In this document: positions 1-64,000 of the stretch, in pieces
How the letters are laid out: each line of letters begins with the position of its first letter
Position numbering within the stretch: position 1 is the stretch's first letter
Assembly: GCA_965208105.1 (NCBI GenBank)
Contig: OZ242318.1
Coordinates: 4,608,001 to 4,672,000 of the forward strand
DNA length: 64,000 nt
Direction: 5' to 3'
Origin: Candidatus Latescibacterota bacterium
Lineage (GTDB): Bacteria; Latescibacterota; UBA2968; UBA8231
The notes under the pieces: generated by a model
Told to the model about the DNA's origin: nothing
Databases searched by the model: none
What the model saw: only the letters and a program-made list of their open reading frames with translations
Made by a program: the position numbers and the translations under genes

Positions 1-1857
1 CCGAATCGTGGTGTGCGGGCGGTATTGAAGACGGAGGCGATGGTGCTCTACGACGACGCCACTCTCTACGTAGGCTTCCGCTGCTTCGAGCCGGACATGA
101 CCCTTCTGCGCGAGACCCTGACCCGCCGGGACTCGCGCATCTGGCACGACGACGCGGTGGAAGTGGTGCTCGACACCTACGACGACGATCGCAACGGCTA
201 CGTGTTCGGGGTCAATACCCTGGGAACCCAGATGGATGAACACATCGGCAACGAGTCGGTCTTTACCATGACCTGGGATGCCCGATGGGACGTCCGCGTG
301 GCGAAGGGAGAGGACTTCTGGACCGCTGAATTCGCCATTCCGTTCTCCGAGCTGCGCTTCTCCACGGGCAACTCGACCTGGGGGATCAATTTCTGGCGCG
401 CCCATCCCATAGACGGAGAATCCTATTCCTGGTCCGATACGGGTGGGAAATTCGGCAGAATCTCGGAGTTCGGCGAGCTGCGAGGTCTTTCACTCGGCGC
501 CGCGGCGAAACAGAGGAAGCTGGGCATTCTCCCCTATGCCACCTATCGCGCCCTGGAGGAGTTGCCGGACGACCGCGGCTACGGAGTGGATTTCCTGATC
601 CAGCCCTCCACCAACTTCACTACCAACCTCACCCTCAACCCGGATTTCTCCCAGCTGGAGAGCGATCCCACCCTGATCGATTTGACCAGTGACCGCGAGC
701 TGTCTCTGCCGGAACGCCGGCCCTTCTTTCGCGATGGGGCGGATCTTTTCCGGCTTCCCCTGAACCTGTTCTACAGCCGGCGGGTTCAGGAAATTGACCT
801 GGGATTGAAGACGAGCGGCAAAATAGGGGACTACAACTTTGCCGTGCTCGACACCTACGGCAAATTGATCGACCGCTACGACGGCGACCGCAAGAAACAG
901 GCCAACCTTTTGAATGTCCGGGTCAATCGCGACCTGGGGGAGCGGGCGGTCGTAGGTTTCATGGGGGTTCAAAAGCACCAGGCGGACCGGGACTTGAGCC
1001 TGGTCTCAATGAACGGGCGGATCGCTCTGCGGAGGGACTGGTCCACTCAAATGCAGTATGTGATGAACCACGTGGGAGACGGCCTGCACTGGGCTTATCA
1101 CGCTTCCTCCAACTGGTCCAACGAGCAGGGTCTGTTCGCCAACCTCTCGCTGTCAGAGATTCAGGACGGGTTCCGCCCCAACGAGACGGGGCTGGAAGAC
1201 GAGGCCTACCGCAAATGGGTCGGGAGGCTCGGATACAGACATGAGTACCCGGAGGACCGCAGGCTGCAGTCCTATTTGATCAGGGCAACGTTTTACCACC
1301 AGACCGATGAGGACCAAAAGGTCCGGGAAAGGTACTCTTCGCTCTGGGGTAGCGTGAACGCGGATAGATTTGAATTCGTCGCCGTAGGCCGCCTGGGAGA
1401 ACAACGCGACGACGCCTTGTTCGATTGGAGAGAACTCAACCTGCAGGCGAGGTACAGCTCGACCTGGAGTGAGTTCATACTTTTCCAGAAGATCGGCAGG
1501 CGGCTGGACCGCAACGTTCGGCAGACCGACCTGAGGGCAGATGCCACCCTTTTCGACAAGGCTACCCTCTCGTTTTTCGGCGGCAGAGCTTATTGGCAGG
1601 GGAATCGCGAGACATGGTTCCTGCGCTTCAGCGCCAATTATCAGTTCACCCGCAAGGCCTCGAGCCGCATCTACTACGAGCGCATCGACGAGCGTCTCGC
1701 GCAGCGGGTGGATCACAATTTCAACTGTGTGCTGGACTACGAGTTCACGCCGGAGAGTCACTTCTACCTGGTTTTCCAGCGCACCCAGGACAGCCGCCGG
1801 GCGATCTTCGCCAAGCTGGCCTATCTCTTCGACACGAACCTCCTCGGCCGGCGCTGA
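1..1857 (+). CDS. DUF5916 / CBM9-like domain plus predicted outer-membrane beta-barrel protein (5' partial)
   Basis: Frame is open from base 1. CBM9-like N-terminus (YDDATLYVGF, WTAEFAIPF), DUF5916 motifs (TLNPDFSQLESD, LPERRPFF, LFYSRR), amphipathic beta strands and a terminal FAKLAYLF. Confidence 0.75.
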   Translation, partial: PNRGVRAVLKTEAMVLYDDATLYVGFRCFEPDMTLLRETLTRRDSRIWHDDAVEVVLDTYDDDRNGYVFGVNTLGTQMDEHIGNESVFTMTWDARWDVRVAKGEDFWTAEFAIPFSELRFSTGNSTWGINFWRAHPIDGESYSWSDTGGKFGRISEFGELRGLSLGAAAKQRKLGILPYATYRALEELPDDRGYGVDFLIQPSTNFTTNLTLNPDFSQLESDPTLIDLTSDRELSLPERRPFFRDGADLFRLPLNLFYSRRVQEIDLGLKTSGKIGDYNFAVLDTYGKLIDRYDGDRKKQANLLNVRVNRDLGERAVVGFMGVQKHQADRDLSLVSMNGRIALRRDWSTQMQYVMNHVGDGLHWAYHASSNWSNEQGLFANLSLSEIQDGFRPNETGLEDEAYRKWVGRLGYRHEYPEDRRLQSYLIRATFYHQTDEDQKVRERYSSLWGSVNADRFEFVAVGRLGEQRDDALFDWRELNLQARYSSTWSEFILFQKIGRRLDRNVRQTDLRADATLFDKATLSFFGGRAYWQGNRETWFLRFSANYQFTRKASSRIYYERIDERLAQRVDHNFNCVLDYEFTPESHFYLVFQRTQDSRRAIFAKLAYLFDTNLLGRR

Positions 1858-1882
1858 TGGCAAAACATATAGGGATAATCAC

Positions 1883-2530
1883 ATGAGTCATTTCTACCTG
1901 TTCGGCGTGCTCGCGATTCTCCTGGCCGCGACCCCTCCCCCCGAAGCGGCGGCAGGTCCGGAGGACGACTATGGACGCAGCCGCCCCGGAGGCCTCAGAA
2001 TTCCCTGGGAGTCGCTTCTCCACGGTGACCGATTGGACGGATGGAGCACTACCGCAGCTTCAGGCGAGTGGTCCCGCGACGGTGATACAGTGGTTGGGAA
2101 CCTCGATGGCCAACGCAAATCCCACGTGTTCCAGGGCGATTCCACCTGGAAGAACTACGAGTATTCGCTTATGGTCACGCTTGACGAAGGTTCGAGCATG
2201 CAGTTCCCGTTCCGCGTCTCAGACGACAGGAGAGGTTTCTACTTTGTTGAATTCGATTTCGACTGGCAGACGATAAACGTGACGTTGCGCGAGCCTGACG
2301 TTCGTGGCGTCACCAAACTCAGCGTCGTCAACTATCCGCTCGAGAAAGGTCGCGAGTACCACCTTGTCATCTCGGCACGGCACCGCTCACTGACCACCTA
2401 CGTCCATGGCAAGCTCATCAACCAGGTTGCGGATGCAAGCTACGACTCGGGCGGGGTGGGAATCGGGATGTGGTGGGACACCCGGGCCAAATACCGCGAT
2501 CCCAAGATACGCCACTATAAATGGCCCTAG
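1883..2530 (+). CDS. Secreted DUF1080 (3-keto-disaccharide hydrolase-like) protein
   Basis: ATG 1883 with signal peptide; LLHGDRLDGW, W.NYE and GGVGIG..KYRD pattern. The ORF-track extension to 1541 overlaps the previous gene. Confidence 0.65.
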   Translation: MSHFYLFGVLAILLAATPPPEAAAGPEDDYGRSRPGGLRIPWESLLHGDRLDGWSTTAASGEWSRDGDTVVGNLDGQRKSHVFQGDSTWKNYEYSLMVTLDEGSSMQFPFRVSDDRRGFYFVEFDFDWQTINVTLREPDVRGVTKLSVVNYPLEKGREYHLVISARHRSLTTYVHGKLINQVADASYDSGGVGIGMWWDTRAKYRDPKIRHYKWP

Positions 2531-2694
2531 TGTCCCGTCGCAGAAATATGTCGACATTATTCCGCCGATCCATCCCGGCTCACGGCGTTGCCTTCACTCG
2601 CCGTACACCACTGGTACGGCTCGCTCAGGCGCCTTGTGCGCTGGGCGCCTCGGCGGCCCAATTTCGTCAACCTATCTTTGCGATGGAACACTAG
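2527..2694. mobile_element. MITE/ERIC-like palindromic element bounded by CTAG
   Basis: Ends CTAGTGTCCCGTCGCAGAAATATGTCGAC vs reverse complement CTAGTGTTCCATCGCAAAGATAGGTTGAC (23/29 by eye); nested inner stems such as GCCGTAC/GTACGGC; non-coding. Confidence 0.65.
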
Positions 2695-2870
2695 CTGGGA
2701 ACAAAGAATCGAGAACTTAAAGAGGTTTCTTGGAACGAGGTGGTAGCGAGTACTGACGCTTGACACGCCCGTACCAGCTTCGTCGCGCTTGCGCCTTCGC
2801 CCAACCGTTCGCGGTGCGGGGTTACTGAAACGTCGATTGAAATGCAATTCAGGCAGTTCTCGAAGGCAGG

Positions 2871-3665
2871 TTGACGTTGATAGTCGAGGAGCTACCGGGT
2901 CCGGTCCGAGCCCATCTGAAGGGTTTCGCCTCGAGTGGCGACAACCTCAGGACTGAATCGTGCGCCGACGTGTTCTCATTTGCTCACCCGAGCAAGCCGG
3001 GTTTGTTCCTCAAAATCAGAGATGCGCTCGCCGCGCCCCAGGAATCTGATCTTCGCGCCGAAGAAGAGGCCATGTCCTGGTTGCAAGGCAGGCTGAGTGT
3101 GCCCAGGGTGGTATGCTTCCACGAGGAAAACAATACGCAGTACCTGCTGATGACCCGAATAGCCGGGGTCGATGGTACCCACGAAGACGCCAGGACAAAT
3201 ATCCCGAGGCTGCTGCGCATGTTCGCTCATGGACTTCGCGATATCCACGCAATTCCAGTCGATTCGTGCCCGTTGGATTGGCGTTTTGAACGCTATTTTG
3301 CGTGGGTGACAGATCTGATTGATTCAGGAGTGCTGGATGGCCGGATACCCGAAGGGGGCAGCAGAAATGTCCTGAAGTCTGAACTGGCAAGAATACGAGC
3401 CCACCTGCCGCCAGAAGACCTGGTGTTTACCCACGGGGATTATTGCCTTCCCAATGTCATGATCCTCAAGGGCCACCTCAGTGGCTACATTGATTGGGGA
3501 TATGCAGGAATTGGAGACCGATATCTCGACTTTGTCGCCGCCTACTACACTATTCGCAGAAATCTGGGCGCTGAGTGGGTCCCCTTGTTTTTCCGGGAGT
3601 ATGGACAGGAGTTGGATCAGGCCAAGCTGGGCGTGTACCAAAGGATCCATGACTTCGTGGACTAG
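2871..3665 (+). CDS. Aminoglycoside 3'-phosphotransferase APH(3') family
   Basis: LFLK, HGDYCLPNV catalytic loop, IDWG, GIGDRY.D, CPLDW; 264 aa, typical length. Confidence 0.85.
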   Translation: MTLIVEELPGPVRAHLKGFASSGDNLRTESCADVFSFAHPSKPGLFLKIRDALAAPQESDLRAEEEAMSWLQGRLSVPRVVCFHEENNTQYLLMTRIAGVDGTHEDARTNIPRLLRMFAHGLRDIHAIPVDSCPLDWRFERYFAWVTDLIDSGVLDGRIPEGGSRNVLKSELARIRAHLPPEDLVFTHGDYCLPNVMILKGHLSGYIDWGYAGIGDRYLDFVAAYYTIRRNLGAEWVPLFFREYGQELDQAKLGVYQRIHDFVD

Positions 3666-3726
3666 GAGAGGTGTCATGCGTTGGCCGGCGTACGCACCGG
3701 CTAGTGATCGGGCCGAGTCCCAATTC

Positions 3727-3828
3727 CTTTAACACTTCGGTACCTCGGCGCCTCATAGGCGCCTTGGCCCATACGGGCAACCTCTTTCGCTACGCACCGG
3801 GGGTTCGGTAACAGAGAAAACGTTATTG
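3727..3828 (+). repeat. Degenerate attC-like site
   Basis: CTTTAAC ... TCGGTACC / GGTAACAGA ... GTTATTG with internal hairpin GGCGCC-TCATA-GGCGCC, between two unrelated genes. Confidence 0.45.
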
Positions 3829-3869
3829 GAAACGTGCGCGACAGGGAACGGGGAAGTGAGGCAGATAGC

Positions 3870-4403
3870 GTGGAATCCAAGCCTACCCTGAGTAATCGCC
3901 TCTACTACGAGGATTTAGACCAAGGTACGGTCGAGTTCGTACGGACCCTATACTCGGACTGGGACGTCTCAAGACATTTGTCGCGGGTTCCATTCCCTTT
4001 CAATCGCAACGACGCCGAAGAACTGGTCGCCGAGATGGCATCGGCTCGTGTTGCTGGCGATGCCTTTGCTTTCGTGATCAAGGAACGGTCGACTGACGCG
4101 GAAGTGGGTCTCATCGTGCTCAGAAGGTTGGAGGACTTGACGCTTCTGGGGTATTCTATCATTCCATCTCGGTGGAACATGGGATATGCCACGGAGGCGG
4201 CCAAAGCGATGACCGAATTCGCTTTCAGCGCGTTAGGGGCAAGCACAATTCAAGCGAGTACCACTGCAGAGAATATTGCTTCCGTGAGGGTTTTGGATAA
4301 ACTTGGATTCAAGGTGCATGAAAGGGATGTTCCCGAGAGCACTGTTCACAGTGGCGTTAGACCAGTTCAACGGTTCAGAATTTACAAAGAACCCTGGAAT
4401 TAG
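3870..4403 (+). CDS. GNAT acetyltransferase, RimJ/RimL family
   Basis: LGYSI...WNMGYATEA and ENIASVRVLDKLGF; start GTG 3870 or 3834. Confidence 0.85.
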   Translation: MESKPTLSNRLYYEDLDQGTVEFVRTLYSDWDVSRHLSRVPFPFNRNDAEELVAEMASARVAGDAFAFVIKERSTDAEVGLIVLRRLEDLTLLGYSIIPSRWNMGYATEAAKAMTEFAFSALGASTIQASTTAENIASVRVLDKLGFKVHERDVPESTVHSGVRPVQRFRIYKEPWN

Positions 4404-4425
4404 TCGGATTTTCAAGCGCACGATC

Positions 4426-4519
4426 CGGTAACAAGGTTGTGCTTGGCTGCGGCGCTGCTCGCGCCTCGACCTTCAGCAACCCAGTGCCCGGGATTTGCAA
4501 GTGGCGGAAAACGTTAAAT
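4426..4519 (+). repeat. Degenerate attC-like site
   Basis: CGGTAAC at left, perfect GTTRRRY (GTTAAAT, 4513-4519) at right, wobble-paired arms TTGTGCTTG / CAAGTGGCGG. Confidence 0.45.
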
Positions 4520-4579
4520 GAACGTGAGGTCAGGGCCAACCAGGAATTTTCAGAAATCCTGATCAAAGGGATCCCTTTG

Positions 4580-5860
4580 ATGCAAACGATCAGCGACAGC
4601 TTTTTGGGAAAGCAGATTCTTTGGCACGCGACCACTCGGGAAAACGCGGACGCGATCCGCAGAGAAGGATTCCGTCCAGCTCGGAAGTCCGGTCATAACC
4701 TGATCCGTCAGGCGACTTGGTTCTATCACGTCACGACATTTACTGAGGGCGGCGATACCGGACCTGACGTCGGCTTCGTTGTATCGGTCGATCTGATCTT
4801 GTATGAGCGCGGCCGGGATTACGCGCATGAAATGGAGAACACTGTAGTGTTCAAAGTCCCGCTACCACCCGATTGCCTCGTGGCGACACTGAACTGGCCC
4901 CAGATTACGGGCGCGCCGGCAGTGGTGGAGGCCCTTGGCAGCCAGTGGCAGGGCGACGTGATTTCCGACCTTGAAGAGTGTTGCTGCAACCCAGAAATCA
5001 CATGGTCCCAAAAGAAAAGCATCTCAGAGATGCTGTGGAGTTTGGCTCCGAACCGCTACTTTGATTCGGGCGTACTATGCCATCTGCTCGCTGCAGAGGT
5101 GCCGGGATTGAGCATCGACGAGGCCCAACGACATGCTTCGCTACTTCTCGAGCATTGTCCGAGATTTCTGAGTTCACTACTCCGACTTTATCACAAGACG
5201 TTTCTGAGTCCCCGTCTGGCTCGCGCAACAATGATTGCGGCTGGGAGGCATCTGCCGCCCGCGGGTGTGCTTGCCCTCGCTGAGGGCTTACCATCCTCAA
5301 AGGATTCTTGCCCAGAGGCAACGGAGGTCGCGAACTTCGCGCGAGCGATTCTCCCCAAACTTCCCACGGATGAACTCGTTCGCGGAGCTATCGAAATGGC
5401 GTCCATGCGTCATTTCCCAGGTAAAGATGCCGATTTTCAATATATCGGCGATTGGGTGGCCGAACGGGCAAACGAGGCAGAGGAAGCGGCATTTCACTAC
5501 ATCAAGTTTGCGGGTGATTCCTTTCCCGCGCGACATGCGGCGCACATAGCAAGAGATCTGGCCGTGCGGATCCTTCGAGAGATCGGCAAGGATTATTTCG
5601 AAAGCCTGATCGCCCTGGGCGATACGGACGATCTTGAGATATTATCTGGCGTAATCCGGGCCTTTGCTGATTTCCGCGACCAAAGGGCAGTACCTTTCCT
5701 TGCTTCCCGTCTCAGGGATGCCCGAAAGGGTCCGCGCTCCCAGGCAGTGCGTGCGTTGGGTAGTATCGGCACTCCCGAAGCCCTGGCTGCAGTGCGGTCC
5801 ATTGCCAACGATAAAAGGAAGGTTGTGCGGAAGGCGGTGCAACAGGCGCTGGAGGTGTGA
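4580..5860 (+). CDS. HEAT-repeat protein with N-terminal Tpt1/KptA-like ADP-ribosyltransferase-fold domain
   Basis: N-terminal LWHATT..NA.AI.REGF.P and VVSVDL...N.VV...LPP; C-terminal HEAT/PBS repeats (AVPFLASRLRD, RSQAVRALGSIG, VRKAVQQAL). ATG 4580 follows AAAGGG. Confidence 0.55.
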   Translation: MQTISDSFLGKQILWHATTRENADAIRREGFRPARKSGHNLIRQATWFYHVTTFTEGGDTGPDVGFVVSVDLILYERGRDYAHEMENTVVFKVPLPPDCLVATLNWPQITGAPAVVEALGSQWQGDVISDLEECCCNPEITWSQKKSISEMLWSLAPNRYFDSGVLCHLLAAEVPGLSIDEAQRHASLLLEHCPRFLSSLLRLYHKTFLSPRLARATMIAAGRHLPPAGVLALAEGLPSSKDSCPEATEVANFARAILPKLPTDELVRGAIEMASMRHFPGKDADFQYIGDWVAERANEAEEAAFHYIKFAGDSFPARHAAHIARDLAVRILREIGKDYFESLIALGDTDDLEILSGVIRAFADFRDQRAVPFLASRLRDARKGPRSQAVRALGSIGTPEALAAVRSIANDKRKVVRKAVQQALEV

Positions 5861-5905
5861 GAACATCGGGGAGAGTTTAGGTGCCCCTGAGAATTATCCC
5901 TCCTC

Positions 5906-6002
5906 GTTTAGCCGCTCGGTTTCGCGCCGTGACCCTGTCGCTTCTTGGCCTTCGGCAATCCCTCGAAAAGCTCAGGGCGCGCAAACCGGCAGATCGTTAA
6001 GT
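5906..6002 (+). repeat. attC-like site (best preserved)
   Basis: GTTTAGC (one change from RYYYAAC); 12-bp stem CGGTTTCGCGCC / GGCGCG(C)AAACCG with one extra-helical base; 7-nt spacer; GTTAAGT = GTTRRRY. Confidence 0.6.
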
Positions 6003-6039
6003 ACAATCGCTCGAGCGCTCAGGTTGTCCCGCTCGAATC

Positions 6040-6819
6040 ATGGTTTCAATGGCATACGACGGCATGCAACTAAATTCAGCGGATTTCGCTGAGCTCGCGA
6101 ATACTCTGGGTGACACCCCCGAGACTGCGGTGTCGGTATACCTTTTGAGAAAACGACTGTGCAAGGCCTTTGTCGCAGGAAGTCCCACCTCATTCAGCGC
6201 GGCTATCGTCCAAGGCCGCTTCGATTCAGAAGAACCCATGGGATTTGGTGCCGATCCACGATCACTTTGGGAATTGCTCCGGTTGGTGCAGGGTTGGGGT
6301 TGTATCAGTGTGCCTTCACAATGCGCCAGACCGCTTGGTGATCTGCTGGAGAATTCCTACGGAGTAAAAGTACGCTACTACGGCGACGTCTATCATTCGT
6401 TGGCGAGGCCGGTCAGATTGTTCACCGATGAACTTGTCCGCGAATTGACCATGCAGGACCTGCCCTTGATTGCCTCCGCACCCGCCGAGATTCAGGGTGG
6501 TGGCTACGAGGATGCGGGAGCGATGCTCTCTGAGGGAATTGTTGCGGGAGCTGTTGATGGGGGACGGTTGGTGTCAATAGCCCACACGAGCGGGGTCACT
6601 GATCTTCATGGCGAAATCGGGGTCGGCACTCTTGAACCCTGGCGCAAAAGAGGCCTGTGCAGTGCCGCCGCCTCGATAGTATCGAATCGGCTCCAGGAAG
6701 GGGGACGGGTCCCGGTTTGGAGCACAGGAGAGGACAACCTGGCCTCTTTGCGAGTTGCAGCGAAACTCGGCTTTCGAGAGGTCTCCCGCAGGACCTACGT
6801 GATTCAGGTCAGGGGTTGA
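6040..6819 (+). CDS. GNAT family N-acetyltransferase
   Basis: EIGVGTLEPWRKRGL and WST..DNLASLRVAAKLGF. Confidence 0.85.
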   Translation: MVSMAYDGMQLNSADFAELANTLGDTPETAVSVYLLRKRLCKAFVAGSPTSFSAAIVQGRFDSEEPMGFGADPRSLWELLRLVQGWGCISVPSQCARPLGDLLENSYGVKVRYYGDVYHSLARPVRLFTDELVRELTMQDLPLIASAPAEIQGGGYEDAGAMLSEGIVAGAVDGGRLVSIAHTSGVTDLHGEIGVGTLEPWRKRGLCSAAASIVSNRLQEGGRVPVWSTGEDNLASLRVAAKLGFREVSRRTYVIQVRG

Positions 6820-6922
6820 ACGATGGTGCGCGGAAGCTACTGCACTTGTTGCGGGAAGCGGCAGATAGTTGACATTGATTGCGCCGTTTTCCCCTATGCC
6901 GGACGGAAGGAGGAAATTTATC

Positions 6923-8065
6923 GTGCCTGCCCTGGCGACCACCGTGATCGTCCCAATCCTCATCTTCGTCCTTGCTGAGAAAACGCACGGCGAGGAGATG
7001 GATTCGAAGACTTTGCCAGAAGAGGTCCAATCCATGAACGTGATGGTAGATGTCAAACCGGCCGACCGCGGCAAGACACTTCCTTCCTGCCTCGTTCCCC
7101 TGATGCAGACCCTTGGCCGGCCGCAGTGGTCCGTAGACCGGCTGAAGGGGATCATGGGCCACGCCTTCCACTTCGAGATGAAGGAGGGAGGCGGACCCCT
7201 CATGCACGACAACCTCGACTGGGGGCCTGCGCTGGACTTCCTTCCCCAGCTGGCGGTGTTCCGTACCTTCGAAGCAACCAAGCGCGATACGGGCGCCGAT
7301 CTGCCTGCGCTCAAGCGGGAGTCGAGAGACGCGGTGCGGACGAGTCTGCAGCGAGGCATCCCCGTTCTGGCATGGCAGCCGATGAGTCTCGAACAGAAGG
7401 CGAGCGACCACCCAGCGCACAGCGCCTACTGCTGGGGTTTGATCGTGGGATACAATGTAGAGGATGAGACCTACTCGGTCCGTCATCCATTCGTAGCGGA
7501 CACCTACACCGTTCGATATGACGCCATCGGACATACCGACCCGGCCGAGTGGTTCAATATCACCGTCTTCGACCAGCCGGCCTCAGTCAACGAGAAGAAG
7601 TTGCATTTGGATGCTCTCAGGAACGCGGTCGCCTTTGCCCACGAAACCCGGTTTGCGGCCGATGTCGAAAGGGATGCGAAGCGCCGGGAGAGTCCACACG
7701 GCTTCTCGGCATACGAACTCTGGCAAGAAGCATTTCAGTCGGAGGACGTTCCGCTGGAACCTTCGCGCTACCACGCGCATGTCCTGAGGGAGAGGCGCAT
7801 TTCCGCCGCAGCCTACCTCCGGGGTCTCGTCCCCCATTTTCCCCAGGCGGCCGAACCGCTCGATGCAGCGGCTGCCCATTACGACCGTGAGCTGCAGTCA
7901 CTGAATAAGCTGTACGATCTCTGCGCCGCAGCGAAAGACCGGGGAGCATTCAGACCGGGGGACCGTGAAGAGGCACAAAGGTTGATCGCTGCGGCGTTGA
8001 AGGCGGACCGGGAGGCAATCGCCGGCATCGAGGCGACGCTCGCTCTTATCGACGGGAGGCTCTAA
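6923..8065 (+). CDS. Hypothetical exported protein, BtrH-N / papain-like fold candidate
   Basis: AAGGAGG RBS before GTG 6923; hydrophobic N-terminus; MGHAF, RGIPVLAW, WGLIVGYN; helical C-terminus. Confidence 0.5.
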   Translation: MPALATTVIVPILIFVLAEKTHGEEMDSKTLPEEVQSMNVMVDVKPADRGKTLPSCLVPLMQTLGRPQWSVDRLKGIMGHAFHFEMKEGGGPLMHDNLDWGPALDFLPQLAVFRTFEATKRDTGADLPALKRESRDAVRTSLQRGIPVLAWQPMSLEQKASDHPAHSAYCWGLIVGYNVEDETYSVRHPFVADTYTVRYDAIGHTDPAEWFNITVFDQPASVNEKKLHLDALRNAVAFAHETRFAADVERDAKRRESPHGFSAYELWQEAFQSEDVPLEPSRYHAHVLRERRISAAAYLRGLVPHFPQAAEPLDAAAAHYDRELQSLNKLYDLCAAAKDRGAFRPGDREEAQRLIAAALKADREAIAGIEATLALIDGRL

Positions 8066-8103
8066 AGGACCTCAACCGCCAGCAGGAAAGGATTCGTGCT
8101 AAA

Positions 8104-8601
8104 ATGCGATTTTGGATCGACACCGAGTACCACGACACCGGAAAGCATGTGGAGCTCATCAGCCTTGGCGCCCTGGCGGAGGACGGCCGCGAGTTCTATG
8201 CCATCTCGACCGAGTTCACCCCCGGCGAACTGCTCCCCTGGACAAAGGAGAACGTGCTCCCGCATTTGTCCCCGCGGGATTCCGGGGACTGGAAGAGCCT
8301 GCAGGAAATCGGGTCGGATTTTCTAGCCTTTGTCGGCGATTCCCCGGCCGAGTTCTGGTCCTACATCGCTACCTACGACTGGTACCTGGTCACCAGGTTG
8401 CTGCCCTATGGCCTGAACGGCCTGCCGGAAAACTGGCCATTCGAGTGCTGGGATCTGCATCAGTGGTCTTGGCGGCTCGGCAATCCCGAGTTGCCCGAAC
8501 CGGAAAATGAGGCCCATCACGCCCTGAGCGACGCCCATTGGCACCGTCAGGTGTACGAGTTCCTGGCGGCCTACGAGAATTCAAACCGGGGAATGAAGTA
8601 A
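8104..8601 (+). CDS. 3'-5' exoribonuclease, DEDDh, RNase AS/Rv2179c-like
   Basis: IDTEY, LISLG, YDW and HHALSDA motifs. Confidence 0.8.
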   Translation: MRFWIDTEYHDTGKHVELISLGALAEDGREFYAISTEFTPGELLPWTKENVLPHLSPRDSGDWKSLQEIGSDFLAFVGDSPAEFWSYIATYDWYLVTRLLPYGLNGLPENWPFECWDLHQWSWRLGNPELPEPENEAHHALSDAHWHRQVYEFLAAYENSNRGMK

Positions 8602-8727
8602 GAAAACTCCTGCCAGCGCGTTCGTGTCCGGGTTCAGTCTTCGGACCTGAGCGCAACTTCCGCGCGGTTGGGCGCGAAAATCAAATGATCGGGGAGGTCG
8701 GGGCCAACGTGGATTCAGCAGTGGTCC

Positions 8728-9294
8728 CTAAACGATTTCGGCAGTATCTCGCAGGCGGTTCCACATTTGCTCGACACCCAAAGCGACCGCCCATTTATTC
8801 AGGTAGTTCAGATCCAAACCGGCGTGTTGAACTTCAAAGATGCGCAAGGCATCCGTGAACTGTTTCTCGCTTCCTCCCGACTTCACTGCCCATTGCAATT
8901 TAGCAAGAATGGTATCTTCGGGACTGGATATTTTCAAGTTCACTCCCAACACGTTTTCTGCGTACTTGCGCGTAAAACGCGACTGATCGAAGGCTTGTTC
9001 GGTCAAAACCCAAAAGTCTACTTTATCCCCTTCTACTAGATCTATCAGGTTGAACATCGACCTGTCGGAAATGGCTTCTCGCATGGATTCTGCATCCAGG
9101 TAGTAGGCGGGTGGCGGAAAGGCACCAACCAGGTTCTCGATGTCAGTTTCTTGCATGGCAACAACCACATCGATGTCATGGGTCGATCGCGGTTCCCCCT
9201 GAAGACTCGAAGCCACGGAACCGGTAATCATGTGGTCGATGTCGTAGCGGGCAAGCGTTTCCACGACCTTTTTCAGTAGTTCCTGTTGTGACAT
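8728..9294 (-). CDS. Nucleotidyltransferase, MenT1/DUF6036-like putative toxin
   Basis: GSVAS...GEPRSTHDID, KVDF, EDTILAKL, KQFTD; overlaps the upstream small gene. Confidence 0.7.
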   Translation of the reverse strand: MSQQELLKKVVETLARYDIDHMITGSVASSLQGEPRSTHDIDVVVAMQETDIENLVGAFPPPAYYLDAESMREAISDRSMFNLIDLVEGDKVDFWVLTEQAFDQSRFTRKYAENVLGVNLKISSPEDTILAKLQWAVKSGGSEKQFTDALRIFEVQHAGLDLNYLNKWAVALGVEQMWNRLRDTAEIV

Positions 9295-9488
9295 CTATCC
9301 AGGCGATCTCTGAGCATCCGCGAGAACTGGGGCGCCGAGAGGTGAGCGTATTTCTTTTTCAACCCATGGACAAAAAGTTGGTTTGCAAAAGAAGAAAGCT
9401 CAAAGGCTTTCAGCAGCCTTTTCTCAGGGGTCATTTTGCGCAGGGTCTTGATGTACAATCGATGGTTCGGACGTTTTTTCGGATTCAT
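9273..9488 (-). CDS. Small basic helical protein, MenA1/Rv0078B-like putative antitoxin
   Basis: 71 aa from ATG 9488; LRKMTPEKRL..AFELS; 22-nt overlap with the nucleotidyltransferase. Confidence 0.55.
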   Translation of the reverse strand: MNPKKRPNHRLYIKTLRKMTPEKRLLKAFELSSFANQLFVHGLKKKYAHLSAPQFSRMLRDRLDRCHNRNY

Positions 9489-9504
9489 TGTTTGCGGCCC
9501 TGCG

Positions 9505-10299
9505 TCAGTCGTTCCACGATTCGCAGCCCTGGAATGGCATGTGTTCTCCGGGCTTGAAAGCGGGGCGCCGGGCATAGATGTTGGCGATTGCGGGGTCGGG
9601 CTCGCCGCGGAATAGAATGCACTCGTGGTGATCCCTCTTGACCCAGGTGGTGGTGGGGATGTAGCGCAGGGTCAGTCCCACGCGCCATCTGGCCGAAGTG
9701 TTGGGGTTCGATCCGTGGATGATCCTGGGATTGTGGATCGAGACGTCTCCTGGACCGAGCTCCAGGTCCACCGCGTTGGTGTCGTCGACCTGGTCCGGAC
9801 GCATCCCAAAGTGTAGCACGTACTTTTTCGGGTCGAGGTCGACGAGTTCGCTGCGTTCCATCAGGGGATTGTTCTGGGTTCCCGGGAGAACCCGTATGCA
9901 GCCGTTGGCCACCGTCGATTCGGTTCCGGCGACCCAGAGCGACGTCACCTCCATGGGCTCGATAGGCCAGTAGGCCCCGTCCGGGTGCCACTGTACCGCC
10001 TGGCCCTCGAAGGGCTTTTTGGCGATGTAGTGGGCACCGAAGAGGGCGACGCCGGGGCTGATGAACCGGGCGGCGATGTCGAGGAGGCGATGGTCACCTG
10101 CGAGGCGGTGCATGAACGGGTCGTGCACCAGCATCGCGTGATGGAAACGTTCCGGGCGCACGTCCGGATGTCTCTTGCAGAGCCAGTGGACGTGGTCGAC
10201 GCTTTCCTGAGCCAGGTCCGGGTCTATGGCGTTGCGGACGATTACGTAGCCCTTCTCGTCGTACTCTTCTCTGATATCGGCTATGATGGTTGAGTCCAT
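9505..10299 (-). CDS. Phytanoyl-CoA dioxygenase (PhyH) family Fe/2OG oxygenase
   Basis: WHPD (HxD), NGCIRVLPGT, IIHGS..N...R. Confidence 0.9.
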   Translation of the reverse strand: MDSTIIADIREEYDEKGYVIVRNAIDPDLAQESVDHVHWLCKRHPDVRPERFHHAMLVHDPFMHRLAGDHRLLDIAARFISPGVALFGAHYIAKKPFEGQAVQWHPDGAYWPIEPMEVTSLWVAGTESTVANGCIRVLPGTQNNPLMERSELVDLDPKKYVLHFGMRPDQVDDTNAVDLELGPGDVSIHNPRIIHGSNPNTSARWRVGLTLRYIPTTTWVKRDHHECILFRGEPDPAIANIYARRPAFKPGEHMPFQGCESWND

Positions 10300-10377
10300 G
10301 AGCTCCCTCAGGCAGAATTTGGGGGGTGTGCCGCCCGGTCGTTCGATTTTGAAATTAAGACAGCAAGGAGCGCCCGA

Positions 10378-12171
10378 TCAAGGTTCGCCGAGCTCCTGAT
10401 GCAGGCGCAGGCAGATGGCCGCTGTCCAGCCGTACTCGAAGGCGCCGAGGCCCTCCCCGGTTTGTGAATCGAACAGCTCGCGCAGGTTGCCGTCAGCTAC
10501 CATCATGCGGTAGAGGCGCTCGCGGGCGCTCGTCGCCGCCTCGGTGAAGTCCAGTTTGTCGAGCACCATGAGCATGAGATAGGCGACGTTGATCCAGGTG
10601 GGGCCCCGCCACCATTGCCCGGATTGGTAGGAAGGCTCGTCGTAGGCCACCACCGGGAAGGGCACCTCGGCGAAGAAGCAGGCGGGGTTCAGCAGGTAGT
10701 CGGCGACAGCCCGCTTTGCCGCCCCCGGGGGCAGCGGTACACCCGCCAGCAGGGGAAGGAAGCACGCCGGGGTCTTGATGCGCACAGGATGGCCGTGCTC
10801 TACGCCGAGGTCCCAGAACAGCCCCGTCTCCCGGTCGTAGAGAACTTCCACCATGCGGGCGGCATATGCTTCTGCCTGTGCCCCGAGCTCTTCGGCACCG
10901 GCCTCGTCGCCTCCGATGCGGGCGAATTGGGCGCAGGCGCGCATCTGCAGGAGCAGGTAGCTGTTGAGATCGCAGGCGACGATGGGGCCCTGGTCAAAGC
11001 GGGGCGAATCGTCCCAACCGACCTCCATTCCGTTGAGGGCGGCCACAAGGCCGAAGCGGGTCATGCGCTGGGAGAGCCACCACCGGGTGTTGCGGCGCAG
11101 ACCGGGGAGAAGCCGGGCGGCAAGGCGCTCGTCTCCCGTTTTCTCCACCATTCTCGCTGCGGCCCAGCCCACCAGGGGCGGCTGCGACTGTCCTGGGTGG
11201 ACCCAGGTGGAGCAGATGAAAGCGGGCATCTTGCCGTCCACCCGCAGGTTTTCGACGAAGAGCATGAGGCTGTCGGCGGCCAGCCGCGGATTGAATAGCT
11301 CCGTTCCGAGGTTCTGAAAACAGCTGTCCCAGAGATAGGGGGAGGGATAGGTCCCCCTGCTGGGAAAGGCGCCGATGCGGTCCTGCAGAAGGCCGGGGCA
11401 CGCCGCACTGTTGCTCAGCAGGGTGTAGACGGCGCGCGCCAGCACCGCGGCCTCGGCAGGGTCGCCTGCGGCCAGGTCGAGTCCGCCCATGGCATCGGCC
11501 CACCAGGCCATGGTGCGCTGCATCGCCGCCGCGGCCGAGGAGCTCGCCCCCTTCAGCCTGGTGATAACGGAGTGGTGGTCGACCTCCAGCACGCGGGCCG
11601 TGAAGACCAGCACCAGCCGGCCCCGGGAATCGGCGTCGATGCGCAGTGGCTCCACCAGCCCGTCCCCGCCGGCCGCCGCGCCCCGGACGATGCGCAGGCC
11701 GAGGACGAAGGGGAAGGTGAAGTCCGGGTCGCGCCGGTCCACTGTGGGCAGATAGCCATCGAAGATCAGCGTTCTTCGGTCCACCTCCCTGCGGCGCTTC
11801 TCGGTGAGGCCCGGGTGGCCTCCCGGATTGAACTCCAGCCCCGGCAGGCCCTCGCAATCCACCACCCAGGTGTTGTGGCTGCAAAAGGCGATCCGCGCCC
11901 GGGCGCGACCCAGGTGCTGGGTTATGCCCGCGGCGCTGCGCAGGTGCGGCTTCTCCGGGTCGGGCAGGCGCAGGAAGGGCTTCAGGAAGGTGGTCTTCCT
12001 GCGGTTGTAGTAGAGGAACAGGGCGGCGATGCCTCCGCCTTTGTCCACTTCCAGGCCGACGTCGGAGTAGAAAAGGCTGAACCCGCGGTCGGCCCCTGAA
12101 AGGTCCAGGTCATCTCCGAGGAGACCCGCCAGTTTGTTCGCCGCCCGCAGGCGAATCGCACTATCCTCCAT
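10378..12171 (-). CDS. MGH1/GH63-GH37-like glycoside hydrolase, (alpha/alpha)6 fold
   Basis: YLWDSCF, SQPPL, E.GWDDSPRFD, WWRGPTW, ELFDSQTGEG, YGWTAA. Confidence 0.8.
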   Translation of the reverse strand: MEDSAIRLRAANKLAGLLGDDLDLSGADRGFSLFYSDVGLEVDKGGGIAALFLYYNRRKTTFLKPFLRLPDPEKPHLRSAAGITQHLGRARARIAFCSHNTWVVDCEGLPGLEFNPGGHPGLTEKRRREVDRRTLIFDGYLPTVDRRDPDFTFPFVLGLRIVRGAAAGGDGLVEPLRIDADSRGRLVLVFTARVLEVDHHSVITRLKGASSSAAAAMQRTMAWWADAMGGLDLAAGDPAEAAVLARAVYTLLSNSAACPGLLQDRIGAFPSRGTYPSPYLWDSCFQNLGTELFNPRLAADSLMLFVENLRVDGKMPAFICSTWVHPGQSQPPLVGWAAARMVEKTGDERLAARLLPGLRRNTRWWLSQRMTRFGLVAALNGMEVGWDDSPRFDQGPIVACDLNSYLLLQMRACAQFARIGGDEAGAEELGAQAEAYAARMVEVLYDRETGLFWDLGVEHGHPVRIKTPACFLPLLAGVPLPPGAAKRAVADYLLNPACFFAEVPFPVVAYDEPSYQSGQWWRGPTWINVAYLMLMVLDKLDFTEAATSARERLYRMMVADGNLRELFDSQTGEGLGAFEYGWTAAICLRLHQELGEP

Positions 12172-12196
12172 CTCACTCCTCCCCCTAACCGGATTT

Positions 12197-15136
12197 TCAG
12201 ATGGGACGCCCGAACTCGGTAAAGCCCACCAGGGCGCGGGCGAAGAACGACCAGCGATCGTATGCGCGCAGGCCCTCGAACTCCGCGTCGTAGACCTTCT
12301 GGTCCCGCGTGATCCCCACCAAGGAGACCAGATCGTAGCCGAAGTACTTCGAGCGGTTGATCAGGGTCGCGAAGGCGGTGCGCTGAGCGAAGCTGTCGCG
12401 CCTGGAGCGATGCTCCCTGCGGCGGTAGGGAATGCCGCCAAATCCCTGCACACCGGAGCGCAGGCTCGTGCGCGGCAACAGGGCGTACTCCAGGCGCAGG
12501 ATGGGGATGGAGCGCAGCTCGCTGCGCAGCTCCGAGCCGCGGTCGGCGTCGCGCAGCCAAAGCCGCATGAGCTTGTACTGGGGGGTGAGGCTCAGGCGGC
12601 CCCAGCTCCGGGTGTACTGGATGCGATTGACCCAGGTCAACAAATCGAGCCTCCGGCCGCGCTGGAAGCGGCCGTTGTAGAGGCGCCCGCCCCGTTGCCA
12701 GTTGGCCTGGAAGCGCAGCTTCTGCACCACCTCCAGCGCGGGCAAGGGGTAGACGCGGCCTTCCAGGAAAGTCTCGTTGACGTAGCTGTCCTGGAAGAAT
12801 AGCAGGTCCGGGGTGAAGTGGCTGGTGAAAATCGGCGGCTTGTTGACCAGGATGAACTCGATATTGTTGCCGGCGCCCAGACCACCGAAGCCGAAAATCC
12901 GGGTGCGGTCGGAGTTCTCGTTCATCACCAGGTACTCGTCGGGGATGTCGTCTTGGACCTGGCGCAGGTTGTTCTCGAAGAAGAGCCTTTGGCGGCCGTC
13001 CACCGACTTCCTCTCGAAGCTGAGGATGGCATAGCTGGTGCAGTTTCGGCCCCCGCCGGCAATCTGATCTACCTGGTAGCGCCCCAGGGCCAGCGCCAGG
13101 TTGCGGCGCAGGTCGATCTGGGCGAAGAGATGGTAGCCCTCCTGGTCGTGGTCGTAGGGATAGTCGGGGTGGCCGTCGTCCTCGCGATGGTCGGGCTCGC
13201 CATTGTGGTTGCGGTCGAGGCCGTAGACATAGGAGTTGGGTTCGACGTCGAACATCAGAAAGGGTTCCTCGAAGTCCGGGACGAGGTCGCCGTCGCGGTT
13301 GATCTCCGGAAAGCCGTCCCTGTCGGCGTCCTGGGACAGGAAGACGCCGTCCAGGTCGAATGCCTCGCCGTCGATGGCGAACCCCTCGATGTTGCCGACC
13401 CTGCGGTCGGGGAAGCGGTCGCCGTCGTCGTTGTCCTGCACCAGGTCCCAGTATACCGTCTCGTTGATCATGCCGAGCACATTGCCGCGGGGAGGCTGCC
13501 CGGCCAGGTAGGTGCGGTAGCTGGTGGTGAAGCGGGGGTCGGTGGAGAACAGCTCGGCCCCCACCCTTCCGCCAGAGAGCCAGTGGGTTGCGTTGAGGTA
13601 GTAGGCCCTGCCCCGGCTCGAGAACCGGGGACCGGCGCCGAAGTCGGGCTCGCCCCCCGCGTGTGCAGGATAGCGCGAATACAGGGTGGAGAAGGCGTAC
13701 TCCCCTTTCACCTCCAACCCCGGAATGGAAAATGCAAGGTCCGCGCTGAAGGTGGAAATCCCCGTGTTCTCTCCCACCTGGAAGCGCAGCTTCCTGAGGT
13801 TGGCGCCGTCGCGGACGTTGCCGGCGGAGCGGGCCGCGGTGCGGTAGAAGGTTGTGTTGTAGCGGGAGTAGTAGTTCTTCGCCCGGGCGCTGACCTCGGT
13901 CAAGGTGGCCACGTCCACCCTGAAGTCGTTCCCCAGCAGGGCCTCGACCTCCACCGACTCCACCCGGGGTTCCCCCGAGGTGTCGAAGAGAAAAACCAGT
14001 TGCTCCTCGCCGTCGGCGCGCAGGACAGCGTCCGCCGGCTCCAGGTGAAAATTGGCCACCAGGCCGCCGACCTGTGCAGCGCCGCTCACGTCCACGCCGG
14101 CTTCGTGATCGAGGCGGTAGAAGTAGTCGGCAAAGAGAGGTGTTTGGTCGCGGCCGCGGTAGAACAGGCGATGGCCGCGGAACTGGCGGTAATCCACGGC
14201 CCGGAACCGTCCCGTCGCCGCGGACAGGGACCCCACCTGGGGTGAGGCGCCGGCCTGGTGCCGGATCACGCGGGGCCGGAGGTCGGGCCGCTGCTCGCCG
14301 TTGACCACGAGCACCACCTGCTGAACCAGGGCGCCGCCGATGTTGTCGGCCGGCGAGTCGTCGGAAAAGCGCACGATCACCCAGTCTATCAGGGGTTGCT
14401 CGGGCCGCAGTACGCCCCGGAGGCTGTTGCCCGGCATGGTGCTGCGGTAGACGTGAGAGTTGGCGAGGTTGACGCCCAGGGTGGCGCTGCCCAGTTCGGC
14501 CTGGGCACGACCGCCCGCGAGAAGGGTGGAGTCGTCGGCGTAGTGGGTCATGCCGTCCATCCAGAGGCAACAGTTGGACGCAATCCGGATGACGTGGGGA
14601 CGCTCTATGCGCGACGCCAGCCCGGTGAGCTTGAGGCGCGGCAGGGCAAGGTCGAAGCGGAAGCCGTTGAAATCGGTCATCGACAGGACCAGCGGCGAAA
14701 GGCGGGCGATCATGTTGTCCGCCACGATCAGGCTGTAGCCCCAGTTGCCGTAGCCGTCGCGGCCCAGCACCGTGGCGTCGTAGACCTTGTTCCAGGTCAG
14801 GTTGTACATCTCGTTTGGTTTGAAGATGGAGCTGCCATACTCCTGTCCGGGGGCACGGTTCTCGTTCCAGGAGTACAGATCGTAGCCGGTGATCAACTCG
14901 GTGCCCAGAGGGCCGTAGAAGGTCCGTGGCTCGTCGGTGTATGGAACGGTGTGGTTGGGGTAGTTGCGGTAGTCCTTCATGGCGTAGTTGCGGTAGGGAG
15001 GCCGGTCCCAGCGCAGAAACGGCCGCGCCGAGGTCAATTGCGGAGATCCCAGGGCGGCGCCCGCATCGACCTGGGCGGCGGCACCGGCGATCAGCAACAG
15101 CGCCAGCAGACTGCTAATTGTGGTCGATATCCTCAT
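12197..15136 (-). CDS. Large secreted / outer-membrane protein of unknown function with Asp-rich Ca-binding repeats
   Basis: Signal peptide; DxDxDG-like repeats (DNDDGD, DADRDG, NRDGD, DRNHNG); C-terminal amphipathic beta strands. Confidence 0.65.
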   Translation of the reverse strand: MRISTTISSLLALLLIAGAAAQVDAGAALGSPQLTSARPFLRWDRPPYRNYAMKDYRNYPNHTVPYTDEPRTFYGPLGTELITGYDLYSWNENRAPGQEYGSSIFKPNEMYNLTWNKVYDATVLGRDGYGNWGYSLIVADNMIARLSPLVLSMTDFNGFRFDLALPRLKLTGLASRIERPHVIRIASNCCLWMDGMTHYADDSTLLAGGRAQAELGSATLGVNLANSHVYRSTMPGNSLRGVLRPEQPLIDWVIVRFSDDSPADNIGGALVQQVVLVVNGEQRPDLRPRVIRHQAGASPQVGSLSAATGRFRAVDYRQFRGHRLFYRGRDQTPLFADYFYRLDHEAGVDVSGAAQVGGLVANFHLEPADAVLRADGEEQLVFLFDTSGEPRVESVEVEALLGNDFRVDVATLTEVSARAKNYYSRYNTTFYRTAARSAGNVRDGANLRKLRFQVGENTGISTFSADLAFSIPGLEVKGEYAFSTLYSRYPAHAGGEPDFGAGPRFSSRGRAYYLNATHWLSGGRVGAELFSTDPRFTTSYRTYLAGQPPRGNVLGMINETVYWDLVQDNDDGDRFPDRRVGNIEGFAIDGEAFDLDGVFLSQDADRDGFPEINRDGDLVPDFEEPFLMFDVEPNSYVYGLDRNHNGEPDHREDDGHPDYPYDHDQEGYHLFAQIDLRRNLALALGRYQVDQIAGGGRNCTSYAILSFERKSVDGRQRLFFENNLRQVQDDIPDEYLVMNENSDRTRIFGFGGLGAGNNIEFILVNKPPIFTSHFTPDLLFFQDSYVNETFLEGRVYPLPALEVVQKLRFQANWQRGGRLYNGRFQRGRRLDLLTWVNRIQYTRSWGRLSLTPQYKLMRLWLRDADRGSELRSELRSIPILRLEYALLPRTSLRSGVQGFGGIPYRRREHRSRRDSFAQRTAFATLINRSKYFGYDLVSLVGITRDQKVYDAEFEGLRAYDRWSFFARALVGFTEFGRPI

Positions 15137-15439
15137 ATTTGCCGAGGTCCCGCGAATGGCAGTGCCCGGCCACGTGGAGCTGAATCATGGCGCAGATCAC
15201 AGGGCCCACCTCGCTTCTTTGAATAAAACGAATGATCTTCAACTCTCTCCGGGTTTCCCCCAAGGTGAGGACTTCTCTTGGGTTGCTGTCTAGAAGGTGA
15301 AGAACCGAGACCGCTGCTGCAAGTGGAAAGTTCAGTTGCCCGCGGCCTGGCAGGTAGCCTTTAATTTGAGAGTAAACAGGGTCTTAATTATATTTCTGGA
15401 AGGAGTTGGGCGCCTCGCGACTGGAAATGGGAAAGGTAG

Positions 15440-16870
15440 ATGGCCGCAGTGGAAGATTTGGCCTGGACCGACGCCCTCGGTCAGGCCGAGCTGGTGCGCA
15501 AAAAGGAGATCAGCGCCGCCGAACTGGTGGAGGCGGCCATCTCCCGCATAGAGCATCTGAATCCTCGTCTCAATGCGGTGATCACACCCATGTACGAACA
15601 CGCCCGGGAAAGGGCGCGGAGTCCAGGCTCCGGCCCCTTCGCGGGGGTGCCGTTCCTGCTCAAGGACCTGCTGGCCGAGTACGCCGGCTTCCGCTTTACC
15701 CAGGGCACCGCCTTCCTGCGGGACTACGTGTCGAAGCATGACACCGAGCTGGTGAAGCGCCTCAAGCGCTGCGGCCTGATTGTGGTGGGCAAGACCAACG
15801 CGCCGGAGCTCGGAGTGGGTCCGACCACCGAGCCCCGGCTGTTCGGACCCACCCGCAATCCCTGGGACCTGGAGCGGACTCCGGGCGGGTCCAGCGGCGG
15901 TTCGGCGGCGGCCGTCGCTGCCGGTCTGGTCCCCATGGCTCATGGCAACGACGCAGGGGGATCCATTCGCGTGCCGGCTTCGTGCTGCGGGGTGTTCGGA
16001 CTCAAACCGACGCGGGCGCGCAATCCCCTCGGACCCGACTGCGGCGACATCTTCAGCGGCCTAGTTGCCGAGCATGCCCTGACTCGCTCGGTGCGCGACA
16101 GCGCCGCGCTGCTGGACGCGACCTCCGGGGCCGACCCGGGGGATCCCTACTGGGCCCCGCCTCCCCGGCGGCCCTTCCTGCAGGAAGTGGGCGCCGATCC
16201 GGGCGCGCTGCGCCTCGCCTTCACCGCCAGGGATCCTTTGGCCGGGGAGGTGGACGCGGACGCCGAGGCCGCCGTAGCTTCCAGTGCGGAACTCTGCGCC
16301 GCGTTGGGTCACGAGGTTGTGGAAGCGAGTCCGGATGTGGACTTCGAGCTTTTGTGGAAGAGCTTCACCACGGTGTTGGCGGCGGGATTCTGCTGGATCG
16401 TCGACGACCTCGGCAGCAAGACCGGCCGCCCTCCGGCGCCCGAGTTCTTCGAGCCCTTCGTATGGGCTTTCGTCTCCAGGGGACGCCGGATCAGCGCCTC
16501 CGAATACCTCGCCCACGTGCAAGTCCTGCAGCAAATGACCAGGCGCGTCGCCCGGTTCTTCAAGGACCACGACGTCTGGCTCACCCCTACCACCGGTTCG
16601 GCGCCTGTGCCCCTGGGCAGCTTTGCCTACTCGGGCGGTGATCCATTCGAGGTGCGACGGCGCATGGCCGCCTTCACTCCCTTCACCTACGTCGCCAATG
16701 CCACCGGCCAGCCGGCCATGTCCGTACCTCTCCACTGGAATGGGGAGGGCATGCCCCTGGGCAGCCAGTTCGTCGCCCGCTTCGGCGACGAGGCCACCCT
16801 TCTGCGGCTGGCTGCACAGCTCGAAGAGGCTCGGCCCTGGTCGAGGCGCCGCCCCCCGGTGGCCGCGTGA
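15440..16870 (+). CDS. Amidase (amidase-signature family)
   Basis: [28 protein letters not shown] (Lys-cisSer-Ser triad). Confidence 0.92.
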
Positions 16871-18849
16871 GCGCAGCTGCCGTGGCGCAGTTTGAAGAGC
16901 CTCTGCCCCGGGAAGAGGAACTCGATGCGCCGCTGCGCGTCACCCTGCGCGCCTTGATTCTTGGCGCTGTCACCGTTGCCGCCAGTTTTGCCTATATCGT
17001 GTTCGTCGGTCAGGGATACGGAGTGGGGAGCTATGTCCACTCGCAGTTTCCCATGGCCGCCTTCATGCCCTTCGTGATCTGGCTTTTCCTCAATATTGCC
17101 ATCCATCGAATCTCGCCGTTTCGCGCCCTGAGCCGCGCCGAGCTCCTCACGGTCTTCTCCATGCTCTGGGTGGTGGGCACCATTCCGCAACTGGGATGGA
17201 TGACCTACTGGACCTCCATAATGGCCGCGCCGAGCTACTTCGCCGCGCCCGAGAACGGCTGGGCCGAGACCTTTTTCGATTATTTGCCCTGGCACGTCTT
17301 CGCCGTGGCTACGTCGCGGGTGATCGAGCCGTTCTGGTTCGGACTTCCACCGGGAATGGAACTGCCCTGGGACGGCTGGCTGGGGGCGATCGGCCACTGG
17401 CTCGGGGTGTCCATGGCCATGGTGGTGTTCGGATATTGCCTGTTCGTCCTGTTCCAGCGCCAGTGGGTGGAAGGCGAGAAGCTGGCCTTCCCCATTGCCC
17501 GCATGGCCATGGACATGACCCGGGGTTTCGACGACCGGGGACGGATGCCCCTCATTTTCCGCAGCGGCAGATTCTGGATCGGCTTTGCCCTCGTATTCGT
17601 TCCCATTATCTACAACATCGCCACCCACTTCACTCCGGGCCTTATAGCCCTGGACCTCTACTGGAAATTCTACTACATCGAAATCGCCGAAGGCTTCAGT
17701 CTGATCGTCAGGGTGCTGCCCCTGGTCCTGGCCCTGACCTATCTGTGCCCGGTGGACATCCTCGGAAGCCTGGTGGTATTTCATTTTCTGGGCGCCGTAA
17801 AATTGTGGCTGCTGCAGCGGGTGGGGTTCTCTTTGGGAGAGGAGGGGCAGCGCCTCGGGCCTGCAGAGATTCTGCACATGGAGAGCTACGGCGCCCTGGT
17901 TTTCGTGGCCATGTGGTCCGTGTGGCTGGCGCGCAAGCACCTTGCCCAGGTGGGGCGCGTGGTGCGCAGCGGCAGAGGAGACAGGGGCCAGGTGGGTCTC
18001 TACCGCCTGGCACTGCTCGGACTGCTGCTCTCCGGCGGCTACGTGGTGGGCTGGGGCATGAGCCTCGGGATGAGTCTTCCCCTGTCCGTTGCCGCCTTCT
18101 CCCTGATCGCCCTGACCTATTTCGCCACCGCCAAGCTCGTTGCTGCCACCGGATTCGCCTATCTGCTGCCCAACAAGGCGCACGTCAAGGGCAAGTCCTT
18201 CATCCTGGACCTCGCAGGCACCATCCATCTCTCTCCGCGGGGACTGATCGCCTACAAGGTGTTCACCAGCAACGCTTTCTTCGGCACTTTCCGCATCCCG
18301 GCGTGGCCGGCCATTCCCCACGTTCTGCGTATTTTTTCGCTGCGGCAGCAGCCTGGGTGGGTGGCCGCGGTGGTGCTAACAGCCTTCCCGGTGGGCTTTC
18401 TGGTGGCGGCGGCCGGGACCATTCAACTGGCCTACAGCGACGGCGGGTCGGTGTTCCTGGGGGGCAAGGCCAACTGGGTCTTCGAAGAAATGGTGCGGCT
18501 GATGAACAACCGCACGGAACCGGATTGGGCGAAGTGGGGAATCTGGGGGCTGGGGTGGCTGGAAGCGGCTGCCGTCGCCCTGCTGCGCAGCCACTACTAC
18601 TGGTTCCCGTTTCACCCGGTGGGACTGGCCTTTCAGACCACTTTCGGGACCAGGCTCTACTGGTTCAGCTTGATGCTGGTGTGGGTGGCCAAGCTCGTCC
18701 TGTTGCGCTACGGCGGGGTGCGCGCCTTTCAGCGCGGCAAGCCCTTCTTCTACGGCCTCGGAATCGGCTACGTGGCCGGGGTGACCCTTTCCGTCGTGGT
18801 GGACATCATCTGGTTCCCAACCCAGGGCCACCACATGCACGGATGGTAG
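16867..18849 (+). CDS. Polytopic membrane protein, DUF6785/DUF6784-like (putative transporter)
   Basis: Many TM helices; RQWVEGEKLAFPI, WFPFHPVG, LRYGG...KPFF.GL; GTGA overlap with the amidase stop. Confidence 0.7.
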   Translation: MSAAAVAQFEEPLPREEELDAPLRVTLRALILGAVTVAASFAYIVFVGQGYGVGSYVHSQFPMAAFMPFVIWLFLNIAIHRISPFRALSRAELLTVFSMLWVVGTIPQLGWMTYWTSIMAAPSYFAAPENGWAETFFDYLPWHVFAVATSRVIEPFWFGLPPGMELPWDGWLGAIGHWLGVSMAMVVFGYCLFVLFQRQWVEGEKLAFPIARMAMDMTRGFDDRGRMPLIFRSGRFWIGFALVFVPIIYNIATHFTPGLIALDLYWKFYYIEIAEGFSLIVRVLPLVLALTYLCPVDILGSLVVFHFLGAVKLWLLQRVGFSLGEEGQRLGPAEILHMESYGALVFVAMWSVWLARKHLAQVGRVVRSGRGDRGQVGLYRLALLGLLLSGGYVVGWGMSLGMSLPLSVAAFSLIALTYFATAKLVAATGFAYLLPNKAHVKGKSFILDLAGTIHLSPRGLIAYKVFTSNAFFGTFRIPAWPAIPHVLRIFSLRQQPGWVAAVVLTAFPVGFLVAAAGTIQLAYSDGGSVFLGGKANWVFEEMVRLMNNRTEPDWAKWGIWGLGWLEAAAVALLRSHYYWFPFHPVGLAFQTTFGTRLYWFSLMLVWVAKLVLLRYGGVRAFQRGKPFFYGLGIGYVAGVTLSVVVDIIWFPTQGHHMHGW

Positions 18850-18919
18850 ATTGCGCCCGGACCAGTGAACCGGGGACCTAAGGCCCCGGGGTCCCCAGCC
18901 GGAGCCTGGAGCGCGGGGA

Positions 18920-19927
18920 CTACCGGGACAGGGGCAGGGGCACCCTGACGTTGCCGCGGCGCTGCGACTCCAGGAAACCGATGATGATTTCCACCACGGT
19001 GCGTCCCACCCGGCCCGGCGAGGCCAGCTCGCCTCCATTTTCCATCCGGGTCACCAGCTCTCGGACCCCGAGGGCGATACCCTGGGCGCCGTCGTCGTCA
19101 GCCGAAATCGGTTCGGTTTCCTCGCCTGTGGTGATGGTTGCCCGGGTGCCCGAGGGAAAGCCGTCGGCGTCGATGTATCCACTGGTGCCGACGATCCTGC
19201 AGGACATCTTGGGCAGGGGGGTGTTCTTCGGGCCGCCGATGTACAGGCCGCGGACCCCGTTGGCGAAGTGGATGTAGCCGTGGGCACCCGGCTCGGTCAC
19301 TGGCTCGTGGCCTCCGTCGCCTCGGTACTCGGAGTAGCCTTCATAGCCATCCTCCAGTTCGGCGAAGACCCAGCTGGGTTCGGACTCGGCGAAGAAGCAT
19401 ATGAGGTCGATGATGTGGGTGCCGTTGCGGAAGAGCATGGCGCGGCTCCCGTACAGGGTGGCGATGACGTTCTGCACCGGTCCGATGGTTCCTTGTGAGA
19501 CCAGGTCCTTGATGTGCCGCCAGAGAGGCTGAAACCTGCGGGTGTGGTCCACCGAGAGCAGGGTGCCGTTGCTTTCGCAGGCGGCGACCATGCGGTCCGC
19601 GTCGGCCAGGTTCGTTGCCAGGGGTTTCTCGCAGAAGATCCCCTTGGCACCGGACTCGGCCGAGTCCACCACCAGGTCGGCGTGGGCGTGGTCGGATGTG
19701 GCAACGGTGACGATGTCCAGGTCTTCCGAGGCCAGCATCTTCCGGTGGTCGGTGTAGACGGCGATCCCCGGCCAGGTTCCTTCCCAGTGGCCGCGGAATT
19801 CCTCCAGCCTTTCCTCCGACAGATCGCAGGCGGCGACCAGTTCGGCGTTGTCCAGGCCGACCAGGCCGGAGGCGTGAGCTATGCCTATTCCTCTGCAGCC
19901 GATGACGCCGGCGCGGTATTTTGCCAT
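18920..19927 (-). CDS. Gfo/Idh/MocA family oxidoreductase
   Basis: GVIGCRGIG, IFCEKP, NGTHIID. Confidence 0.92.
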   Translation of the reverse strand: MAKYRAGVIGCRGIGIAHASGLVGLDNAELVAACDLSEERLEEFRGHWEGTWPGIAVYTDHRKMLASEDLDIVTVATSDHAHADLVVDSAESGAKGIFCEKPLATNLADADRMVAACESNGTLLSVDHTRRFQPLWRHIKDLVSQGTIGPVQNVIATLYGSRAMLFRNGTHIIDLICFFAESEPSWVFAELEDGYEGYSEYRGDGGHEPVTEPGAHGYIHFANGVRGLYIGGPKNTPLPKMSCRIVGTSGYIDADGFPSGTRATITTGEETEPISADDDGAQGIALGVRELVTRMENGGELASPGRVGRTVVEIIIGFLESQRRGNVRVPLPLSR

Positions 19928-20165
19928 TGACTTCCTCCTGTTCCCGGGATTGTGCGGTTGAACTCCGATGGCAGCCTAAGCTATCCACAGGCCACCATCC
20001 GGTCAATCCCGGGCCGCCGCTCGGGCCGCCGGCAGCCGTCGCTTGAAGAATCGAGGACCTTTTGCCGATTGTGAATCGGGTTCATAAACTTTGGAACGAA
20101 ACCGGAACACCTGCCTGGCTGGTCCGGGCGTTTCTGGCAAAATACCAGGGAGAAAGGGAGGCATC

Positions 20166-21047
20166 ATGATCGTCGATACCCACACCCATTTCTACGACCC
20201 TGCCCGGCCCCAGGGCGTGCCGTGGCCATCTCCGGGCGAGAAACATCTCTACCGCACCGTGCTGCCACGGCACTACAAGGCCCTGGCCGAGCCCGAAGGG
20301 GTGAGCGCCACGGTGGTGGTGGAGGCCAGTCCGTGGGTCGAAGACAACCAGTGGATCCTCGACCTGGCCGCGGCAGACCCCTTCATCGTGGGCCTGGTAG
20401 GCCACCTGGATCCCGGAAGCGAGGACTTCGCCCGGCAGTTGGAGCGCTTTGGCGAAAATCCCCTGTTTCGCGGAATCCGCCTGGGCGCGTTCTCCGCCGG
20501 AAGTCTACTCGACCCGGAAGGGCGCCGCGACCACTTTGGCGGCCTGGAAGGTGGCCGTATCCTCGCCGATTTGGCGAGGTTGGCCCAAAAGGACATGGCC
20601 CTGGACGTCCTGGCGGGTCACGAGCACCTCGAAGGCGTGGGGGAGGTAGCCAGGCGCCTGCCTGAATTGCGGATCGTCGTCAACCACGTCGCCCAGGCGC
20701 GCATCGACGGCAAGTCGCCCGATCCGAGATGGCTCGAGAGCATACAAAGGGCAGCGGAGCACCCCCGGGTCTACTGCAAGGTGTCGGGACTGATGGAGTT
20801 GAGCCTGGTCCGGCCCGCTCCTGCGGCGGTGGAATTCTACCTGCCGGTCCTGGACGCTCTGTGGGCGGCTTTCGGCGAGGACCGGCTGATCTACGGGAGC
20901 AACTGGCCCGTTTCCGAGCCCAGCGGCACCTACTCCCAGGTCCAGGGGATCGTATCATCCTACTTCAACGCCAAAGGCGGGGAGGCGGCGGACAAGTACT
21001 TCTGCAAGAACTCCCGGGCGGCCTACAATTGGGTGGAGCGCGGCTGA
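20166..21047 (+). CDS. Amidohydrolase_2 family (sugar lactonase-like)
   Basis: DTHTH, VVVEA, VVNH, CKVSG, YGSNWPV; GGAGG RBS before ATG 20166. Confidence 0.85.
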   Translation: MIVDTHTHFYDPARPQGVPWPSPGEKHLYRTVLPRHYKALAEPEGVSATVVVEASPWVEDNQWILDLAAADPFIVGLVGHLDPGSEDFARQLERFGENPLFRGIRLGAFSAGSLLDPEGRRDHFGGLEGGRILADLARLAQKDMALDVLAGHEHLEGVGEVARRLPELRIVVNHVAQARIDGKSPDPRWLESIQRAAEHPRVYCKVSGLMELSLVRPAPAAVEFYLPVLDALWAAFGEDRLIYGSNWPVSEPSGTYSQVQGIVSSYFNAKGGEAADKYFCKNSRAAYNWVERG

Positions 21048-21084
21048 ATTCAGCAGCGACAGGGGATTAATCGCCCAGGGGAGC

Positions 21085-21113
21085 TTGATCCATACATGGC
21101 TATGTATTATACC
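21085..21113 (+). promoter_or_regulatory. Candidate sigma70 promoter of amtB-glnK with palindromic operator
   Basis: TTGATC-N17-TATACC; ATACAT-GGCT-ATGTAT (21092-21107) fills the spacer. Confidence 0.45.
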
Positions 21114-21184
21114 TTTATTAACCTGAAGCGAAGGGTGACGCGAAAATTGAAACGCACGAACAGACGTCTTGAAAGGAAGGGAAC

Positions 21185-22546
21185 ATGAAAACCCTGTCTG
21201 GTCCGTCCACGTCCGCCAGCAGACGGGTGCCGGGTCTGCGCCTGGCTCTCCTGGGCATGCTGGTCCTGGCGCTACCGGGAGCCGCCGGCGCCGACCAGCT
21301 CGACTCCGGGGATACCGCCTGGATGCTCACCTCGACCGCCCTGGTGCTCTTCATGACCATACCCGGCCTGGCACTGTTCTACGGCGGCCTGGTGCGTGCC
21401 AAGAATGTTCTGTCCGTATTGATGCAATGCTTCGCCACCGCGGGACTGGTGACTCTCGTATGGGTCCTGTGGGGCTACAGCCTGGCCTTCGATACCGCGG
21501 GCATGCAGGGGGGAGTGACCAATCTCAATTCCTTCGTGGGAGGACTGGGAAAGGCCCTTCTCCTCGGAGTCGGACTGGACAGTCTGGCGGGCACCGTTCC
21601 CGAGACCGTGTTCATCACCTTCCAGATGACCTTCGCCATCATTACCCCTGCCCTGATCGCCGGCGCCTTTGCCGAGCGCATGAAGTTTTCGGCCGTGCTC
21701 CTGTTCACCGTCATCTGGTCCACCGTGGTCTACGCCCCCATCTGCCACATGGCCTGGAGCGGTGACGGTTCCTTCTTCGGCGATCTTGGCGTGCTCGATT
21801 TTGCAGGCGGCACCGTGGTGCACATCAACGCCGGCGTTGCCGCCCTGGTGGCCGCCCTCGTAGTAGGCAGGCGCCAGGGTTACCCCAACCATCCAATACC
21901 TCCTCACAGCATGACGCTGACCGTGGTTGGCGCTTCCATGCTCTGGGTCGGCTGGTTCGGCTTCAACGCCGGCAGTGCCCTGGCCGCCGACGGCGCCGCG
22001 GGCATGGCCATGCTGGTCACCCAGGTGGCCACGGGAACGGCAGCGCTTAGCTGGATGTTCGCCGAGTGGAAGGGGCACGGAAAGCCGAGCGTTCTGGGCA
22101 TCGTGACCGGGGCGGTAGGTGGACTGGTGGCCATCACTCCGGCGTCGGGAAGCGTGGGTCCGCTGGGAGCCATAGCCATTGGCGTTGCCGCTGGCCTGCT
22201 GTGCTTTTGGGGTTCCACTACTCTCAAACGCAGGTTGGGGTACGACGATTCGCTCGATGCATTCGGGGTTCACGGCATCGGCGGGATCGTGGGCGCTCTG
22301 CTCACCGGATTATTCGTTGCCGAGGGCCTGGGCGGTCAGGGGCTGGCCGAGGGCATGACCATCGCCAAGCAGCTGGGGGTCCAGCTCATCGGCATCGTAT
22401 TCACGGTTGTCTACTGCGGCGTGCTGTCGGCAATCATCCTGAAGATCGTCGACGCCATCGTCGGCTTGCGGGTCAGCGAGGACGAGGAGAACCAGGGTCT
22501 GGATCTGGCGCTCCACGACGAGCAGGGATACAACATGGAGTTCTGA
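21185..22546 (+). CDS. amtB: Ammonium transporter AmtB
   Basis: FQMTFAIIT, DFAGGTVVH, GWFGFNAGS, DDSLDAFGVHG (twin His). Confidence 0.97.
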   Translation: MKTLSGPSTSASRRVPGLRLALLGMLVLALPGAAGADQLDSGDTAWMLTSTALVLFMTIPGLALFYGGLVRAKNVLSVLMQCFATAGLVTLVWVLWGYSLAFDTAGMQGGVTNLNSFVGGLGKALLLGVGLDSLAGTVPETVFITFQMTFAIITPALIAGAFAERMKFSAVLLFTVIWSTVVYAPICHMAWSGDGSFFGDLGVLDFAGGTVVHINAGVAALVAALVVGRRQGYPNHPIPPHSMTLTVVGASMLWVGWFGFNAGSALAADGAAGMAMLVTQVATGTAALSWMFAEWKGHGKPSVLGIVTGAVGGLVAITPASGSVGPLGAIAIGVAAGLLCFWGSTTLKRRLGYDDSLDAFGVHGIGGIVGALLTGLFVAEGLGGQGLAEGMTIAKQLGVQLIGIVFTVVYCGVLSAIILKIVDAIVGLRVSEDEENQGLDLALHDEQGYNMEF

Positions 22547-22590
22547 TCCCGAGTTGACCGGATCATTAGACCAATTCAGGGAGGGACACG

Positions 22591-22929
22591 ATGAAATTGA
22601 TGAAATGCGTCATCCGGCCCAACGCGCTCGAGAAGGTGAAGGAGGCCTTGACCGGCCTGGGCGTCAGGGGAATGACGGTAACCGAGGTAAAGGGATTCGG
22701 ACGGCAGAAGGGCCACAAGGAGCTCTACCGGGGCGCGGAATACACCATGGATTTTACCCCCAAGCTCGAGGTTGAAGTGGCCGTTGCGGACGAAGCCGCC
22801 GAACAGGCGGTGGACGCCGTCCGGCAAGCCGCCCAGAGCGGAAAAATCGGCGACGGCAAGATATTTTTGATGACGGTCAACGAGGTTGTGCGCATCCGCA
22901 CGGGGGAGACGGGAGAAGCGGCGCTCTGA
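22591..22929 (+). CDS. glnK: Nitrogen regulatory protein P-II
   Basis: 112 aa; KGFGRQKG, YRGAEY, GKIGDGKIF; adjacent to amtB. Confidence 0.93.
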   Translation: MKLMKCVIRPNALEKVKEALTGLGVRGMTVTEVKGFGRQKGHKELYRGAEYTMDFTPKLEVEVAVADEAAEQAVDAVRQAAQSGKIGDGKIFLMTVNEVVRIRTGETGEAAL

Positions 22930-22995
22930 GAAGGGTGGGACCGGCATCCGGGTCGACATGCCCTGGACCCTGGCTCGCCTGGCTCGGCGCAGGGC

Positions 22996-23043
22996 ACAAA
23001 GACAACGGCGACATCCCTCGTGGGTGCTGTCGTTGTTCTTTGT
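22996..23043 (+). terminator. Long hairpin, probable terminator after glnK
   Basis: ACAAAGACAACGGCGACATCC / GGGTGCTGTCGTTGTTCTTTGT inverted repeat. Confidence 0.5.
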
Positions 23044-23111
23044 AGGGCGGCACCTTGGATGGCGCGCCTCCAACAATGGGATGACCGAATTCATTAAAGC
23101 ATGGAGAGGCC

Positions 23112-23894
23112 ATGGATAGCAAAACCGAGGTAAGGCTCGATGAGGAGCAACTGCAGGCCTATCAACGCGACGGCTACGTCGTAGTCGAGGACCTGGTTTC
23201 TTCTGATGAGGTGGAAGCGCTCAGGCGCCGCCTGCGCCAGTACACCCACGAGGGCCGGCCCCCTGGAAAGATCCAGATTCAGGTGGAACCAAGAGTGGAG
23301 AGCGGAGAGCTCCGGGTCGAGCATCCGGGAGACGGGATTCGCAAGGTCTCCGATCTGGTCGAGAACGACGACCTCTTCCGCAAGCTTGGCCTTAACGGGA
23401 ACATCGTCGGCATCATCGAACAGATTCTGGGGCCGGACCTCAAGATGTTCCGCAATGCCCTGCTGATGAAGCCCCCTGGGGTCGGTTCTCCGAAGGGGAT
23501 GCACCAGGATTCGCCCTACTGGCCCATCGAGCCCATGGAGTTGTGTTCCTGCTGGTTCGCCCTTGACGACGCGACGGCCGAAAACGGCTGCATCGGCGTG
23601 CTTCCGGGCTGGCACAAGAAGGGTCCCCAGCCCCACGTGCGCATCACGAACGATTTCGTAATCAGGGAAGACTGCTACAACTTCGAGGAGATGGTGCTGG
23701 CCCCGGTGCGCGCAGGAGGCGGGGTCTTCTTCCACTCTCTCGCCCCGCACTACACCGCACCCAACCGTTCCGGCAACTGGCGCCGCGCCATTGCCCTGTC
23801 CTATATGTCCGCCAGGTCCCGCGATACCAGTGAAGGCGCAGGTCCCCGCTACTTCCACGTCAGCGGCAGGACCTATCCGAATTGCGTGCGCTGA
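23112..23894 (+). CDS. PhyH family Fe/2OG oxygenase
   Basis: MHQDSPYW, ALDDATAENGC, PHYTAPN...RRA. Confidence 0.9.
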   Translation: MDSKTEVRLDEEQLQAYQRDGYVVVEDLVSSDEVEALRRRLRQYTHEGRPPGKIQIQVEPRVESGELRVEHPGDGIRKVSDLVENDDLFRKLGLNGNIVGIIEQILGPDLKMFRNALLMKPPGVGSPKGMHQDSPYWPIEPMELCSCWFALDDATAENGCIGVLPGWHKKGPQPHVRITNDFVIREDCYNFEEMVLAPVRAGGGVFFHSLAPHYTAPNRSGNWRRAIALSYMSARSRDTSEGAGPRYFHVSGRTYPNCVR

Positions 23895-23939
23895 GTCGGG
23901 AATTGCTCGCCCCGCGCAGATGATGGAACACGGGACGAG

Positions 23940-24248
23940 TTGGCTGATACAACCGAGATTATCGAGCCACTGACGGAAGACCGCGTAGACTGGATTGGAG
24001 AGCAATTCGGCCGTCTGGCATGGCCAAAACCGGACGGATACTTCAGGGAGTGCTTTGCAGCGCAGGAACGCGGCGATCAAGTCGTCTTCCTGGCTCGATG
24101 CGGCGAGCAATTTCATGGTTACCTCAAGGTTGTCTGGACGCCGGATTACCCACCTTTTCGCGATCAAGATATTCCTGAGATCCAGGACCTCAATGTTGTT
24201 CCTGCTTCCCGGCGAAAGGGGGTTGCAGCGCGTCTGATGGATTCTGCT
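23940..24248 (+). pseudogene. 3'-truncated GNAT acetyltransferase
   Basis: IPEIQDLNVVPASRRKGVAARLMD is GNAT motif A. Similarity then stops and the frame runs out of phase into the next gene; motif B is missing. Confidence 0.6.
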
Positions 24249-24286
24249 TTGTCTTGTCAAAGTAGATTTGCAACTGAGGAGTCAAA

Positions 24287-25393
24287 ATGGAGCGAACAGA
24301 GCCATTACCGGAGGGCGATTCGTTGGAGGAGCTTGCGCAGAGAGTCGACCGACTGCGGTCCGATTTTGCCGAAGGGAAAAGTTCAGCAAGGAAGCGCGCT
24401 GCAGCGGTGGATGGTCCCACGGCTCCGGATAGGAATGCGCAGGATCTCGACTTTGACCATGCCCGATTGGTTATTGCCCGGGAACACAACGCCCATAGCT
24501 GGGAAGAGGCAGAAAAGTGGTTCGACCTGGCGGATCAGGTCAAAGAGGCAATGGACGCCATAACCTCTGGGGACTCCGACCGCTTCGCCGAGCTGCTCGC
24601 GGAGTATCCAGGCCTGACGGAGGAAGTATCCCACAAGGGCCGGCCATTAATTGCGGAGGCAGCCTTTTCGGGTTCAGAGGTCGAGGAAGAAAGGTTTCCT
24701 GGCAGGCTCAGCATCATAAAGATGCTTGTCGATGCGGGTTCCGACGTGAACGAGGGTCCGGACGGAGCCCTGATGTGTGCTGCGACCTGGAATGACGTGC
24801 CCGCTACGGCACTCCTCATAGAAAGCGGCGCTTTGCTCGACGGGGTGCGGGATGACAAATGGATCCTGGCGAACGCGCTGATGTTTCGCAAGGGAGACAC
24901 CGCGGCGCTCCTGGTGGAAAATGGAGCGTCGACCGATCTTGCCATGGCTGCCGGGGTTGGCCGCATGGACCTGGTGGAGGCGAAGTTCGATGTCCACGGA
25001 GCCTTGCGAGCAGGTGAAACGTTGTTCAGCGGTTGGTGGGATGGCAATCCGCCTTCCGGTCTCGATCTTTCCGAGACCCGGTTCGTGCTCGATTTCGCCT
25101 TCGCAGTTGCTTGTGCTGGCCATCACTTTGGAATAGCGGATTTCTTGTTGGATCGGGGAGCTGAGGTGGATGGCGGTGCACGGGGGTTTCTGGATGATGA
25201 CTTTTCCACGGTGCTGCACATGGCGGCATTCTTCGGGGATGAAGAACTGGTGGATTTTCTTCTGGCTCGTGGGGCCGATCCGGACCTTACCGACGAAATT
25301 CACCAGGCAACCGCTTGTGGTCACGCAGAGGCGGGTGGCCACGAGGCTTTAGCCGCCAGGTTGAGAGACGCCTCGGCTCATACCAACCGATGA
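24287..25393 (+). CDS. Ankyrin repeat protein
   Basis: GAGGAG RBS; MLVDAGSDVN, FLLDRGAEVD, TVLHMAA...FLLARGADP; N-terminal ARLVIAREH..SW motif. Confidence 0.85.
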   Translation: MERTEPLPEGDSLEELAQRVDRLRSDFAEGKSSARKRAAAVDGPTAPDRNAQDLDFDHARLVIAREHNAHSWEEAEKWFDLADQVKEAMDAITSGDSDRFAELLAEYPGLTEEVSHKGRPLIAEAAFSGSEVEEERFPGRLSIIKMLVDAGSDVNEGPDGALMCAATWNDVPATALLIESGALLDGVRDDKWILANALMFRKGDTAALLVENGASTDLAMAAGVGRMDLVEAKFDVHGALRAGETLFSGWWDGNPPSGLDLSETRFVLDFAFAVACAGHHFGIADFLLDRGAEVDGGARGFLDDDFSTVLHMAAFFGDEELVDFLLARGADPDLTDEIHQATACGHAEAGGHEALAARLRDASAHTNR

Positions 25394-25539
25394 CGGCCCT
25401 TCTGAATGGCCTCATCGGGTGACGGCGCACCGTTTGCGCAACACCACGTGGAGCCGCCCGGTCCGCAGTAGGCCGCCTGCCGGGTTGGCAGACCGTCAGG
25501 ACTTTATTCGACACCGCACGAACCAGGGAGAGGGGCCTG

Positions 25540-26196
25540 TTGGTAGATCCCAGGTCGGTGATTTTCGATTTCGACTTCACATTGGCCGACTCCTCAAGCG
25601 GGGTCTGTGAATGCGTCAACTTTGCATTTTCTCAGATGCACCTGGACTCGGTCCCGATGGCCAGGGTGTCAAAGACCATCGGACTGTCTTTGACCAGGAC
25701 CTTCGAAACGCTTGCTCCAAGGACAAGCTGGCATCGAGCCGATGAGTTTCTAACCTTGTTCAAAGAACGAGCGGATGAAATAATGGTTGGTAGGACCTCG
25801 ATTTTTCCCTCAGTACCAGCGGTACTGGAGGAGTTGGTGAGACGTGGTCTGGTTCTGGGGATTGTTTCGACGAAGTTCCGCTATCGAATACAGGAGATTA
25901 TGCAGCGTGAAGGACTGTCGGGCCACTTTGGGGTGATAGTAGGTGGTGAGGATGTCTCCGCCTACAAACCCGATCCCAGCGGTCTTCTTATCGCACTCGA
26001 TGCCTTGAGGCACTCCAGCCGCGACAGCCTTTATGTAGGCGACCATTCCATAGACGCCGAAACAGCCAGGTCGGCAAACGTGCCATTCATCGCCGTTCTA
26101 TCCGGCACCACGCCGCGAGAGCAATTCGAGCCGTGGGAGGTACTTTGTATTCTCGAGGACTTGGGTGAGTTGACAGGAGTACTGCCAGCCCGTTAA
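25540..26196 (+). CDS. HAD-superfamily phosphatase (Gph-like)
   Basis: FDFDFTL, VSTK, KPDP, VGDHSIDA. Confidence 0.9.
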   Translation: MVDPRSVIFDFDFTLADSSSGVCECVNFAFSQMHLDSVPMARVSKTIGLSLTRTFETLAPRTSWHRADEFLTLFKERADEIMVGRTSIFPSVPAVLEELVRRGLVLGIVSTKFRYRIQEIMQREGLSGHFGVIVGGEDVSAYKPDPSGLLIALDALRHSSRDSLYVGDHSIDAETARSANVPFIAVLSGTTPREQFEPWEVLCILEDLGELTGVLPAR

Positions 26197-26277
26197 GACC
26201 GTCAACGGGTGTGATTCTCCCTCCACCATTCGACCTTGGGGTTATCAAGGGGCAGGCAACCCCAAGTGAGATCATAA

Positions 26278-27810
26278 ATGGGAAACGGGAACAAGATCAT
26301 CCCTGTCGAGCAGGCGGCAGCGCTGGTTTCCGACCGGGACACTCTCGTCGCGGTCGGCGGAGGCGGTGGTCTCGTGGAACCAGATGCCCTGCTTGCGGGG
26401 ATCGAAAGGCGCTTTCTCGAGACCGGAACTCCTCGTGGTTTGCGCGTGGTCCACTCTCTGGGGATTGGAGATGGAAACCGGCGAGGACTGAACCGCCTGG
26501 CCTACGAGGGATTGGTTTCTCGCGTGATCGGCGGACACTGGGTCTGGTCGCCGCGCATGCAGGCTCTCGCCAGGGAGGAAAAGATCGAGGCCTATGTCCT
26601 GCCGGGCGGGGTTACGGCGCAGCTCATGCGCGAGATCGCCGCAGGCCGGCGGGGCCTGATCACACACGTCGGCCTTGGAACCTTCGTGGACCCGCGCCAG
26701 CAGGGCGGCCGGATGAATGCGTGTGCCAGGGATGAGCTGGTGGAGCTCATCGAGATCGATGGCCGGACCCTTCTGCGCTACAAACCCTTCCCGGTGGACA
26801 TCGCGGTGCTGCGAGGGAGTTTCGCGGACCCAGACGGAAACATCAGCATCGACCAGGAGCCCGCTACAATGGAATCCCTGGCCATGGCCATGGCCGCCCG
26901 CAACAGTGGAGGCAAGGTGCTCGTGCAGGTGCGCGAGGCTGTCGAGTGCGGCATCTTGCCGGCCAAGTCGGTCCACATTCCCGGTGCCCTCGTTGACGCG
27001 GTGGTTCTGGTGCCGGACCAGCCGCAGAGCCACCAGTTCCTCTATGACCCGACCGTTTCCGGCGAGCGCCACGAGGTCCTGCTTTCTGAGCCGCCTGGGG
27101 AATTGGGCATCCGGGAGGCCGTGGCTCGACGCGCGGCGGCCGAGCTCTCGGATGGGGACGTGGTGAACTACGGGTTTGGCATGCCGGATGCGATCCCGAA
27201 GCTGCTTGCGCGCCGGGGAGAGCAGCACCGCTACTATCAGACGATCGAACACGGGACCTACGGCGGGACCTTGATGGACGGCGCGCTGTTCGGGTTTGCC
27301 CGCAATGCGACGTGCATGATCGACTCCCCCTCTCAATTCGATTTCTACGGCGGCGGAGGCCTGGACATCGCGTTTCTGGGGTTCGGCGAGATCGATGCGG
27401 AAGGAAATGTGAACGTATCGTTTTTGGGTGGTGTCCCGGTAGGTCCTGGCGGCTTCATCGACATCGCTCAGAATGCGCGAAAAGTGGTCTTCTGCGGGTC
27501 ATTCGAGGCCAAAGGCGCGATTTTCGATATCGGTGAGGGGAAGCTGAGCGTACGGAGATACGGCGATGTTTGCAAGATGGTGAACCAGGTTGGGCAAAGG
27601 ACATTCAGCGGCAAGCAGGCCCTCGCCTCGGGGCAGCAGGTCAAATACGTGACCGAGAGGGCGGTTTTCGACCTGTCCGGGGAAGGACTGTGCCTGCGGG
27701 AGATCGCACCGGGAGTGGATTTACAGGCGGACGTGCTGGATCGGATGGGGTTTGCCCCGGTGGTGCCCCACAACCTGTCCCTGATGCCGGAAGACTGTTT
27801 CCAGGCCTGA
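26278..27810 (+). CDS. Acyl-CoA:acetate/3-ketoacid CoA transferase (YdiF/Pct-like)
   Basis: THVGLGTFVDPR, NYGFGMP, IEHG, GNVNVS, GPGGFIDI, YVTERAVF. Confidence 0.92.
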   Translation: MGNGNKIIPVEQAAALVSDRDTLVAVGGGGGLVEPDALLAGIERRFLETGTPRGLRVVHSLGIGDGNRRGLNRLAYEGLVSRVIGGHWVWSPRMQALAREEKIEAYVLPGGVTAQLMREIAAGRRGLITHVGLGTFVDPRQQGGRMNACARDELVELIEIDGRTLLRYKPFPVDIAVLRGSFADPDGNISIDQEPATMESLAMAMAARNSGGKVLVQVREAVECGILPAKSVHIPGALVDAVVLVPDQPQSHQFLYDPTVSGERHEVLLSEPPGELGIREAVARRAAAELSDGDVVNYGFGMPDAIPKLLARRGEQHRYYQTIEHGTYGGTLMDGALFGFARNATCMIDSPSQFDFYGGGGLDIAFLGFGEIDAEGNVNVSFLGGVPVGPGGFIDIAQNARKVVFCGSFEAKGAIFDIGEGKLSVRRYGDVCKMVNQVGQRTFSGKQALASGQQVKYVTERAVFDLSGEGLCLREIAPGVDLQADVLDRMGFAPVVPHNLSLMPEDCFQA

Positions 27811-27869
27811 AGGCTGCCAGCCTCCCGGCGACGGGGATGTTTTCTTCCAAAACCAACCAAGGAGCCGCA

Positions 27870-29030
27870 TTGAATTTCTCACTGAGTGACAGGGCACGCG
27901 AGAAGGTTGCGGCCGTGCGTAGCTTCGTGCGATCAGAATTACAGCCCCTGGAGGAGGAGGTCGAAGCCGGTGGACGCCTGGACCCCGCGAAGGCAGGGGA
28001 GATCTTCGAAAAATCCCGCGACCTGGGTTTCTATGCCCTGAACATTCCGGAGAAGTTCGGCGGCGGTGGCTTGACCGGGGTGGAGATGAGCTGCGTCGAG
28101 ATGGAGATGGGACAGACCTCCGACATCCTCATCCGGCGCGCCTTCGGCAATGTATATGAGGTGCTCCTGGCCTGCGACGACAGGCAGCGCGATCGATGGC
28201 TGCTGCCGACTGTCCGTGGGGAGCGGACCTGCTCCATTGCGATGACCGAGCCCGGGGCAGGCTCGGACGCTGCCGGGATAGAAACCAATGCCACCCCTGA
28301 CGGAAACGGTTGGATCCTGAACGGCTGCAAGCGCCCGATCGGAGACGGGTCGTTTTCGGACTTTTTCGTCGTCTCGGCGCGCTCAGAGCCCGTCGAAGGA
28401 TCGAGGGGCATCTCCCTGTTCCTGGTCGATAAGTCCACTCCTGGTGTAAGGGTGGGTCGAGACCTGCCGATGATGGGCAATCGCGGCACCTCCCACGTGG
28501 AGCTTTTCTTCAATGACGTCAGACTTGGCCCCGAGAATCTGCTGGGAGAGCGTGGCCGCGGCATGGGTCTGCTGCTTTCGACCATCGGCCGCATCCGCCT
28601 CTTTCACATCGGAGCACGTGCAGTGGGCATGGCGCGGCGTGTGTTGGCCATGATGATCGATCATGCCAACTCGAGGATCCAGTTTGGCAAGCCGATCGGC
28701 GAGTTCCAGATGGTCCAGCAGATGCTGGCCGACAGTGCGATCGAGTTGAACGGCGCCCGCTTGATGGTGCTCGACGCAGCCTGGGAAACCGACCAGGGAA
28801 TGGACCCTCGTGAGAAGGTGTCGATTGTGAAGGTCCATGCCGCGGAGACCCTGGGCAGGATTGCCGACCGGGCCGTCCAGATTTTCGGGGGCAGCGGTTA
28901 CTGCAGGGACCTGCCCATAGAAAGGATCTACCGGGACGCCAGAGTCATGCGCATCTTTGACGGCACTTCGGAAATTCATCGCGGCATGATCGCCAGGGGA
29001 CTGATGAAGAATGGAGTGGACGTCATCTGA
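27870..29030 (+). CDS. Acyl-CoA dehydrogenase
   Basis: AAGGAG RBS plus TTG 27870; AMTEPGAGSDA, RIQFGKPIGEFQ, QIFGGSGY, RIFDGTSEI. Confidence 0.92.
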   Translation: MNFSLSDRAREKVAAVRSFVRSELQPLEEEVEAGGRLDPAKAGEIFEKSRDLGFYALNIPEKFGGGGLTGVEMSCVEMEMGQTSDILIRRAFGNVYEVLLACDDRQRDRWLLPTVRGERTCSIAMTEPGAGSDAAGIETNATPDGNGWILNGCKRPIGDGSFSDFFVVSARSEPVEGSRGISLFLVDKSTPGVRVGRDLPMMGNRGTSHVELFFNDVRLGPENLLGERGRGMGLLLSTIGRIRLFHIGARAVGMARRVLAMMIDHANSRIQFGKPIGEFQMVQQMLADSAIELNGARLMVLDAAWETDQGMDPREKVSIVKVHAAETLGRIADRAVQIFGGSGYCRDLPIERIYRDARVMRIFDGTSEIHRGMIARGLMKNGVDVI

Positions 29031-29202
29031 GGTCCGATTCTGGACAGCCAAGGGGTGGAGGCCGTCAGAGTAGTTGTACTGGGAGGTCGTTCCTATCCTC
29101 CGTGCAGACGATCATGAAAGGACAATTTCGCGGGGCCGGCGCAGCTGAACCGGGCAACTGCACGGGGCAATTCCAAATGATGGACTCCATCGGTGAAGAG
29201 GC

Positions 29203-29907
29203 ATGCTTTCCCCCAGGGAGCTGATTGAAATCCAGGTTGAGACCCTGTTCACGTCGGATGGAAAAAGGGGTCTTCGAGGGATCAACGATCCCGACGGTGA
29301 AGCCAGTCCAGCCCCGCGGTTTTTCTTCGGCAGCACCAGGGAAGGTTCCATATGCCGGTTCCGCCATGACCTTCCGGAAAATGTGGTTGCGCGGCTGAGG
29401 AAAGCCGCCGAGGCCGAGCCGATGCTGTTGGATTCGCGGAAATTGCCGCGCTGTCACCGTCAGTTCATCGACATCCTGCAAAGCCAGGCTCCAATCGAAG
29501 GGGTATGGGCAGGGCCCGCCTACCACTTTCCCGACAGGATTGAACCGCCCAAAGATGTTGTTCGATTATCGCCTGAGAACGCAGGATTTCTGAAGGGTGA
29601 TTTTGCAGAAATGGTGCCGGAGTTGAGAAATGAACGTCCTCGTTATGGGGCCATCGAGGACTCGCAGGCGGTGTCGATTTGCCAGAGCGTCCGCTTATCG
29701 CCGCGGGCACATGAGGCAGGGGTGGATACCCTGGAGGCCTACCGCCGACGCGGGTATGCGGCCTCGGCCGTTGCCGCGTGGGCACTTGCCGTTCGAGCTC
29801 TGAACCTCGTTCCCCTCTACAGCACTTCGTGGGACAACGAGGCTTCTCAGGGCCTCGCCCGCCGCCTGGGCCTGGTGCAGTATGGCGTGGACTATCACGT
29901 GACATGA
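29203..29907 (+). CDS. GNAT family N-acetyltransferase
   Basis: EAGVDTLEAYRRRGYA and YSTSWDNEASQGLARRLG. Confidence 0.88.
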   Translation: MLSPRELIEIQVETLFTSDGKRGLRGINDPDGEASPAPRFFFGSTREGSICRFRHDLPENVVARLRKAAEAEPMLLDSRKLPRCHRQFIDILQSQAPIEGVWAGPAYHFPDRIEPPKDVVRLSPENAGFLKGDFAEMVPELRNERPRYGAIEDSQAVSICQSVRLSPRAHEAGVDTLEAYRRRGYAASAVAAWALAVRALNLVPLYSTSWDNEASQGLARRLGLVQYGVDYHVT

Positions 29908-30046
29908 TGTGGGCATCGCGGATTTTCACCTGACCTGACATGCCCGCTTGCGGGGATGCGGGACATACGGCCCTTCGGGCTACGGTTTCGACCCTAGTGC
30001 ACGGCGAAATCGCCATGCGACATCTGATTTTGGAGGCATCGGGCAA

Positions 30047-30598
30047 GTGATTGATCTCGACAAATCGAAGTTCCCATCCTTGTTCCAAAAGCGAGTATGG
30101 CCATGGGGACCGATAATTGCTGAATTTGAAACAAACCCCGATCCTCCAACAGAGTTGATCAGCAACGTCAACATGGTGCCCTATGTGGAAGATGGGAACT
30201 GGGTAATCATTCGGCATGGAGGTGGATGGTGCATCACCGGAGGGACACTCGAGCCGGGTGAAAGCTACATGGAAGCGATCGAGCGGGAACTCATGGAAGA
30301 GGCAGGTGCTCGTTTGATTTCGTTCCAGTATCTTGGTGCGTGGCATTGTCACTCTCAGGCTGACAGACCGTACAAACCGCATTTGCCGTGGCCCGAGTTT
30401 TTTCGCGTCGTCGGTTTCGGGCAGGTCGAAATCGTCGCCGACCCGGGCAATCCGGAGGATGGGGAGCAAGTCTCCGAAGTGGCCTGTCTTCCACTGGAAG
30501 AGGCATGCACCCGGCTAAGCGGGAATCCCGACGATGGTCCCGATCTGGCCGAGCTCTATCGCCTGGCTGCTTTGGCCAAGTCCGGAAAAAACAGGTAA
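30047..30598 (+). CDS. NUDIX hydrolase
   Basis: Nudix box GGTLEPGESYMEAIERELMEEAG; GGAGG before GTG 30047. Confidence 0.88.
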   Translation: MIDLDKSKFPSLFQKRVWPWGPIIAEFETNPDPPTELISNVNMVPYVEDGNWVIIRHGGGWCITGGTLEPGESYMEAIERELMEEAGARLISFQYLGAWHCHSQADRPYKPHLPWPEFFRVVGFGQVEIVADPGNPEDGEQVSEVACLPLEEACTRLSGNPDDGPDLAELYRLAALAKSGKNR

Positions 30599-30736
30599 AT
30601 TTTCCTTCATTTCCAACATCGAGAAACAGGCAAGGCCACTTAACGACCTGATTTGTTCCGCGCGCCTTGGCCTCGGGTAACAGCTAGGGACTTCGTAGGC
30701 CGAAAACATAGCTAGACATGGGATTGAGGGACTATT

Positions 30737-31525
30737 GTGGGATTAGAAGACAGATCCTTGGCGTCAATATGTCCTCCTCTTCGTCGTTTCATCGTTCCCG
30801 GGTCGGTTGTGCTTGACGTTGGTTGCGGGCCGGGTGCGATCGCCCTAGAGGTTGCAAGTGTGGTCGAAAGAGGCCGGGTGATCGGAATCGATTCCGATCC
30901 AAACAAAATACAGCGTGCAACATCGATCGCGTCTCAAGGGCGTGTCGAGAACGTTGAATTCCGGTTGGGAGATGCTACTTCACTCTCGTTCAAGGACGAT
31001 TTCTTCGACCTTGTGTACTCAACCCATGTGCTGGAGCATCTGAATGACCGGGTCGCGGCGCTTCGGGAGATGAAGCGCGTTGCCAAGCCTTCTGGTTTGG
31101 TCATCTGCTCCGCCCTGGACTCCAGTGCGGCTATGTTCTTTCCCCCATGCCCCTCCATGGAGGCAATCTACCGAGGGTGGGCTCGCCTGCCGGAAATGTC
31201 TGATTCAACTGTGGCCGATCCTGGGCTAGGGAGACGGATGTTCTCGCTGGGTATTGAAGCTGGATTCAGCTCCCTTGAAACCGAGATATTTGGAATTCCG
31301 GAATTCATGGCTACGGCGACCCACTCTGAGGAGATCGACAAGGTTTACGTCCAAGCGAAGCATCACGCTCGAAAGGATCACGAAAGATTCAGTCTGCTTG
31401 TGAATGCGGGAATTCTGTCCAAGGATCTTTCCGATCGTGCCCGAACCGAGCTGGAGGAATGGAAATCGCATCCCGGGGCTTTTTTCTCTCGGGGCGCTGG
31501 GGTTCTCATCGTGGGAAGGGCGTGA
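30737..31525 (+). CDS. Class I SAM-dependent methyltransferase
   Basis: VLDVGCGPG, GDATSLSF, EMKRVAKPSG. Confidence 0.9.
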   Translation: MGLEDRSLASICPPLRRFIVPGSVVLDVGCGPGAIALEVASVVERGRVIGIDSDPNKIQRATSIASQGRVENVEFRLGDATSLSFKDDFFDLVYSTHVLEHLNDRVAALREMKRVAKPSGLVICSALDSSAAMFFPPCPSMEAIYRGWARLPEMSDSTVADPGLGRRMFSLGIEAGFSSLETEIFGIPEFMATATHSEEIDKVYVQAKHHARKDHERFSLLVNAGILSKDLSDRARTELEEWKSHPGAFFSRGAGVLIVGRA

Positions 31526-31589
31526 AGTTTGGAGCAGCCGGATTCGAAAGAGTGTTCTCGTTGCGTTAACTATCTCCCCAACACAAAAA

Positions 31590-32012
31590 ATGATGATGCA
31601 GGTATCTATTGAAGATGATCCCCGTCCTGAGGATTTCGACTTCGTTCGCGACCGCCTCCAGGAGCATAATGCCGCCATTGTCGGGCCGGACAACTATGCA
31701 CCTCTTGCCATCTTCGCCCGAGACGGTTCAGGCTCGATTCGCGGCGGACTGCTGGGGGAAACCTTCTGGCAATGGCTCCACATCAGCACCGTATGGATCA
31801 GCCAAAGCGATCGAGGGCAGGGTCTTGGCACACGGCTCCTCGCACTGGCGGAAGAAGAGGGCATCAAGCGTGGCTGCATTGCAGTCTTTGTTGACTCCCT
31901 GAGTTTCCAGGAGCCAGACTTCTATTTGAACAGAGGATATGAAGTTTGGGGTGAGCTGAGGGACTTGCCGGTAGGGCACCGGCGGATTTTTCTTCAGAAG
32001 AAATTGGTGTAA
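31590..32012 (+). CDS. GNAT family N-acetyltransferase
   Basis: RGQGLGTRLL..AEEE and FYLNRGY; start at ATG 31590-31596. Confidence 0.9.
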   Translation: MMMQVSIEDDPRPEDFDFVRDRLQEHNAAIVGPDNYAPLAIFARDGSGSIRGGLLGETFWQWLHISTVWISQSDRGQGLGTRLLALAEEEGIKRGCIAVFVDSLSFQEPDFYLNRGYEVWGELRDLPVGHRRIFLQKKLV

Positions 32013-32073
32013 GGCGGAGACCGCAGGCAGGTTTGGCAACGGGCAAAAGGTTAAGCGACAAGGAGAGGGTGCG

Positions 32074-32442
32074 ATGTTCAAGGAAGCCATACCAATCCTG
32101 GGTGTTGCAAGTTCGGAGATCGCCGAGGAATTCTACTGCGAACGGCTCGGGTTCCGGCGTCTGTACGCCTACAGGCCCAAGCCGGCCAAGCCCGATCCCT
32201 GCTATATGGGAGTAGGCCGAGACGCGGTCCATATAGTTGTTTCCTCTTTTGAAGGCGACGGTCCACCAGGCAGCCGCAACGTCCAGATCTATGTCGAAGA
32301 CGCGACGGCAATCTACGAGGAATTCAAGCAGGCAGGGGTTTCGGTTGGAGAGATTTTCGATCAGACCTGGGGCAACATCGAGTTCTCTTTCGCCGATCCG
32401 GATGGAAACAGCATAATTATCGCTCAACACAAGGCTGACTAA
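32074..32442 (+). CDS. VOC / bleomycin-resistance family protein
   Basis: FYCERLGF, QTWG..EF...DPDGN; AAGGAG RBS. Confidence 0.88.
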   Translation: MFKEAIPILGVASSEIAEEFYCERLGFRRLYAYRPKPAKPDPCYMGVGRDAVHIVVSSFEGDGPPGSRNVQIYVEDATAIYEEFKQAGVSVGEIFDQTWGNIEFSFADPDGNSIIIAQHKAD

Positions 32443-32593
32443 GTAACCCCTGGTCATTTTACAGCGCGTTTTGTGCTGTGCCATTTGAATGGCTGGCCAG
32501 CGGCAATCCGGTTCCCGAGTTGGCAAGTCCAGCATTACGTTGTGATCCATTCCGCATGGAAAGGGGAATCGACATCAAACCAGGAGAATATCG

Positions 32594-32920
32594 ATGAAGG
32601 TATTGAAGACGTGGTTGCTCTACTATGTGCACGATATGGATCGGGCAAAGGCATTCTATATGAAGACCTTTCAGGTCAAACCCCTGAAGGAGACAGAAGG
32701 TTGGACGGAACTGGATTTCGGCTCTTTGGTGCTGGCGTTGCACACTCTGCCTGCCCACGGAGGAGGTACCATGCCCCATGCAGGGCTGATCGTTCAGGTA
32801 GACAACCTGGATGGGGTTCAAGCCGACATAGAGCGAAATGGGGGACGGCTGGTGGAAAAACGCGACGAGGGGTACCGCTGCTGTGAGGATTCCGAGGGCA
32901 ATGGTTTCGAGCTATGCTAA
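32594..32920 (+). CDS. VOC / glyoxalase family protein
   Basis: VHDMDRAKAFY and DSEGNGFEL; AGGAG RBS. Confidence 0.85.
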   Translation: MKVLKTWLLYYVHDMDRAKAFYMKTFQVKPLKETEGWTELDFGSLVLALHTLPAHGGGTMPHAGLIVQVDNLDGVQADIERNGGRLVEKRDEGYRCCEDSEGNGFELC

Positions 32921-33014
32921 CCCAGCCCGGATTGCCGTGATCTAAGTTCCCCTTTGGGATGCCGTCAGTAATGGCGCCGGGTCCGGCCGCCTTTCAGCCT
33001 CTTTTGGTGCGTCT

Positions 33015-33704
33015 ATGGACAATCGCCTGGATATCGAGCAGGTAGCCTCGTTAGCTGTGTGTGCCATAAATCGCGGCTGGCTTCGAAGGCTTCGGTCAAT
33101 CGTTGAAAGCTATCCCGAGTATGTGAGTCAAACACTCGAAATTGGAGCGATGAGCCTTGGCGGAAGAAGGCTGGGTGAGGATTCCGACATACTCATGTGC
33201 GTCGAGTTCGTCGCTGAAAGGGGCATGGAGATTACGGCCCGGCTGCCCGGTCTGGATAGCTGCTTCAAGTATTGTCCGTCAGTGGCTCATTTCCTGCTGA
33301 ATCTAGGCCTCGATTCGAATATTACCGATGGGCGGGGCAATACCGGTCTTCACTATATGGCAGAAATCGGCTACGTGAGTGCAGTAAGGGAGCTGCTGTC
33401 CCATGGAGCGGACAGTCGACACAAGAACGATGACGGCTTAACGGCTTGGGATGTGGCCAACGAAGAAGGCAATCGACGAACCCAGAGATGCCTTGAGGGA
33501 CAGAAAGTGAATTCTTGCAGTGACATGGAAATCCGGTGGTTTTCCCGCCGCCGTGGATATGGATACATCAGAAATTCAATTTCCGGCGATATATATTTCG
33601 AGCACTCCTGTGCACCTGGCTGCGGGATAGAAGAGGGGACCAGGTTGGAATTCGATTTGGACTGTGATGATTTTGGCCCCACCGCTGACAACATCCACCT
33701 ATAA
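33015..33704 (+). CDS. Ankyrin repeat plus C-terminal cold-shock domain protein
   Basis: GNTGLHYMA...LLSHGAD, GLTAWDVA; IRWF...RGYGYI (RNP1), DIYFEHS (RNP2), GPTADNI. Confidence 0.75.
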   Translation: MDNRLDIEQVASLAVCAINRGWLRRLRSIVESYPEYVSQTLEIGAMSLGGRRLGEDSDILMCVEFVAERGMEITARLPGLDSCFKYCPSVAHFLLNLGLDSNITDGRGNTGLHYMAEIGYVSAVRELLSHGADSRHKNDDGLTAWDVANEEGNRRTQRCLEGQKVNSCSDMEIRWFSRRRGYGYIRNSISGDIYFEHSCAPGCGIEEGTRLEFDLDCDDFGPTADNIHL

Positions 33705-33778
33705 CCGGGCATGTCCAGCTTCGGGCTTATGCTCTTAAGAGAACCGCTCCGAGGCCAGGCACGGCGAAGACCCTATGG
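33699..33778 (+). repeat. Degenerate attC-like site
   Basis: CTATAAC contains the stop codon. Arm CATGTCCAGCTTCGG vs reverse complement CGTGCCTGGCCTCGG (10/15, all transitions). Right core decayed to CCTATGG. Confidence 0.4.
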
Positions 33779-33805
33779 GCAATTGAATTTCAGGTTCTCA
33801 CCGAA

Positions 33806-34642
33806 ATGATCTTTGACATTGGTGAGACAAAAAATGCGGTCCTCGATCCTGAAGTCGATCACCTCATCGAGGGCCTGCCGCTCGCTATCGAGAGAGAGTA
33901 TACATTCACGGCGCCTGGCGACTACAGATCCTATCCGCGTATCGACCCCGTGCAGCGGATTCCAGCCTCCGAGAAGCATATCGGCTGCGTTCTCCGATAC
34001 CTGCGGCAGGTCCGACCCAGACTCAATACAGTTATTTCTCTGCTCAAAGAGGAAAGAGGGCGCGGGCTGGATGTAGGTATTGGCTTCGGGCTTATCGAGG
34101 TCGCTCTCACAGATTACTTCGGTGTGCAGATCGAGGGTTCCGAGCTGCCATTCAATATCAATAGCTATTGTGCGATACCCCTGAACCGCGGGATTCGGGT
34201 GACGCCTTGGGATCTGGGATCGGTTCCGCCATTCAGACGGGGGACCTTCAACTTTCTCGTGCTGATGGAAGTCCTGGAGCATCTCAAACTACCGCCGGGG
34301 AGAACGATTTCCAGAATTGCCTCTTTGATCGCACCTGGCGGGCGATTGATTCTCACGACACCAAACATTGCCCGTCAAGCGAATCTCGAGGCTCTGCAGT
34401 ACGGGCGAAACATCTTCGAGGCCTACCGCGAGGATCTCCCGGACAACCTGGACGTGACCGATTACGTCTCGCACATTCGGGAATACACGATTTCTGAAGT
34501 TGTAGAGCACGTGGAAAATGCAGGCCTGAGAATCGAGCAAGTCCTCACCTGCAATCAATGGGCACCGCATGATCGGCTGCTTGAACCATTGCGCAACGAC
34601 ATCACCATCGTCGATGCGAGAAAGGGACAAGGAAGCAATTGA
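33806..34642 (+). CDS. Class I SAM-dependent methyltransferase
   Basis: LDVGIGFG, EVLEHL, LILTTPN, HIREYT. Confidence 0.85.
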   Translation: MIFDIGETKNAVLDPEVDHLIEGLPLAIEREYTFTAPGDYRSYPRIDPVQRIPASEKHIGCVLRYLRQVRPRLNTVISLLKEERGRGLDVGIGFGLIEVALTDYFGVQIEGSELPFNINSYCAIPLNRGIRVTPWDLGSVPPFRRGTFNFLVLMEVLEHLKLPPGRTISRIASLIAPGGRLILTTPNIARQANLEALQYGRNIFEAYREDLPDNLDVTDYVSHIREYTISEVVEHVENAGLRIEQVLTCNQWAPHDRLLEPLRNDITIVDARKGQGSN

Positions 34643-34771
34643 ATGGCGATGCCTGAAGGCAGCACAGCGGCCGCCTCTGCGGGGCTGTACCGCCCCTGGC
34701 CTGCGGCAAACACTTGCGGATTCAGAGATCCGGCGAGGGTCAGGGGAAGAAGGAATTAGAATCGGAGACCG

Positions 34772-35884
34772 ATGATCAGACTGACTCAAATTACCCTGGA
34801 ACAGTTGGAGTGGTACAGGGAACAGACTGGCGGTCATTATGGAATGGAATTCGAGTTCGAAGGTCCGTCGGGATTCTTTGGATTCTATGGCGAGTTTGAT
34901 ATCTCCGGCGAAGGCGAGGTTTGCCTGGAGAACCTCCTGGTAGCCAATTCCTGTGAACACGAACAGGGTGAGATGATTGCCGAGATCAGTGCACTGCGGC
35001 AGACTGTCATGGACGGCATCTGGACCTCTACATTGCAACAGGAAAATAGCATCGAAGCGATTTGGGAGGAGTTCAGACTGGAGCTTTTTTCCGAACCGAC
35101 CCGGGATGGAACTGTTGCGACTCATTTGCTGCTCTCACACGAAGATCCCGCAATATTCAGAGAGCCCTATTTCAAGAGTGGATTCAAATTGCGTTCCGAC
35201 CGCGCCGATGAGGAGTCCGAGCTGCAAAATCCCGGCAACTACTACCCCGTAAGTCCTGGAAGAGCCCCCGAACAGGCGGAGGTTGTCGATGCGGCCGAGC
35301 TTGCAGGTCGCATTCAGGGTAAGTCTCTGGTGGCGTTCACGGGCGCCGGGTTATCGGCGGCGGCAGGCATTCCCCCCTTGAAGGGGAAAGGTGGATTGGG
35401 GGAGCGCTTCCCTATCCACGATCGCCGTTTTGCCGGGGCCGTGGCCGATTGGATCCTGCACCGTCCTCGTGAGACGGCTATGGTACTTGGGAGGTTCTAT
35501 ACCGGATTCATGACTGCCAGTCCCACTCCAGCCCACTCGGCTCTTGCACAATTGGAGCAGCGGGGAATACTGAAGCATGTCATTACGGGCAATTTTGACG
35601 GGCTGCATGAGCGGGCCGGCAGCCAAAAGGTGCATATCAACGAAGCCAGATATTTTAAAATGTCGAACGAGGGCTGGACCTGGATCGAGGAGGGCGAGGT
35701 CGCCCTGGTTGTTGGCGTGTCGATGGATGCGGACTACGGTCTGCTGGACTATGCCCGAAACAAAGATCTCCAGGTTGTGGTTATGGCACCGAGTCGCCCG
35801 GAATTCATGCACCCACAGGACTGGTTCGTCGAAGGTCTCGCCGAGGATATTCTGCCGGAGCTTTGCAGCATTCTCATTGCTTGA
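34772..35884 (+). CDS. Sir2-like protein with long N-terminal extension
   Basis: FTGAGLSAAAGIP, PTPAHSALAQL, ITGNFDGLHERAG, LVVGVS. Confidence 0.75.
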   Translation: MIRLTQITLEQLEWYREQTGGHYGMEFEFEGPSGFFGFYGEFDISGEGEVCLENLLVANSCEHEQGEMIAEISALRQTVMDGIWTSTLQQENSIEAIWEEFRLELFSEPTRDGTVATHLLLSHEDPAIFREPYFKSGFKLRSDRADEESELQNPGNYYPVSPGRAPEQAEVVDAAELAGRIQGKSLVAFTGAGLSAAAGIPPLKGKGGLGERFPIHDRRFAGAVADWILHRPRETAMVLGRFYTGFMTASPTPAHSALAQLEQRGILKHVITGNFDGLHERAGSQKVHINEARYFKMSNEGWTWIEEGEVALVVGVSMDADYGLLDYARNKDLQVVVMAPSRPEFMHPQDWFVEGLAEDILPELCSILIA

Positions 35885-35997
35885 ACACCCTCTTCACGAG
35901 ATGGCCCAGTTGGGCCGGTTGGCCGGTCCAGGCTGCCCGGGTGGGCTAGGCTGGCCCCAAGGGCAGGGGAAGGTGCCGTCTGCTAAGGCGAACTGAA

Positions 35998-36666
35998 ATG
36001 AGAAGCAGCCACGTAGGTATTTTCAATCACGACGAGGACGCTGCCACCTATGACCGTGATGTGCTCAGGTCCGACGACCCCGTAAGGGAAGGCTACACCG
36101 AGGTTCTTGACTGGGTCGCTCGGAAAGCTGCCGTCACCGGGGATTCGACCGTTTTGGAGCTCGGCTCCGGAACCGGGAATTTGACCGCCCGATTGCCGCC
36201 GTGCCGGTCCCTGGTCTGTGTCGACGCCTCTGCTGAGATGATCACCCTCGCCCGGCGAAAGTTTCGGGACCGGTCTCACATCTCCCATGTGCAGGCGGAT
36301 ATACTTGAGTACTTCGATCTCCACAATCACCCATTCGAGATCGTGGTCAGTACCTACGCCCTCCATCATCTCACCGAGGGGGAGAAGCGATTTCTGTTCG
36401 ACCGGCTGGTGGAAAGACTGCCGCGGGGGGGACGTGCGTTATTTGGCGACCTGATGCTGGCATGCGCGGGGCAGGAAAGCATTTTGTCAGATCACTACCG
36501 TTCGCTCGGTGACGAGGCAACGGCGGCCGCCATCGAAGAGGAGTTCTTCTGGCACCTCGATGCGGCGGTCGACCACCTGCGCAACCTGGGTCTCTCGGTG
36601 GAGACGGCCAGATTCTCCCCTCTGTCATGGGGAATGGAGGTCATCCTGCCGCAGACCGCCGGCTGA
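35998..36666 (+). CDS. Class I SAM-dependent methyltransferase
   Basis: VLELGSGTGNL and STYALHHL. Confidence 0.9.
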   Translation: MRSSHVGIFNHDEDAATYDRDVLRSDDPVREGYTEVLDWVARKAAVTGDSTVLELGSGTGNLTARLPPCRSLVCVDASAEMITLARRKFRDRSHISHVQADILEYFDLHNHPFEIVVSTYALHHLTEGEKRFLFDRLVERLPRGGRALFGDLMLACAGQESILSDHYRSLGDEATAAAIEEEFFWHLDAAVDHLRNLGLSVETARFSPLSWGMEVILPQTAG

Positions 36667-36751
36667 TAACAGCGCGGTATCCGGCAATTGCACCCCGGGG
36701 AGAACCGGGTTGATTTGAGGCGGTGGCTGCTGCCCCGCGAACCGCAAGGCC

Positions 36752-37525
36752 ATGGCTGTGGAACAATACGCAAGCAGTGAAAACCTGGATGCCAGAATCG
36801 TTCTGCACGAGCGCTTCAGCACCAACAGGTACGGATGGGGCAGGTGGGTGTTCGACCAGCTTCGAGTGCCGCCGCGGAGCACCATTCTCGAGCTGGGATG
36901 CGGCACCGGCTCTCTCTGGTCGAGGAATATCGATCGAATTCCCGAGGACTGGACCGTCGTCCTGAGTGACCTGTCTGCGGGCATGCTTGAACGGGCTCGA
37001 ACAGACCTGTCCCAGGGCGGGAAAATTTTCGCCTTCGGTCGGATCGACGCCCAGTCAATCGCCATGCAAGACGGGACCGTCGATGTCGTCGTTGCCAATC
37101 ACGTTCTCTACCACGTGTCCGATCGTCCAAGGGCCTATTCCGAGATTCGCCGAGTTCTCAGGCCGGGGGGGCAACTTTACGCCGCGACCAACGGAAAGAC
37201 CGCCTCGGCGGGAATTCCGGAGTTGGTGCAACGAGTCAAGCCGGATGCCTACGGCGAAGTGCCGGAGACGAGAACATTGTTCTCCCTGGAGAACGGTGCC
37301 GGGGAGTTGTCCAGGTGGTTTGCCGGGGTTGAGGTCCTCCAATACGAAGACTCGTTCCTGGTCACCGAGGCCCAGCCATTGATCGATTACGTCGCATCGA
37401 CGCAACGTCTGAACGAGGACGAGTTGGCGCGCTTCGGCGCGCTGGTGATGGCGGAGATCTCCCGAAGTTCGGAGATCCGCATACCAAAAAATTCGGGAAT
37501 GTTCCGGGCAAGGAAGACCTGGTAG
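36752..37525 (+). CDS. Class I SAM-dependent methyltransferase
   Basis: ILELGCGTG, ANHVLYHV, RVLRPGG. Confidence 0.9.
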   Translation: MAVEQYASSENLDARIVLHERFSTNRYGWGRWVFDQLRVPPRSTILELGCGTGSLWSRNIDRIPEDWTVVLSDLSAGMLERARTDLSQGGKIFAFGRIDAQSIAMQDGTVDVVVANHVLYHVSDRPRAYSEIRRVLRPGGQLYAATNGKTASAGIPELVQRVKPDAYGEVPETRTLFSLENGAGELSRWFAGVEVLQYEDSFLVTEAQPLIDYVASTQRLNEDELARFGALVMAEISRSSEIRIPKNSGMFRARKTW

Positions 37526-37628
37526 AATCATCCTCCCGCGCCAGGGACGGATTACACTACCTCACACAATTTCGTGCCGGGCATTGGTCCATGCCTTACG
37601 GCCCGGACCAACGGAAAAATTGACTGGA

Positions 37629-38360
37629 ATGGATGTATCGGCAGAATACTGCGTCCGCGATTGGTTCAAGACCCTCCATGAGAGTTTCTGGCTTCGCCCG
37701 GACGAAGGGGGAGAGGAAGAAGCCGGTTTCCTCCGACGGGCGTTGCGTATCCGCAAGGGCCAGCGCGTCCTGGATGCTCCCTGCGGGGCGGGGCGTGTCG
37801 CATACCATCTGGCCAGGCATGGAATAGATGTCGTCGGGATCGATCTGCAATCGGCCTTCATAAACCGGGCTGAGCGAAGATTCGCCAGAAACGGGGTGGA
37901 AGCCGATCTCAGGATCTTGGACCTGCGATCGATCGAGTTCGATAACGAGTTCCACGCGGTCTACAACTGGTTCAACAGCTTCGGATACTTTTCCGAAGGC
38001 GAGAATGCCGACCTGGTTAGGCGATTCGCCCGCGCCCTGCGTCCAGGTGGACGGCTGCTGATCGAGCAAACGAACCGCGAGCGGATACTGCGGAACTTCC
38101 GTCCTGTGACCGCCAGGCATGGCGTGCTGCTCCGGTCGAGGTGGGACGCCGAAAAGGAACGCCTCCTCGTACAACATGAATGTGAGGGGATTGCGGCAGC
38201 CGAAAGCGGATCGTCTCAACGTCTCTATACCCTGTCGCAGATGCGAAAACTGGTTGCCTCGGCAGGTCTCGATGTGGAGATTGTCCATGGATCGTTGAAC
38301 CGCGAGCCCTACCGCCGGGGCAGCGGTAAGATGATGGTCGTCGCCCGTAAGGGCCGTTAA
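37629..38360 (+). CDS. Class I SAM-dependent methyltransferase
   Basis: VLDAPCGAGR, FNSFGYF, ALRPGG; start uncertain (37584-37629). Confidence 0.88.
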   Translation: MDVSAEYCVRDWFKTLHESFWLRPDEGGEEEAGFLRRALRIRKGQRVLDAPCGAGRVAYHLARHGIDVVGIDLQSAFINRAERRFARNGVEADLRILDLRSIEFDNEFHAVYNWFNSFGYFSEGENADLVRRFARALRPGGRLLIEQTNRERILRNFRPVTARHGVLLRSRWDAEKERLLVQHECEGIAAAESGSSQRLYTLSQMRKLVASAGLDVEIVHGSLNREPYRRGSGKMMVVARKGR

Positions 38361-38396
38361 CGCCCAAAGTTGAGGTACGCAGGGAGTGGTCACCGA

Positions 38397-38774
38397 ATGG
38401 ATATCCGCGGAGTAGACTTCGTGGTGCATTACGTACGCGATCTGGAGGAGGCGGTTTCATTCTACCGCGATACCCTCGATCTCAAGTTGGAGCTGCACAA
38501 CCCACAGTGGAATTGGGCGGAATTTTCCGTTCCCCCTATTACTCTTGTCCTCTTCGGCACATACAAGGGGGCGCCTCTGACACATGGGAAAGGGGGAAGC
38601 GGCCTAGCCCTGGCGGTGGACGATTTCGACGCTGCGATCGAAGAATTGCGCCGCAAAGGCGTGGAGGTCGGGTGGGGTCCGAACGAGCTTTCCACCTGCC
38701 ATGTGGCCATGATCACCGATCCTGGAGGGAATCCGCTTTTCATCCACAAGCGCAAGGATGGAAGCTGGGGTTAG
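38397..38774 (+). CDS. VOC / glyoxalase family protein
   Basis: VRDLEEAVSFYRDTL, LAVDD, DPGGN. Confidence 0.88.
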   Translation: MDIRGVDFVVHYVRDLEEAVSFYRDTLDLKLELHNPQWNWAEFSVPPITLVLFGTYKGAPLTHGKGGSGLALAVDDFDAAIEELRRKGVEVGWGPNELSTCHVAMITDPGGNPLFIHKRKDGSWG

Positions 38775-38920
38775 TGTCCGTGGACCTGAATGAAGCTCTC
38801 CTGCAGCAGGGAAGTTGAGCGTCCGTTCAAATCAACCTCCAGATGCCCCTGTGACGGAGGGCATGCGTTCCGGACCGCTTTACCTGATTGACTGGTCCAT
38901 AATCCCATTGGAGGGGCAGG

Positions 38921-39523
38921 ATGAATGGTTGGCGTGAACTGAGATTCCCGGTGGACTCTCTGAAGAAGCAGGTCCTCGTGGTCGAGGACGACCGCGGGAG
39001 AGTACTTGCCGATCCCCTTCGGTGGAAAATCCTCGAGACCCTCGGAGACGGGAAGTCGGTCGCAGAGCTTTCGCAGAGCTTGAAAGTTACCGATTCCCGG
39101 TTGCTGTACCATCTGAAACGGCTGGCGCAGACAGGTGTCGTTTACCTGAAGAAGGATGGAAGAATGCCCGGGCAATGGCGCTGTTTGCCTGCTGCGGGGC
39201 AGATCCGCGTTCGAGAGCTACCTCCTCCGCCGAAGGAGCAAGTTCCCGAGGCCATGCCTGTCGATATTGCCGGGCAGTTCAACCAGGCAGTTCGCGAAGC
39301 TGCCGAAGGCTTGTACGGTATGACCTTTCAGACTTCGGTCAACCACAACCGCGCGCGGCTATCCCAAGAGCAGGCATCCGAGTTCAGTCGCCGATTGTTG
39401 GCGCTGATAGAAGAATACTTTCCTCCGGGTAAAGGAGATCGCGGGGGGATCAAATACGGATTCTACGGAGTTCTCACACCGATCGACCTTCCTCCTCTCG
39501 CAGACTCTGAAGCAACGGAGTGA
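38921..39523 (+). CDS. ArsR-like winged helix-turn-helix regulator
   Basis: LADPLRWKILETL...SVAELS...YHLKRLAQTG; C-terminal LSQEQASEF helix. Confidence 0.8.
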   Translation: MNGWRELRFPVDSLKKQVLVVEDDRGRVLADPLRWKILETLGDGKSVAELSQSLKVTDSRLLYHLKRLAQTGVVYLKKDGRMPGQWRCLPAAGQIRVRELPPPPKEQVPEAMPVDIAGQFNQAVREAAEGLYGMTFQTSVNHNRARLSQEQASEFSRRLLALIEEYFPPGKGDRGGIKYGFYGVLTPIDLPPLADSEATE

Positions 39524-39662
39524 GACTTGCCGGAAGACGCCATGGCGGGATGGCAGCCCCCGCGTGGGAGCCTCGCATGAGGAATGAAGTTGAAGGGGGT
39601 TTCTCTGATTTTCCGGCGGCGCATGCAGGGTGTGGCAGATCTCACCGATCCTCCATGCAATC

Positions 39663-40592
39663 TCACTTCCCACCCTGGCCGGGAGAGAATCTCAACAATC
39701 TTTCGGCAAAGTCAGGGTGACGGGAGCACTCTCTTTCAACGTACTCCCGATAGAGCGACACCAGACCAGCCGAATGCTCGTAACCAGCATTGATTTCGAA
39801 CACCTGCAGTGAATCCGCAATCCAGTCCTCCGTTGCCTGCAGGCCGAGAAAGCTCGCCATCCTTTCCAGGGTCTTCTTCCTGTCATCGTACTCGAAGTAG
39901 TGAAAGAACCTGTCCGGATATCTCACCTCCAGGTCCTTGAAACGGATAATTTCATCGAGGACCGATTTGAGGGTGTTTTCAACGCTGGCGCCGGCGTTGG
40001 GGTCCGGAAAGATCCGCGCATGCCCCGTCTTGAAGTTCGAGGCGGCGCAGTCCATGGGGTTTCTGACCGGCATGAGGAACCTGAGCTTGTGATTATCCTT
40101 GAAAATGGTTCTCAGGTCGGTGTCCATTTTCCGCATTCTTTTCGAGGTCCTCAGGGACTCCTTCCAGAATAGAGCTTTGCCGCATTCCTTTGCCGGATTC
40201 ATTCCTCTGCCAGGCAGCAACTCCCTCATTTTCTGGTTATCGGCGAATGCATGAGCGCGGGTGATGGATCCGCCGTAGTTGCCCCGCCTTCCTTTGCGAG
40301 AGATATGAAGAGCGTACTGGACGAAGCGCCCGAAGCGTTCGGCGCTGTAACTGCCGATGAAATCCAGCCTTCGATCTCCGAAAATGCGCCTCCCGGCATG
40401 GTTCAGCACGTGGCAATCGGGGTGCAGAAACAGAAGGGATGCGGTCAAGGTCGTCAGATTCCTGTAAGGACCGAGGGCCAGGCACACGGCCCCTATTGCT
40501 TCCGTCTCGACGGAGCGGGATACGATTAGATCGAACTCCTTAAGAGGTTTGTCCAGGAGTATGGATTTTGCTTGTCCAGCTATTCTCTTCAT
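39663..40592 (-). CDS. Sulfotransferase-like P-loop protein
   Basis: GPYRNLTTL...L.LHP (5'-PSB-like), VRNPMDCAAS (3'-PB), FEY...FLGL. Confidence 0.6.
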   Translation of the reverse strand: MKRIAGQAKSILLDKPLKEFDLIVSRSVETEAIGAVCLALGPYRNLTTLTASLLFLHPDCHVLNHAGRRIFGDRRLDFIGSYSAERFGRFVQYALHISRKGRRGNYGGSITRAHAFADNQKMRELLPGRGMNPAKECGKALFWKESLRTSKRMRKMDTDLRTIFKDNHKLRFLMPVRNPMDCAASNFKTGHARIFPDPNAGASVENTLKSVLDEIIRFKDLEVRYPDRFFHYFEYDDRKKTLERMASFLGLQATEDWIADSLQVFEINAGYEHSAGLVSLYREYVERECSRHPDFAERLLRFSPGQGGK

Positions 40593-40935
40593 CGATCCTG
40601 ATTGATCATGGCTCTTCGCCGGTAAAAATACAGACGGGACGGGCGGCCAGGGGTATATCCGAAGCCTGCCCTTCTCGGCCTGAATTGTTGACTGAAATCT
40701 GCTCCATTTCTATATTCCTTGGCCGCCGGAGATCTTCCGGGCCTGGCCATGGCCGAGGCATCAGCGGGGGTGGCCGACGCGGCAGGTCCAAAAGGTAGTG
40801 AATATAGGGCGCCGGCGCATTGAGCAACAACCCCAGTTTCTCTTCCCATACAGCCTCTTCAGCAAATCAGGGCCGGCGGCTTGTCTGTCCGGACTGTGCT
40901 CGGAGCATAGAGCTGATTTCAGGTAGAAGAACCGC

Positions 40936-41721
40936 ATGAAAGCTCTCATCCTGGTTGCTGGCCAGGGCCGCAGATTGTGGCCTTTCACGAGGGACTGCCC
41001 AAAGTGCCTCCTCTCCATCGGGGGCCGATCCATTCTCGAACAGCAACTGTCCAACCTGGAGAAGGTCGGAATCGGGCAGGTCGTCCTGGTTTGCGGATTC
41101 GGCGTCGAATCGATCCGCCGCGCGGCCGCGGCCTATCAGGGGAACTTGCAGGTCAAGATCGTCTACAACCCTTTCTACGCCGATGCCGACAACCTGATCT
41201 CCCTGTGGGCAGCCCGATGCGAAATGGACCAGGACTTCGTTCTCCTGAACGGCGACAACGTATTCCACCCCCGCATTGTCGAGCTCCTGCTCGAGACCGA
41301 AAAGATGTGCTGCCTGATGATCGACCGAAAATCCTTCTACGACGAAGACGATATGAAGTTGCAGCTGCAGAGGGACCAAATCCTGCGGATCGGCAAATCT
41401 TTGCTCCCCGATTCCGTCAATGCCGAGTCCATCGGCATCATGCAGTTCATCGACGCGGGTGTCGGGGAGCTCAAGCTGGTTCTCGAGGAGGCCGTCCTCG
41501 AAGAGCGGTCCCTCAAGGATTGTTTCCTCAACTGCGTTCAGCGTCTCATCGACCATGGTTTTCCCGTCAACTTCCGCGATATAGGGGGGTTGCCGTGGGC
41601 CGATGTGGACACGCCCGAAGATCTCCGCCAAGTGCGCCGTAACCTTCCAATCTACCAGTCCCAGTTTGCGCATTTCGGCCACACCCGGCCTTTGTATGGA
41701 AAGGCCAGGGGGGGCATATGA
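40936..41721 (+). CDS. NTP transferase, phosphocholine/inositol-phosphate cytidylyltransferase (LicC/IPCT-like)
   Basis: ILVAGQGRRL...PKCLL, LNGD, DMK, ESIGI, WADVDTPEDL. Confidence 0.85.
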   Translation: MKALILVAGQGRRLWPFTRDCPKCLLSIGGRSILEQQLSNLEKVGIGQVVLVCGFGVESIRRAAAAYQGNLQVKIVYNPFYADADNLISLWAARCEMDQDFVLLNGDNVFHPRIVELLLETEKMCCLMIDRKSFYDEDDMKLQLQRDQILRIGKSLLPDSVNAESIGIMQFIDAGVGELKLVLEEAVLEERSLKDCFLNCVQRLIDHGFPVNFRDIGGLPWADVDTPEDLRQVRRNLPIYQSQFAHFGHTRPLYGKARGGI

Positions 41722-43157
41722 TCCGCCAGGGGATTCTGGTCTTCGAGAACACCCCTCAGGGTGCCCGGAGCGCAGGTCTTCGGGTAGCCGGTCTCTCCCT
41801 TTTGGAGCGGCACATCCGCACCCTGGCGCGGGCCGGGATTCAGCGGCTTCTGGTCCTCGCGCCCGCCTCCATGAATCTCGAGCTCAGCAAGTTTGTCGAA
41901 AAACTCGACATAAGTGTCGAGCGTCTCACCTGGGGTGGGAGGCTGGCCCCGGCGCTGAATACCGCTGAAGACTGCCTGGTTCTCTGCGGCGACTACGTCC
42001 ATCATCACTCCTCGCTCAGCGCCCTGCTCGAGGGTGGATTGAAGGGCTTTGACCTCGTCGCCCAGGCCGCGGGCGAGCCCCCTCAGGACGGGGTATTCCA
42101 GACCGTATCCACTTCCTCCGGATCGGCGGATTTCTCCGAGGCGAAATCCTCCTCATCCAGCGTAAGTTCGGGGGCATTCCTCTGCGCCGCGGACCTGTTC
42201 TCGCCTGCCCAGCTCGGCGCTGCTTCAGGGAGTCTTCAGGATTTCCTGAAGAACAGAACCAGGGGGCGCAAAATCGAGGTGCGAAGTTCCACTCCGGCGC
42301 TCTGGCGCAGGGTGTGGGACCGCCGCAGCTCGCGCTCCGCCAAGAACATGCTCTTCAGCCAGGTTACCAAGTCCACCAGCGGCTTCGTATCGCGCCACAT
42401 CAATGCCCGCGTTTCCATCCCCACCAGCAAGCTGCTGATAGAGACGGGAATCTCGCCCCACGCCACGACCATCCTCCTGGTGCTCACCACGGGTCTGGCC
42501 AGCGCCTATCTGGTTACGCGCCCGGATGAATATATCATGCTGGCTCTGGCCGGCATTCTATGGCAATTCGCCGCTATTTTCGACCGCTGCGACGGAGAGA
42601 TCGCCCGGGTCAAGCTGTGCGAGTCGAATTTCGGCGCCTGGTTCGATACCATAACCGACAACATCGCCTACGTATGCGCCTACGTCGGCCTTATGATCGG
42701 CATGCACCGGCTCTACCCGGAGACAACCTTCTACGTTTACCTGGGAGCCGTGGCCGCCGGCGAGCTCATTCTGTGCCTCGCCTTTGCCTATGGTTACGCG
42801 ATCAAAATCGGAAACGGCAGCCTGCAGCACTACCTGATGGATTCCATCCACAACGTTCCGGCCTCGGAGAAGGGACCGGTTCACAGATTCATGGAACGTC
42901 ATGGATTTATAGCGAAGCGCGATTTCTTCTCCTTCTTCTTCTTCCTGGCCGCCATTGCCAACTGCGTCCAGTTGATTTACTGGTTTCTCATCGTCGGGCT
43001 TCACCTGCTCGTCATCGGCATGCTCATATTGCACAAGAAAGTTGTGCGGGCAGGGAAAGAAACACCGGAGTCGCACCAAATTGGAGAACCCGCGGAAGAT
43101 GCCCTGCCTGTCCTCGATTCCCTCCAGGCCCCTCCTCCGTCCGTCGAGGACAGGTAA
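41718..43157 (+). CDS. CDP-alcohol phosphotransferase with N-terminal degenerate NTP-transferase domain
   Basis: DRCDGEIAR......FGAWFDTITD signature; N-terminal VAGLSLLERHIRTLARAGI; ATGA overlap. Confidence 0.85.
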   Translation: MIRQGILVFENTPQGARSAGLRVAGLSLLERHIRTLARAGIQRLLVLAPASMNLELSKFVEKLDISVERLTWGGRLAPALNTAEDCLVLCGDYVHHHSSLSALLEGGLKGFDLVAQAAGEPPQDGVFQTVSTSSGSADFSEAKSSSSSVSSGAFLCAADLFSPAQLGAASGSLQDFLKNRTRGRKIEVRSSTPALWRRVWDRRSSRSAKNMLFSQVTKSTSGFVSRHINARVSIPTSKLLIETGISPHATTILLVLTTGLASAYLVTRPDEYIMLALAGILWQFAAIFDRCDGEIARVKLCESNFGAWFDTITDNIAYVCAYVGLMIGMHRLYPETTFYVYLGAVAAGELILCLAFAYGYAIKIGNGSLQHYLMDSIHNVPASEKGPVHRFMERHGFIAKRDFFSFFFFLAAIANCVQLIYWFLIVGLHLLVIGMLILHKKVVRAGKETPESHQIGEPAEDALPVLDSLQAPPPSVEDR

Positions 43158-44209
43158 TGAAATTCTTGAAGCTCGCCTTGCCGGGTCTGGGCCTTCTTTT
43201 CCTGGGCTATCTGATTGGCAAGTTGGGACCCGACGAAATCCTGCGCAATTTCATCATCATGAAGTGGTCCTTCCCCTTCATATTGATAATTGCCTTGACC
43301 TGGCACATCACCAACTCCATCGCATGGAGCTTTGCATTCCCTCCTGGCGCCTTCAAGCCCCCCTGGCACCGTCTTTTCATGGCAAAATTGGCCGGGGAAT
43401 CAGTAAATCAGCTGACCCCTCTGGCCAACCTCGGCGGTGAGCCTCTGAAGGCCTATTTGCTCAAACGCGAATCACCCTCTTCCCTGGGGCTGGCATCGGT
43501 CATAGTCAACAAGACCGCTCAGATAATTACCGGCCTGCTCTTTACTACCCTGGGGCTCTTTCTCGTCGTCGTCTATAATTTAAAATTGCCGAAGGCCATT
43601 CCCCTCCCCATCCAGATCGGGCTCGTGGTTCTTCTTGCGATAGGGGTTCTTCTCATCTGGCTGCTCTACAAAAAGCAGAAGCGGCTGTTTTCCTCCCTTC
43701 GCATCATGTTGCGGAGAATCGGGGTCAACACTCGTTTCCTGGAGAAGAAGGTGGCCAGGGCAGTGAGTATCGACACCAATATCAGCCGCTACTACAGCGA
43801 TTACAAAGGACGTTTTTTCCTGGTCTTGTTCTTTCATGCCATCGGTTGGCTCCTGGGCGCCTGTGAGACCTATGTCATCCTGAGAGCTCTGGACGCCGGC
43901 GCGGAATTCGAAGTGGCCTTCCTCATCACCGCGCTGGCCGTTATCATCAACAGCCTGTTTTTCTTCATGCCTTCCAATATCGGCGTCCTCGAAGGAGGAC
44001 AGGTTTTTCTCTTTTTGACCCTGGGCCTGAATCCTGCAATGGGCCTGTCGCTGGGAATAATCAAGCGCATGCGCAAGGTCTTCTGGATCTCGGTGGGATG
44101 GTTTTTTCTCACCCGTCTGAGCAGGAACCTGCTGGAGGCGGAGGTCTCCGAACAGAGCAGGACGGCTCCGCCGGCCAAGCAGGCCGAGTCCATCCTGAGA
44201 TATCGCTGA
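43157..44209 (+). CDS. Lysylphosphatidylglycerol-synthase TM / flippase-like protein (HpnL-like)
   Basis: GESVNQLTP...GGEPLKAY, FFMPSNIGVLEGG, KRMRK; TAATG overlap. Confidence 0.8.
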   Translation: MKFLKLALPGLGLLFLGYLIGKLGPDEILRNFIIMKWSFPFILIIALTWHITNSIAWSFAFPPGAFKPPWHRLFMAKLAGESVNQLTPLANLGGEPLKAYLLKRESPSSLGLASVIVNKTAQIITGLLFTTLGLFLVVVYNLKLPKAIPLPIQIGLVVLLAIGVLLIWLLYKKQKRLFSSLRIMLRRIGVNTRFLEKKVARAVSIDTNISRYYSDYKGRFFLVLFFHAIGWLLGACETYVILRALDAGAEFEVAFLITALAVIINSLFFFMPSNIGVLEGGQVFLFLTLGLNPAMGLSLGIIKRMRKVFWISVGWFFLTRLSRNLLEAEVSEQSRTAPPAKQAESILRYR

Positions 44210-44210
44210 A

Positions 44211-45557
44211 ATGGCAACGATTGCGGCACCTGTCTCATGGATTCTTGGACTTTCGTTCGGAGTGATCTTCCTGGCATCCGCAGGGGCTCAACCTCGCAAG
44301 CACAGCCTGCAGGAACTCATCGGCAAGGCCCTGAGTCTCAATGCCGAAATTGACGCCGTGCAGTGGCGGCTGGAAAGGGCATCGGCGCGCAAGCGGCAAG
44401 CGCAGGGAGCCCGTATCCTGCCCCGCCTTCGCCTGGAGAGCGAAAGCGGCATGGTTCCCGAGGCCCGTGGAGACATTCTCAATCCCCCCGCCGACACCAT
44501 GGGCATCAGGCCCCTCGGGCCATTCAACCGCACCGAACTCGAATTCGTCCAGCCCCTGTACGCCTTCGGGAAATTCACCAACCTGATGCGTGCGGTCGAA
44601 GCGGGAATTTCCGTCGAAGAAGCGGCTTTGAAGGAGAAACGGCTGGAGGTCGCCTTGACGACCAAAAGCTTTTACTACGGGGTCCTGCTGTCCAAGGATC
44701 TGCGCCAGTTGGCGGACGAGCTGTACAGGGAGCTGACAGAAAGACAGAAGAAGATTGCCGACGATCCGACTGTCCCCCTGTCCAGCCTGTACAAGTTGAA
44801 GTTGGCTCTCCTTGAATTGGAGCGGCAGAAGCGCGAGGCCGCCTTGCAGGAGGACCTGGCTCGCGCAGCTCTGCTCTGGACCGTGGGATTGTCCGAGGGC
44901 GAGCCCCTGGAGTTGGAGGAGGAGTGGCTCGAACCCGCCAGGGCGGTGGTGCCGCCCCTGGAGACCTTGACCGAGCAGGCCCTCGCGGTCCGTCCCGACT
45001 GGCAGGGACTACAGGCCGGGATCAGGGCCAAGAAGGCTCTCAGGGAGGCCGCCCGAAGTGAGTACTATCCCCAGATTTTTCTGGCGGGGGGCCTGCGCTA
45101 TGCGGTCGCACCCCACCGCACCGACCAGCGCAATCCCTTTGTCAAGGATGGGTTCAACTACTTCAACGGCGGCGTATTCATCGGTATGCGCCAATCCTTC
45201 GAATGGGGACTGCTCGGAGGCAAACTGGACCAGGCCCGCGCCGAATTCCAGGAACTCAAGGCCAGAGAAAGGGGCGTCCTTCAGGCCATCCGGCTCGATG
45301 TAAAACGCGCCTATGGTGACTATCGCAATGCTGACGACGCCCTGAGCACGGAGTCTGAAAAGCGGAAGGTGACGCGACAGTGGCTCAAGCAGGCCAAGGA
45401 AGAGTACGATTTCGACCCTGGAGAACTGAAGGAACTGATCAGCGCATTCGAGGAGTGGGCGCAGACCGAGAAGAGCTACCGCACGGCCGTATATGATTTC
45501 AACCTGAGCCTTGCCCGCCTGGAAAAGATTGCGGGGGGCGTTCCTTTGAGCGAATAG
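44211..45557 (+). CDS. TolC family outer membrane protein
   Basis: Signal peptide; two OEP repeats (LPRL...QPLYAFG; RPD, YYPQI); long amphipathic helices. Confidence 0.8.
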   Translation: MATIAAPVSWILGLSFGVIFLASAGAQPRKHSLQELIGKALSLNAEIDAVQWRLERASARKRQAQGARILPRLRLESESGMVPEARGDILNPPADTMGIRPLGPFNRTELEFVQPLYAFGKFTNLMRAVEAGISVEEAALKEKRLEVALTTKSFYYGVLLSKDLRQLADELYRELTERQKKIADDPTVPLSSLYKLKLALLELERQKREAALQEDLARAALLWTVGLSEGEPLELEEEWLEPARAVVPPLETLTEQALAVRPDWQGLQAGIRAKKALREAARSEYYPQIFLAGGLRYAVAPHRTDQRNPFVKDGFNYFNGGVFIGMRQSFEWGLLGGKLDQARAEFQELKARERGVLQAIRLDVKRAYGDYRNADDALSTESEKRKVTRQWLKQAKEEYDFDPGELKELISAFEEWAQTEKSYRTAVYDFNLSLARLEKIAGGVPLSE

Positions 45558-45559
45558 CG

Positions 45560-46930
45560 ATGGCGAGGCGACGTCTGAGGTTGTTCGGTTTTTTTCTCCT
45601 TTTCCCTTTCCTGGTGTTTCGGGAGGGACGCGCCGCAGCCCAGGGGGAGGGTTATGTCCACGAAGAAGGCCTTCTGCCGCTGGACATAGGGGGGCTGAAC
45701 CATTTCCTGCAGGGTAGCGGCCGAATTCAGGCGCGGGGACTCGACAGCTTGTTGGCCTCCGCCGTCGATTTCGAGCGCTTGAGCATGCGCACTTTCGGGG
45801 ATTATTGCGAAGATTCCCTGACCAACTACGAAGACAGGCTCGATGACGGCGAACTGCGGCAGCTTGTTGGCGGATGCAGGGAGGAGCTGGTCGCGGCCTA
45901 CCGCAAGCGTCTGGTCGCAGATCTCGCCGAGCGTCTGCGCCGACCCATTCCCTACCAGTTGCAGGTGGAAGATTATCAGGTATCCGGGGATGGCGGTCTC
46001 GTACGGCTCAAGGCCACCGCCAGGGAGGACGAGGTCTACCTGCGCTGCCATGTGCGCCGCAGGGAAGGGAAGTGGAGGATAGAAGACCTGGCCATAGGCG
46101 ACCGGCTGGTGAGCCGGAGGTACCGGGATGATTTTGGCGAAATCCTGGAAGAAGAATACTCGTTGCCAGTACTGATTGCTCATTTGGACCGCCGGCCCTA
46201 TCTCGTCCTGGAAGATTTTTCCAGTGCCCGGGCAGGACAGTTGCCCAAAGGATGGAAGTGGCGCAAAAGGGACGAGAAGAAGCCGAAACCCTATCTCGTC
46301 GAGCAAATCAACGGCAATCATTACCTGGCCGCCCAGGATACCGGCAGTTCCGTGATCATGCTCAAGTTCTCCCATTGGAACCCACGCGAATACCCGATCC
46401 TGACCTGGTGCTGGCGCGTCGATGTCCTGCCTTCAGGAGGCGACGAACGCCATGGCCGCACCAACGACAGCGCCGCCGGACTCTACGTGAATTTCTCGAT
46501 GAACTGGATAGGAATCCCCAAATATATCAAGTATGTTTGGAGCTCGACCCTGCCTGTCGGGACGGTGGGTAGACGCAAGAGAATCGCCCGGCCATGGTTT
46601 TTTGTTGTCGAAAGTGGAGAGGAAAACCTGGGGAGTTGGATATTCGAACAGACCGATCTCTACAAGGATTACCAGCGCGTCTACGACGGCAAACTCACAG
46701 ACCGCACCATCGGCCTGGGGATTCTTACCGATGCCAACAATACCGGTTCGCGCGCCGAGGCTTCTTACGCCGACGTCAGAGTGTGGACCAGGGAGGCGGA
46801 GAAAAAGGGACTGATCGAAGACTACTGCCGCTGTTTCGAGGGGGGCAATGAGGGGGGTGAGTCTGCCTGGCCGCACGGGAGGACGTTCTTTTCTGTCGAA
46901 GAATATGCCGAAGGAAGGGATCGAAATTGA
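45560..46930 (+). CDS. MlaC/Ttg2D-like domain fused to DUF3047
   Basis: N-terminal VDFERLS...WRIEDL...LVSRRYR; C-terminal PILTWCWR, GDE...DSAA, YVWS, VVESG, ILTDANNT. Confidence 0.7.
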   Translation: MARRRLRLFGFFLLFPFLVFREGRAAAQGEGYVHEEGLLPLDIGGLNHFLQGSGRIQARGLDSLLASAVDFERLSMRTFGDYCEDSLTNYEDRLDDGELRQLVGGCREELVAAYRKRLVADLAERLRRPIPYQLQVEDYQVSGDGGLVRLKATAREDEVYLRCHVRRREGKWRIEDLAIGDRLVSRRYRDDFGEILEEEYSLPVLIAHLDRRPYLVLEDFSSARAGQLPKGWKWRKRDEKKPKPYLVEQINGNHYLAAQDTGSSVIMLKFSHWNPREYPILTWCWRVDVLPSGGDERHGRTNDSAAGLYVNFSMNWIGIPKYIKYVWSSTLPVGTVGRRKRIARPWFFVVESGEENLGSWIFEQTDLYKDYQRVYDGKLTDRTIGLGILTDANNTGSRAEASYADVRVWTREAEKKGLIEDYCRCFEGGNEGGESAWPHGRTFFSVEEYAEGRDRN

Positions 46931-47574
46931 GGCGTCTCCATTTCCATTGCGCAGCCCTCGCGGCTTTGCTGATGCTTCTCTGCGGCCGGCCTCAAGCCCT
47001 GGCCCCGGACAGCACCGGTGCAGCTGGTCGGGGGCAACCGACTCCCATTGCCATGCTCAGGTCCCACGATGCTGCGGTTCGGGCCATACTTGCCCGCTCA
47101 CCCAATGACTCGCTCTCGGCGGAATCGAGCGCCCGGATCAAGCACCATATAAATTCCACTTTCGATTTCAGAGAGTTGAGCAGGTTGTCTCTGGGAACCA
47201 CCTGGGACGAGCTGGACAAGGATGAGCGCGCCGGTTTCGTCGAGGTATTCAGCGGAATTATCGAAGAACAGAACTTCGACAATTTCCTGCGCTACTACCG
47301 GGAGGGGAAGATCGAATACCGGAAAGAGGAAATCGACGGAACCCGGGCTGCCGTCAGTGCCCTGGTGCCGCTGCAGAGAGAAGAGATCGGGATTACCTAC
47401 CTGCTGCACAGGGAAGGAGACGGGTGGCGCGTCTACGACCTCGTCGTTGACGGGGCCAGTACGGCAGAAGGCCACAGGAGGAGGCACGCTCGTTATATCG
47501 AGAAGCATTCGTTCGAGAAGCTCCTTCTTCAACTCAAGAAGCAACTCGGCCGGCTCGAGAATAAGGAAGACTGA
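46927..47574 (+). CDS. MlaC/Ttg2D (HpnM-like) periplasmic lipid-binding protein
   Basis: FDFRELSRLSLG..W and WRVYDLVVDGAS; signal peptide; TTG start overlaps the previous stop. Confidence 0.82.
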   Translation: MRRLHFHCAALAALLMLLCGRPQALAPDSTGAAGRGQPTPIAMLRSHDAAVRAILARSPNDSLSAESSARIKHHINSTFDFRELSRLSLGTTWDELDKDERAGFVEVFSGIIEEQNFDNFLRYYREGKIEYRKEEIDGTRAAVSALVPLQREEIGITYLLHREGDGWRVYDLVVDGASTAEGHRRRHARYIEKHSFEKLLLQLKKQLGRLENKED

Positions 47575-47582
47575 TTGGCTCG

Positions 47583-49961
47583 ATGCACATAAACTACGAA
47601 CGGCTCGTTCACTATATTCACCATCACTATGTAGGCGTCATTCTCATTTCCGTTTGCCTGTCCATAGTGGGTGGCTACTTCGCTGCGCATCTGCGGGTCA
47701 AGAGCGACCTCGCCAACCTGTTGCCGGAAGATCATCTCAGCGTCCTCGAGCTCAACCGGATCCGGGAACGGGTCGGGGGCATTGGTCCGCTCATGGTCAT
47801 CATCACAGGCGACGATCTGGGCAAGTCCGTGGAGTTCATGCTTGCCCTTGCCGACTCTCTGGAGCACAATCCCCGCATCGGTTCGGTGGTAAGGGGCAAG
47901 GACCGGGAGTTCTGGAGCAGGAACAGGCTCCTCTACATGGATCTGGAGGACCTGGATACGATCCACGCACGCATTTCCGACTACATCGAAACGCAGAAAC
48001 TCCGGCAGTCTCCACTCTACTTCGCCCTGGACGACGAGGAAGAAGCTGGACTGGATTTTTCGGACCTGGAGGAGAAGTACAGCGATCAAGGCGCCACCGA
48101 GCTGGAAAAAACCTACTACCTGACCAAGGAAAAAAACGGGGTAGTCCTCAGCCTGTATCCCGTCGGAGTAATTACGGATCTGCAATTCAACCAGAGACTA
48201 TTCAAAAGCCTTGAGAGTACGATTGAGGCCATAGATCCAAAAAGTTTCCATCCCAGCATCGATTACGCCTTCAAAGGAAGCCTGAAGAACAGCTCATACG
48301 AGTACCAGCTCGTCCTGGAGGACCTGAGAGATACCGCCCTTTACGCCTTCCTTGGGGTTCTGGTGCTGATCTCGCTCTACTTCCGCCAGGTTCTGGCCTC
48401 CCTCTTCGTCGTCCTCCCTCTGCTCATGGGGGTCTCCTGGACCTTTGGCCTGACCTATCTCGTGATCGATCATCTCAACCTGATCACGGTGGGCCTCTTC
48501 GCCATTCTCTTCGGGTTGGGGATTGATTTCGGCATTCACATATTTGCTCGCTACCGCGAGGCACGCCGCCGCGGCATCGACGTGGAAGAAGCCCTCAGCG
48601 AGACCATTTGCCACACCGGCAGGGCTCTGACCACTACTGCCGCCACGACCTCGGTGGCATTCTTTTCCCTGATGGCCACCGACTTCAAGGGCTTTTCCGA
48701 GTTCGGATTCATCGTCGGCATAGGCACCCTCTTCTCTCTCGCCGCGATGCTCGCCACTTGTCCGGCCTTCATAGTCCTGGCCGAACGCCTGAACCTGATC
48801 AAGCTCCAAAAGGACTCACTGCGGGTGTTCAAACGCGGCAGGTATCCTCTGCCTCTCCTCACCATTGCCGCCGCGCTGGCGGTAACGGCTTTTTCATTTT
48901 TTCACTTGAATGACCTCGAATTCGAGTATGACTTCACCAAACTCAGACCGAGCATATCCTACAAAAACAAGGCCAGCCTTCCCAATGCCCTTAAGGAGAC
49001 GCGCTCTCCCGCCATTGTCCTGACCGAAAACTTCACCGAGGCGGAAGAAGTCGTGGAAACGGTGAACAAAATACGGGCAAGCAATGGCGATGCGTCCACC
49101 ATCCGTTCGGTCAAAAGCGTCTATTCCTTTCTTCCAAGGGACCAGCCCGAGAAACTGGATCTCATCCGCCGCATCGAACAACTCGTGGACGACTCGGAAG
49201 ACCTGATAGGAGAAGACCAGAGGGCCGAGGTTGATTCCCTACGGCAATTCCTCGAAGTCACAAAGCTGACCTTGAAGGACCTTCCCGAAGACGTGACCAA
49301 GAAATTCACCGGAAAGAACGGGGAGTTGCTCAATTTTGTCATGATAAACGCATCCGTACCTTTAAGGGATGGAAAAAACGCCATTAACTTCGCCCGGGAG
49401 ATCAGCGAAATCCACACTCCTTCGGGCAATACCTACCGCGCCTCCAGCGCCCACATTATTTTTGCCGATATGCTCCAGACCATGATCGACGACAGCAAAA
49501 TCGCCGTAGTGCTGACCCTGCTCGTCGTCATCGCGGTCCTGCTCATCGATCTGCGCAATGTTGTCGCAACCTTACTGGTTCTGACGCCCCTGCTCAACGC
49601 GCTCGTGTGGGTTACGGGCTTCATGTACTTGTTCGATATTCGCCTGAATCTCTACAACATGGTTGCCTTTCCAACGATGATAGGCATGGGAATCGACAAT
49701 GGCGTCCACATCTACCATCGCTATCGCGAAGAGGGTAGGCATTCTTTGCGCCTGGTGCTGCGCACCACCGGCATCGCCCTGCTGGCCACTTCCCTGACGA
49801 CCATGGTAGGATTTTCCGGGCTGATTCCAGCCAACCATCCGGCCCTCGTATCCATCGGCACTCTCTCCCTGATCGGCTTGGGGTGTTGCTTTGTCACGGC
49901 AGTCACCCTGCTGCCCGCAATCCTCCAGCTCGGGGAGAAAAAATTCCGCCGGGAAGGCTGA
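47583..49961 (+). CDS. MMPL/RND family lipid transporter (HpnN-like)
   Basis: Two 1+5 TM repeats with GLGIDFGIH and GMGIDNGVH; 792 aa. Confidence 0.9.
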   Translation: MHINYERLVHYIHHHYVGVILISVCLSIVGGYFAAHLRVKSDLANLLPEDHLSVLELNRIRERVGGIGPLMVIITGDDLGKSVEFMLALADSLEHNPRIGSVVRGKDREFWSRNRLLYMDLEDLDTIHARISDYIETQKLRQSPLYFALDDEEEAGLDFSDLEEKYSDQGATELEKTYYLTKEKNGVVLSLYPVGVITDLQFNQRLFKSLESTIEAIDPKSFHPSIDYAFKGSLKNSSYEYQLVLEDLRDTALYAFLGVLVLISLYFRQVLASLFVVLPLLMGVSWTFGLTYLVIDHLNLITVGLFAILFGLGIDFGIHIFARYREARRRGIDVEEALSETICHTGRALTTTAATTSVAFFSLMATDFKGFSEFGFIVGIGTLFSLAAMLATCPAFIVLAERLNLIKLQKDSLRVFKRGRYPLPLLTIAAALAVTAFSFFHLNDLEFEYDFTKLRPSISYKNKASLPNALKETRSPAIVLTENFTEAEEVVETVNKIRASNGDASTIRSVKSVYSFLPRDQPEKLDLIRRIEQLVDDSEDLIGEDQRAEVDSLRQFLEVTKLTLKDLPEDVTKKFTGKNGELLNFVMINASVPLRDGKNAINFAREISEIHTPSGNTYRASSAHIIFADMLQTMIDDSKIAVVLTLLVVIAVLLIDLRNVVATLLVLTPLLNALVWVTGFMYLFDIRLNLYNMVAFPTMIGMGIDNGVHIYHRYREEGRHSLRLVLRTTGIALLATSLTTMVGFSGLIPANHPALVSIGTLSLIGLGCCFVTAVTLLPAILQLGEKKFRREG

Positions 49962-49988
49962 TTCCAGCGGGCCACGCAGAGGAATCGA

Positions 49989-50018
49989 CAGGCCGGCCGA
50001 AGAGATTCGACCGGCCTG
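49989..50018. terminator. Hairpin between converging MMPL gene and tRNA
   Basis: CAGGCCGGCCGAA-GAGA-TTCGACCGGCCTG. Confidence 0.55.
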
Positions 50019-50080
50019 ATTTCATATGGGAGAAATTGCGATTAACCGGAGATTGGGATAATTTTACTGAAGGAATAGAT

Positions 50081-50156
50081 TGGAGCGGGAGACGGGACTC
50101 GAACCCGCGACAACCACGTTGGCAACGTGGAGCTCTACCAACTGAGCTACTCCCGC
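50081..50156 (-). tRNA. tRNA-Gly (GCC)
   Basis: Reverse complement GCGGGAGTAGCTCAGTTGGTAGAGCTCCACGTTGCCAACGTGGTTGTCGCGGGTTCGAGTCCCGTCTCCCGCTCCA: full cloverleaf, GCC anticodon, encoded CCA. Confidence 0.97.
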
Positions 50157-50312
50157 TCTCGATGACTGTTCAATGGAAGGCCGTTCCAGGAATTGATCCG
50201 CTGGTGGGGGATGGTTAGCCCTTGATCCGACGCTGGAGGAAGAAGATCATCCGGCAAATCCCGGCTTAAGCGGGAGAAATTCCTGGAAAATCTGAGGGGA
50301 ATTAATATAAGT

Positions 50313-53300
50313 ATGGGCAGAATTCGCGTCAAGAACTCCCGTCCTCCGCTGGTTTCCCACGCCGCATTCCTGCTCTTCGCCATCCATTCCCTGGCAGGAT
50401 GCGGCACGGACTCCTCTTCCCCGGAAGAACAGCGCGCCCGCTGGCACAACAACCAGGGCGTGGTTTACATGGACCAGCATCACTACGTTCGAGCCAGGGA
50501 GGAATTCCAGCGGGCAATCGCACTGGATCCCGCCCACGCCAACAGCCACGCCAACCTGGGTATCGCCTACTACAGTCTCGGCAAGTACGACAGTGCCGGA
50601 ACGGCGTTGCGCACGGCGTTGAAACTGGACCCTGAACACCTTCACGGCCACTATACATTGGGGCTGATATACAGCGCCCAGGGCAAGCAGTACGAATTTG
50701 CCCTCCAGGCATTCGAGCAGGTCGCCCAGGCGGACCCCGACGATCCTCTGGTGCACTACTATCTCGGCCAGGTAAAGGCCAAGCTGGGAAGAGACGAGGA
50801 GGCAATAGAGGAATTGCGCAGGGCGATTCGCCTTGACCCCTACAATACCTCTGCCTACTACGCCCTCGCCAACCAGTTGAGGCGTCAAGGACATGCGGAA
50901 GAGTGGCAGGCTGTGCTCGATACATTCGACAGCTTGAGCCAGGCGGGGCACGAGGGAATTAGTACTTCATACCAGGGCCAGGGAAAGTATGCCGAGGCAG
51001 TGACAGATGCGGGTTATGCAGGTTCTGCCCGCGACGACACCAGGGGACCGTTTCTCTTCTCCAGGGCGCCGGTTCCAATGGAAGATCTTCCCGAGAAAAT
51101 CCGGTTTTCCGCGATGGAGGACTTCGACGGAGACGGAGACCCCGACCTCCTCCTGGGCGATGAAATGCCCTTGCTCTACCGCAACCTGGGCGATCGCTTT
51201 GCCCCGATCCATGATTTCGACCTCCCTCTGCCCGGGAACCTCCCGATAACCGGAGCGGTCTTTGGTGATGCCGACAATGACGGCCGCTCCGATCTGGTTC
51301 TGAGCGGCGAAAAGACCTTGTTCCTGCGCAATGAAGAGGAGGATTCCTGGGTGCTGGGGGACTCGCTGTGGGGGCCGACCCGGGGGATGGTATTCGCGGA
51401 CACCGATCACGACGGCGACCTGGATCTGCTCGCCTTGGGACGAAAGGGGACAAGGCTGTTGGCCAATGACGGCTCGGGGAGGTTCATTCCCGTTCCCGGT
51501 CCGGCCGGCATCGCCACCCGACAGCCGGGAAAGCGGGCGATCTTCTCCGATTTCGACAACGACCGCGACGTGGACGGGTTCGTCCTCGGCGCCGGTTCCG
51601 TCCAGGTCTTCACCAACAACCGGGACGGCACCTTCACCGACATCGGTGCTGAACTGGGCCTGCAGCCCCTCGATGCGGCGGATTTTTGCCTGGAGGATTT
51701 CGACCAGGACGGCTACATGGATTTAGCTGCATTGAGCACCGGCGGCGAGCTGGCAATTTTTTCCAGCCAGGCCGGCAAGGGGTTCGAATCTCAACCCGGC
51801 CTCACCGTGCCGCAAGCGCGGGTACATGGCTTGCGTCCGGCCGATTTGGATAACGACGGGGACCTGGACCTGCTGGTCTTCGGCGACCAGGGGATTCACA
51901 TTCTGGCGTACCACGAGGACAAATTTCATCTTGAAGAAGACGTGGTTGGAGCCGGGGTGGAAACAGAGCAGGTACTCGTGGCAGACTTCGACGAAGATGG
52001 CGCCGCCGATGTCTGGGCCCAGGGTAACCTTTGGCGCAACGAAGGCGAGGGAGGGCAGTGGATCAAAATCCTCCTCCAGGGGCTCAACAGCAACCGCGAC
52101 GGGATCGGGTCCAAGGTCGAAGTAAAGACCGCCAACCGCCATCAGAAGAGAGTGGTGAGGGGAGGAAGCGAGGATTTCCGCACCTTGAATTTCGGCCTGG
52201 CCGCGGCGGACTCGGTGGAGTTCGTCAGAGTCCTCTGGCCCAGCGGGGTGCGCCAGACGGAACTTGCGACAAAAGCGGCTCAGAGGCTGACCCTCACCGA
52301 ACTGAACCGCAAGGGTACTTCCTGTCCCATTCTCTACGCCTGGAATGGTGAGGAGTTCAGCTTCGTCACCGACATACTCGGCGGCTCCATTATCGGCTAC
52401 CTGCTGGCTCCGGGCGAGTACTATACCCCTGATACGGACGAATACGTCCGGCTGGGCGGGATTGTCCCTAGGGATGGCAGCTACGTCTTGCAATTAACCA
52501 ACCAGCTCGAGGAAGTGATCTACCTTGACGCCATGCATCTGGTGGCAGTGGATCATCCCGCTGGAGTGGAGGTCTACCCCAACGAACGCCTGCTATCCTC
52601 ACCGCCGTATCCGGATTTCCGCCTCTATGCCTTGAAAGATCTGAAGCCCCCCGAGAGAGCAGCCGACCATCTCGGCAGGAACATAATCGCGCCGTTGCGC
52701 AGCATAGACGACGACTGGTACGAGGGCTTCGAGCGCGAGCGCATCCACGGCTACGCCCGCGATTACACCATCGAGCTCGATCTGGGAGACCTGGGCGATT
52801 GTGACCATCCCGTGCTCCTGGGATACGGCTGGGTGGATTATGCCCACTCCAGCTCAAATTGGTCCGCCGCGCAACAGGGACTGGCGCTCTATCCCCCCCG
52901 ACTGGAGGTTGCAGACGGCAAGGGCGACTGGATCGAGGTGAGCGCCGACATGGGTTCTCCGGCCGGTCTGCCCAAGTATCTGCTGTTCGACCTGAAAGGT
53001 CTTTTCCACAGCGAGGATTACCGCCTGCGCATCAGCACCAACACCCCGATCTACTGGGACCAGTTCCTGGTGGGAAGAGCGGTGGACACCAGGCTCGAGG
53101 TCCACCGATTGCGTCCCGACTCCGGCGACCTGCACTGGCGCGGCTATCCCGAACATACATCCATCAAGGGTACCTTTGCCTTCCGCTACCACTACGACCG
53201 CCTGCGGCAACACGCCGATTGGGGTGCCCACCGCGGTGCCTTTACCCGCTTCGGCGAGGTCACGGAACTGGTGGGCGCGGTGGACGATAAATTCGTAATC

Positions 53301-53573
53301 ATGTTTCACGGAGACGAACTGACCGCCGCCTTCGACGCCGGGCACCTGCCCCCCCTGAAAGCTGGCAGCCAGCGCACTTTCCTGCTCTACGCCGATGGAT
53401 TCGGCAAGGACATGGACTTCCATTCTGCCCACTCCCTGACCGTGGCTCCCCTGCCCTTCCACTCCATGTCGGGTTATCCCTACCCTGAGACCGAGACCTA
53501 TCCCCGGGACCAGGAGCATCTGGACTACTTGTTGGAGTACAACACCCGCCGAATCAAGGGCTACTATGAATGA
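50313..53573 (+). CDS. TPR + FG-GAP/VCBS + ASPIC/UnbV (CRTAC1-like) lipoprotein
   Basis: Lipobox LAGC; TPRs; repeated DFDGDGD.DL; SNRDGIGSKV, RVLWPSG, SCPILY. Confidence 0.85.
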   Translation: MGRIRVKNSRPPLVSHAAFLLFAIHSLAGCGTDSSSPEEQRARWHNNQGVVYMDQHHYVRAREEFQRAIALDPAHANSHANLGIAYYSLGKYDSAGTALRTALKLDPEHLHGHYTLGLIYSAQGKQYEFALQAFEQVAQADPDDPLVHYYLGQVKAKLGRDEEAIEELRRAIRLDPYNTSAYYALANQLRRQGHAEEWQAVLDTFDSLSQAGHEGISTSYQGQGKYAEAVTDAGYAGSARDDTRGPFLFSRAPVPMEDLPEKIRFSAMEDFDGDGDPDLLLGDEMPLLYRNLGDRFAPIHDFDLPLPGNLPITGAVFGDADNDGRSDLVLSGEKTLFLRNEEEDSWVLGDSLWGPTRGMVFADTDHDGDLDLLALGRKGTRLLANDGSGRFIPVPGPAGIATRQPGKRAIFSDFDNDRDVDGFVLGAGSVQVFTNNRDGTFTDIGAELGLQPLDAADFCLEDFDQDGYMDLAALSTGGELAIFSSQAGKGFESQPGLTVPQARVHGLRPADLDNDGDLDLLVFGDQGIHILAYHEDKFHLEEDVVGAGVETEQVLVADFDEDGAADVWAQGNLWRNEGEGGQWIKILLQGLNSNRDGIGSKVEVKTANRHQKRVVRGGSEDFRTLNFGLAAADSVEFVRVLWPSGVRQTELATKAAQRLTLTELNRKGTSCPILYAWNGEEFSFVTDILGGSIIGYLLAPGEYYTPDTDEYVRLGGIVPRDGSYVLQLTNQLEEVIYLDAMHLVAVDHPAGVEVYPNERLLSSPPYPDFRLYALKDLKPPERAADHLGRNIIAPLRSIDDDWYEGFERERIHGYARDYTIELDLGDLGDCDHPVLLGYGWVDYAHSSSNWSAAQQGLALYPPRLEVADGKGDWIEVSADMGSPAGLPKYLLFDLKGLFHSEDYRLRISTNTPIYWDQFLVGRAVDTRLEVHRLRPDSGDLHWRGYPEHTSIKGTFAFRYHYDRLRQHADWGAHRGAFTRFGEVTELVGAVDDKFVIMFHGDELTAAFDAGHLPPLKAGSQRTFLLYADGFGKDMDFHSAHSLTVAPLPFHSMSGYPYPETETYPRDQEHLDYLLEYNTRRIKGYYE

Positions 53574-53771
53574 CCGCAGCTTGAGGGGATCGTGGGATGC
53601 ATGAAACCACCGGCCGCGCATCCCCTGAATTCCTGATCCTACTCCCATTCCTCCCCGCATCCACCGCCCTAGGTTCAAATGTCGAGACGCCGATTCAGAG
53701 TCCCCGGCAGCCCCGGCTCTGCAGCTGACGCGGAGGAGGACCATGGGCCAGGCCGGAAATACGGCAGCCGG

Positions 53772-55967
53772 ATGAGGATGGGGCTGAGAAGATTTAATGC
53801 GAACCTCTCTCCCGCGGTTCGCCGTTCTTGCGTTCGCCTTTGGGGCCAGGCGAAAATTGATAAACTGCTTTTGAGGAACATCGGGTACTGTACGTCTGGA
53901 TGGCTGGTGCTGTACATTCTCTTTCTCGCGGCAATCTACGTCTCATTCAGCGACAATCTGCCCGACATCGACGATTGGAGTTTCCAACCCAAGCGCATAA
54001 CCAGGGTCTTCTCTTCCGATGGTCAGCACCTCAAGGACTTTCTCGAGGAGAACCGCGAAATCCTCACCTACGAGGAAATACCCCTGGCGATGACAGACGC
54101 TCTCATCGCCACCGAGGACCAGCGTTTTTTCTTCCACTGGGGCATTGATCTGCGCCGCATTTTCGGGGCCATTTTCGCAAATGTCAAATCGATGAGCCTG
54201 ACAGCCCAGGGTGCCAGTACGCTCACCCAGCAGTTGGCCCGCAACGTTTTTGCCCAGGTAGGCAGAGAGCGAGGCAGTGGATCGCTGGAGGAGGTCAGGG
54301 CAACCTACGCCCGAAAGGTCCGCGAGCAGATCATGGCGGTAAATATCGAGCGATTGTATACCAAGCGGGAAATCTTGACCATGTATCTCAACACGGTCTA
54401 TATGGGGCACGGACGCTATGGTCTCAAATCAGCGGCCCGCTTCTATTTCGACAAGGATGTCGAGGACTTGAAGGTTGAGGAGTGCGCCATGCTGGTTGCC
54501 ATCCTGAAGGCTCCCTCCACCTACAGCCCCCTGAGGAATCCCGACAGGACTTTCATACGCCGCAACCAGGTTCTGCTCAATCTCGTGGGTGTCGGGAAAC
54601 TTTCAGAGCCCGCCTACCAGGAGCGGCGGCAGCAGCCTGTCAAAATACGGCGCAGCAAGCACGCGGAGACCTATGGATTGGCTCCTTACTTCATCGAATA
54701 CGTACGCCGGCAACTGGAAGATGAATACGGTATGGCCTTCAAACGCGATGGCTTGACGGTCTACACGACCCTCGACTCGCGCCTGCAGCGCATTGCCGAG
54801 AAACACTTCGCCATCGAGATCGGCAAGGTCCAGAAGAAGGTAGACAGATATCTGGCCAACAAGGGTCCGGGGGAAGGCCTGCCAGACTCCGCCGTGGTAC
54901 AGGCTGCGTTCGTGGCCATCGATCAGAAAAACGGCCGCGTTCTGGCCATGATCGGAGGCCGAAATTTCAGGGAGAGCAACTGGAACCGCGCAACGCAGGC
55001 CAGGAGACTTCCCGGCTCTGCCTTCAAGCCTTTTGTCTACACCGCGGCTATCGACAACAATCGATTCACCATAGATGTGATGGAAGACAACGCCATCACC
55101 ATCTGGGAGAACAACCGGCTCTGGGACCCGGAGAACTACGATAAAAAATTCAAGGGCCCCATGACCCTGCGCGAAGGACTCAAGCAATCGCGGAACCTGA
55201 TCGCCATCAAGCTGGCTGATGAAATCGGCCCGGAACTCATCAAGCGCTATGCCAGGAACATGGGCATTACTACTCCCATCAGCGCCGTCCCCAGCATCGG
55301 CATCGGTACGAGTGCGGTTCACCTCATCGACCTGGTAGCGGCCTACTGCGTCTTCCCCAATAAAGGAATCTATGTAGAGCCAGTGATGGTGAGCCGTATT
55401 TCCGACCGCGAGGGCCGCCTCGTATTCGAGCGGCAGGAGGGACGCAAGCGCGAGGTGCTGAGGCCGGCGGTGACGGTCGTTATGACCGATTTGATGCGCT
55501 CGGTGATCGACGAGCCCGGCGGCACCGGGCATTCAATCCGCTATCGCTACCATTTCAATGCCCCTGCCGCGGGAAAGACCGGGACAACCAACGACTACGC
55601 CGACGCCTGGTTTATCGGATATACTCCACATATCGCCGTCGGGGTTTGGGTGGGCATGGACGATCCCAGCCTCAGTCTGTGGCCGAAACAGACCGGCTCC
55701 GGGGCTGCTCTTCCTCTTTGGGCGCGTTTCATGGAAGAAGTCTATCGCGAGGTGGAACCCTACCGCAGCAGGGCCAGGGAACCCTTCGATTATCCCGAAG
55801 ATTTGGTGGTTGAGCTTCCGGTCTGCAAAGACACCAACAAACTGGCAGGCAAGTACTGCCCGGACCAGAGCAAGGACCTCTTCATCTGGAATGAAGCGCT
55901 ACCCGAATATTGCCCTTTGCACGGAGGCGATGGGAAGGTGCGTTCGAGTCTGGGCCGGAGATTCTGA
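53772..55967 (+). CDS. mrcA: Class A penicillin-binding protein 1A
   Basis: Transglycosylase EDQRF..H.GID and GASTLTQQL; transpeptidase SAFK, SRN, KTG; start uncertain. Confidence 0.9.
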   Translation: MRMGLRRFNANLSPAVRRSCVRLWGQAKIDKLLLRNIGYCTSGWLVLYILFLAAIYVSFSDNLPDIDDWSFQPKRITRVFSSDGQHLKDFLEENREILTYEEIPLAMTDALIATEDQRFFFHWGIDLRRIFGAIFANVKSMSLTAQGASTLTQQLARNVFAQVGRERGSGSLEEVRATYARKVREQIMAVNIERLYTKREILTMYLNTVYMGHGRYGLKSAARFYFDKDVEDLKVEECAMLVAILKAPSTYSPLRNPDRTFIRRNQVLLNLVGVGKLSEPAYQERRQQPVKIRRSKHAETYGLAPYFIEYVRRQLEDEYGMAFKRDGLTVYTTLDSRLQRIAEKHFAIEIGKVQKKVDRYLANKGPGEGLPDSAVVQAAFVAIDQKNGRVLAMIGGRNFRESNWNRATQARRLPGSAFKPFVYTAAIDNNRFTIDVMEDNAITIWENNRLWDPENYDKKFKGPMTLREGLKQSRNLIAIKLADEIGPELIKRYARNMGITTPISAVPSIGIGTSAVHLIDLVAAYCVFPNKGIYVEPVMVSRISDREGRLVFERQEGRKREVLRPAVTVVMTDLMRSVIDEPGGTGHSIRYRYHFNAPAAGKTGTTNDYADAWFIGYTPHIAVGVWVGMDDPSLSLWPKQTGSGAALPLWARFMEEVYREVEPYRSRAREPFDYPEDLVVELPVCKDTNKLAGKYCPDQSKDLFIWNEALPEYCPLHGGDGKVRSSLGRRF

Positions 55968-56066
55968 AGCCTGGGGATCCGAGCTGCCCGAAGAGAATCG
56001 CATGGCAGCCCAAGGGAGTGAGGGGCGGCACCCATGGCCCGCGGGAGGAAGATGTCCGGCAGGAAG

Positions 56067-56729
56067 CTAAAAAACGAAGAAAATATAGAACAAACCTCCA
56101 ATGATACTTGCGGATAGACCGCGTTCGATTACCCTGCTGCCCGTCTCCGACATGGTGCGGGTAACCTCCGTTCCTCCCCCCAGAAGCTGGATTCTGTCCG
56201 CCGGAACCCGATCCATTTCATGGGCCTCAATTCGCCTGGTCCAAAGGACTCTTCCACCGGGGTCATGTAATCGCAGAAAAAGATTTCCATACGCTTCGCG
56301 CTGGACCCAGGACCTGACCGAAAACCATTTTTCTTTCCATGGCGTGTAGAGTACCTTGGGATCGGCGAGCCGGTAGTGCAACACCCCTGCCTCGGAGATA
56401 CCTTGCCGTGGTGGCTTGAGAACAATCCTGAAGCCGCGGCGTATCAGAACCTCCATCAATACATCCTCGGCAATCCAGTTCCTGGCGCTTTCCTTTTGCC
56501 CTTGCAGAAAAATCCGGGCATTGGGGGCCAAGGGAAATTCGCCCAGCGCGTCCTCCAAGGATTTCCTGAGAGCCAGGCTGACAAGTTGCACATCGGTCGT
56601 GTATATGGAATCATCCACCGACGCAAGGGAGGGGCGGATGCTGAATGGCGAACGAACCTGGAAGTTCGTGCCCTCCCCACCAGTGACCAGGACCAGGCAA
56701 AACGCGGCCAGCCAAATCATTGCGGACAT
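56067..56729 (-). CDS. Hypothetical exported/membrane-anchored protein
   Basis: N-terminal signal and C-terminal hydrophobic tail (IIGGLFYIFFVF); GAG RBS; fills the gap between known genes. Confidence 0.6.
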   Translation of the reverse strand: MSAMIWLAAFCLVLVTGGEGTNFQVRSPFSIRPSLASVDDSIYTTDVQLVSLALRKSLEDALGEFPLAPNARIFLQGQKESARNWIAEDVLMEVLIRRGFRIVLKPPRQGISEAGVLHYRLADPKVLYTPWKEKWFSVRSWVQREAYGNLFLRLHDPGGRVLWTRRIEAHEMDRVPADRIQLLGGGTEVTRTMSETGSRVIERGLSASIIGGLFYIFFVF

Positions 56730-56855
56730 ATTTGGGTCTCTTGCCTGTCCCTTCCACGGTTGGACAACAGCACCTCGGAGGTGTCTTCAGGGTTGCGCCC
56801 AGGTGTGATTCGATGGTCCCGAACTGCTTTTTTATCTAGGGCTTGCAGCGGACGA

Positions 56856-56979
56856 AGCTTAAGGGAAAGGGACTTGCCTGTCAAGCTGCTTGCCGTCCAT
56901 GCCGGCAGGGTCCTGAAAGGTTGGCGGAAGGCTGGGCAGCAGAAAAGGCTTGACTTGGCAAGCATCATCTAAATACGTT
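56856..56979. promoter_or_regulatory. Back-to-back sigma70-type promoters
   Basis: Minus strand TTGACA(56884-56879)-N17-TAAGCT; plus strand TTGACT(56950)-N18-TACGTT. Confidence 0.5.
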
Positions 56980-57025
56980 ATGGACAGATATTTAACTTCA
57001 ATGTTTATCCTTACTTGAGCAGATT

Positions 57026-57730
57026 GTGACAGAGTCTATCCCCTACCTCGTCCTGGGCGTCGTCCTTCTATTTTTCCTGGTGCCAAGCGCCATCGGACTG
57101 AGGATTGAACGCCGCAGAGACCAGGTCTCTCCCGATTTGCGGATTGATATGGCTTTTTTGGGTGGGGTGGCGGGCATTCGCATAGGGATGGAAGCTGGGG
57201 AGTGGTCCCTCTATCCTCTCCTGGGCCCCTGGAGGCTCAGGCTGCTTCGCCTGCGACTGGGAATGGGAAGATGGCCCGCAAAGAGAAAGAGTCCAACCCC
57301 AAATGGCCAACGACCGTCCAGGCAAGGGAGAGCATCGCGCGGGGTCTCCAAACCACCGGGTCGGCGCCTGTATGACCGGGCCCGCTTGTATTTCCCCTTG
57401 GGCATGGACCTGCTCAAAAGACTGCGCCGGACCCTGGTCCTGAGGAAACTTCAAATGAAGGGGGCCCTGGGATTCGAGGACCCGGCTAAAACCGGTTGCG
57501 CGGCCGCTTGCCTTCAAGGTCTGACGATCATTAGCAGCAAGAGGATCGAGATAGATTTCAGCCCCGATTTCGAACGTCCCGGCCTGCGCGGCCGCCTGTA
57601 CCTGGACTTTCGCCTGCACCTGGGCTATCTGCTTGTCCTTGCCCTGATTCTCGCCATCAAGGCTGCCTTGGGTCGGCTGGTCGCCCGTGCTCCGGGCTTC
57701 CTTGCAGCGCCAGGATCGAGCAGGATTTGA
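57026..57730 (+). CDS. DUF2953 (YtfI-like) protein
   Basis: GFEDPAKTG and PDFE motifs; N-terminal TM; upstream of a ytfJ-like gene. Confidence 0.7.
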   Translation: MTESIPYLVLGVVLLFFLVPSAIGLRIERRRDQVSPDLRIDMAFLGGVAGIRIGMEAGEWSLYPLLGPWRLRLLRLRLGMGRWPAKRKSPTPNGQRPSRQGRASRGVSKPPGRRLYDRARLYFPLGMDLLKRLRRTLVLRKLQMKGALGFEDPAKTGCAAACLQGLTIISSKRIEIDFSPDFERPGLRGRLYLDFRLHLGYLLVLALILAIKAALGRLVARAPGFLAAPGSSRI

Positions 57731-57899
57731 AAGATTGGAAAATCGTTTGCTCCCTGGGTGTGAGGGGAAGAGGTAGGTTGGAGGAGGTGGTCACGGAGCT
57801 CCTGCACTCAAGGGCACCTGGAGGGGGAGATCAACGCGAACCACTGTACTCTCTGCTGCGTCCAGCAAGCCCCAATCCTAAATGAATGGAGACCGGCCA

Positions 57900-58304
57900 A
57901 TGTCATCATCCGTCGAAACCCTTATCGAGCGCGTACTCAACGAGCTGCATCGCATCATCAAGACAGAAACGGTTGTAGGAGAGCCCGTAAAAGCGGGCGA
58001 TTCCACCCTGATTCCGGTTTCCAGGATCTCCTTTGGATTTGGAGCAGGCTCCGGGCAGAAGGATGGCAAGGGCCAGAGCGGAACGGGGGGCGGAGCTGCC
58101 GTAGAGCCTATCGCCTTTGTAGTAATCAATGCCGAGGGCGAGGTTCAGATTCTGCCGCTGCACGAAAAAGAACCCGGCCTCGGCCATCTGGTTGAACTTG
58201 TGCCGGAAGCCCTGGCAAAGGTCAGAAAGTTCGTTGGCAAAAAGAAGGGCAGAGATGAGGGTGCGGTTGAATCCGGGCCGGAGGGCGGGGAACCACCCCG
58301 GTGA
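57900..58304 (+). CDS. GerW/YtfJ family protein
   Basis: TVVGEPV...LIPVSRISFGFGAG...GTGGGAAVEPIAFVV. Confidence 0.88.
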   Translation: MSSSVETLIERVLNELHRIIKTETVVGEPVKAGDSTLIPVSRISFGFGAGSGQKDGKGQSGTGGGAAVEPIAFVVINAEGEVQILPLHEKEPGLGHLVELVPEALAKVRKFVGKKKGRDEGAVESGPEGGEPPR

Positions 58305-58333
58305 TGGTCGAAGGTGGCGGGGAAGATTCCTAT

Positions 58334-59407
58334 CTATTCATTCGGAGGCCGATAAAGCTGGCCACAAGCCGCGGAAATATCGCGCCCTCTGCTCTCGCGG
58401 AGCGTGATGGATGCGGACGAGCGTTCCTTCAGCAACTGCTGGAAACGGCTTGTGCGCTGCTTCGGAGGTCGACGGTATGGGCTGTCGCCGCCCAATTCGT
58501 TGTAGGGAATCAAGTTGATCTTGCAGGGTAGGTCCCGAGTGAGAAAGGCCAGGCGCACGGCGTCCTGGTCCGCATCATTCACGCCGTCCAGCAGCACGTA
58601 TTCAAAAGTGACCCGGCGGCCGCGGAGATCGTAGAATTCTCTGGCGGCATCGAGCAGATCGGCAATTTTATATCCCCGGCCAATGGGCATCAGGAGTTCC
58701 CGCCCGGAGTCCGTCGTGGCATTGAGAGAGATGGCAAGGCCAACATTCAAGTCTTCCCTGGCCAGTTTGCGGATCCCGGGGAGATAACCTGCCGTCGACA
58801 CGGTGATTTTTCGGCCGCCGATGCCGGGTCCAGGGTCCAAACGCATGAGGCGCAGGGCGCGTACTACATTTTCGTAGTTCAGAAGCGGCTCTCCCATACC
58901 CATCATCACTACATTAGTCACCCGCTCTCCGCGTTTTCGCAATGCCTGGTTCAAACGGATCAACTGGTCGATGATCTGACCGGGGCTCAGGTTGCGAATG
59001 AATCCCATTCGGCCGGTAGCACAGAACTTGCAGTCCAGGGCGCACCCCACTTGCGAAGACAGACAGGCGGTACGGCGGTCTCCCTCCTCTATCATCACGG
59101 ACTCGATGCACTCGCCCGTGGGCAGTTCGAAGAGAAATTTGACGGTGCGGTCCCTGGGAGATTCCCTTCGCTCCACTTCCCGCAGGGTGCTGACCCATGC
59201 AAGTTTTTTCAAGGCCTCTCTGAAAGGCTTGGACAGATCGGTCATCTCGTCGAGGTCGGTGGTGCCTTTGCCGTAGATCCAGGAGGCCAATTGCCCCGCC
59301 CGATACTGCTGCTGGCCCATGCGGCCGACCAGGCGGCTCAGTTCATGTGGCAGTAGACCCTTCAAGTCTATACGGCTGGATTTGCTGGATTTGTCGGTTT
59401 CCTTCAT
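58334..59407 (-). CDS. rlmN: 23S rRNA (A2503-C2)/tRNA methyltransferase RlmN
   Basis: CLSSQVGCALDCKFC, MGMGEPL, ISLNA, NLIPYN, AACGQL; ATG 59407. Confidence 0.93.
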   Translation of the reverse strand: MKETDKSSKSSRIDLKGLLPHELSRLVGRMGQQQYRAGQLASWIYGKGTTDLDEMTDLSKPFREALKKLAWVSTLREVERRESPRDRTVKFLFELPTGECIESVMIEEGDRRTACLSSQVGCALDCKFCATGRMGFIRNLSPGQIIDQLIRLNQALRKRGERVTNVVMMGMGEPLLNYENVVRALRLMRLDPGPGIGGRKITVSTAGYLPGIRKLAREDLNVGLAISLNATTDSGRELLMPIGRGYKIADLLDAAREFYDLRGRRVTFEYVLLDGVNDADQDAVRLAFLTRDLPCKINLIPYNELGGDSPYRRPPKQRTSRFQQLLKERSSASITLRESRGRDISAACGQLYRPPNE

Positions 59408-59456
59408 AACGAAGCTATTTTTCCATTCTTGAAGCGCGTTTGTCCTCAAAAACAGC

Positions 59457-59492
59457 TTGACTGTTTGTTGTCGTAGGTTTATTATAATAAAC
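59457..59492. promoter_or_regulatory. Divergent promoter region with perfect 16-bp palindrome
   Basis: TTGACT-N17-TATTAT; GTTTATTATAATAAAC (59477-59492) carries TATAAT on both strands. Confidence 0.5.
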
Positions 59493-59599
59493 AGGTTTAT
59501 AAAAAGAGTCCATCGCTTGGAGCATCGGCATTTTTCTTCCTTCCCCCCGCGTCGGTGCAATTCCAATCCCCGTTTTCACAGTTTTGCCATTTCTACGCA

Positions 59600-60949
59600 A
59601 TGCGTCTACCCGGCTGCAATTGGTTCTGGCCAAGTATTCTCTGCCTTCTGTTGATGATGGGCTTGCGTGCAGAAGTTTTTCACAGCCTTGGTGCGGGGGG
59701 TCAGCCGCACGTCAGGACGCCTCCTCCCGTTTCCCATGATTCCAGACCAGGCAAGCCAGCATTTGTCGGTCCGCGGCTGCCTTCGCTGGCACCGCCTGTC
59801 GGCGAAAGGCTGCAGAGAGTAATAAACGACACTTTCAGGCGCGATGATTCGATTTACAACTCTTTGAAAAAGCACCGGATATCGGAGCTCCAAATCGCAA
59901 ACTTGGTCGGCGCATTCGAGGGTCTCTTCGATCCCGACGCGAAGTTGAAACCTCGCGATTACTACACTCTGACGGTGGACACGAGCGGGGTTATCCAGCG
60001 CTTCGAATACACAGCTCATCGCCAGCCGGAAAGTCCTCTACTCATCGAACTCCTCGAGGACGATCTGGTAGGACGCCGGCTCAATCTGCCCCTCGACAAG
60101 CGCGTGGAGGTCATAGAAGCCAGGATCGTCGATAATTTGACCAATGCTATCCGTGCCGAAGGTGAATACGACGCCCTGACCGATGTGCTGGCAGACCATA
60201 TCTTCGGGGCGGTTATCGACTTCCAGAAGTGCCCTCGCCAGGACGACCGTATTGAGATCGTCTTTGAAAAGTACTATCGGGACAACCGCTTTATTCGTTA
60301 TGGGGATGTCCTTCTTGCCAGGTACAGAGGGCAACAGGCCTCTCAGCTGGCCGTCTTCTACCGCGACCCGGACGGCCAGAGAGGATATTACGATTGGGCC
60401 GGCAAGTCGCTGGCGCGCGCCTTTCTGCTGAAGCCGCTCTCCTTTCGGCGGATCAGTTCAAGATTCAGCCGCAAACGCTTCCATCCGATCCTCAGAAAGA
60501 ACCTCCCTCATCTTGGCACCGACTATGCCGCCAGCCAGGGCACTCCGGTCAGAGCGACCGCAAGAGGTCGGGTGGTGCATGCCGGCTGGAAAGGGAGCTA
60601 CGGAAAACTGGTTGAGATCGCCCATCCAAACGGCTATCGGACCCGCTACGCCCATTTGAGCCGAATCGAGGTTCGCGCGAACGAACGGGTCCACCAATCC
60701 GAAATCATCGGCCTGGTGGGTGCCACCGGGAGGGCAACGGGTCCACATCTCCACTACGAGTTGATCAAGAACGGGAGCCACATCAACCCGCAGACCGTCA
60801 ACAATGGCATCCAGGGCGAGGTCCTGCAGAAGAAATACCAGTCAGCCTTCGCCACCCACCGCGACAACCTGCTGGAACTGCTCGATAGAGGCCGCGCTCC
60901 CATCCCATCCCCCGACCTCCTGGCGGCCTCCAAGACAGTGCAGCCATGA
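59600..60949 (+). CDS. M23 family peptidoglycan DD-endopeptidase (MepM-like)
   Basis: HLGTDYAA (HxxxD), TRYAHL, TGPHLHYE; Csd3-like N-terminal region. Confidence 0.9.
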   Translation: MRLPGCNWFWPSILCLLLMMGLRAEVFHSLGAGGQPHVRTPPPVSHDSRPGKPAFVGPRLPSLAPPVGERLQRVINDTFRRDDSIYNSLKKHRISELQIANLVGAFEGLFDPDAKLKPRDYYTLTVDTSGVIQRFEYTAHRQPESPLLIELLEDDLVGRRLNLPLDKRVEVIEARIVDNLTNAIRAEGEYDALTDVLADHIFGAVIDFQKCPRQDDRIEIVFEKYYRDNRFIRYGDVLLARYRGQQASQLAVFYRDPDGQRGYYDWAGKSLARAFLLKPLSFRRISSRFSRKRFHPILRKNLPHLGTDYAASQGTPVRATARGRVVHAGWKGSYGKLVEIAHPNGYRTRYAHLSRIEVRANERVHQSEIIGLVGATGRATGPHLHYELIKNGSHINPQTVNNGIQGEVLQKKYQSAFATHRDNLLELLDRGRAPIPSPDLLAASKTVQP

Positions 60950-61056
60950 CGCAAAGGCTTGACACTGGACCGGGCTTGATGTTGTGTTGATTGGTTTGGC
61001 CCCGGGTCAACGAGGCACAGAGTCAGAAAGTTTTCAGCAAATACCAGAAAAACGCT

Positions 61057-61470
61057 ATGGGCGAGGACCTTATAGGTGAGATAGAGGCGCTGGCTGAACG
61101 GGATGGCCGTTTTCACAAGGACGCCTATTTCTTTATCTACCAGGCCCTTCGCTTCACGGTGGACAAGCTGGGACACAAAGGGCCATGCCACATATCCGGT
61201 GGAGAGCTGCTATCAGGCATCAGCGATTACGGCCTGGATCAGTTCGGACCGCTAACCCACTCGGTCTTTGCTCGCTGGGGCGTCCACGAGACCCGGGATT
61301 TCGGAACCATCGTCTTCAATCTGGTCGACGCCCAATTGATGAGCAAGACGGAGCGGGATTGCATCGAGGACTTCGAGGACATCTACGATTTTTCCGAAGA
61401 ATTCAATTGGAAGAAACGCAAGATGGAATTCTCGAAGGTGCCCGGAATGGACCTGGAGCGGCAGACCTGA
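61057..61470 (+). CDS. Minf_1886 family protein
   Basis: D.RF...AY.F, HISG.EL, QFGPL, WGV..T.DFG.IVFNLV, D..EDF. Confidence 0.8.
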   Translation: MGEDLIGEIEALAERDGRFHKDAYFFIYQALRFTVDKLGHKGPCHISGGELLSGISDYGLDQFGPLTHSVFARWGVHETRDFGTIVFNLVDAQLMSKTERDCIEDFEDIYDFSEEFNWKKRKMEFSKVPGMDLERQT

Positions 61471-61486
61471 GGGTCTGGTGTCCTCC

Positions 61487-62698
61487 ATGAAAATCGCCTA
61501 CTTCGATTGCTTCGCCGGGATCAGCGGCGACATGTTATTAGGCGCTCTGGTCGACGCCGGCCTCGATCCAGGTCTCCTCCAGGAGGAGATAGGCAAACTC
61601 GACCTTCCTCACCTCAGCACAAATTTCAGTCCGGTTTCCAGGCACCACATAGCTGCAATCCAGGCCCAGGTTTGTTTCGGGTCCGGATCAGTCGCTCCCG
61701 GCGAGGAGCATCATCTCGACCTGAACCCCGAACCCCGGGGACATAATCGTCTCGGCCACATCCTCTCCGTCATCCGGTCGAGCCGCCTCGATGAAGACGT
61801 AAAGAGAACCTCCATTCGCATATTCGAGCGTTTGGCCCAGGCGGAAGCACAGGTCCACGGGGTCTCCGTCGAGGCGGTGCATCTGCACGAGGTCGGGGGC
61901 CATGACGCCATCGTCGACATCGTAGGGACGGTTGCTGCCCTGCGCCTGCTGGCCATCGACGAGGTCTATTCCTCGGCCTTGCGCATGGGAACGGGGTTCG
62001 TCCAGTGCGCCCACGGCTCCTACCCCGTCCCCGCGCCGGGAGTACTGGCCCTGTGCCAGGACATTCCCTGCGAGCAGACCCAGATTCGCGCCGAACTGGT
62101 CACGCCGACAGGAGCTGCCATCATCACCACGATCGCCAGGTCCTTCGGCTCTCCTCCCGCGTTCGCCCAGGAGAGCGTAGGCTACGGAGCAGGGAGTCGC
62201 GATTTGGATGAAGTCCCCAACCTGCTCCGCGTCCGCATCGGTTCTACCTCGCAGGCTTTGTCCCAGGATCGCGCGGTGCTGCTCGAGGCCAATATCGACG
62301 ACATGAACCCGGAGATCTATGGTTATCTCTTCGACCTTTTGTTCGAGCGCGGCGCCAGGGACGTCTATATAACCCCGGTGCAAATGAAGAAGGGACGGCC
62401 GGGAAATCTGCTGAGCATCCTGGCCGACGAGTCCCTGCTCGATGTCATGGTTGGCACCGTTCTGGCTGAAACCACAACCATGGGCGTGCGTTTTCACTCC
62501 GTCGAACGGCGCAAACTGGAACGCAGTGTCACCTCGGTGGCTACACCCTACGGGCCGGTTTCGGTCAAGGTTTGCAGTCTTGACGGCATAAGGCGTCTTG
62601 CCCCCGAGTACGAAGACTGCGCTCGCCTGGCGCGCCGGCATGAAGTGCCCATCCAGGCGGTCTACGCTGCTGCCCGCAGCGCTATCCCGGAGGAGTAA
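61487..62698 (+). CDS. larC: Nickel pincer cofactor biosynthesis protein LarC
   Basis: YFDCFAGISGDM, HLHEVG..DAIVD, ELVTPTGAA, EANIDD, MKKGRPG, PEYED. Confidence 0.93.
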   Translation: MKIAYFDCFAGISGDMLLGALVDAGLDPGLLQEEIGKLDLPHLSTNFSPVSRHHIAAIQAQVCFGSGSVAPGEEHHLDLNPEPRGHNRLGHILSVIRSSRLDEDVKRTSIRIFERLAQAEAQVHGVSVEAVHLHEVGGHDAIVDIVGTVAALRLLAIDEVYSSALRMGTGFVQCAHGSYPVPAPGVLALCQDIPCEQTQIRAELVTPTGAAIITTIARSFGSPPAFAQESVGYGAGSRDLDEVPNLLRVRIGSTSQALSQDRAVLLEANIDDMNPEIYGYLFDLLFERGARDVYITPVQMKKGRPGNLLSILADESLLDVMVGTVLAETTTMGVRFHSVERRKLERSVTSVATPYGPVSVKVCSLDGIRRLAPEYEDCARLARRHEVPIQAVYAAARSAIPEE

Positions 62699-62702
62699 TT
62701 CC

Positions 62703-63473
62703 ATGATTCACTGGAGGAAGGTATGCACTGCATCCGCGACCTGCGTACTGCTGGTTCTTGCCCTGGCGGGTGCCGAGGAGGCTCCGGAGAGGGGCGCGCT
62801 CGACGAATTCGACCTCATGCATCCGCTGCCCGTCGAGGAGGGCCAGCCGCCGCGCATCATCCTGGGGGATATCAACGGATTCGTCAGGGTTTTCGAGGAG
62901 CGCGCCGAGGCCTTCGAGGAGGTGTGGACCAGCGAGGAGTTCGAGGGTGCAATCTTCGCCCTCCAGATCGTCGACATCAACGCGGACGATCTGGATGAAA
63001 TCGTCGTATTCACCGATAGAGGGCGCATTCACTATCTGGATGTCAGAACCTACAAATCTCTATGGGACAATCCCCCCAACGAGTACCAACGCATAACGGC
63101 CCTGACCATCGAGGACGTGGACGACGACCCCCAGCCCGAGCTCATCTTCTGCGCAGACGGCCGCCTGATAATCTACGACGGCAGCAATCAATTCGAGGAG
63201 TGGCGCAGCGATCAGACCGAGATTAAAGCTGTAGATATCGTGGTGGAAGACGTGGACGGGGACGACGAGGAGGAAATCGTTCTCAACGATGGATATGTCT
63301 TTGACGCCCGCTTCCTCGATCTGGAGTGGCAGTCGCCTGAATCCTTCGGAGAGCGCATGGGACTGTTGGACATAGACAACGATGGCATCATCGAGGTAAT
63401 CGGCGAATTCAGGGGACGCTTCATCCGCATTTTCGACATCGATTTGCGCCGGGAGAAATCCATCATCCGCTGA
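62703..63473 (+). CDS. Secreted acidic protein with FG-GAP/VCBS-like repeats
   Basis: Signal peptide; DINADDLDEIV, DVDDDPQPELI, DVDGDDEEEIV, DIDNDGIIEVI. Confidence 0.7.
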   Translation: MIHWRKVCTASATCVLLVLALAGAEEAPERGALDEFDLMHPLPVEEGQPPRIILGDINGFVRVFEERAEAFEEVWTSEEFEGAIFALQIVDINADDLDEIVVFTDRGRIHYLDVRTYKSLWDNPPNEYQRITALTIEDVDDDPQPELIFCADGRLIIYDGSNQFEEWRSDQTEIKAVDIVVEDVDGDDEEEIVLNDGYVFDARFLDLEWQSPESFGERMGLLDIDNDGIIEVIGEFRGRFIRIFDIDLRREKSIIR

Positions 63474-63569
63474 GGGCACGCGGCTGCAGCATTGACCCCT
63501 GCCCTCACCCTGTTTTATATATTGCCATCATCCCCCTCCCGAATTATCCAAACTGAAGGAGCGCTGAAA

Positions 63570-64000
63570 ATGTCTCGACCGGTAACCCTTTTCACGGGCC
63601 AGTGGGCCGATTTGGACATAGAAACCATGTGCCGGAAGGCCCGGGACTTCGGCTACGACGGCCTTGAACTGGGCTGTTGGGGCGACCACTTCGAGGTCGA
63701 CAAGGCCGACCAGGAGTATTGCCGTGCCAGGCGCGGGTTGCTGGAGAAGTACGACCTGCAGCTCTTTTCCATATCCGCGCATCTGGTCGGCCAGGCGGTT
63801 TGCGACCTCATCGACGAGCGCCACCAGGCCATACTGCCGGACTACGTCTGGGGAGACGGCGACCCCGAGGGGGTGCGGCAACGGGCCGCCGACGAAATGG
63901 TGGCCACCGCCCGGGCGGCAAAACGTTTCGGCGTAGATGTGGTAAACGGCTTTACCGGCAGTTCCATCTGGCATCTCCTCTACTCCTTTCCACCTGTGCC
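63570..64000 (+). CDS. Sugar phosphate isomerase/epimerase, AP-endonuclease-2 TIM barrel (3' partial)
   Basis: AAGGAG RBS; [15 protein letters not shown]...[14 protein letters not shown]; runs off the window end and is absent from the ORF track. Confidence 0.88.

Follow-up and report, generated by a model that had tools for sequence, protein, structure and literature searches.

In the 64,000-nt window analysed here, the run of small plus-strand genes from position 23940 to about 37600, and possibly to 39523, is very probably an old integron-type cassette array lying far from an integrase, i.e. a CALIN. With its degenerate attC sites, the region corresponds to a CALIN stage that was proposed in the accessible text of Cury et al. 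2016 (PMC4889954), and the array has no defined right end. The first-pass annotation had described about 19 same-strand genes with short spacers and proposed an old integron array with decaying sites. This proposal is borne out: models of the genome's own attC family match three spacers, and the orthologous sites in a congener are better kept. Between 23112 and 39523 we counted 20 plus-strand ORFs, including a flanking PhyH gene, and each of the 20 has a Pfam match (PhyH, three GNATs, two Ank, HAD, CoA-transferase, acyl-CoA dehydrogenase, NUDIX, five SAM-methyltransferases, three VOC, SIR2 and an ArsR-type HTH).

The genome (G000) carries an 84-nt family of attC-type hairpins with 87 matches at E < 1. 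Of these, 46 lie on one strand at C1:2010548-2060601, a main array of ∼50 kb in which 54 of 61 ORFs are opposite in strand to the attC copies. Read in cassette orientation, a member of the family has R'' TATAACA followed by a G+C-rich L'' arm, a centre that is branched, an L' arm and finally AAAACGTTAT. The termini ATAACG and TGTTAT were unchanged in all 11 aligned copies, and 6 of 11 pairs in the L''/L' arm had changes on both sides. Across this alignment 80% of cells pair, compared with 29-46% when the partner columns were slid, and ten intact copies had a mean fold z of -2.81. The core boxes of this lineage (R'' = TATAACA, R' = CGTTAT) differ from the classical cores that the first-pass annotation used. 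Of 52 intact cassettes, 10 take their stop codon from the TAA of R'', and the gene that stops at window position 33704 does likewise. The cargo of the main array (43 ORFs) includes nine SAM-methyltransferases and five GNATs, plus Ank and HAD genes, and the cargo of the window array matches these intact cassettes.

Covariance models built from the 84-nt family (R1 and R2, with E-values derived from a shortened calibration) and a sequence-only profile (nhmmer) were compared with the window. Across the whole window with filters off, R2 gave seven matches of at least 18.7 bits, and the next best scored 10.8 bits (the noise floor); R1 recovered five of the seven and nhmmer all of them. Every match is on the minus strand (the cassette orientation when genes lie on the plus strand) and sits in a spacer after a plus-strand gene. 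Four fall in a second array within the window (2757-6003) and three in the studied region, where each begins right after a stop codon (18.7-23.2 bits). Remnant 1 (29932-30019; R2 22.3 bits, E 0.0016; R1 20.4, E 0.0072; nhmmer E 0.048) has lost both core triplets, AAC to GAC and GTT to GCC, and has a fold z of -1.21. Remnant 2 (32455-32542; R2 20.6 bits, E 0.0043; R1 8.9, E 7.4; nhmmer E 0.22) is the least certain of the three; AAC has become TAC in its R'' box, GTT is retained in R', and it includes ACAGCGCG. Remnant 3 (33696-33779; R1 23.2 bits, E 0.0013; R2 18.7, E 0.014; nhmmer E 0.0032) retains CTATAAC in R'', with GTT changed to CCT in R'.

Scores are modest, and only 3 of ∼17 spacers hold a detectable remnant, plus two half-site fragments. 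One fragment, covering L' and R' (32027-32056, plus strand; nhmmer E 2.4, alone not significant), has homology with the 3'-terminal 30 nt of an attC at 4062644-4062723 (23.9 bits) in the congener G001. The other, a possible R''-L'' fragment (36663-36683, plus strand; GATAACAGCGCGG; local R1 8.5 bits, E 9.4; nhmmer E 16, alone not significant), fits the family consensus of TATAACA followed by a G+C-rich arm. The spacer between the methyltransferase gene at 33806-34642 and the SIR2-family gene at 34772-35884 has a sub-threshold nhmmer hit (E 0.97). Among the weaker nhmmer hits, 4 of 25 fall on the same strand in the region's spacers, whose share of the search space is 1.2% (P = 2e-4, post hoc).

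Synteny and orthologous sites were assessed in G001, a genome of the same genus. The same genes occur there in altered order with cassette-sized gains and losses; synteny had been suggested as a check by the first-pass annotation, and gene order proved to be shuffled in cassette-sized units, not conserved. The syntenic G001 array (4052137-4071454) has 11 minus-strand family matches (11.5-48.5 bits), ten of them directly after a gene end; the eleventh (48.5 bits) lies immediately ahead of the GNAT-a start and ends 10 nt before GNAT-a homology begins. Further left in G001 are intact sites of 45-80 bits. The ortholog of remnant 3 scores 44.6 bits (18.7-23.2 in the window) with CGTTAT intact, and that of remnant 1 scores 35.5 bits (20.4-22.3 in the window), with E-values of 1e-9 and 3e-7 for the orthologous sites. 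Wherever a site survives, homology between the genomes stops at its R' box; it halts immediately after the R' box of remnant 1. The G001 array is flanked by IS elements.

The left edge of the array is marked by the PhyH dioxygenase gene (23112-23894; PF05721, 133 bits), a conserved, core-gene-like flank (GC3 0.79) that is not a cassette. Window 16693-23927 is collinear with G001 234000-226747 (84% identity), after which a different attC array follows in G001. The first array gene, GNAT-a, is the 5' fragment of a truncated cassette gene (23940-24248; weak Pfam match, 22.6 bits). Its ORF continues to 24563 across unrelated sequence, its homology to a 173-aa G001 GNAT is limited to 23935-24248, and the junction at 24248 falls within a gene, away from any site. 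The ankyrin-repeat cassette gene (24287-25393; Pfam Ank) lies elsewhere in the G001 array (4057492-4058291), after a 15.2-bit attC-like site. The HAD hydrolase cassette gene (25540-26196; Pfam HAD_2, 125 bits; dN/dS 0.18) follows GNAT-b in G001, flanked by attC sites of 35.5 and 13 bits. The CoA-transferase (26278-27810) and acyl-CoA dehydrogenase (likely start 27837) genes, assigned by Pfam, form a two-gene unit (26278-29030; dN/dS 0.12 and 0.10, GC3 0.77 and 0.70, respectively) that moves as one block (26243-29051 = G001 4052907-4055715, 88% identity), with no attC trace at this unit in G000 or G001.

Next along the array is the GNAT-b cassette gene (29203-29907; Pfam GNAT_acetyltran; dN/dS 0.22), whose ortholog is at G001 4059610-4060314. 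The NUDIX cassette gene (30047-30598; Pfam NUDIX; likely GTG start at 30047 after GGAGG) was not found at the corresponding G001 locus; its sole G001 match, at 71%, is in another attC array (278569-278853). A SAM-methyltransferase cassette gene (30737-31525; Pfam Methyltransf_31, 94.8 bits) was not found in the G001 array and no G001 block covers it. Cassette genes assigned by Pfam follow for GNAT-c (31590-32012; dN/dS 0.18; ortholog G001 4061257-4061700), VOC/glyoxalase 1 (32074-32442; dN/dS 0.08) and VOC 2 (32594-32920). Window 32470-32692 is missing from G001, where VOC 2 is truncated at its 5' end and homology begins at window 32693. From there to 35884, one block 88% identical to G001 holds the ankyrin and cold-shock-domain (Ank-CSD) cassette gene (33015-33704; Pfam Ank_2, CSD weakly; dN/dS 0.23), whose TAA stop sits within the R'' box of remnant 3, and the methyltransferase (33806-34642) and SIR2-family (34772-35884) genes (Pfam; dN/dS 0.26 and 0.35).

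The remaining genes, all assigned by Pfam, encode a SAM-methyltransferase (35998-36666), two further methyltransferases (36752-37525 and 37584-38360), VOC 3 (38370-38774) and an ArsR-type HTH protein (38921-39523). Starting at the first of these, window 35993-45984 is collinear with G001 4069808-4079762 (80% identity), and 3.5 kb (three extra genes) is inserted in G001 just upstream of its ortholog. No attC trace was found within 36752-39523 of the window, and G001 retains a 21.7-bit site after the ortholog of 36752-37525. The CoA-transferase/acyl-CoA dehydrogenase unit and the last genes (37584-39523) carry nothing in G000 or G001 that marks them as cassettes, and possibly they never were.

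The motifs listed by the first-pass annotation are present where it placed them, and they fared unevenly as evidence. Stops run into TAA-C at 32920, 33704 and 38360 (also at 24563), TGA-TAAC at 36666 and TGA-AC at 35884; ACTTAAC lies at 30638, GTTAAGC at 32050 and ACAGCGCG at 32461 and 36669. TAAC stops are in excess, as suggested: they end 4 of 20 genes here, compared with 3.7% of the 3687 genome ORFs (p = 0.006, binomial) and 5.1% of 1307 GC3-matched ORFs (p = 0.017). The test is post hoc, and most of its signal comes from TAA stops being frequent (8 of 20 vs 13.8%). TGAAC is at chance level (1 of 20). Two of the cues lie within attC remnants (TAA-C at 33704 and ACAGCGCG at 32461), GTTAAGC at 32050 is within the half-site and ACAGCGCG at 36669 is within the possible fragment. 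No model backs ACTTAAC at 30638, the TAAC stops at 32920 and 38360 or TGA-AC at 35884. The recurring TTCG loops, likewise backed by no model, are at chance level in the spacers (6 seen, 6.97 expected), and a single 8-mer (ACAGCGCG) occurring twice in ∼1.6 kb of spacer is the chance expectation. The strict classical pair RYYYAAC...GTTRRRY has a single occurrence in 23000-40000, which is within a gene (expectation 0.39 per strand), repeat finding in 23940-39523 revealed no repeat family, and the spacers of the region fold no better than other intergenic DNA (z -0.67 vs -0.72, p = 0.60).

Codon usage, another check that the first-pass annotation had named, is not uniform. Mean GC3 of the 20 region genes (0.647) lies between that of the intact cassettes (0.585; p = 9e-5) and the genome background (0.733; p = 4e-5). 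The array genes are under purifying selection, with dN/dS of 0.08-0.35 in 13 of 13 G000-G001 gene pairs; toward the right end, the gene at 36752-37525, VOC 3 and the HTH gene gave 0.10-0.21 (three pairs; 37584-38360 is outside the set). GC skew is positive over 22-40 kb, and the genes downstream are mostly plus-strand too.

At one end of the G000 main array, 0.7 kb away, is an IntI-like recombinase gene, arranged divergently as in integrons, and the window array is 2.6 Mb from this locus. The recombinase gene is broken in G000 by an in-frame stop. No integron integrase in G000 or G001 passes the TIGR02249 cut-off: the array-adjacent recombinase scores 230.7 bits (cut-off 265) without model positions 180-234, has 17 residues in place of 59 in VchIntIA (PDB 2a3v) and lacks the IntI-defining additional domain. 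It is conserved between G000 and G001 (91-92% identity, dN/dS 0.255), and an R2 site lies upstream of it in the same layout in all five genomes with enough flanking DNA (G000, G001, G016, G014 and G010). R2 had no match next to bona fide IntI genes in relatives (8 loci, 87.7 kb), and what ties the family to classical integrons is therefore its architecture, termini and layout instead of its sequence. The low score and missing domain of the recombinase, its conservation, the recurring upstream site and the lack of R2 matches beside IntI would fit hairpins that serve another, integron-like cassette system run by the neighbouring tyrosine recombinase, with the window array as a relic of that system, or hairpins that form a REP-like family. 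We regard that as unlikely, since the hairpins are built like attC (R boxes that pair and carry conserved AAC/GTT triplets, an L arm with covariation and a variable centre), each co-oriented ORF has one site, and stop codons lie within R''. In addition, relatives whose IntI exceeds the cut-off share this layout, and their sites also have ATAAC...GTTAT termini; the best family and best solved relative of the recombinase are integron integrases (39% identity to the G019 IntI). One-per-gene arrays that end at a recombinase gene are not formed by REP elements.

Lower still is the probability that the CALIN can be mobilised by an integrase in trans and that its weak scores reflect a divergent attC subfamily. 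No remnant keeps both conserved triplets, and the hairpins are destabilised (z -0.86 to -1.21, compared with -2.81 in intact sites). The majority of spacers have no site, the cognate G000 recombinase has its in-frame stop and the genome has no IntI above the cut-off. Such mobilisation of CALIN cassettes is possible according to the accessible text of Cury et al. 2016 (PMC4889954), the congeners do differ in cassette order, and the Ank-CSD, methyltransferase and SIR2 block has dS of 0.23-0.32, below all nine flank genes (0.42-0.73), making exchange after the species split possible. An ordinary variable genomic island, co-oriented with replication and with its motif cues and weak model matches due to chance, is scarcely credible. 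Background-level classical pattern, repeat, terminator and folding tests, the chance-level TTCG and 8-mer, and the skew and gene orientation would suit an island, and the IS elements flanking the G001 array could cause rearrangement. This explanation is already contradicted by the three window matches, 8-12 bits over the noise floor on the correct strand and in the correct places, and by the G001 orthologous sites; the same signal from the second window array and the intermediate GC3 also argue against it.

The Vibrio superintegron is an example of a sedentary chromosomal integron. The G000 main array resembles it in having at least 46 highly similar attC sites, co-oriented cassettes, a divergent recombinase at one end and a toxin-antitoxin-type cassette (HigB-like Pfam hit). 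In contrast to Vibrio, the recombinase at the end is broken and lacks the additional domain of IntI, and 2.6 Mb separate the window array from it. The accessible text of Cury et al. 2016 (PMC4889954) proposes that CALINs originate by intI loss or by a rearrangement that splits an array. Like the CALINs described there, the window array has co-oriented small cassettes and attC-type sites with no integrase nearby; unlike them, most of its sites are eroded past recognition, with none of the three remnants in ∼17 spacers keeping both triplets. CALINs are defined there by at least two attC called by the IntegronFinder general model, whereas the window sites were found only with the model of the genome's own family. 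In Xanthomonas, according to the accessible text of bioRxiv 10.1101/2025.06.18.660453, which also summarises Gillings et al. 2005, chromosomal integrons derive from an ancestral platform whose intI was inactivated by stops or deletions, with arrays stable afterwards, and CALINs occupy conserved chromosomal positions with array content varying among related lineages. The window array, from a different host lineage, resembles these fixed arrays with inactivated intI. That study counts attC that are still called, and the terms decay and degenerate do not occur in its accessible text, whereas here orthologous site pairs show erosion.

We propose that each small plus-strand gene or gene pair was a promoterless cassette ending in an attC hairpin of the 84-nt family, probably moved in the past by an integrase. 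Turnover of the window array would have ceased and the genome's sole cognate integrase-like gene is broken, and so the hairpins would no longer be maintained. Their decay, probably neutral, would have proceeded via point changes and small deletions until 3 of ∼17 spacers still matched the family, and the array is probably immobile today. As purifying selection keeps the genes, they would be undergoing fixation as ordinary chromosomal genes. Erosion of recombination sites with retention of captured genes is a stage already known and rarely documented, and this ∼16-kb same-direction run of small genes shows captured genes settling into the chromosome.

The stretch from the PhyH gene (23112–23894) to position 39523 holds 20 plus-strand ORFs (crude ORF picks made in this analysis) separated by spacers of 9–172 nt. 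All 20 carry a Pfam domain: PhyH, three GNATs, two ankyrin proteins (one with a weak cold-shock domain), HAD, CoA-transferase, acyl-CoA dehydrogenase, NUDIX, five SAM-methyltransferases, three VOC/glyoxalases, SIR2 and an ArsR-type HTH. The first-pass annotation had read the run behind PhyH (23940–39523) as an old integron array whose sites are decaying. By classical tests the run looked ordinary. A strict RYYYAAC…GTTRRRY pair occurred once in the 17 kb from 23000 to 40000, within a gene; against an expectation of 0.39 per strand, this is background. A repeat search of the same interval returned only short, chance-like families, none of them tied to the spacers, and promoter-like and terminator-like sites were no more numerous than shuffling predicts (5 vs 5.5; 13 vs 16.7). 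Folding of the 15 spacers of at least 35 nt gave a mean z of −0.67, compared with −0.72 in 150 other co-directional spacers (p = 0.60). Next to the true integron integrase (IntI) genes of relatives the strict scan likewise turned up nothing convincing, and it is therefore an invalid test in this lineage. IntI above the TIGR02249 cut-off was detected in 8 of 41 related genomes; in one of them, G019, the gene adjoins an array of ∼120-nt hairpins with termini (G/C)ATAAC…GTTAT(C/G), and the termini in a second relative, G008, are identical. Such ATAAC…GTTAT termini break the RYYYAAC/GTTRRRY rule, hence the negative classical scan.

A scan of the source genome (G000) for ATAAC…GTTAT hairpins revealed a family of ∼84 nt, with site lengths of 65–143 nt, from which two covariance models were built, R1 from 11 copies and R2 from 52. 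The termini ATAACG and TGTTAT are invariant in 11/11 copies. In the 11-row alignment, where covariation was assessed by pair counting, both sides of the inner L′′/L′ arm have changed in 6 of 11 pairs, and L-arm pairing holds in 80% of cells overall versus 29–46% when the partner columns are slid; RNAalifold on a gappy 52-row alignment gave no structure. The mean folding z over ten intact copies is −2.81. The family thus has the anatomy of attC sites, with paired outer boxes (R′′ and R′) carrying AAC and GTT, a paired L arm, a variable centre and a length close to the ∼57–141 nt of known sites. The stop codon is a TAA inside R′′ in 10 of 52 cassettes and lies 11–136 nt upstream of the site in the other 42. 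Among 43 ORFs in intact cassettes there are nine SAM-methyltransferases and five GNATs, together with Ank, HAD and nucleotidyltransferase genes.

R1 found at least 87 matches in G000 at E < 1, in whole-genome searches that scored 150 first-look candidates and with model E-values from a shortened calibration. The main array (C1:2010548–2060601) accounts for 46 of these, on one strand throughout; others lie on C1 at 1.04 Mb (11), 1.08 Mb (5), 2.74 Mb (13) and 4.49 Mb (3), as four singles, and in the window (5). The main array has its sites on the plus strand and 54 of its 61 ORFs on the minus strand. This array is chromosomal, 50 kb long and has at least 46 one-strand attC sites; together with an IntI-like recombinase gene 0.7 kb from its end, it spans C1:2010548–2062190. 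The 4.49 Mb array also appears eroded, with three matches for nine genes.

With filters off, R2 gave seven matches of at least 18.7 bits in the window, the next best scoring 10.8 bits. All seven are on the minus strand, in spacers 3′ of plus-strand genes, so that sites run opposite to genes in a mirror image of the main array. Three of them lie within the gene run, 2.4 kb and 1.2 kb apart as placed by these lineage-specific models, and we refer to them as remnants 1, 2 and 3. Remnant 1 (29932–30019) scored 22.3 bits with R2 (E = 0.0016) and 20.4 bits with R1 (nhmmer E = 0.048); remnant 2 (32455–32542) scored 20.6 bits (E = 0.0043) and 8.9 bits (nhmmer E = 0.22); and remnant 3 (33696–33779) scored 18.7 bits (E = 0.014) and 23.2 bits (nhmmer E = 0.0032). 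The region consists of co-oriented, mostly single-gene units with a fixed site strand, and the window showed no tyrosine recombinase. Another cassette array, in a better state of preservation, occupies 1971–6819, with minus-strand sites at 2757–2839 (R2 34.0 bits), 3726–3829 (31.5 bits), 4425–4520 (36.2 bits) and 5905–6003 (21.0 bits) between plus-strand genes whose Pfam assignments are APH phosphotransferase, GNAT, HEAT repeats and GNAT.

Every motif named in the first-pass annotation is present at its given position, and several coincide with these sites. The TAA-C at 33704 proved to be the R′′ box of an attC remnant, ACAGCGCG at 32461 and 36669 is the conserved sequence continuing R′′, and the GTTAAGC at 32050 forms the R′ box of a half-site homologous to a site preceding the VOC gene in a congener. 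No such support emerged for ACTTAAC at 30638, for the TAAC stops at 32920 and 38360 or for the TGA-AC at 35884. TAAC stops, whose enrichment the first-pass annotation proposed to test, are found in 4 of 20 genes. Their frequency is 3.7% (p = 0.006) among 3687 crude ORFs of the genome and 5.1% (p = 0.017) among 1307 GC3-matched ORFs, a post hoc comparison driven by an excess of TAA stops; TGAAC stops occur at chance level. TTCG, proposed as a recurrent hairpin loop, is at chance in the spacers, and CTTCG is not enriched there.

We compared the run with the congener, G001, where most of its genes lie at C1:4052239–4074407 with 78–88% identity and, as the proposed test of synteny shuffling anticipated, in a different order. 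Units of 0.9–3.5 kb have been gained or lost between the two genomes. The HAD gene, the ankyrin gene and the CoA-transferase/dehydrogenase pair lie elsewhere within the G001 array, and NUDIX and one methyltransferase are absent from the G001 locus, which has extra units encoding a CAAX protease, methyltransferases, EamA, an AadA_C-type nucleotidyltransferase, an unknown 510-aa protein and a pyrophosphatase-like gene. Homology stops at the R′ box 3′ of GNAT-b (29203–29907), and GNAT-a (23940–24248) and the ankyrin unit start 10–12 nt past a G001 site; one junction, at 24248, is intragenic and has left a 5′ fragment of GNAT-a. Cassette-wise gain, loss and reordering with boundaries at R′ are thus observed between G000 and G001. 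Direct alignment of the spacers 3′ of SIR2 (34772–35884) gave no clear homology, and the genomes are collinear for 10 kb from window position 35993. The left flank (16693–23927, ending 33 nt past PhyH) is collinear with G001 at another position, and there too PhyH adjoins an attC array.

In each of the two genomes an attC array begins at PhyH, with different cassettes behind it (window 23895–23939; G001 C1:225560–226800), and the G000 junction 3′ of PhyH falls within 23928–23934, which points to exchange between arrays or the splitting of one. The PhyH protein itself has ∼20 paralogs of 24–39% identity dispersed across the G000 chromosome. In G001, the counterpart array (C1:4041745–4051376) is broken by four genes, two for Mutator-family transposases, one for an IS5-type DDE transposase and one of the UPF0236 family. 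Genome-wide, G001 has at least 102 attC matches across many arrays.

The G001 locus retains a graded series of sites. R2 gave 11 minus-strand matches there (4052137–4071454), scoring 48.5, 44.6, 35.5, 23.9, 21.7, 19.0, 17.1, 15.2, 13.0, 12.8 and 11.5 bits, and intact sites of 45–80 bits lie further left. Ten of the 11 lie directly 3′ of a gene; the exception, the 48.5-bit site, stops just 5′ of the GNAT-a start. The 44.6-bit site, 3′ of Ank-CSD (33015–33704 in the window), is the ortholog of remnant 3, and the 35.5-bit site, 3′ of GNAT-b, is the ortholog of remnant 1. Alignment to G001 identified R-box changes of GTT to CCT, AAC to GAC and GTT to GCC in the window copies, and reduced fold stability (z = −0.86 to −1.21) accompanies them. 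These orthologous pairs show that the hairpins have decayed.

Could the remnants be chance matches? The nhmmer E-value of 0.22 for remnant 2 would allow it, and orthology of remnants 1 and 3 to well-formed G001 sites argues against it. Four weaker minus-strand nhmmer hits (25483–25508, 32027–32055, 34674–34726 and 36665–36683) also fall in the spacers of the run; these are 4 of the 25 weaker hits, and the spacers on that strand make up 1.2% of the space searched (post hoc P = 2e-4). The hairpins might instead belong to a site family unrelated to integrons: no integron integrase above the TIGR02249 cut-off was found in G000 or G001, and R2 had no matches in the IntI-adjacent loci of relatives. 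The attC anatomy of the family and the R′ boundaries of the exchanged units speak for integron cassettes. A still-mobile CALIN, a cassette array without a nearby integrase, would fit the turnover of units between the two genomes; the sites of the run no longer keep the anatomy of recombination-competent attC, having lost both core triplets in remnant 1, AAC in remnant 2 and GTT in remnant 3. We favour an eroded array. The region would be a distal, old part of a cassette array, in which site-specific recombination at R′ probably inserted and moved the cassettes; turnover would then have stopped, leaving the hairpins free to decay while selection retained the genes.

The genes themselves are constrained. 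All 13 orthologous pairs from the run have dN/dS of 0.08–0.35 between G000 and G001, compared with 0.08–0.22 for nine flank genes, and their dS is uneven (0.23–0.85). Mean GC3, for which the first-pass annotation proposed a codon-usage check, is not at background: at 0.647 it lies between the cassettes of intact arrays (0.585, n = 99) and the remaining genome (0.733, n = 3580). In tblastn searches of the 20 proteins against G000, few paralogs were found in other arrays: one for NUDIX (30% identity), two for the methyltransferase MT30737 (28–30%) and one for MT37584 (24%). The block of Ank-CSD, methyltransferase (33806–34642) and SIR2 (window 32693–35884) has dS of 0.23–0.32, below every flank gene (0.42–0.73), which could reflect transfer after the species split.

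The tyrosine recombinase gene at the end of the G000 main array has an in-frame TAA; its G001 ortholog is an intact, complete 312-aa ORF. TIGR02249 is the best family for both (230.7 bits for the G001 copy and 210.8 for the G000 copy, cut-off 265), with model positions 180–234 missing. The best solved relative is VchIntIA, whose residues 179–237 (59 residues) are replaced by 17, and identity to the G019 IntI is 39%. By sequence, then, the protein does not qualify as an integron integrase, scoring below the cut-off and missing the additional domain, which is considered essential to the activity of integron integrases. Between G000 and G001 its dN/dS is 0.255, and its dS of 0.166 is lower than that of all nine core flank genes. 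Orthologs occur in four further genera (73–92% identity), three of them, represented by G016, G014 and G010, at 84–92%; a value as high as 92% across a genus boundary is a hint of horizontal spread. An R2 site lies upstream of the gene in a common layout in 5/5 genomes with enough flanking DNA.

We tentatively consider, as a possible though rather doubtful reading, that this conserved IntI-like recombinase without the additional domain services the attC arrays of this bacterial family, including the ancestor of the window array. In its favour are the position at the array end in 5/5 genomes, the complete G001 ORF, the lack of stops inside the G014 and G010 matches, the dN/dS of 0.255, and the at least 87 and 102 sites in G000 and G001, respectively, where no IntI exceeds the cut-off. 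Against it are the stops in the G000 and G016 copies and the simpler possibility that a canonical IntI has disappeared. If the reading were true, single-strand hairpin cassette recombination would work, or once have worked, without the additional domain, and the differing erosion of the main array, window 2757–6003, window 29932–33779 and the G001 orthologs would measure time beyond the enzyme's reach.

Integron arrays are regarded as stores of mobile genes. To our knowledge, how a captured cassette turns into a fixed chromosomal gene is mostly conjecture, and a full-text literature search of main articles found no study that uses orthologous sites to follow the erosion of attC. Here, two complete genomes of related bacteria have common cassettes, recombination sites at differing stages of decay and genes under purifying selection. 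CALINs were defined by Cury et al. 2016 (PMC4889954), who list intI loss and rearrangement as origins; the present case is a concrete, datable example of the step that they proposed. Inactivated intI and fixed arrays are described in a Xanthomonas preprint (10.1101/2025.06.18.660453). Whereas the published CALIN definition uses IntegronFinder's general attC model, the window remnants are known from lineage-specific models, and the strict classical pattern finds none. The cargo is unremarkable, comprising acetyltransferases, methyltransferases, glyoxalase-type proteins, NUDIX, ankyrin and SIR2. Searches for classical cores, for repeats and for stable folds all missed the array, and a model trained on the genome's intact sites found it; therefore, surveys that count only well-formed attC sites underestimate the integron-derived share of chromosomes.
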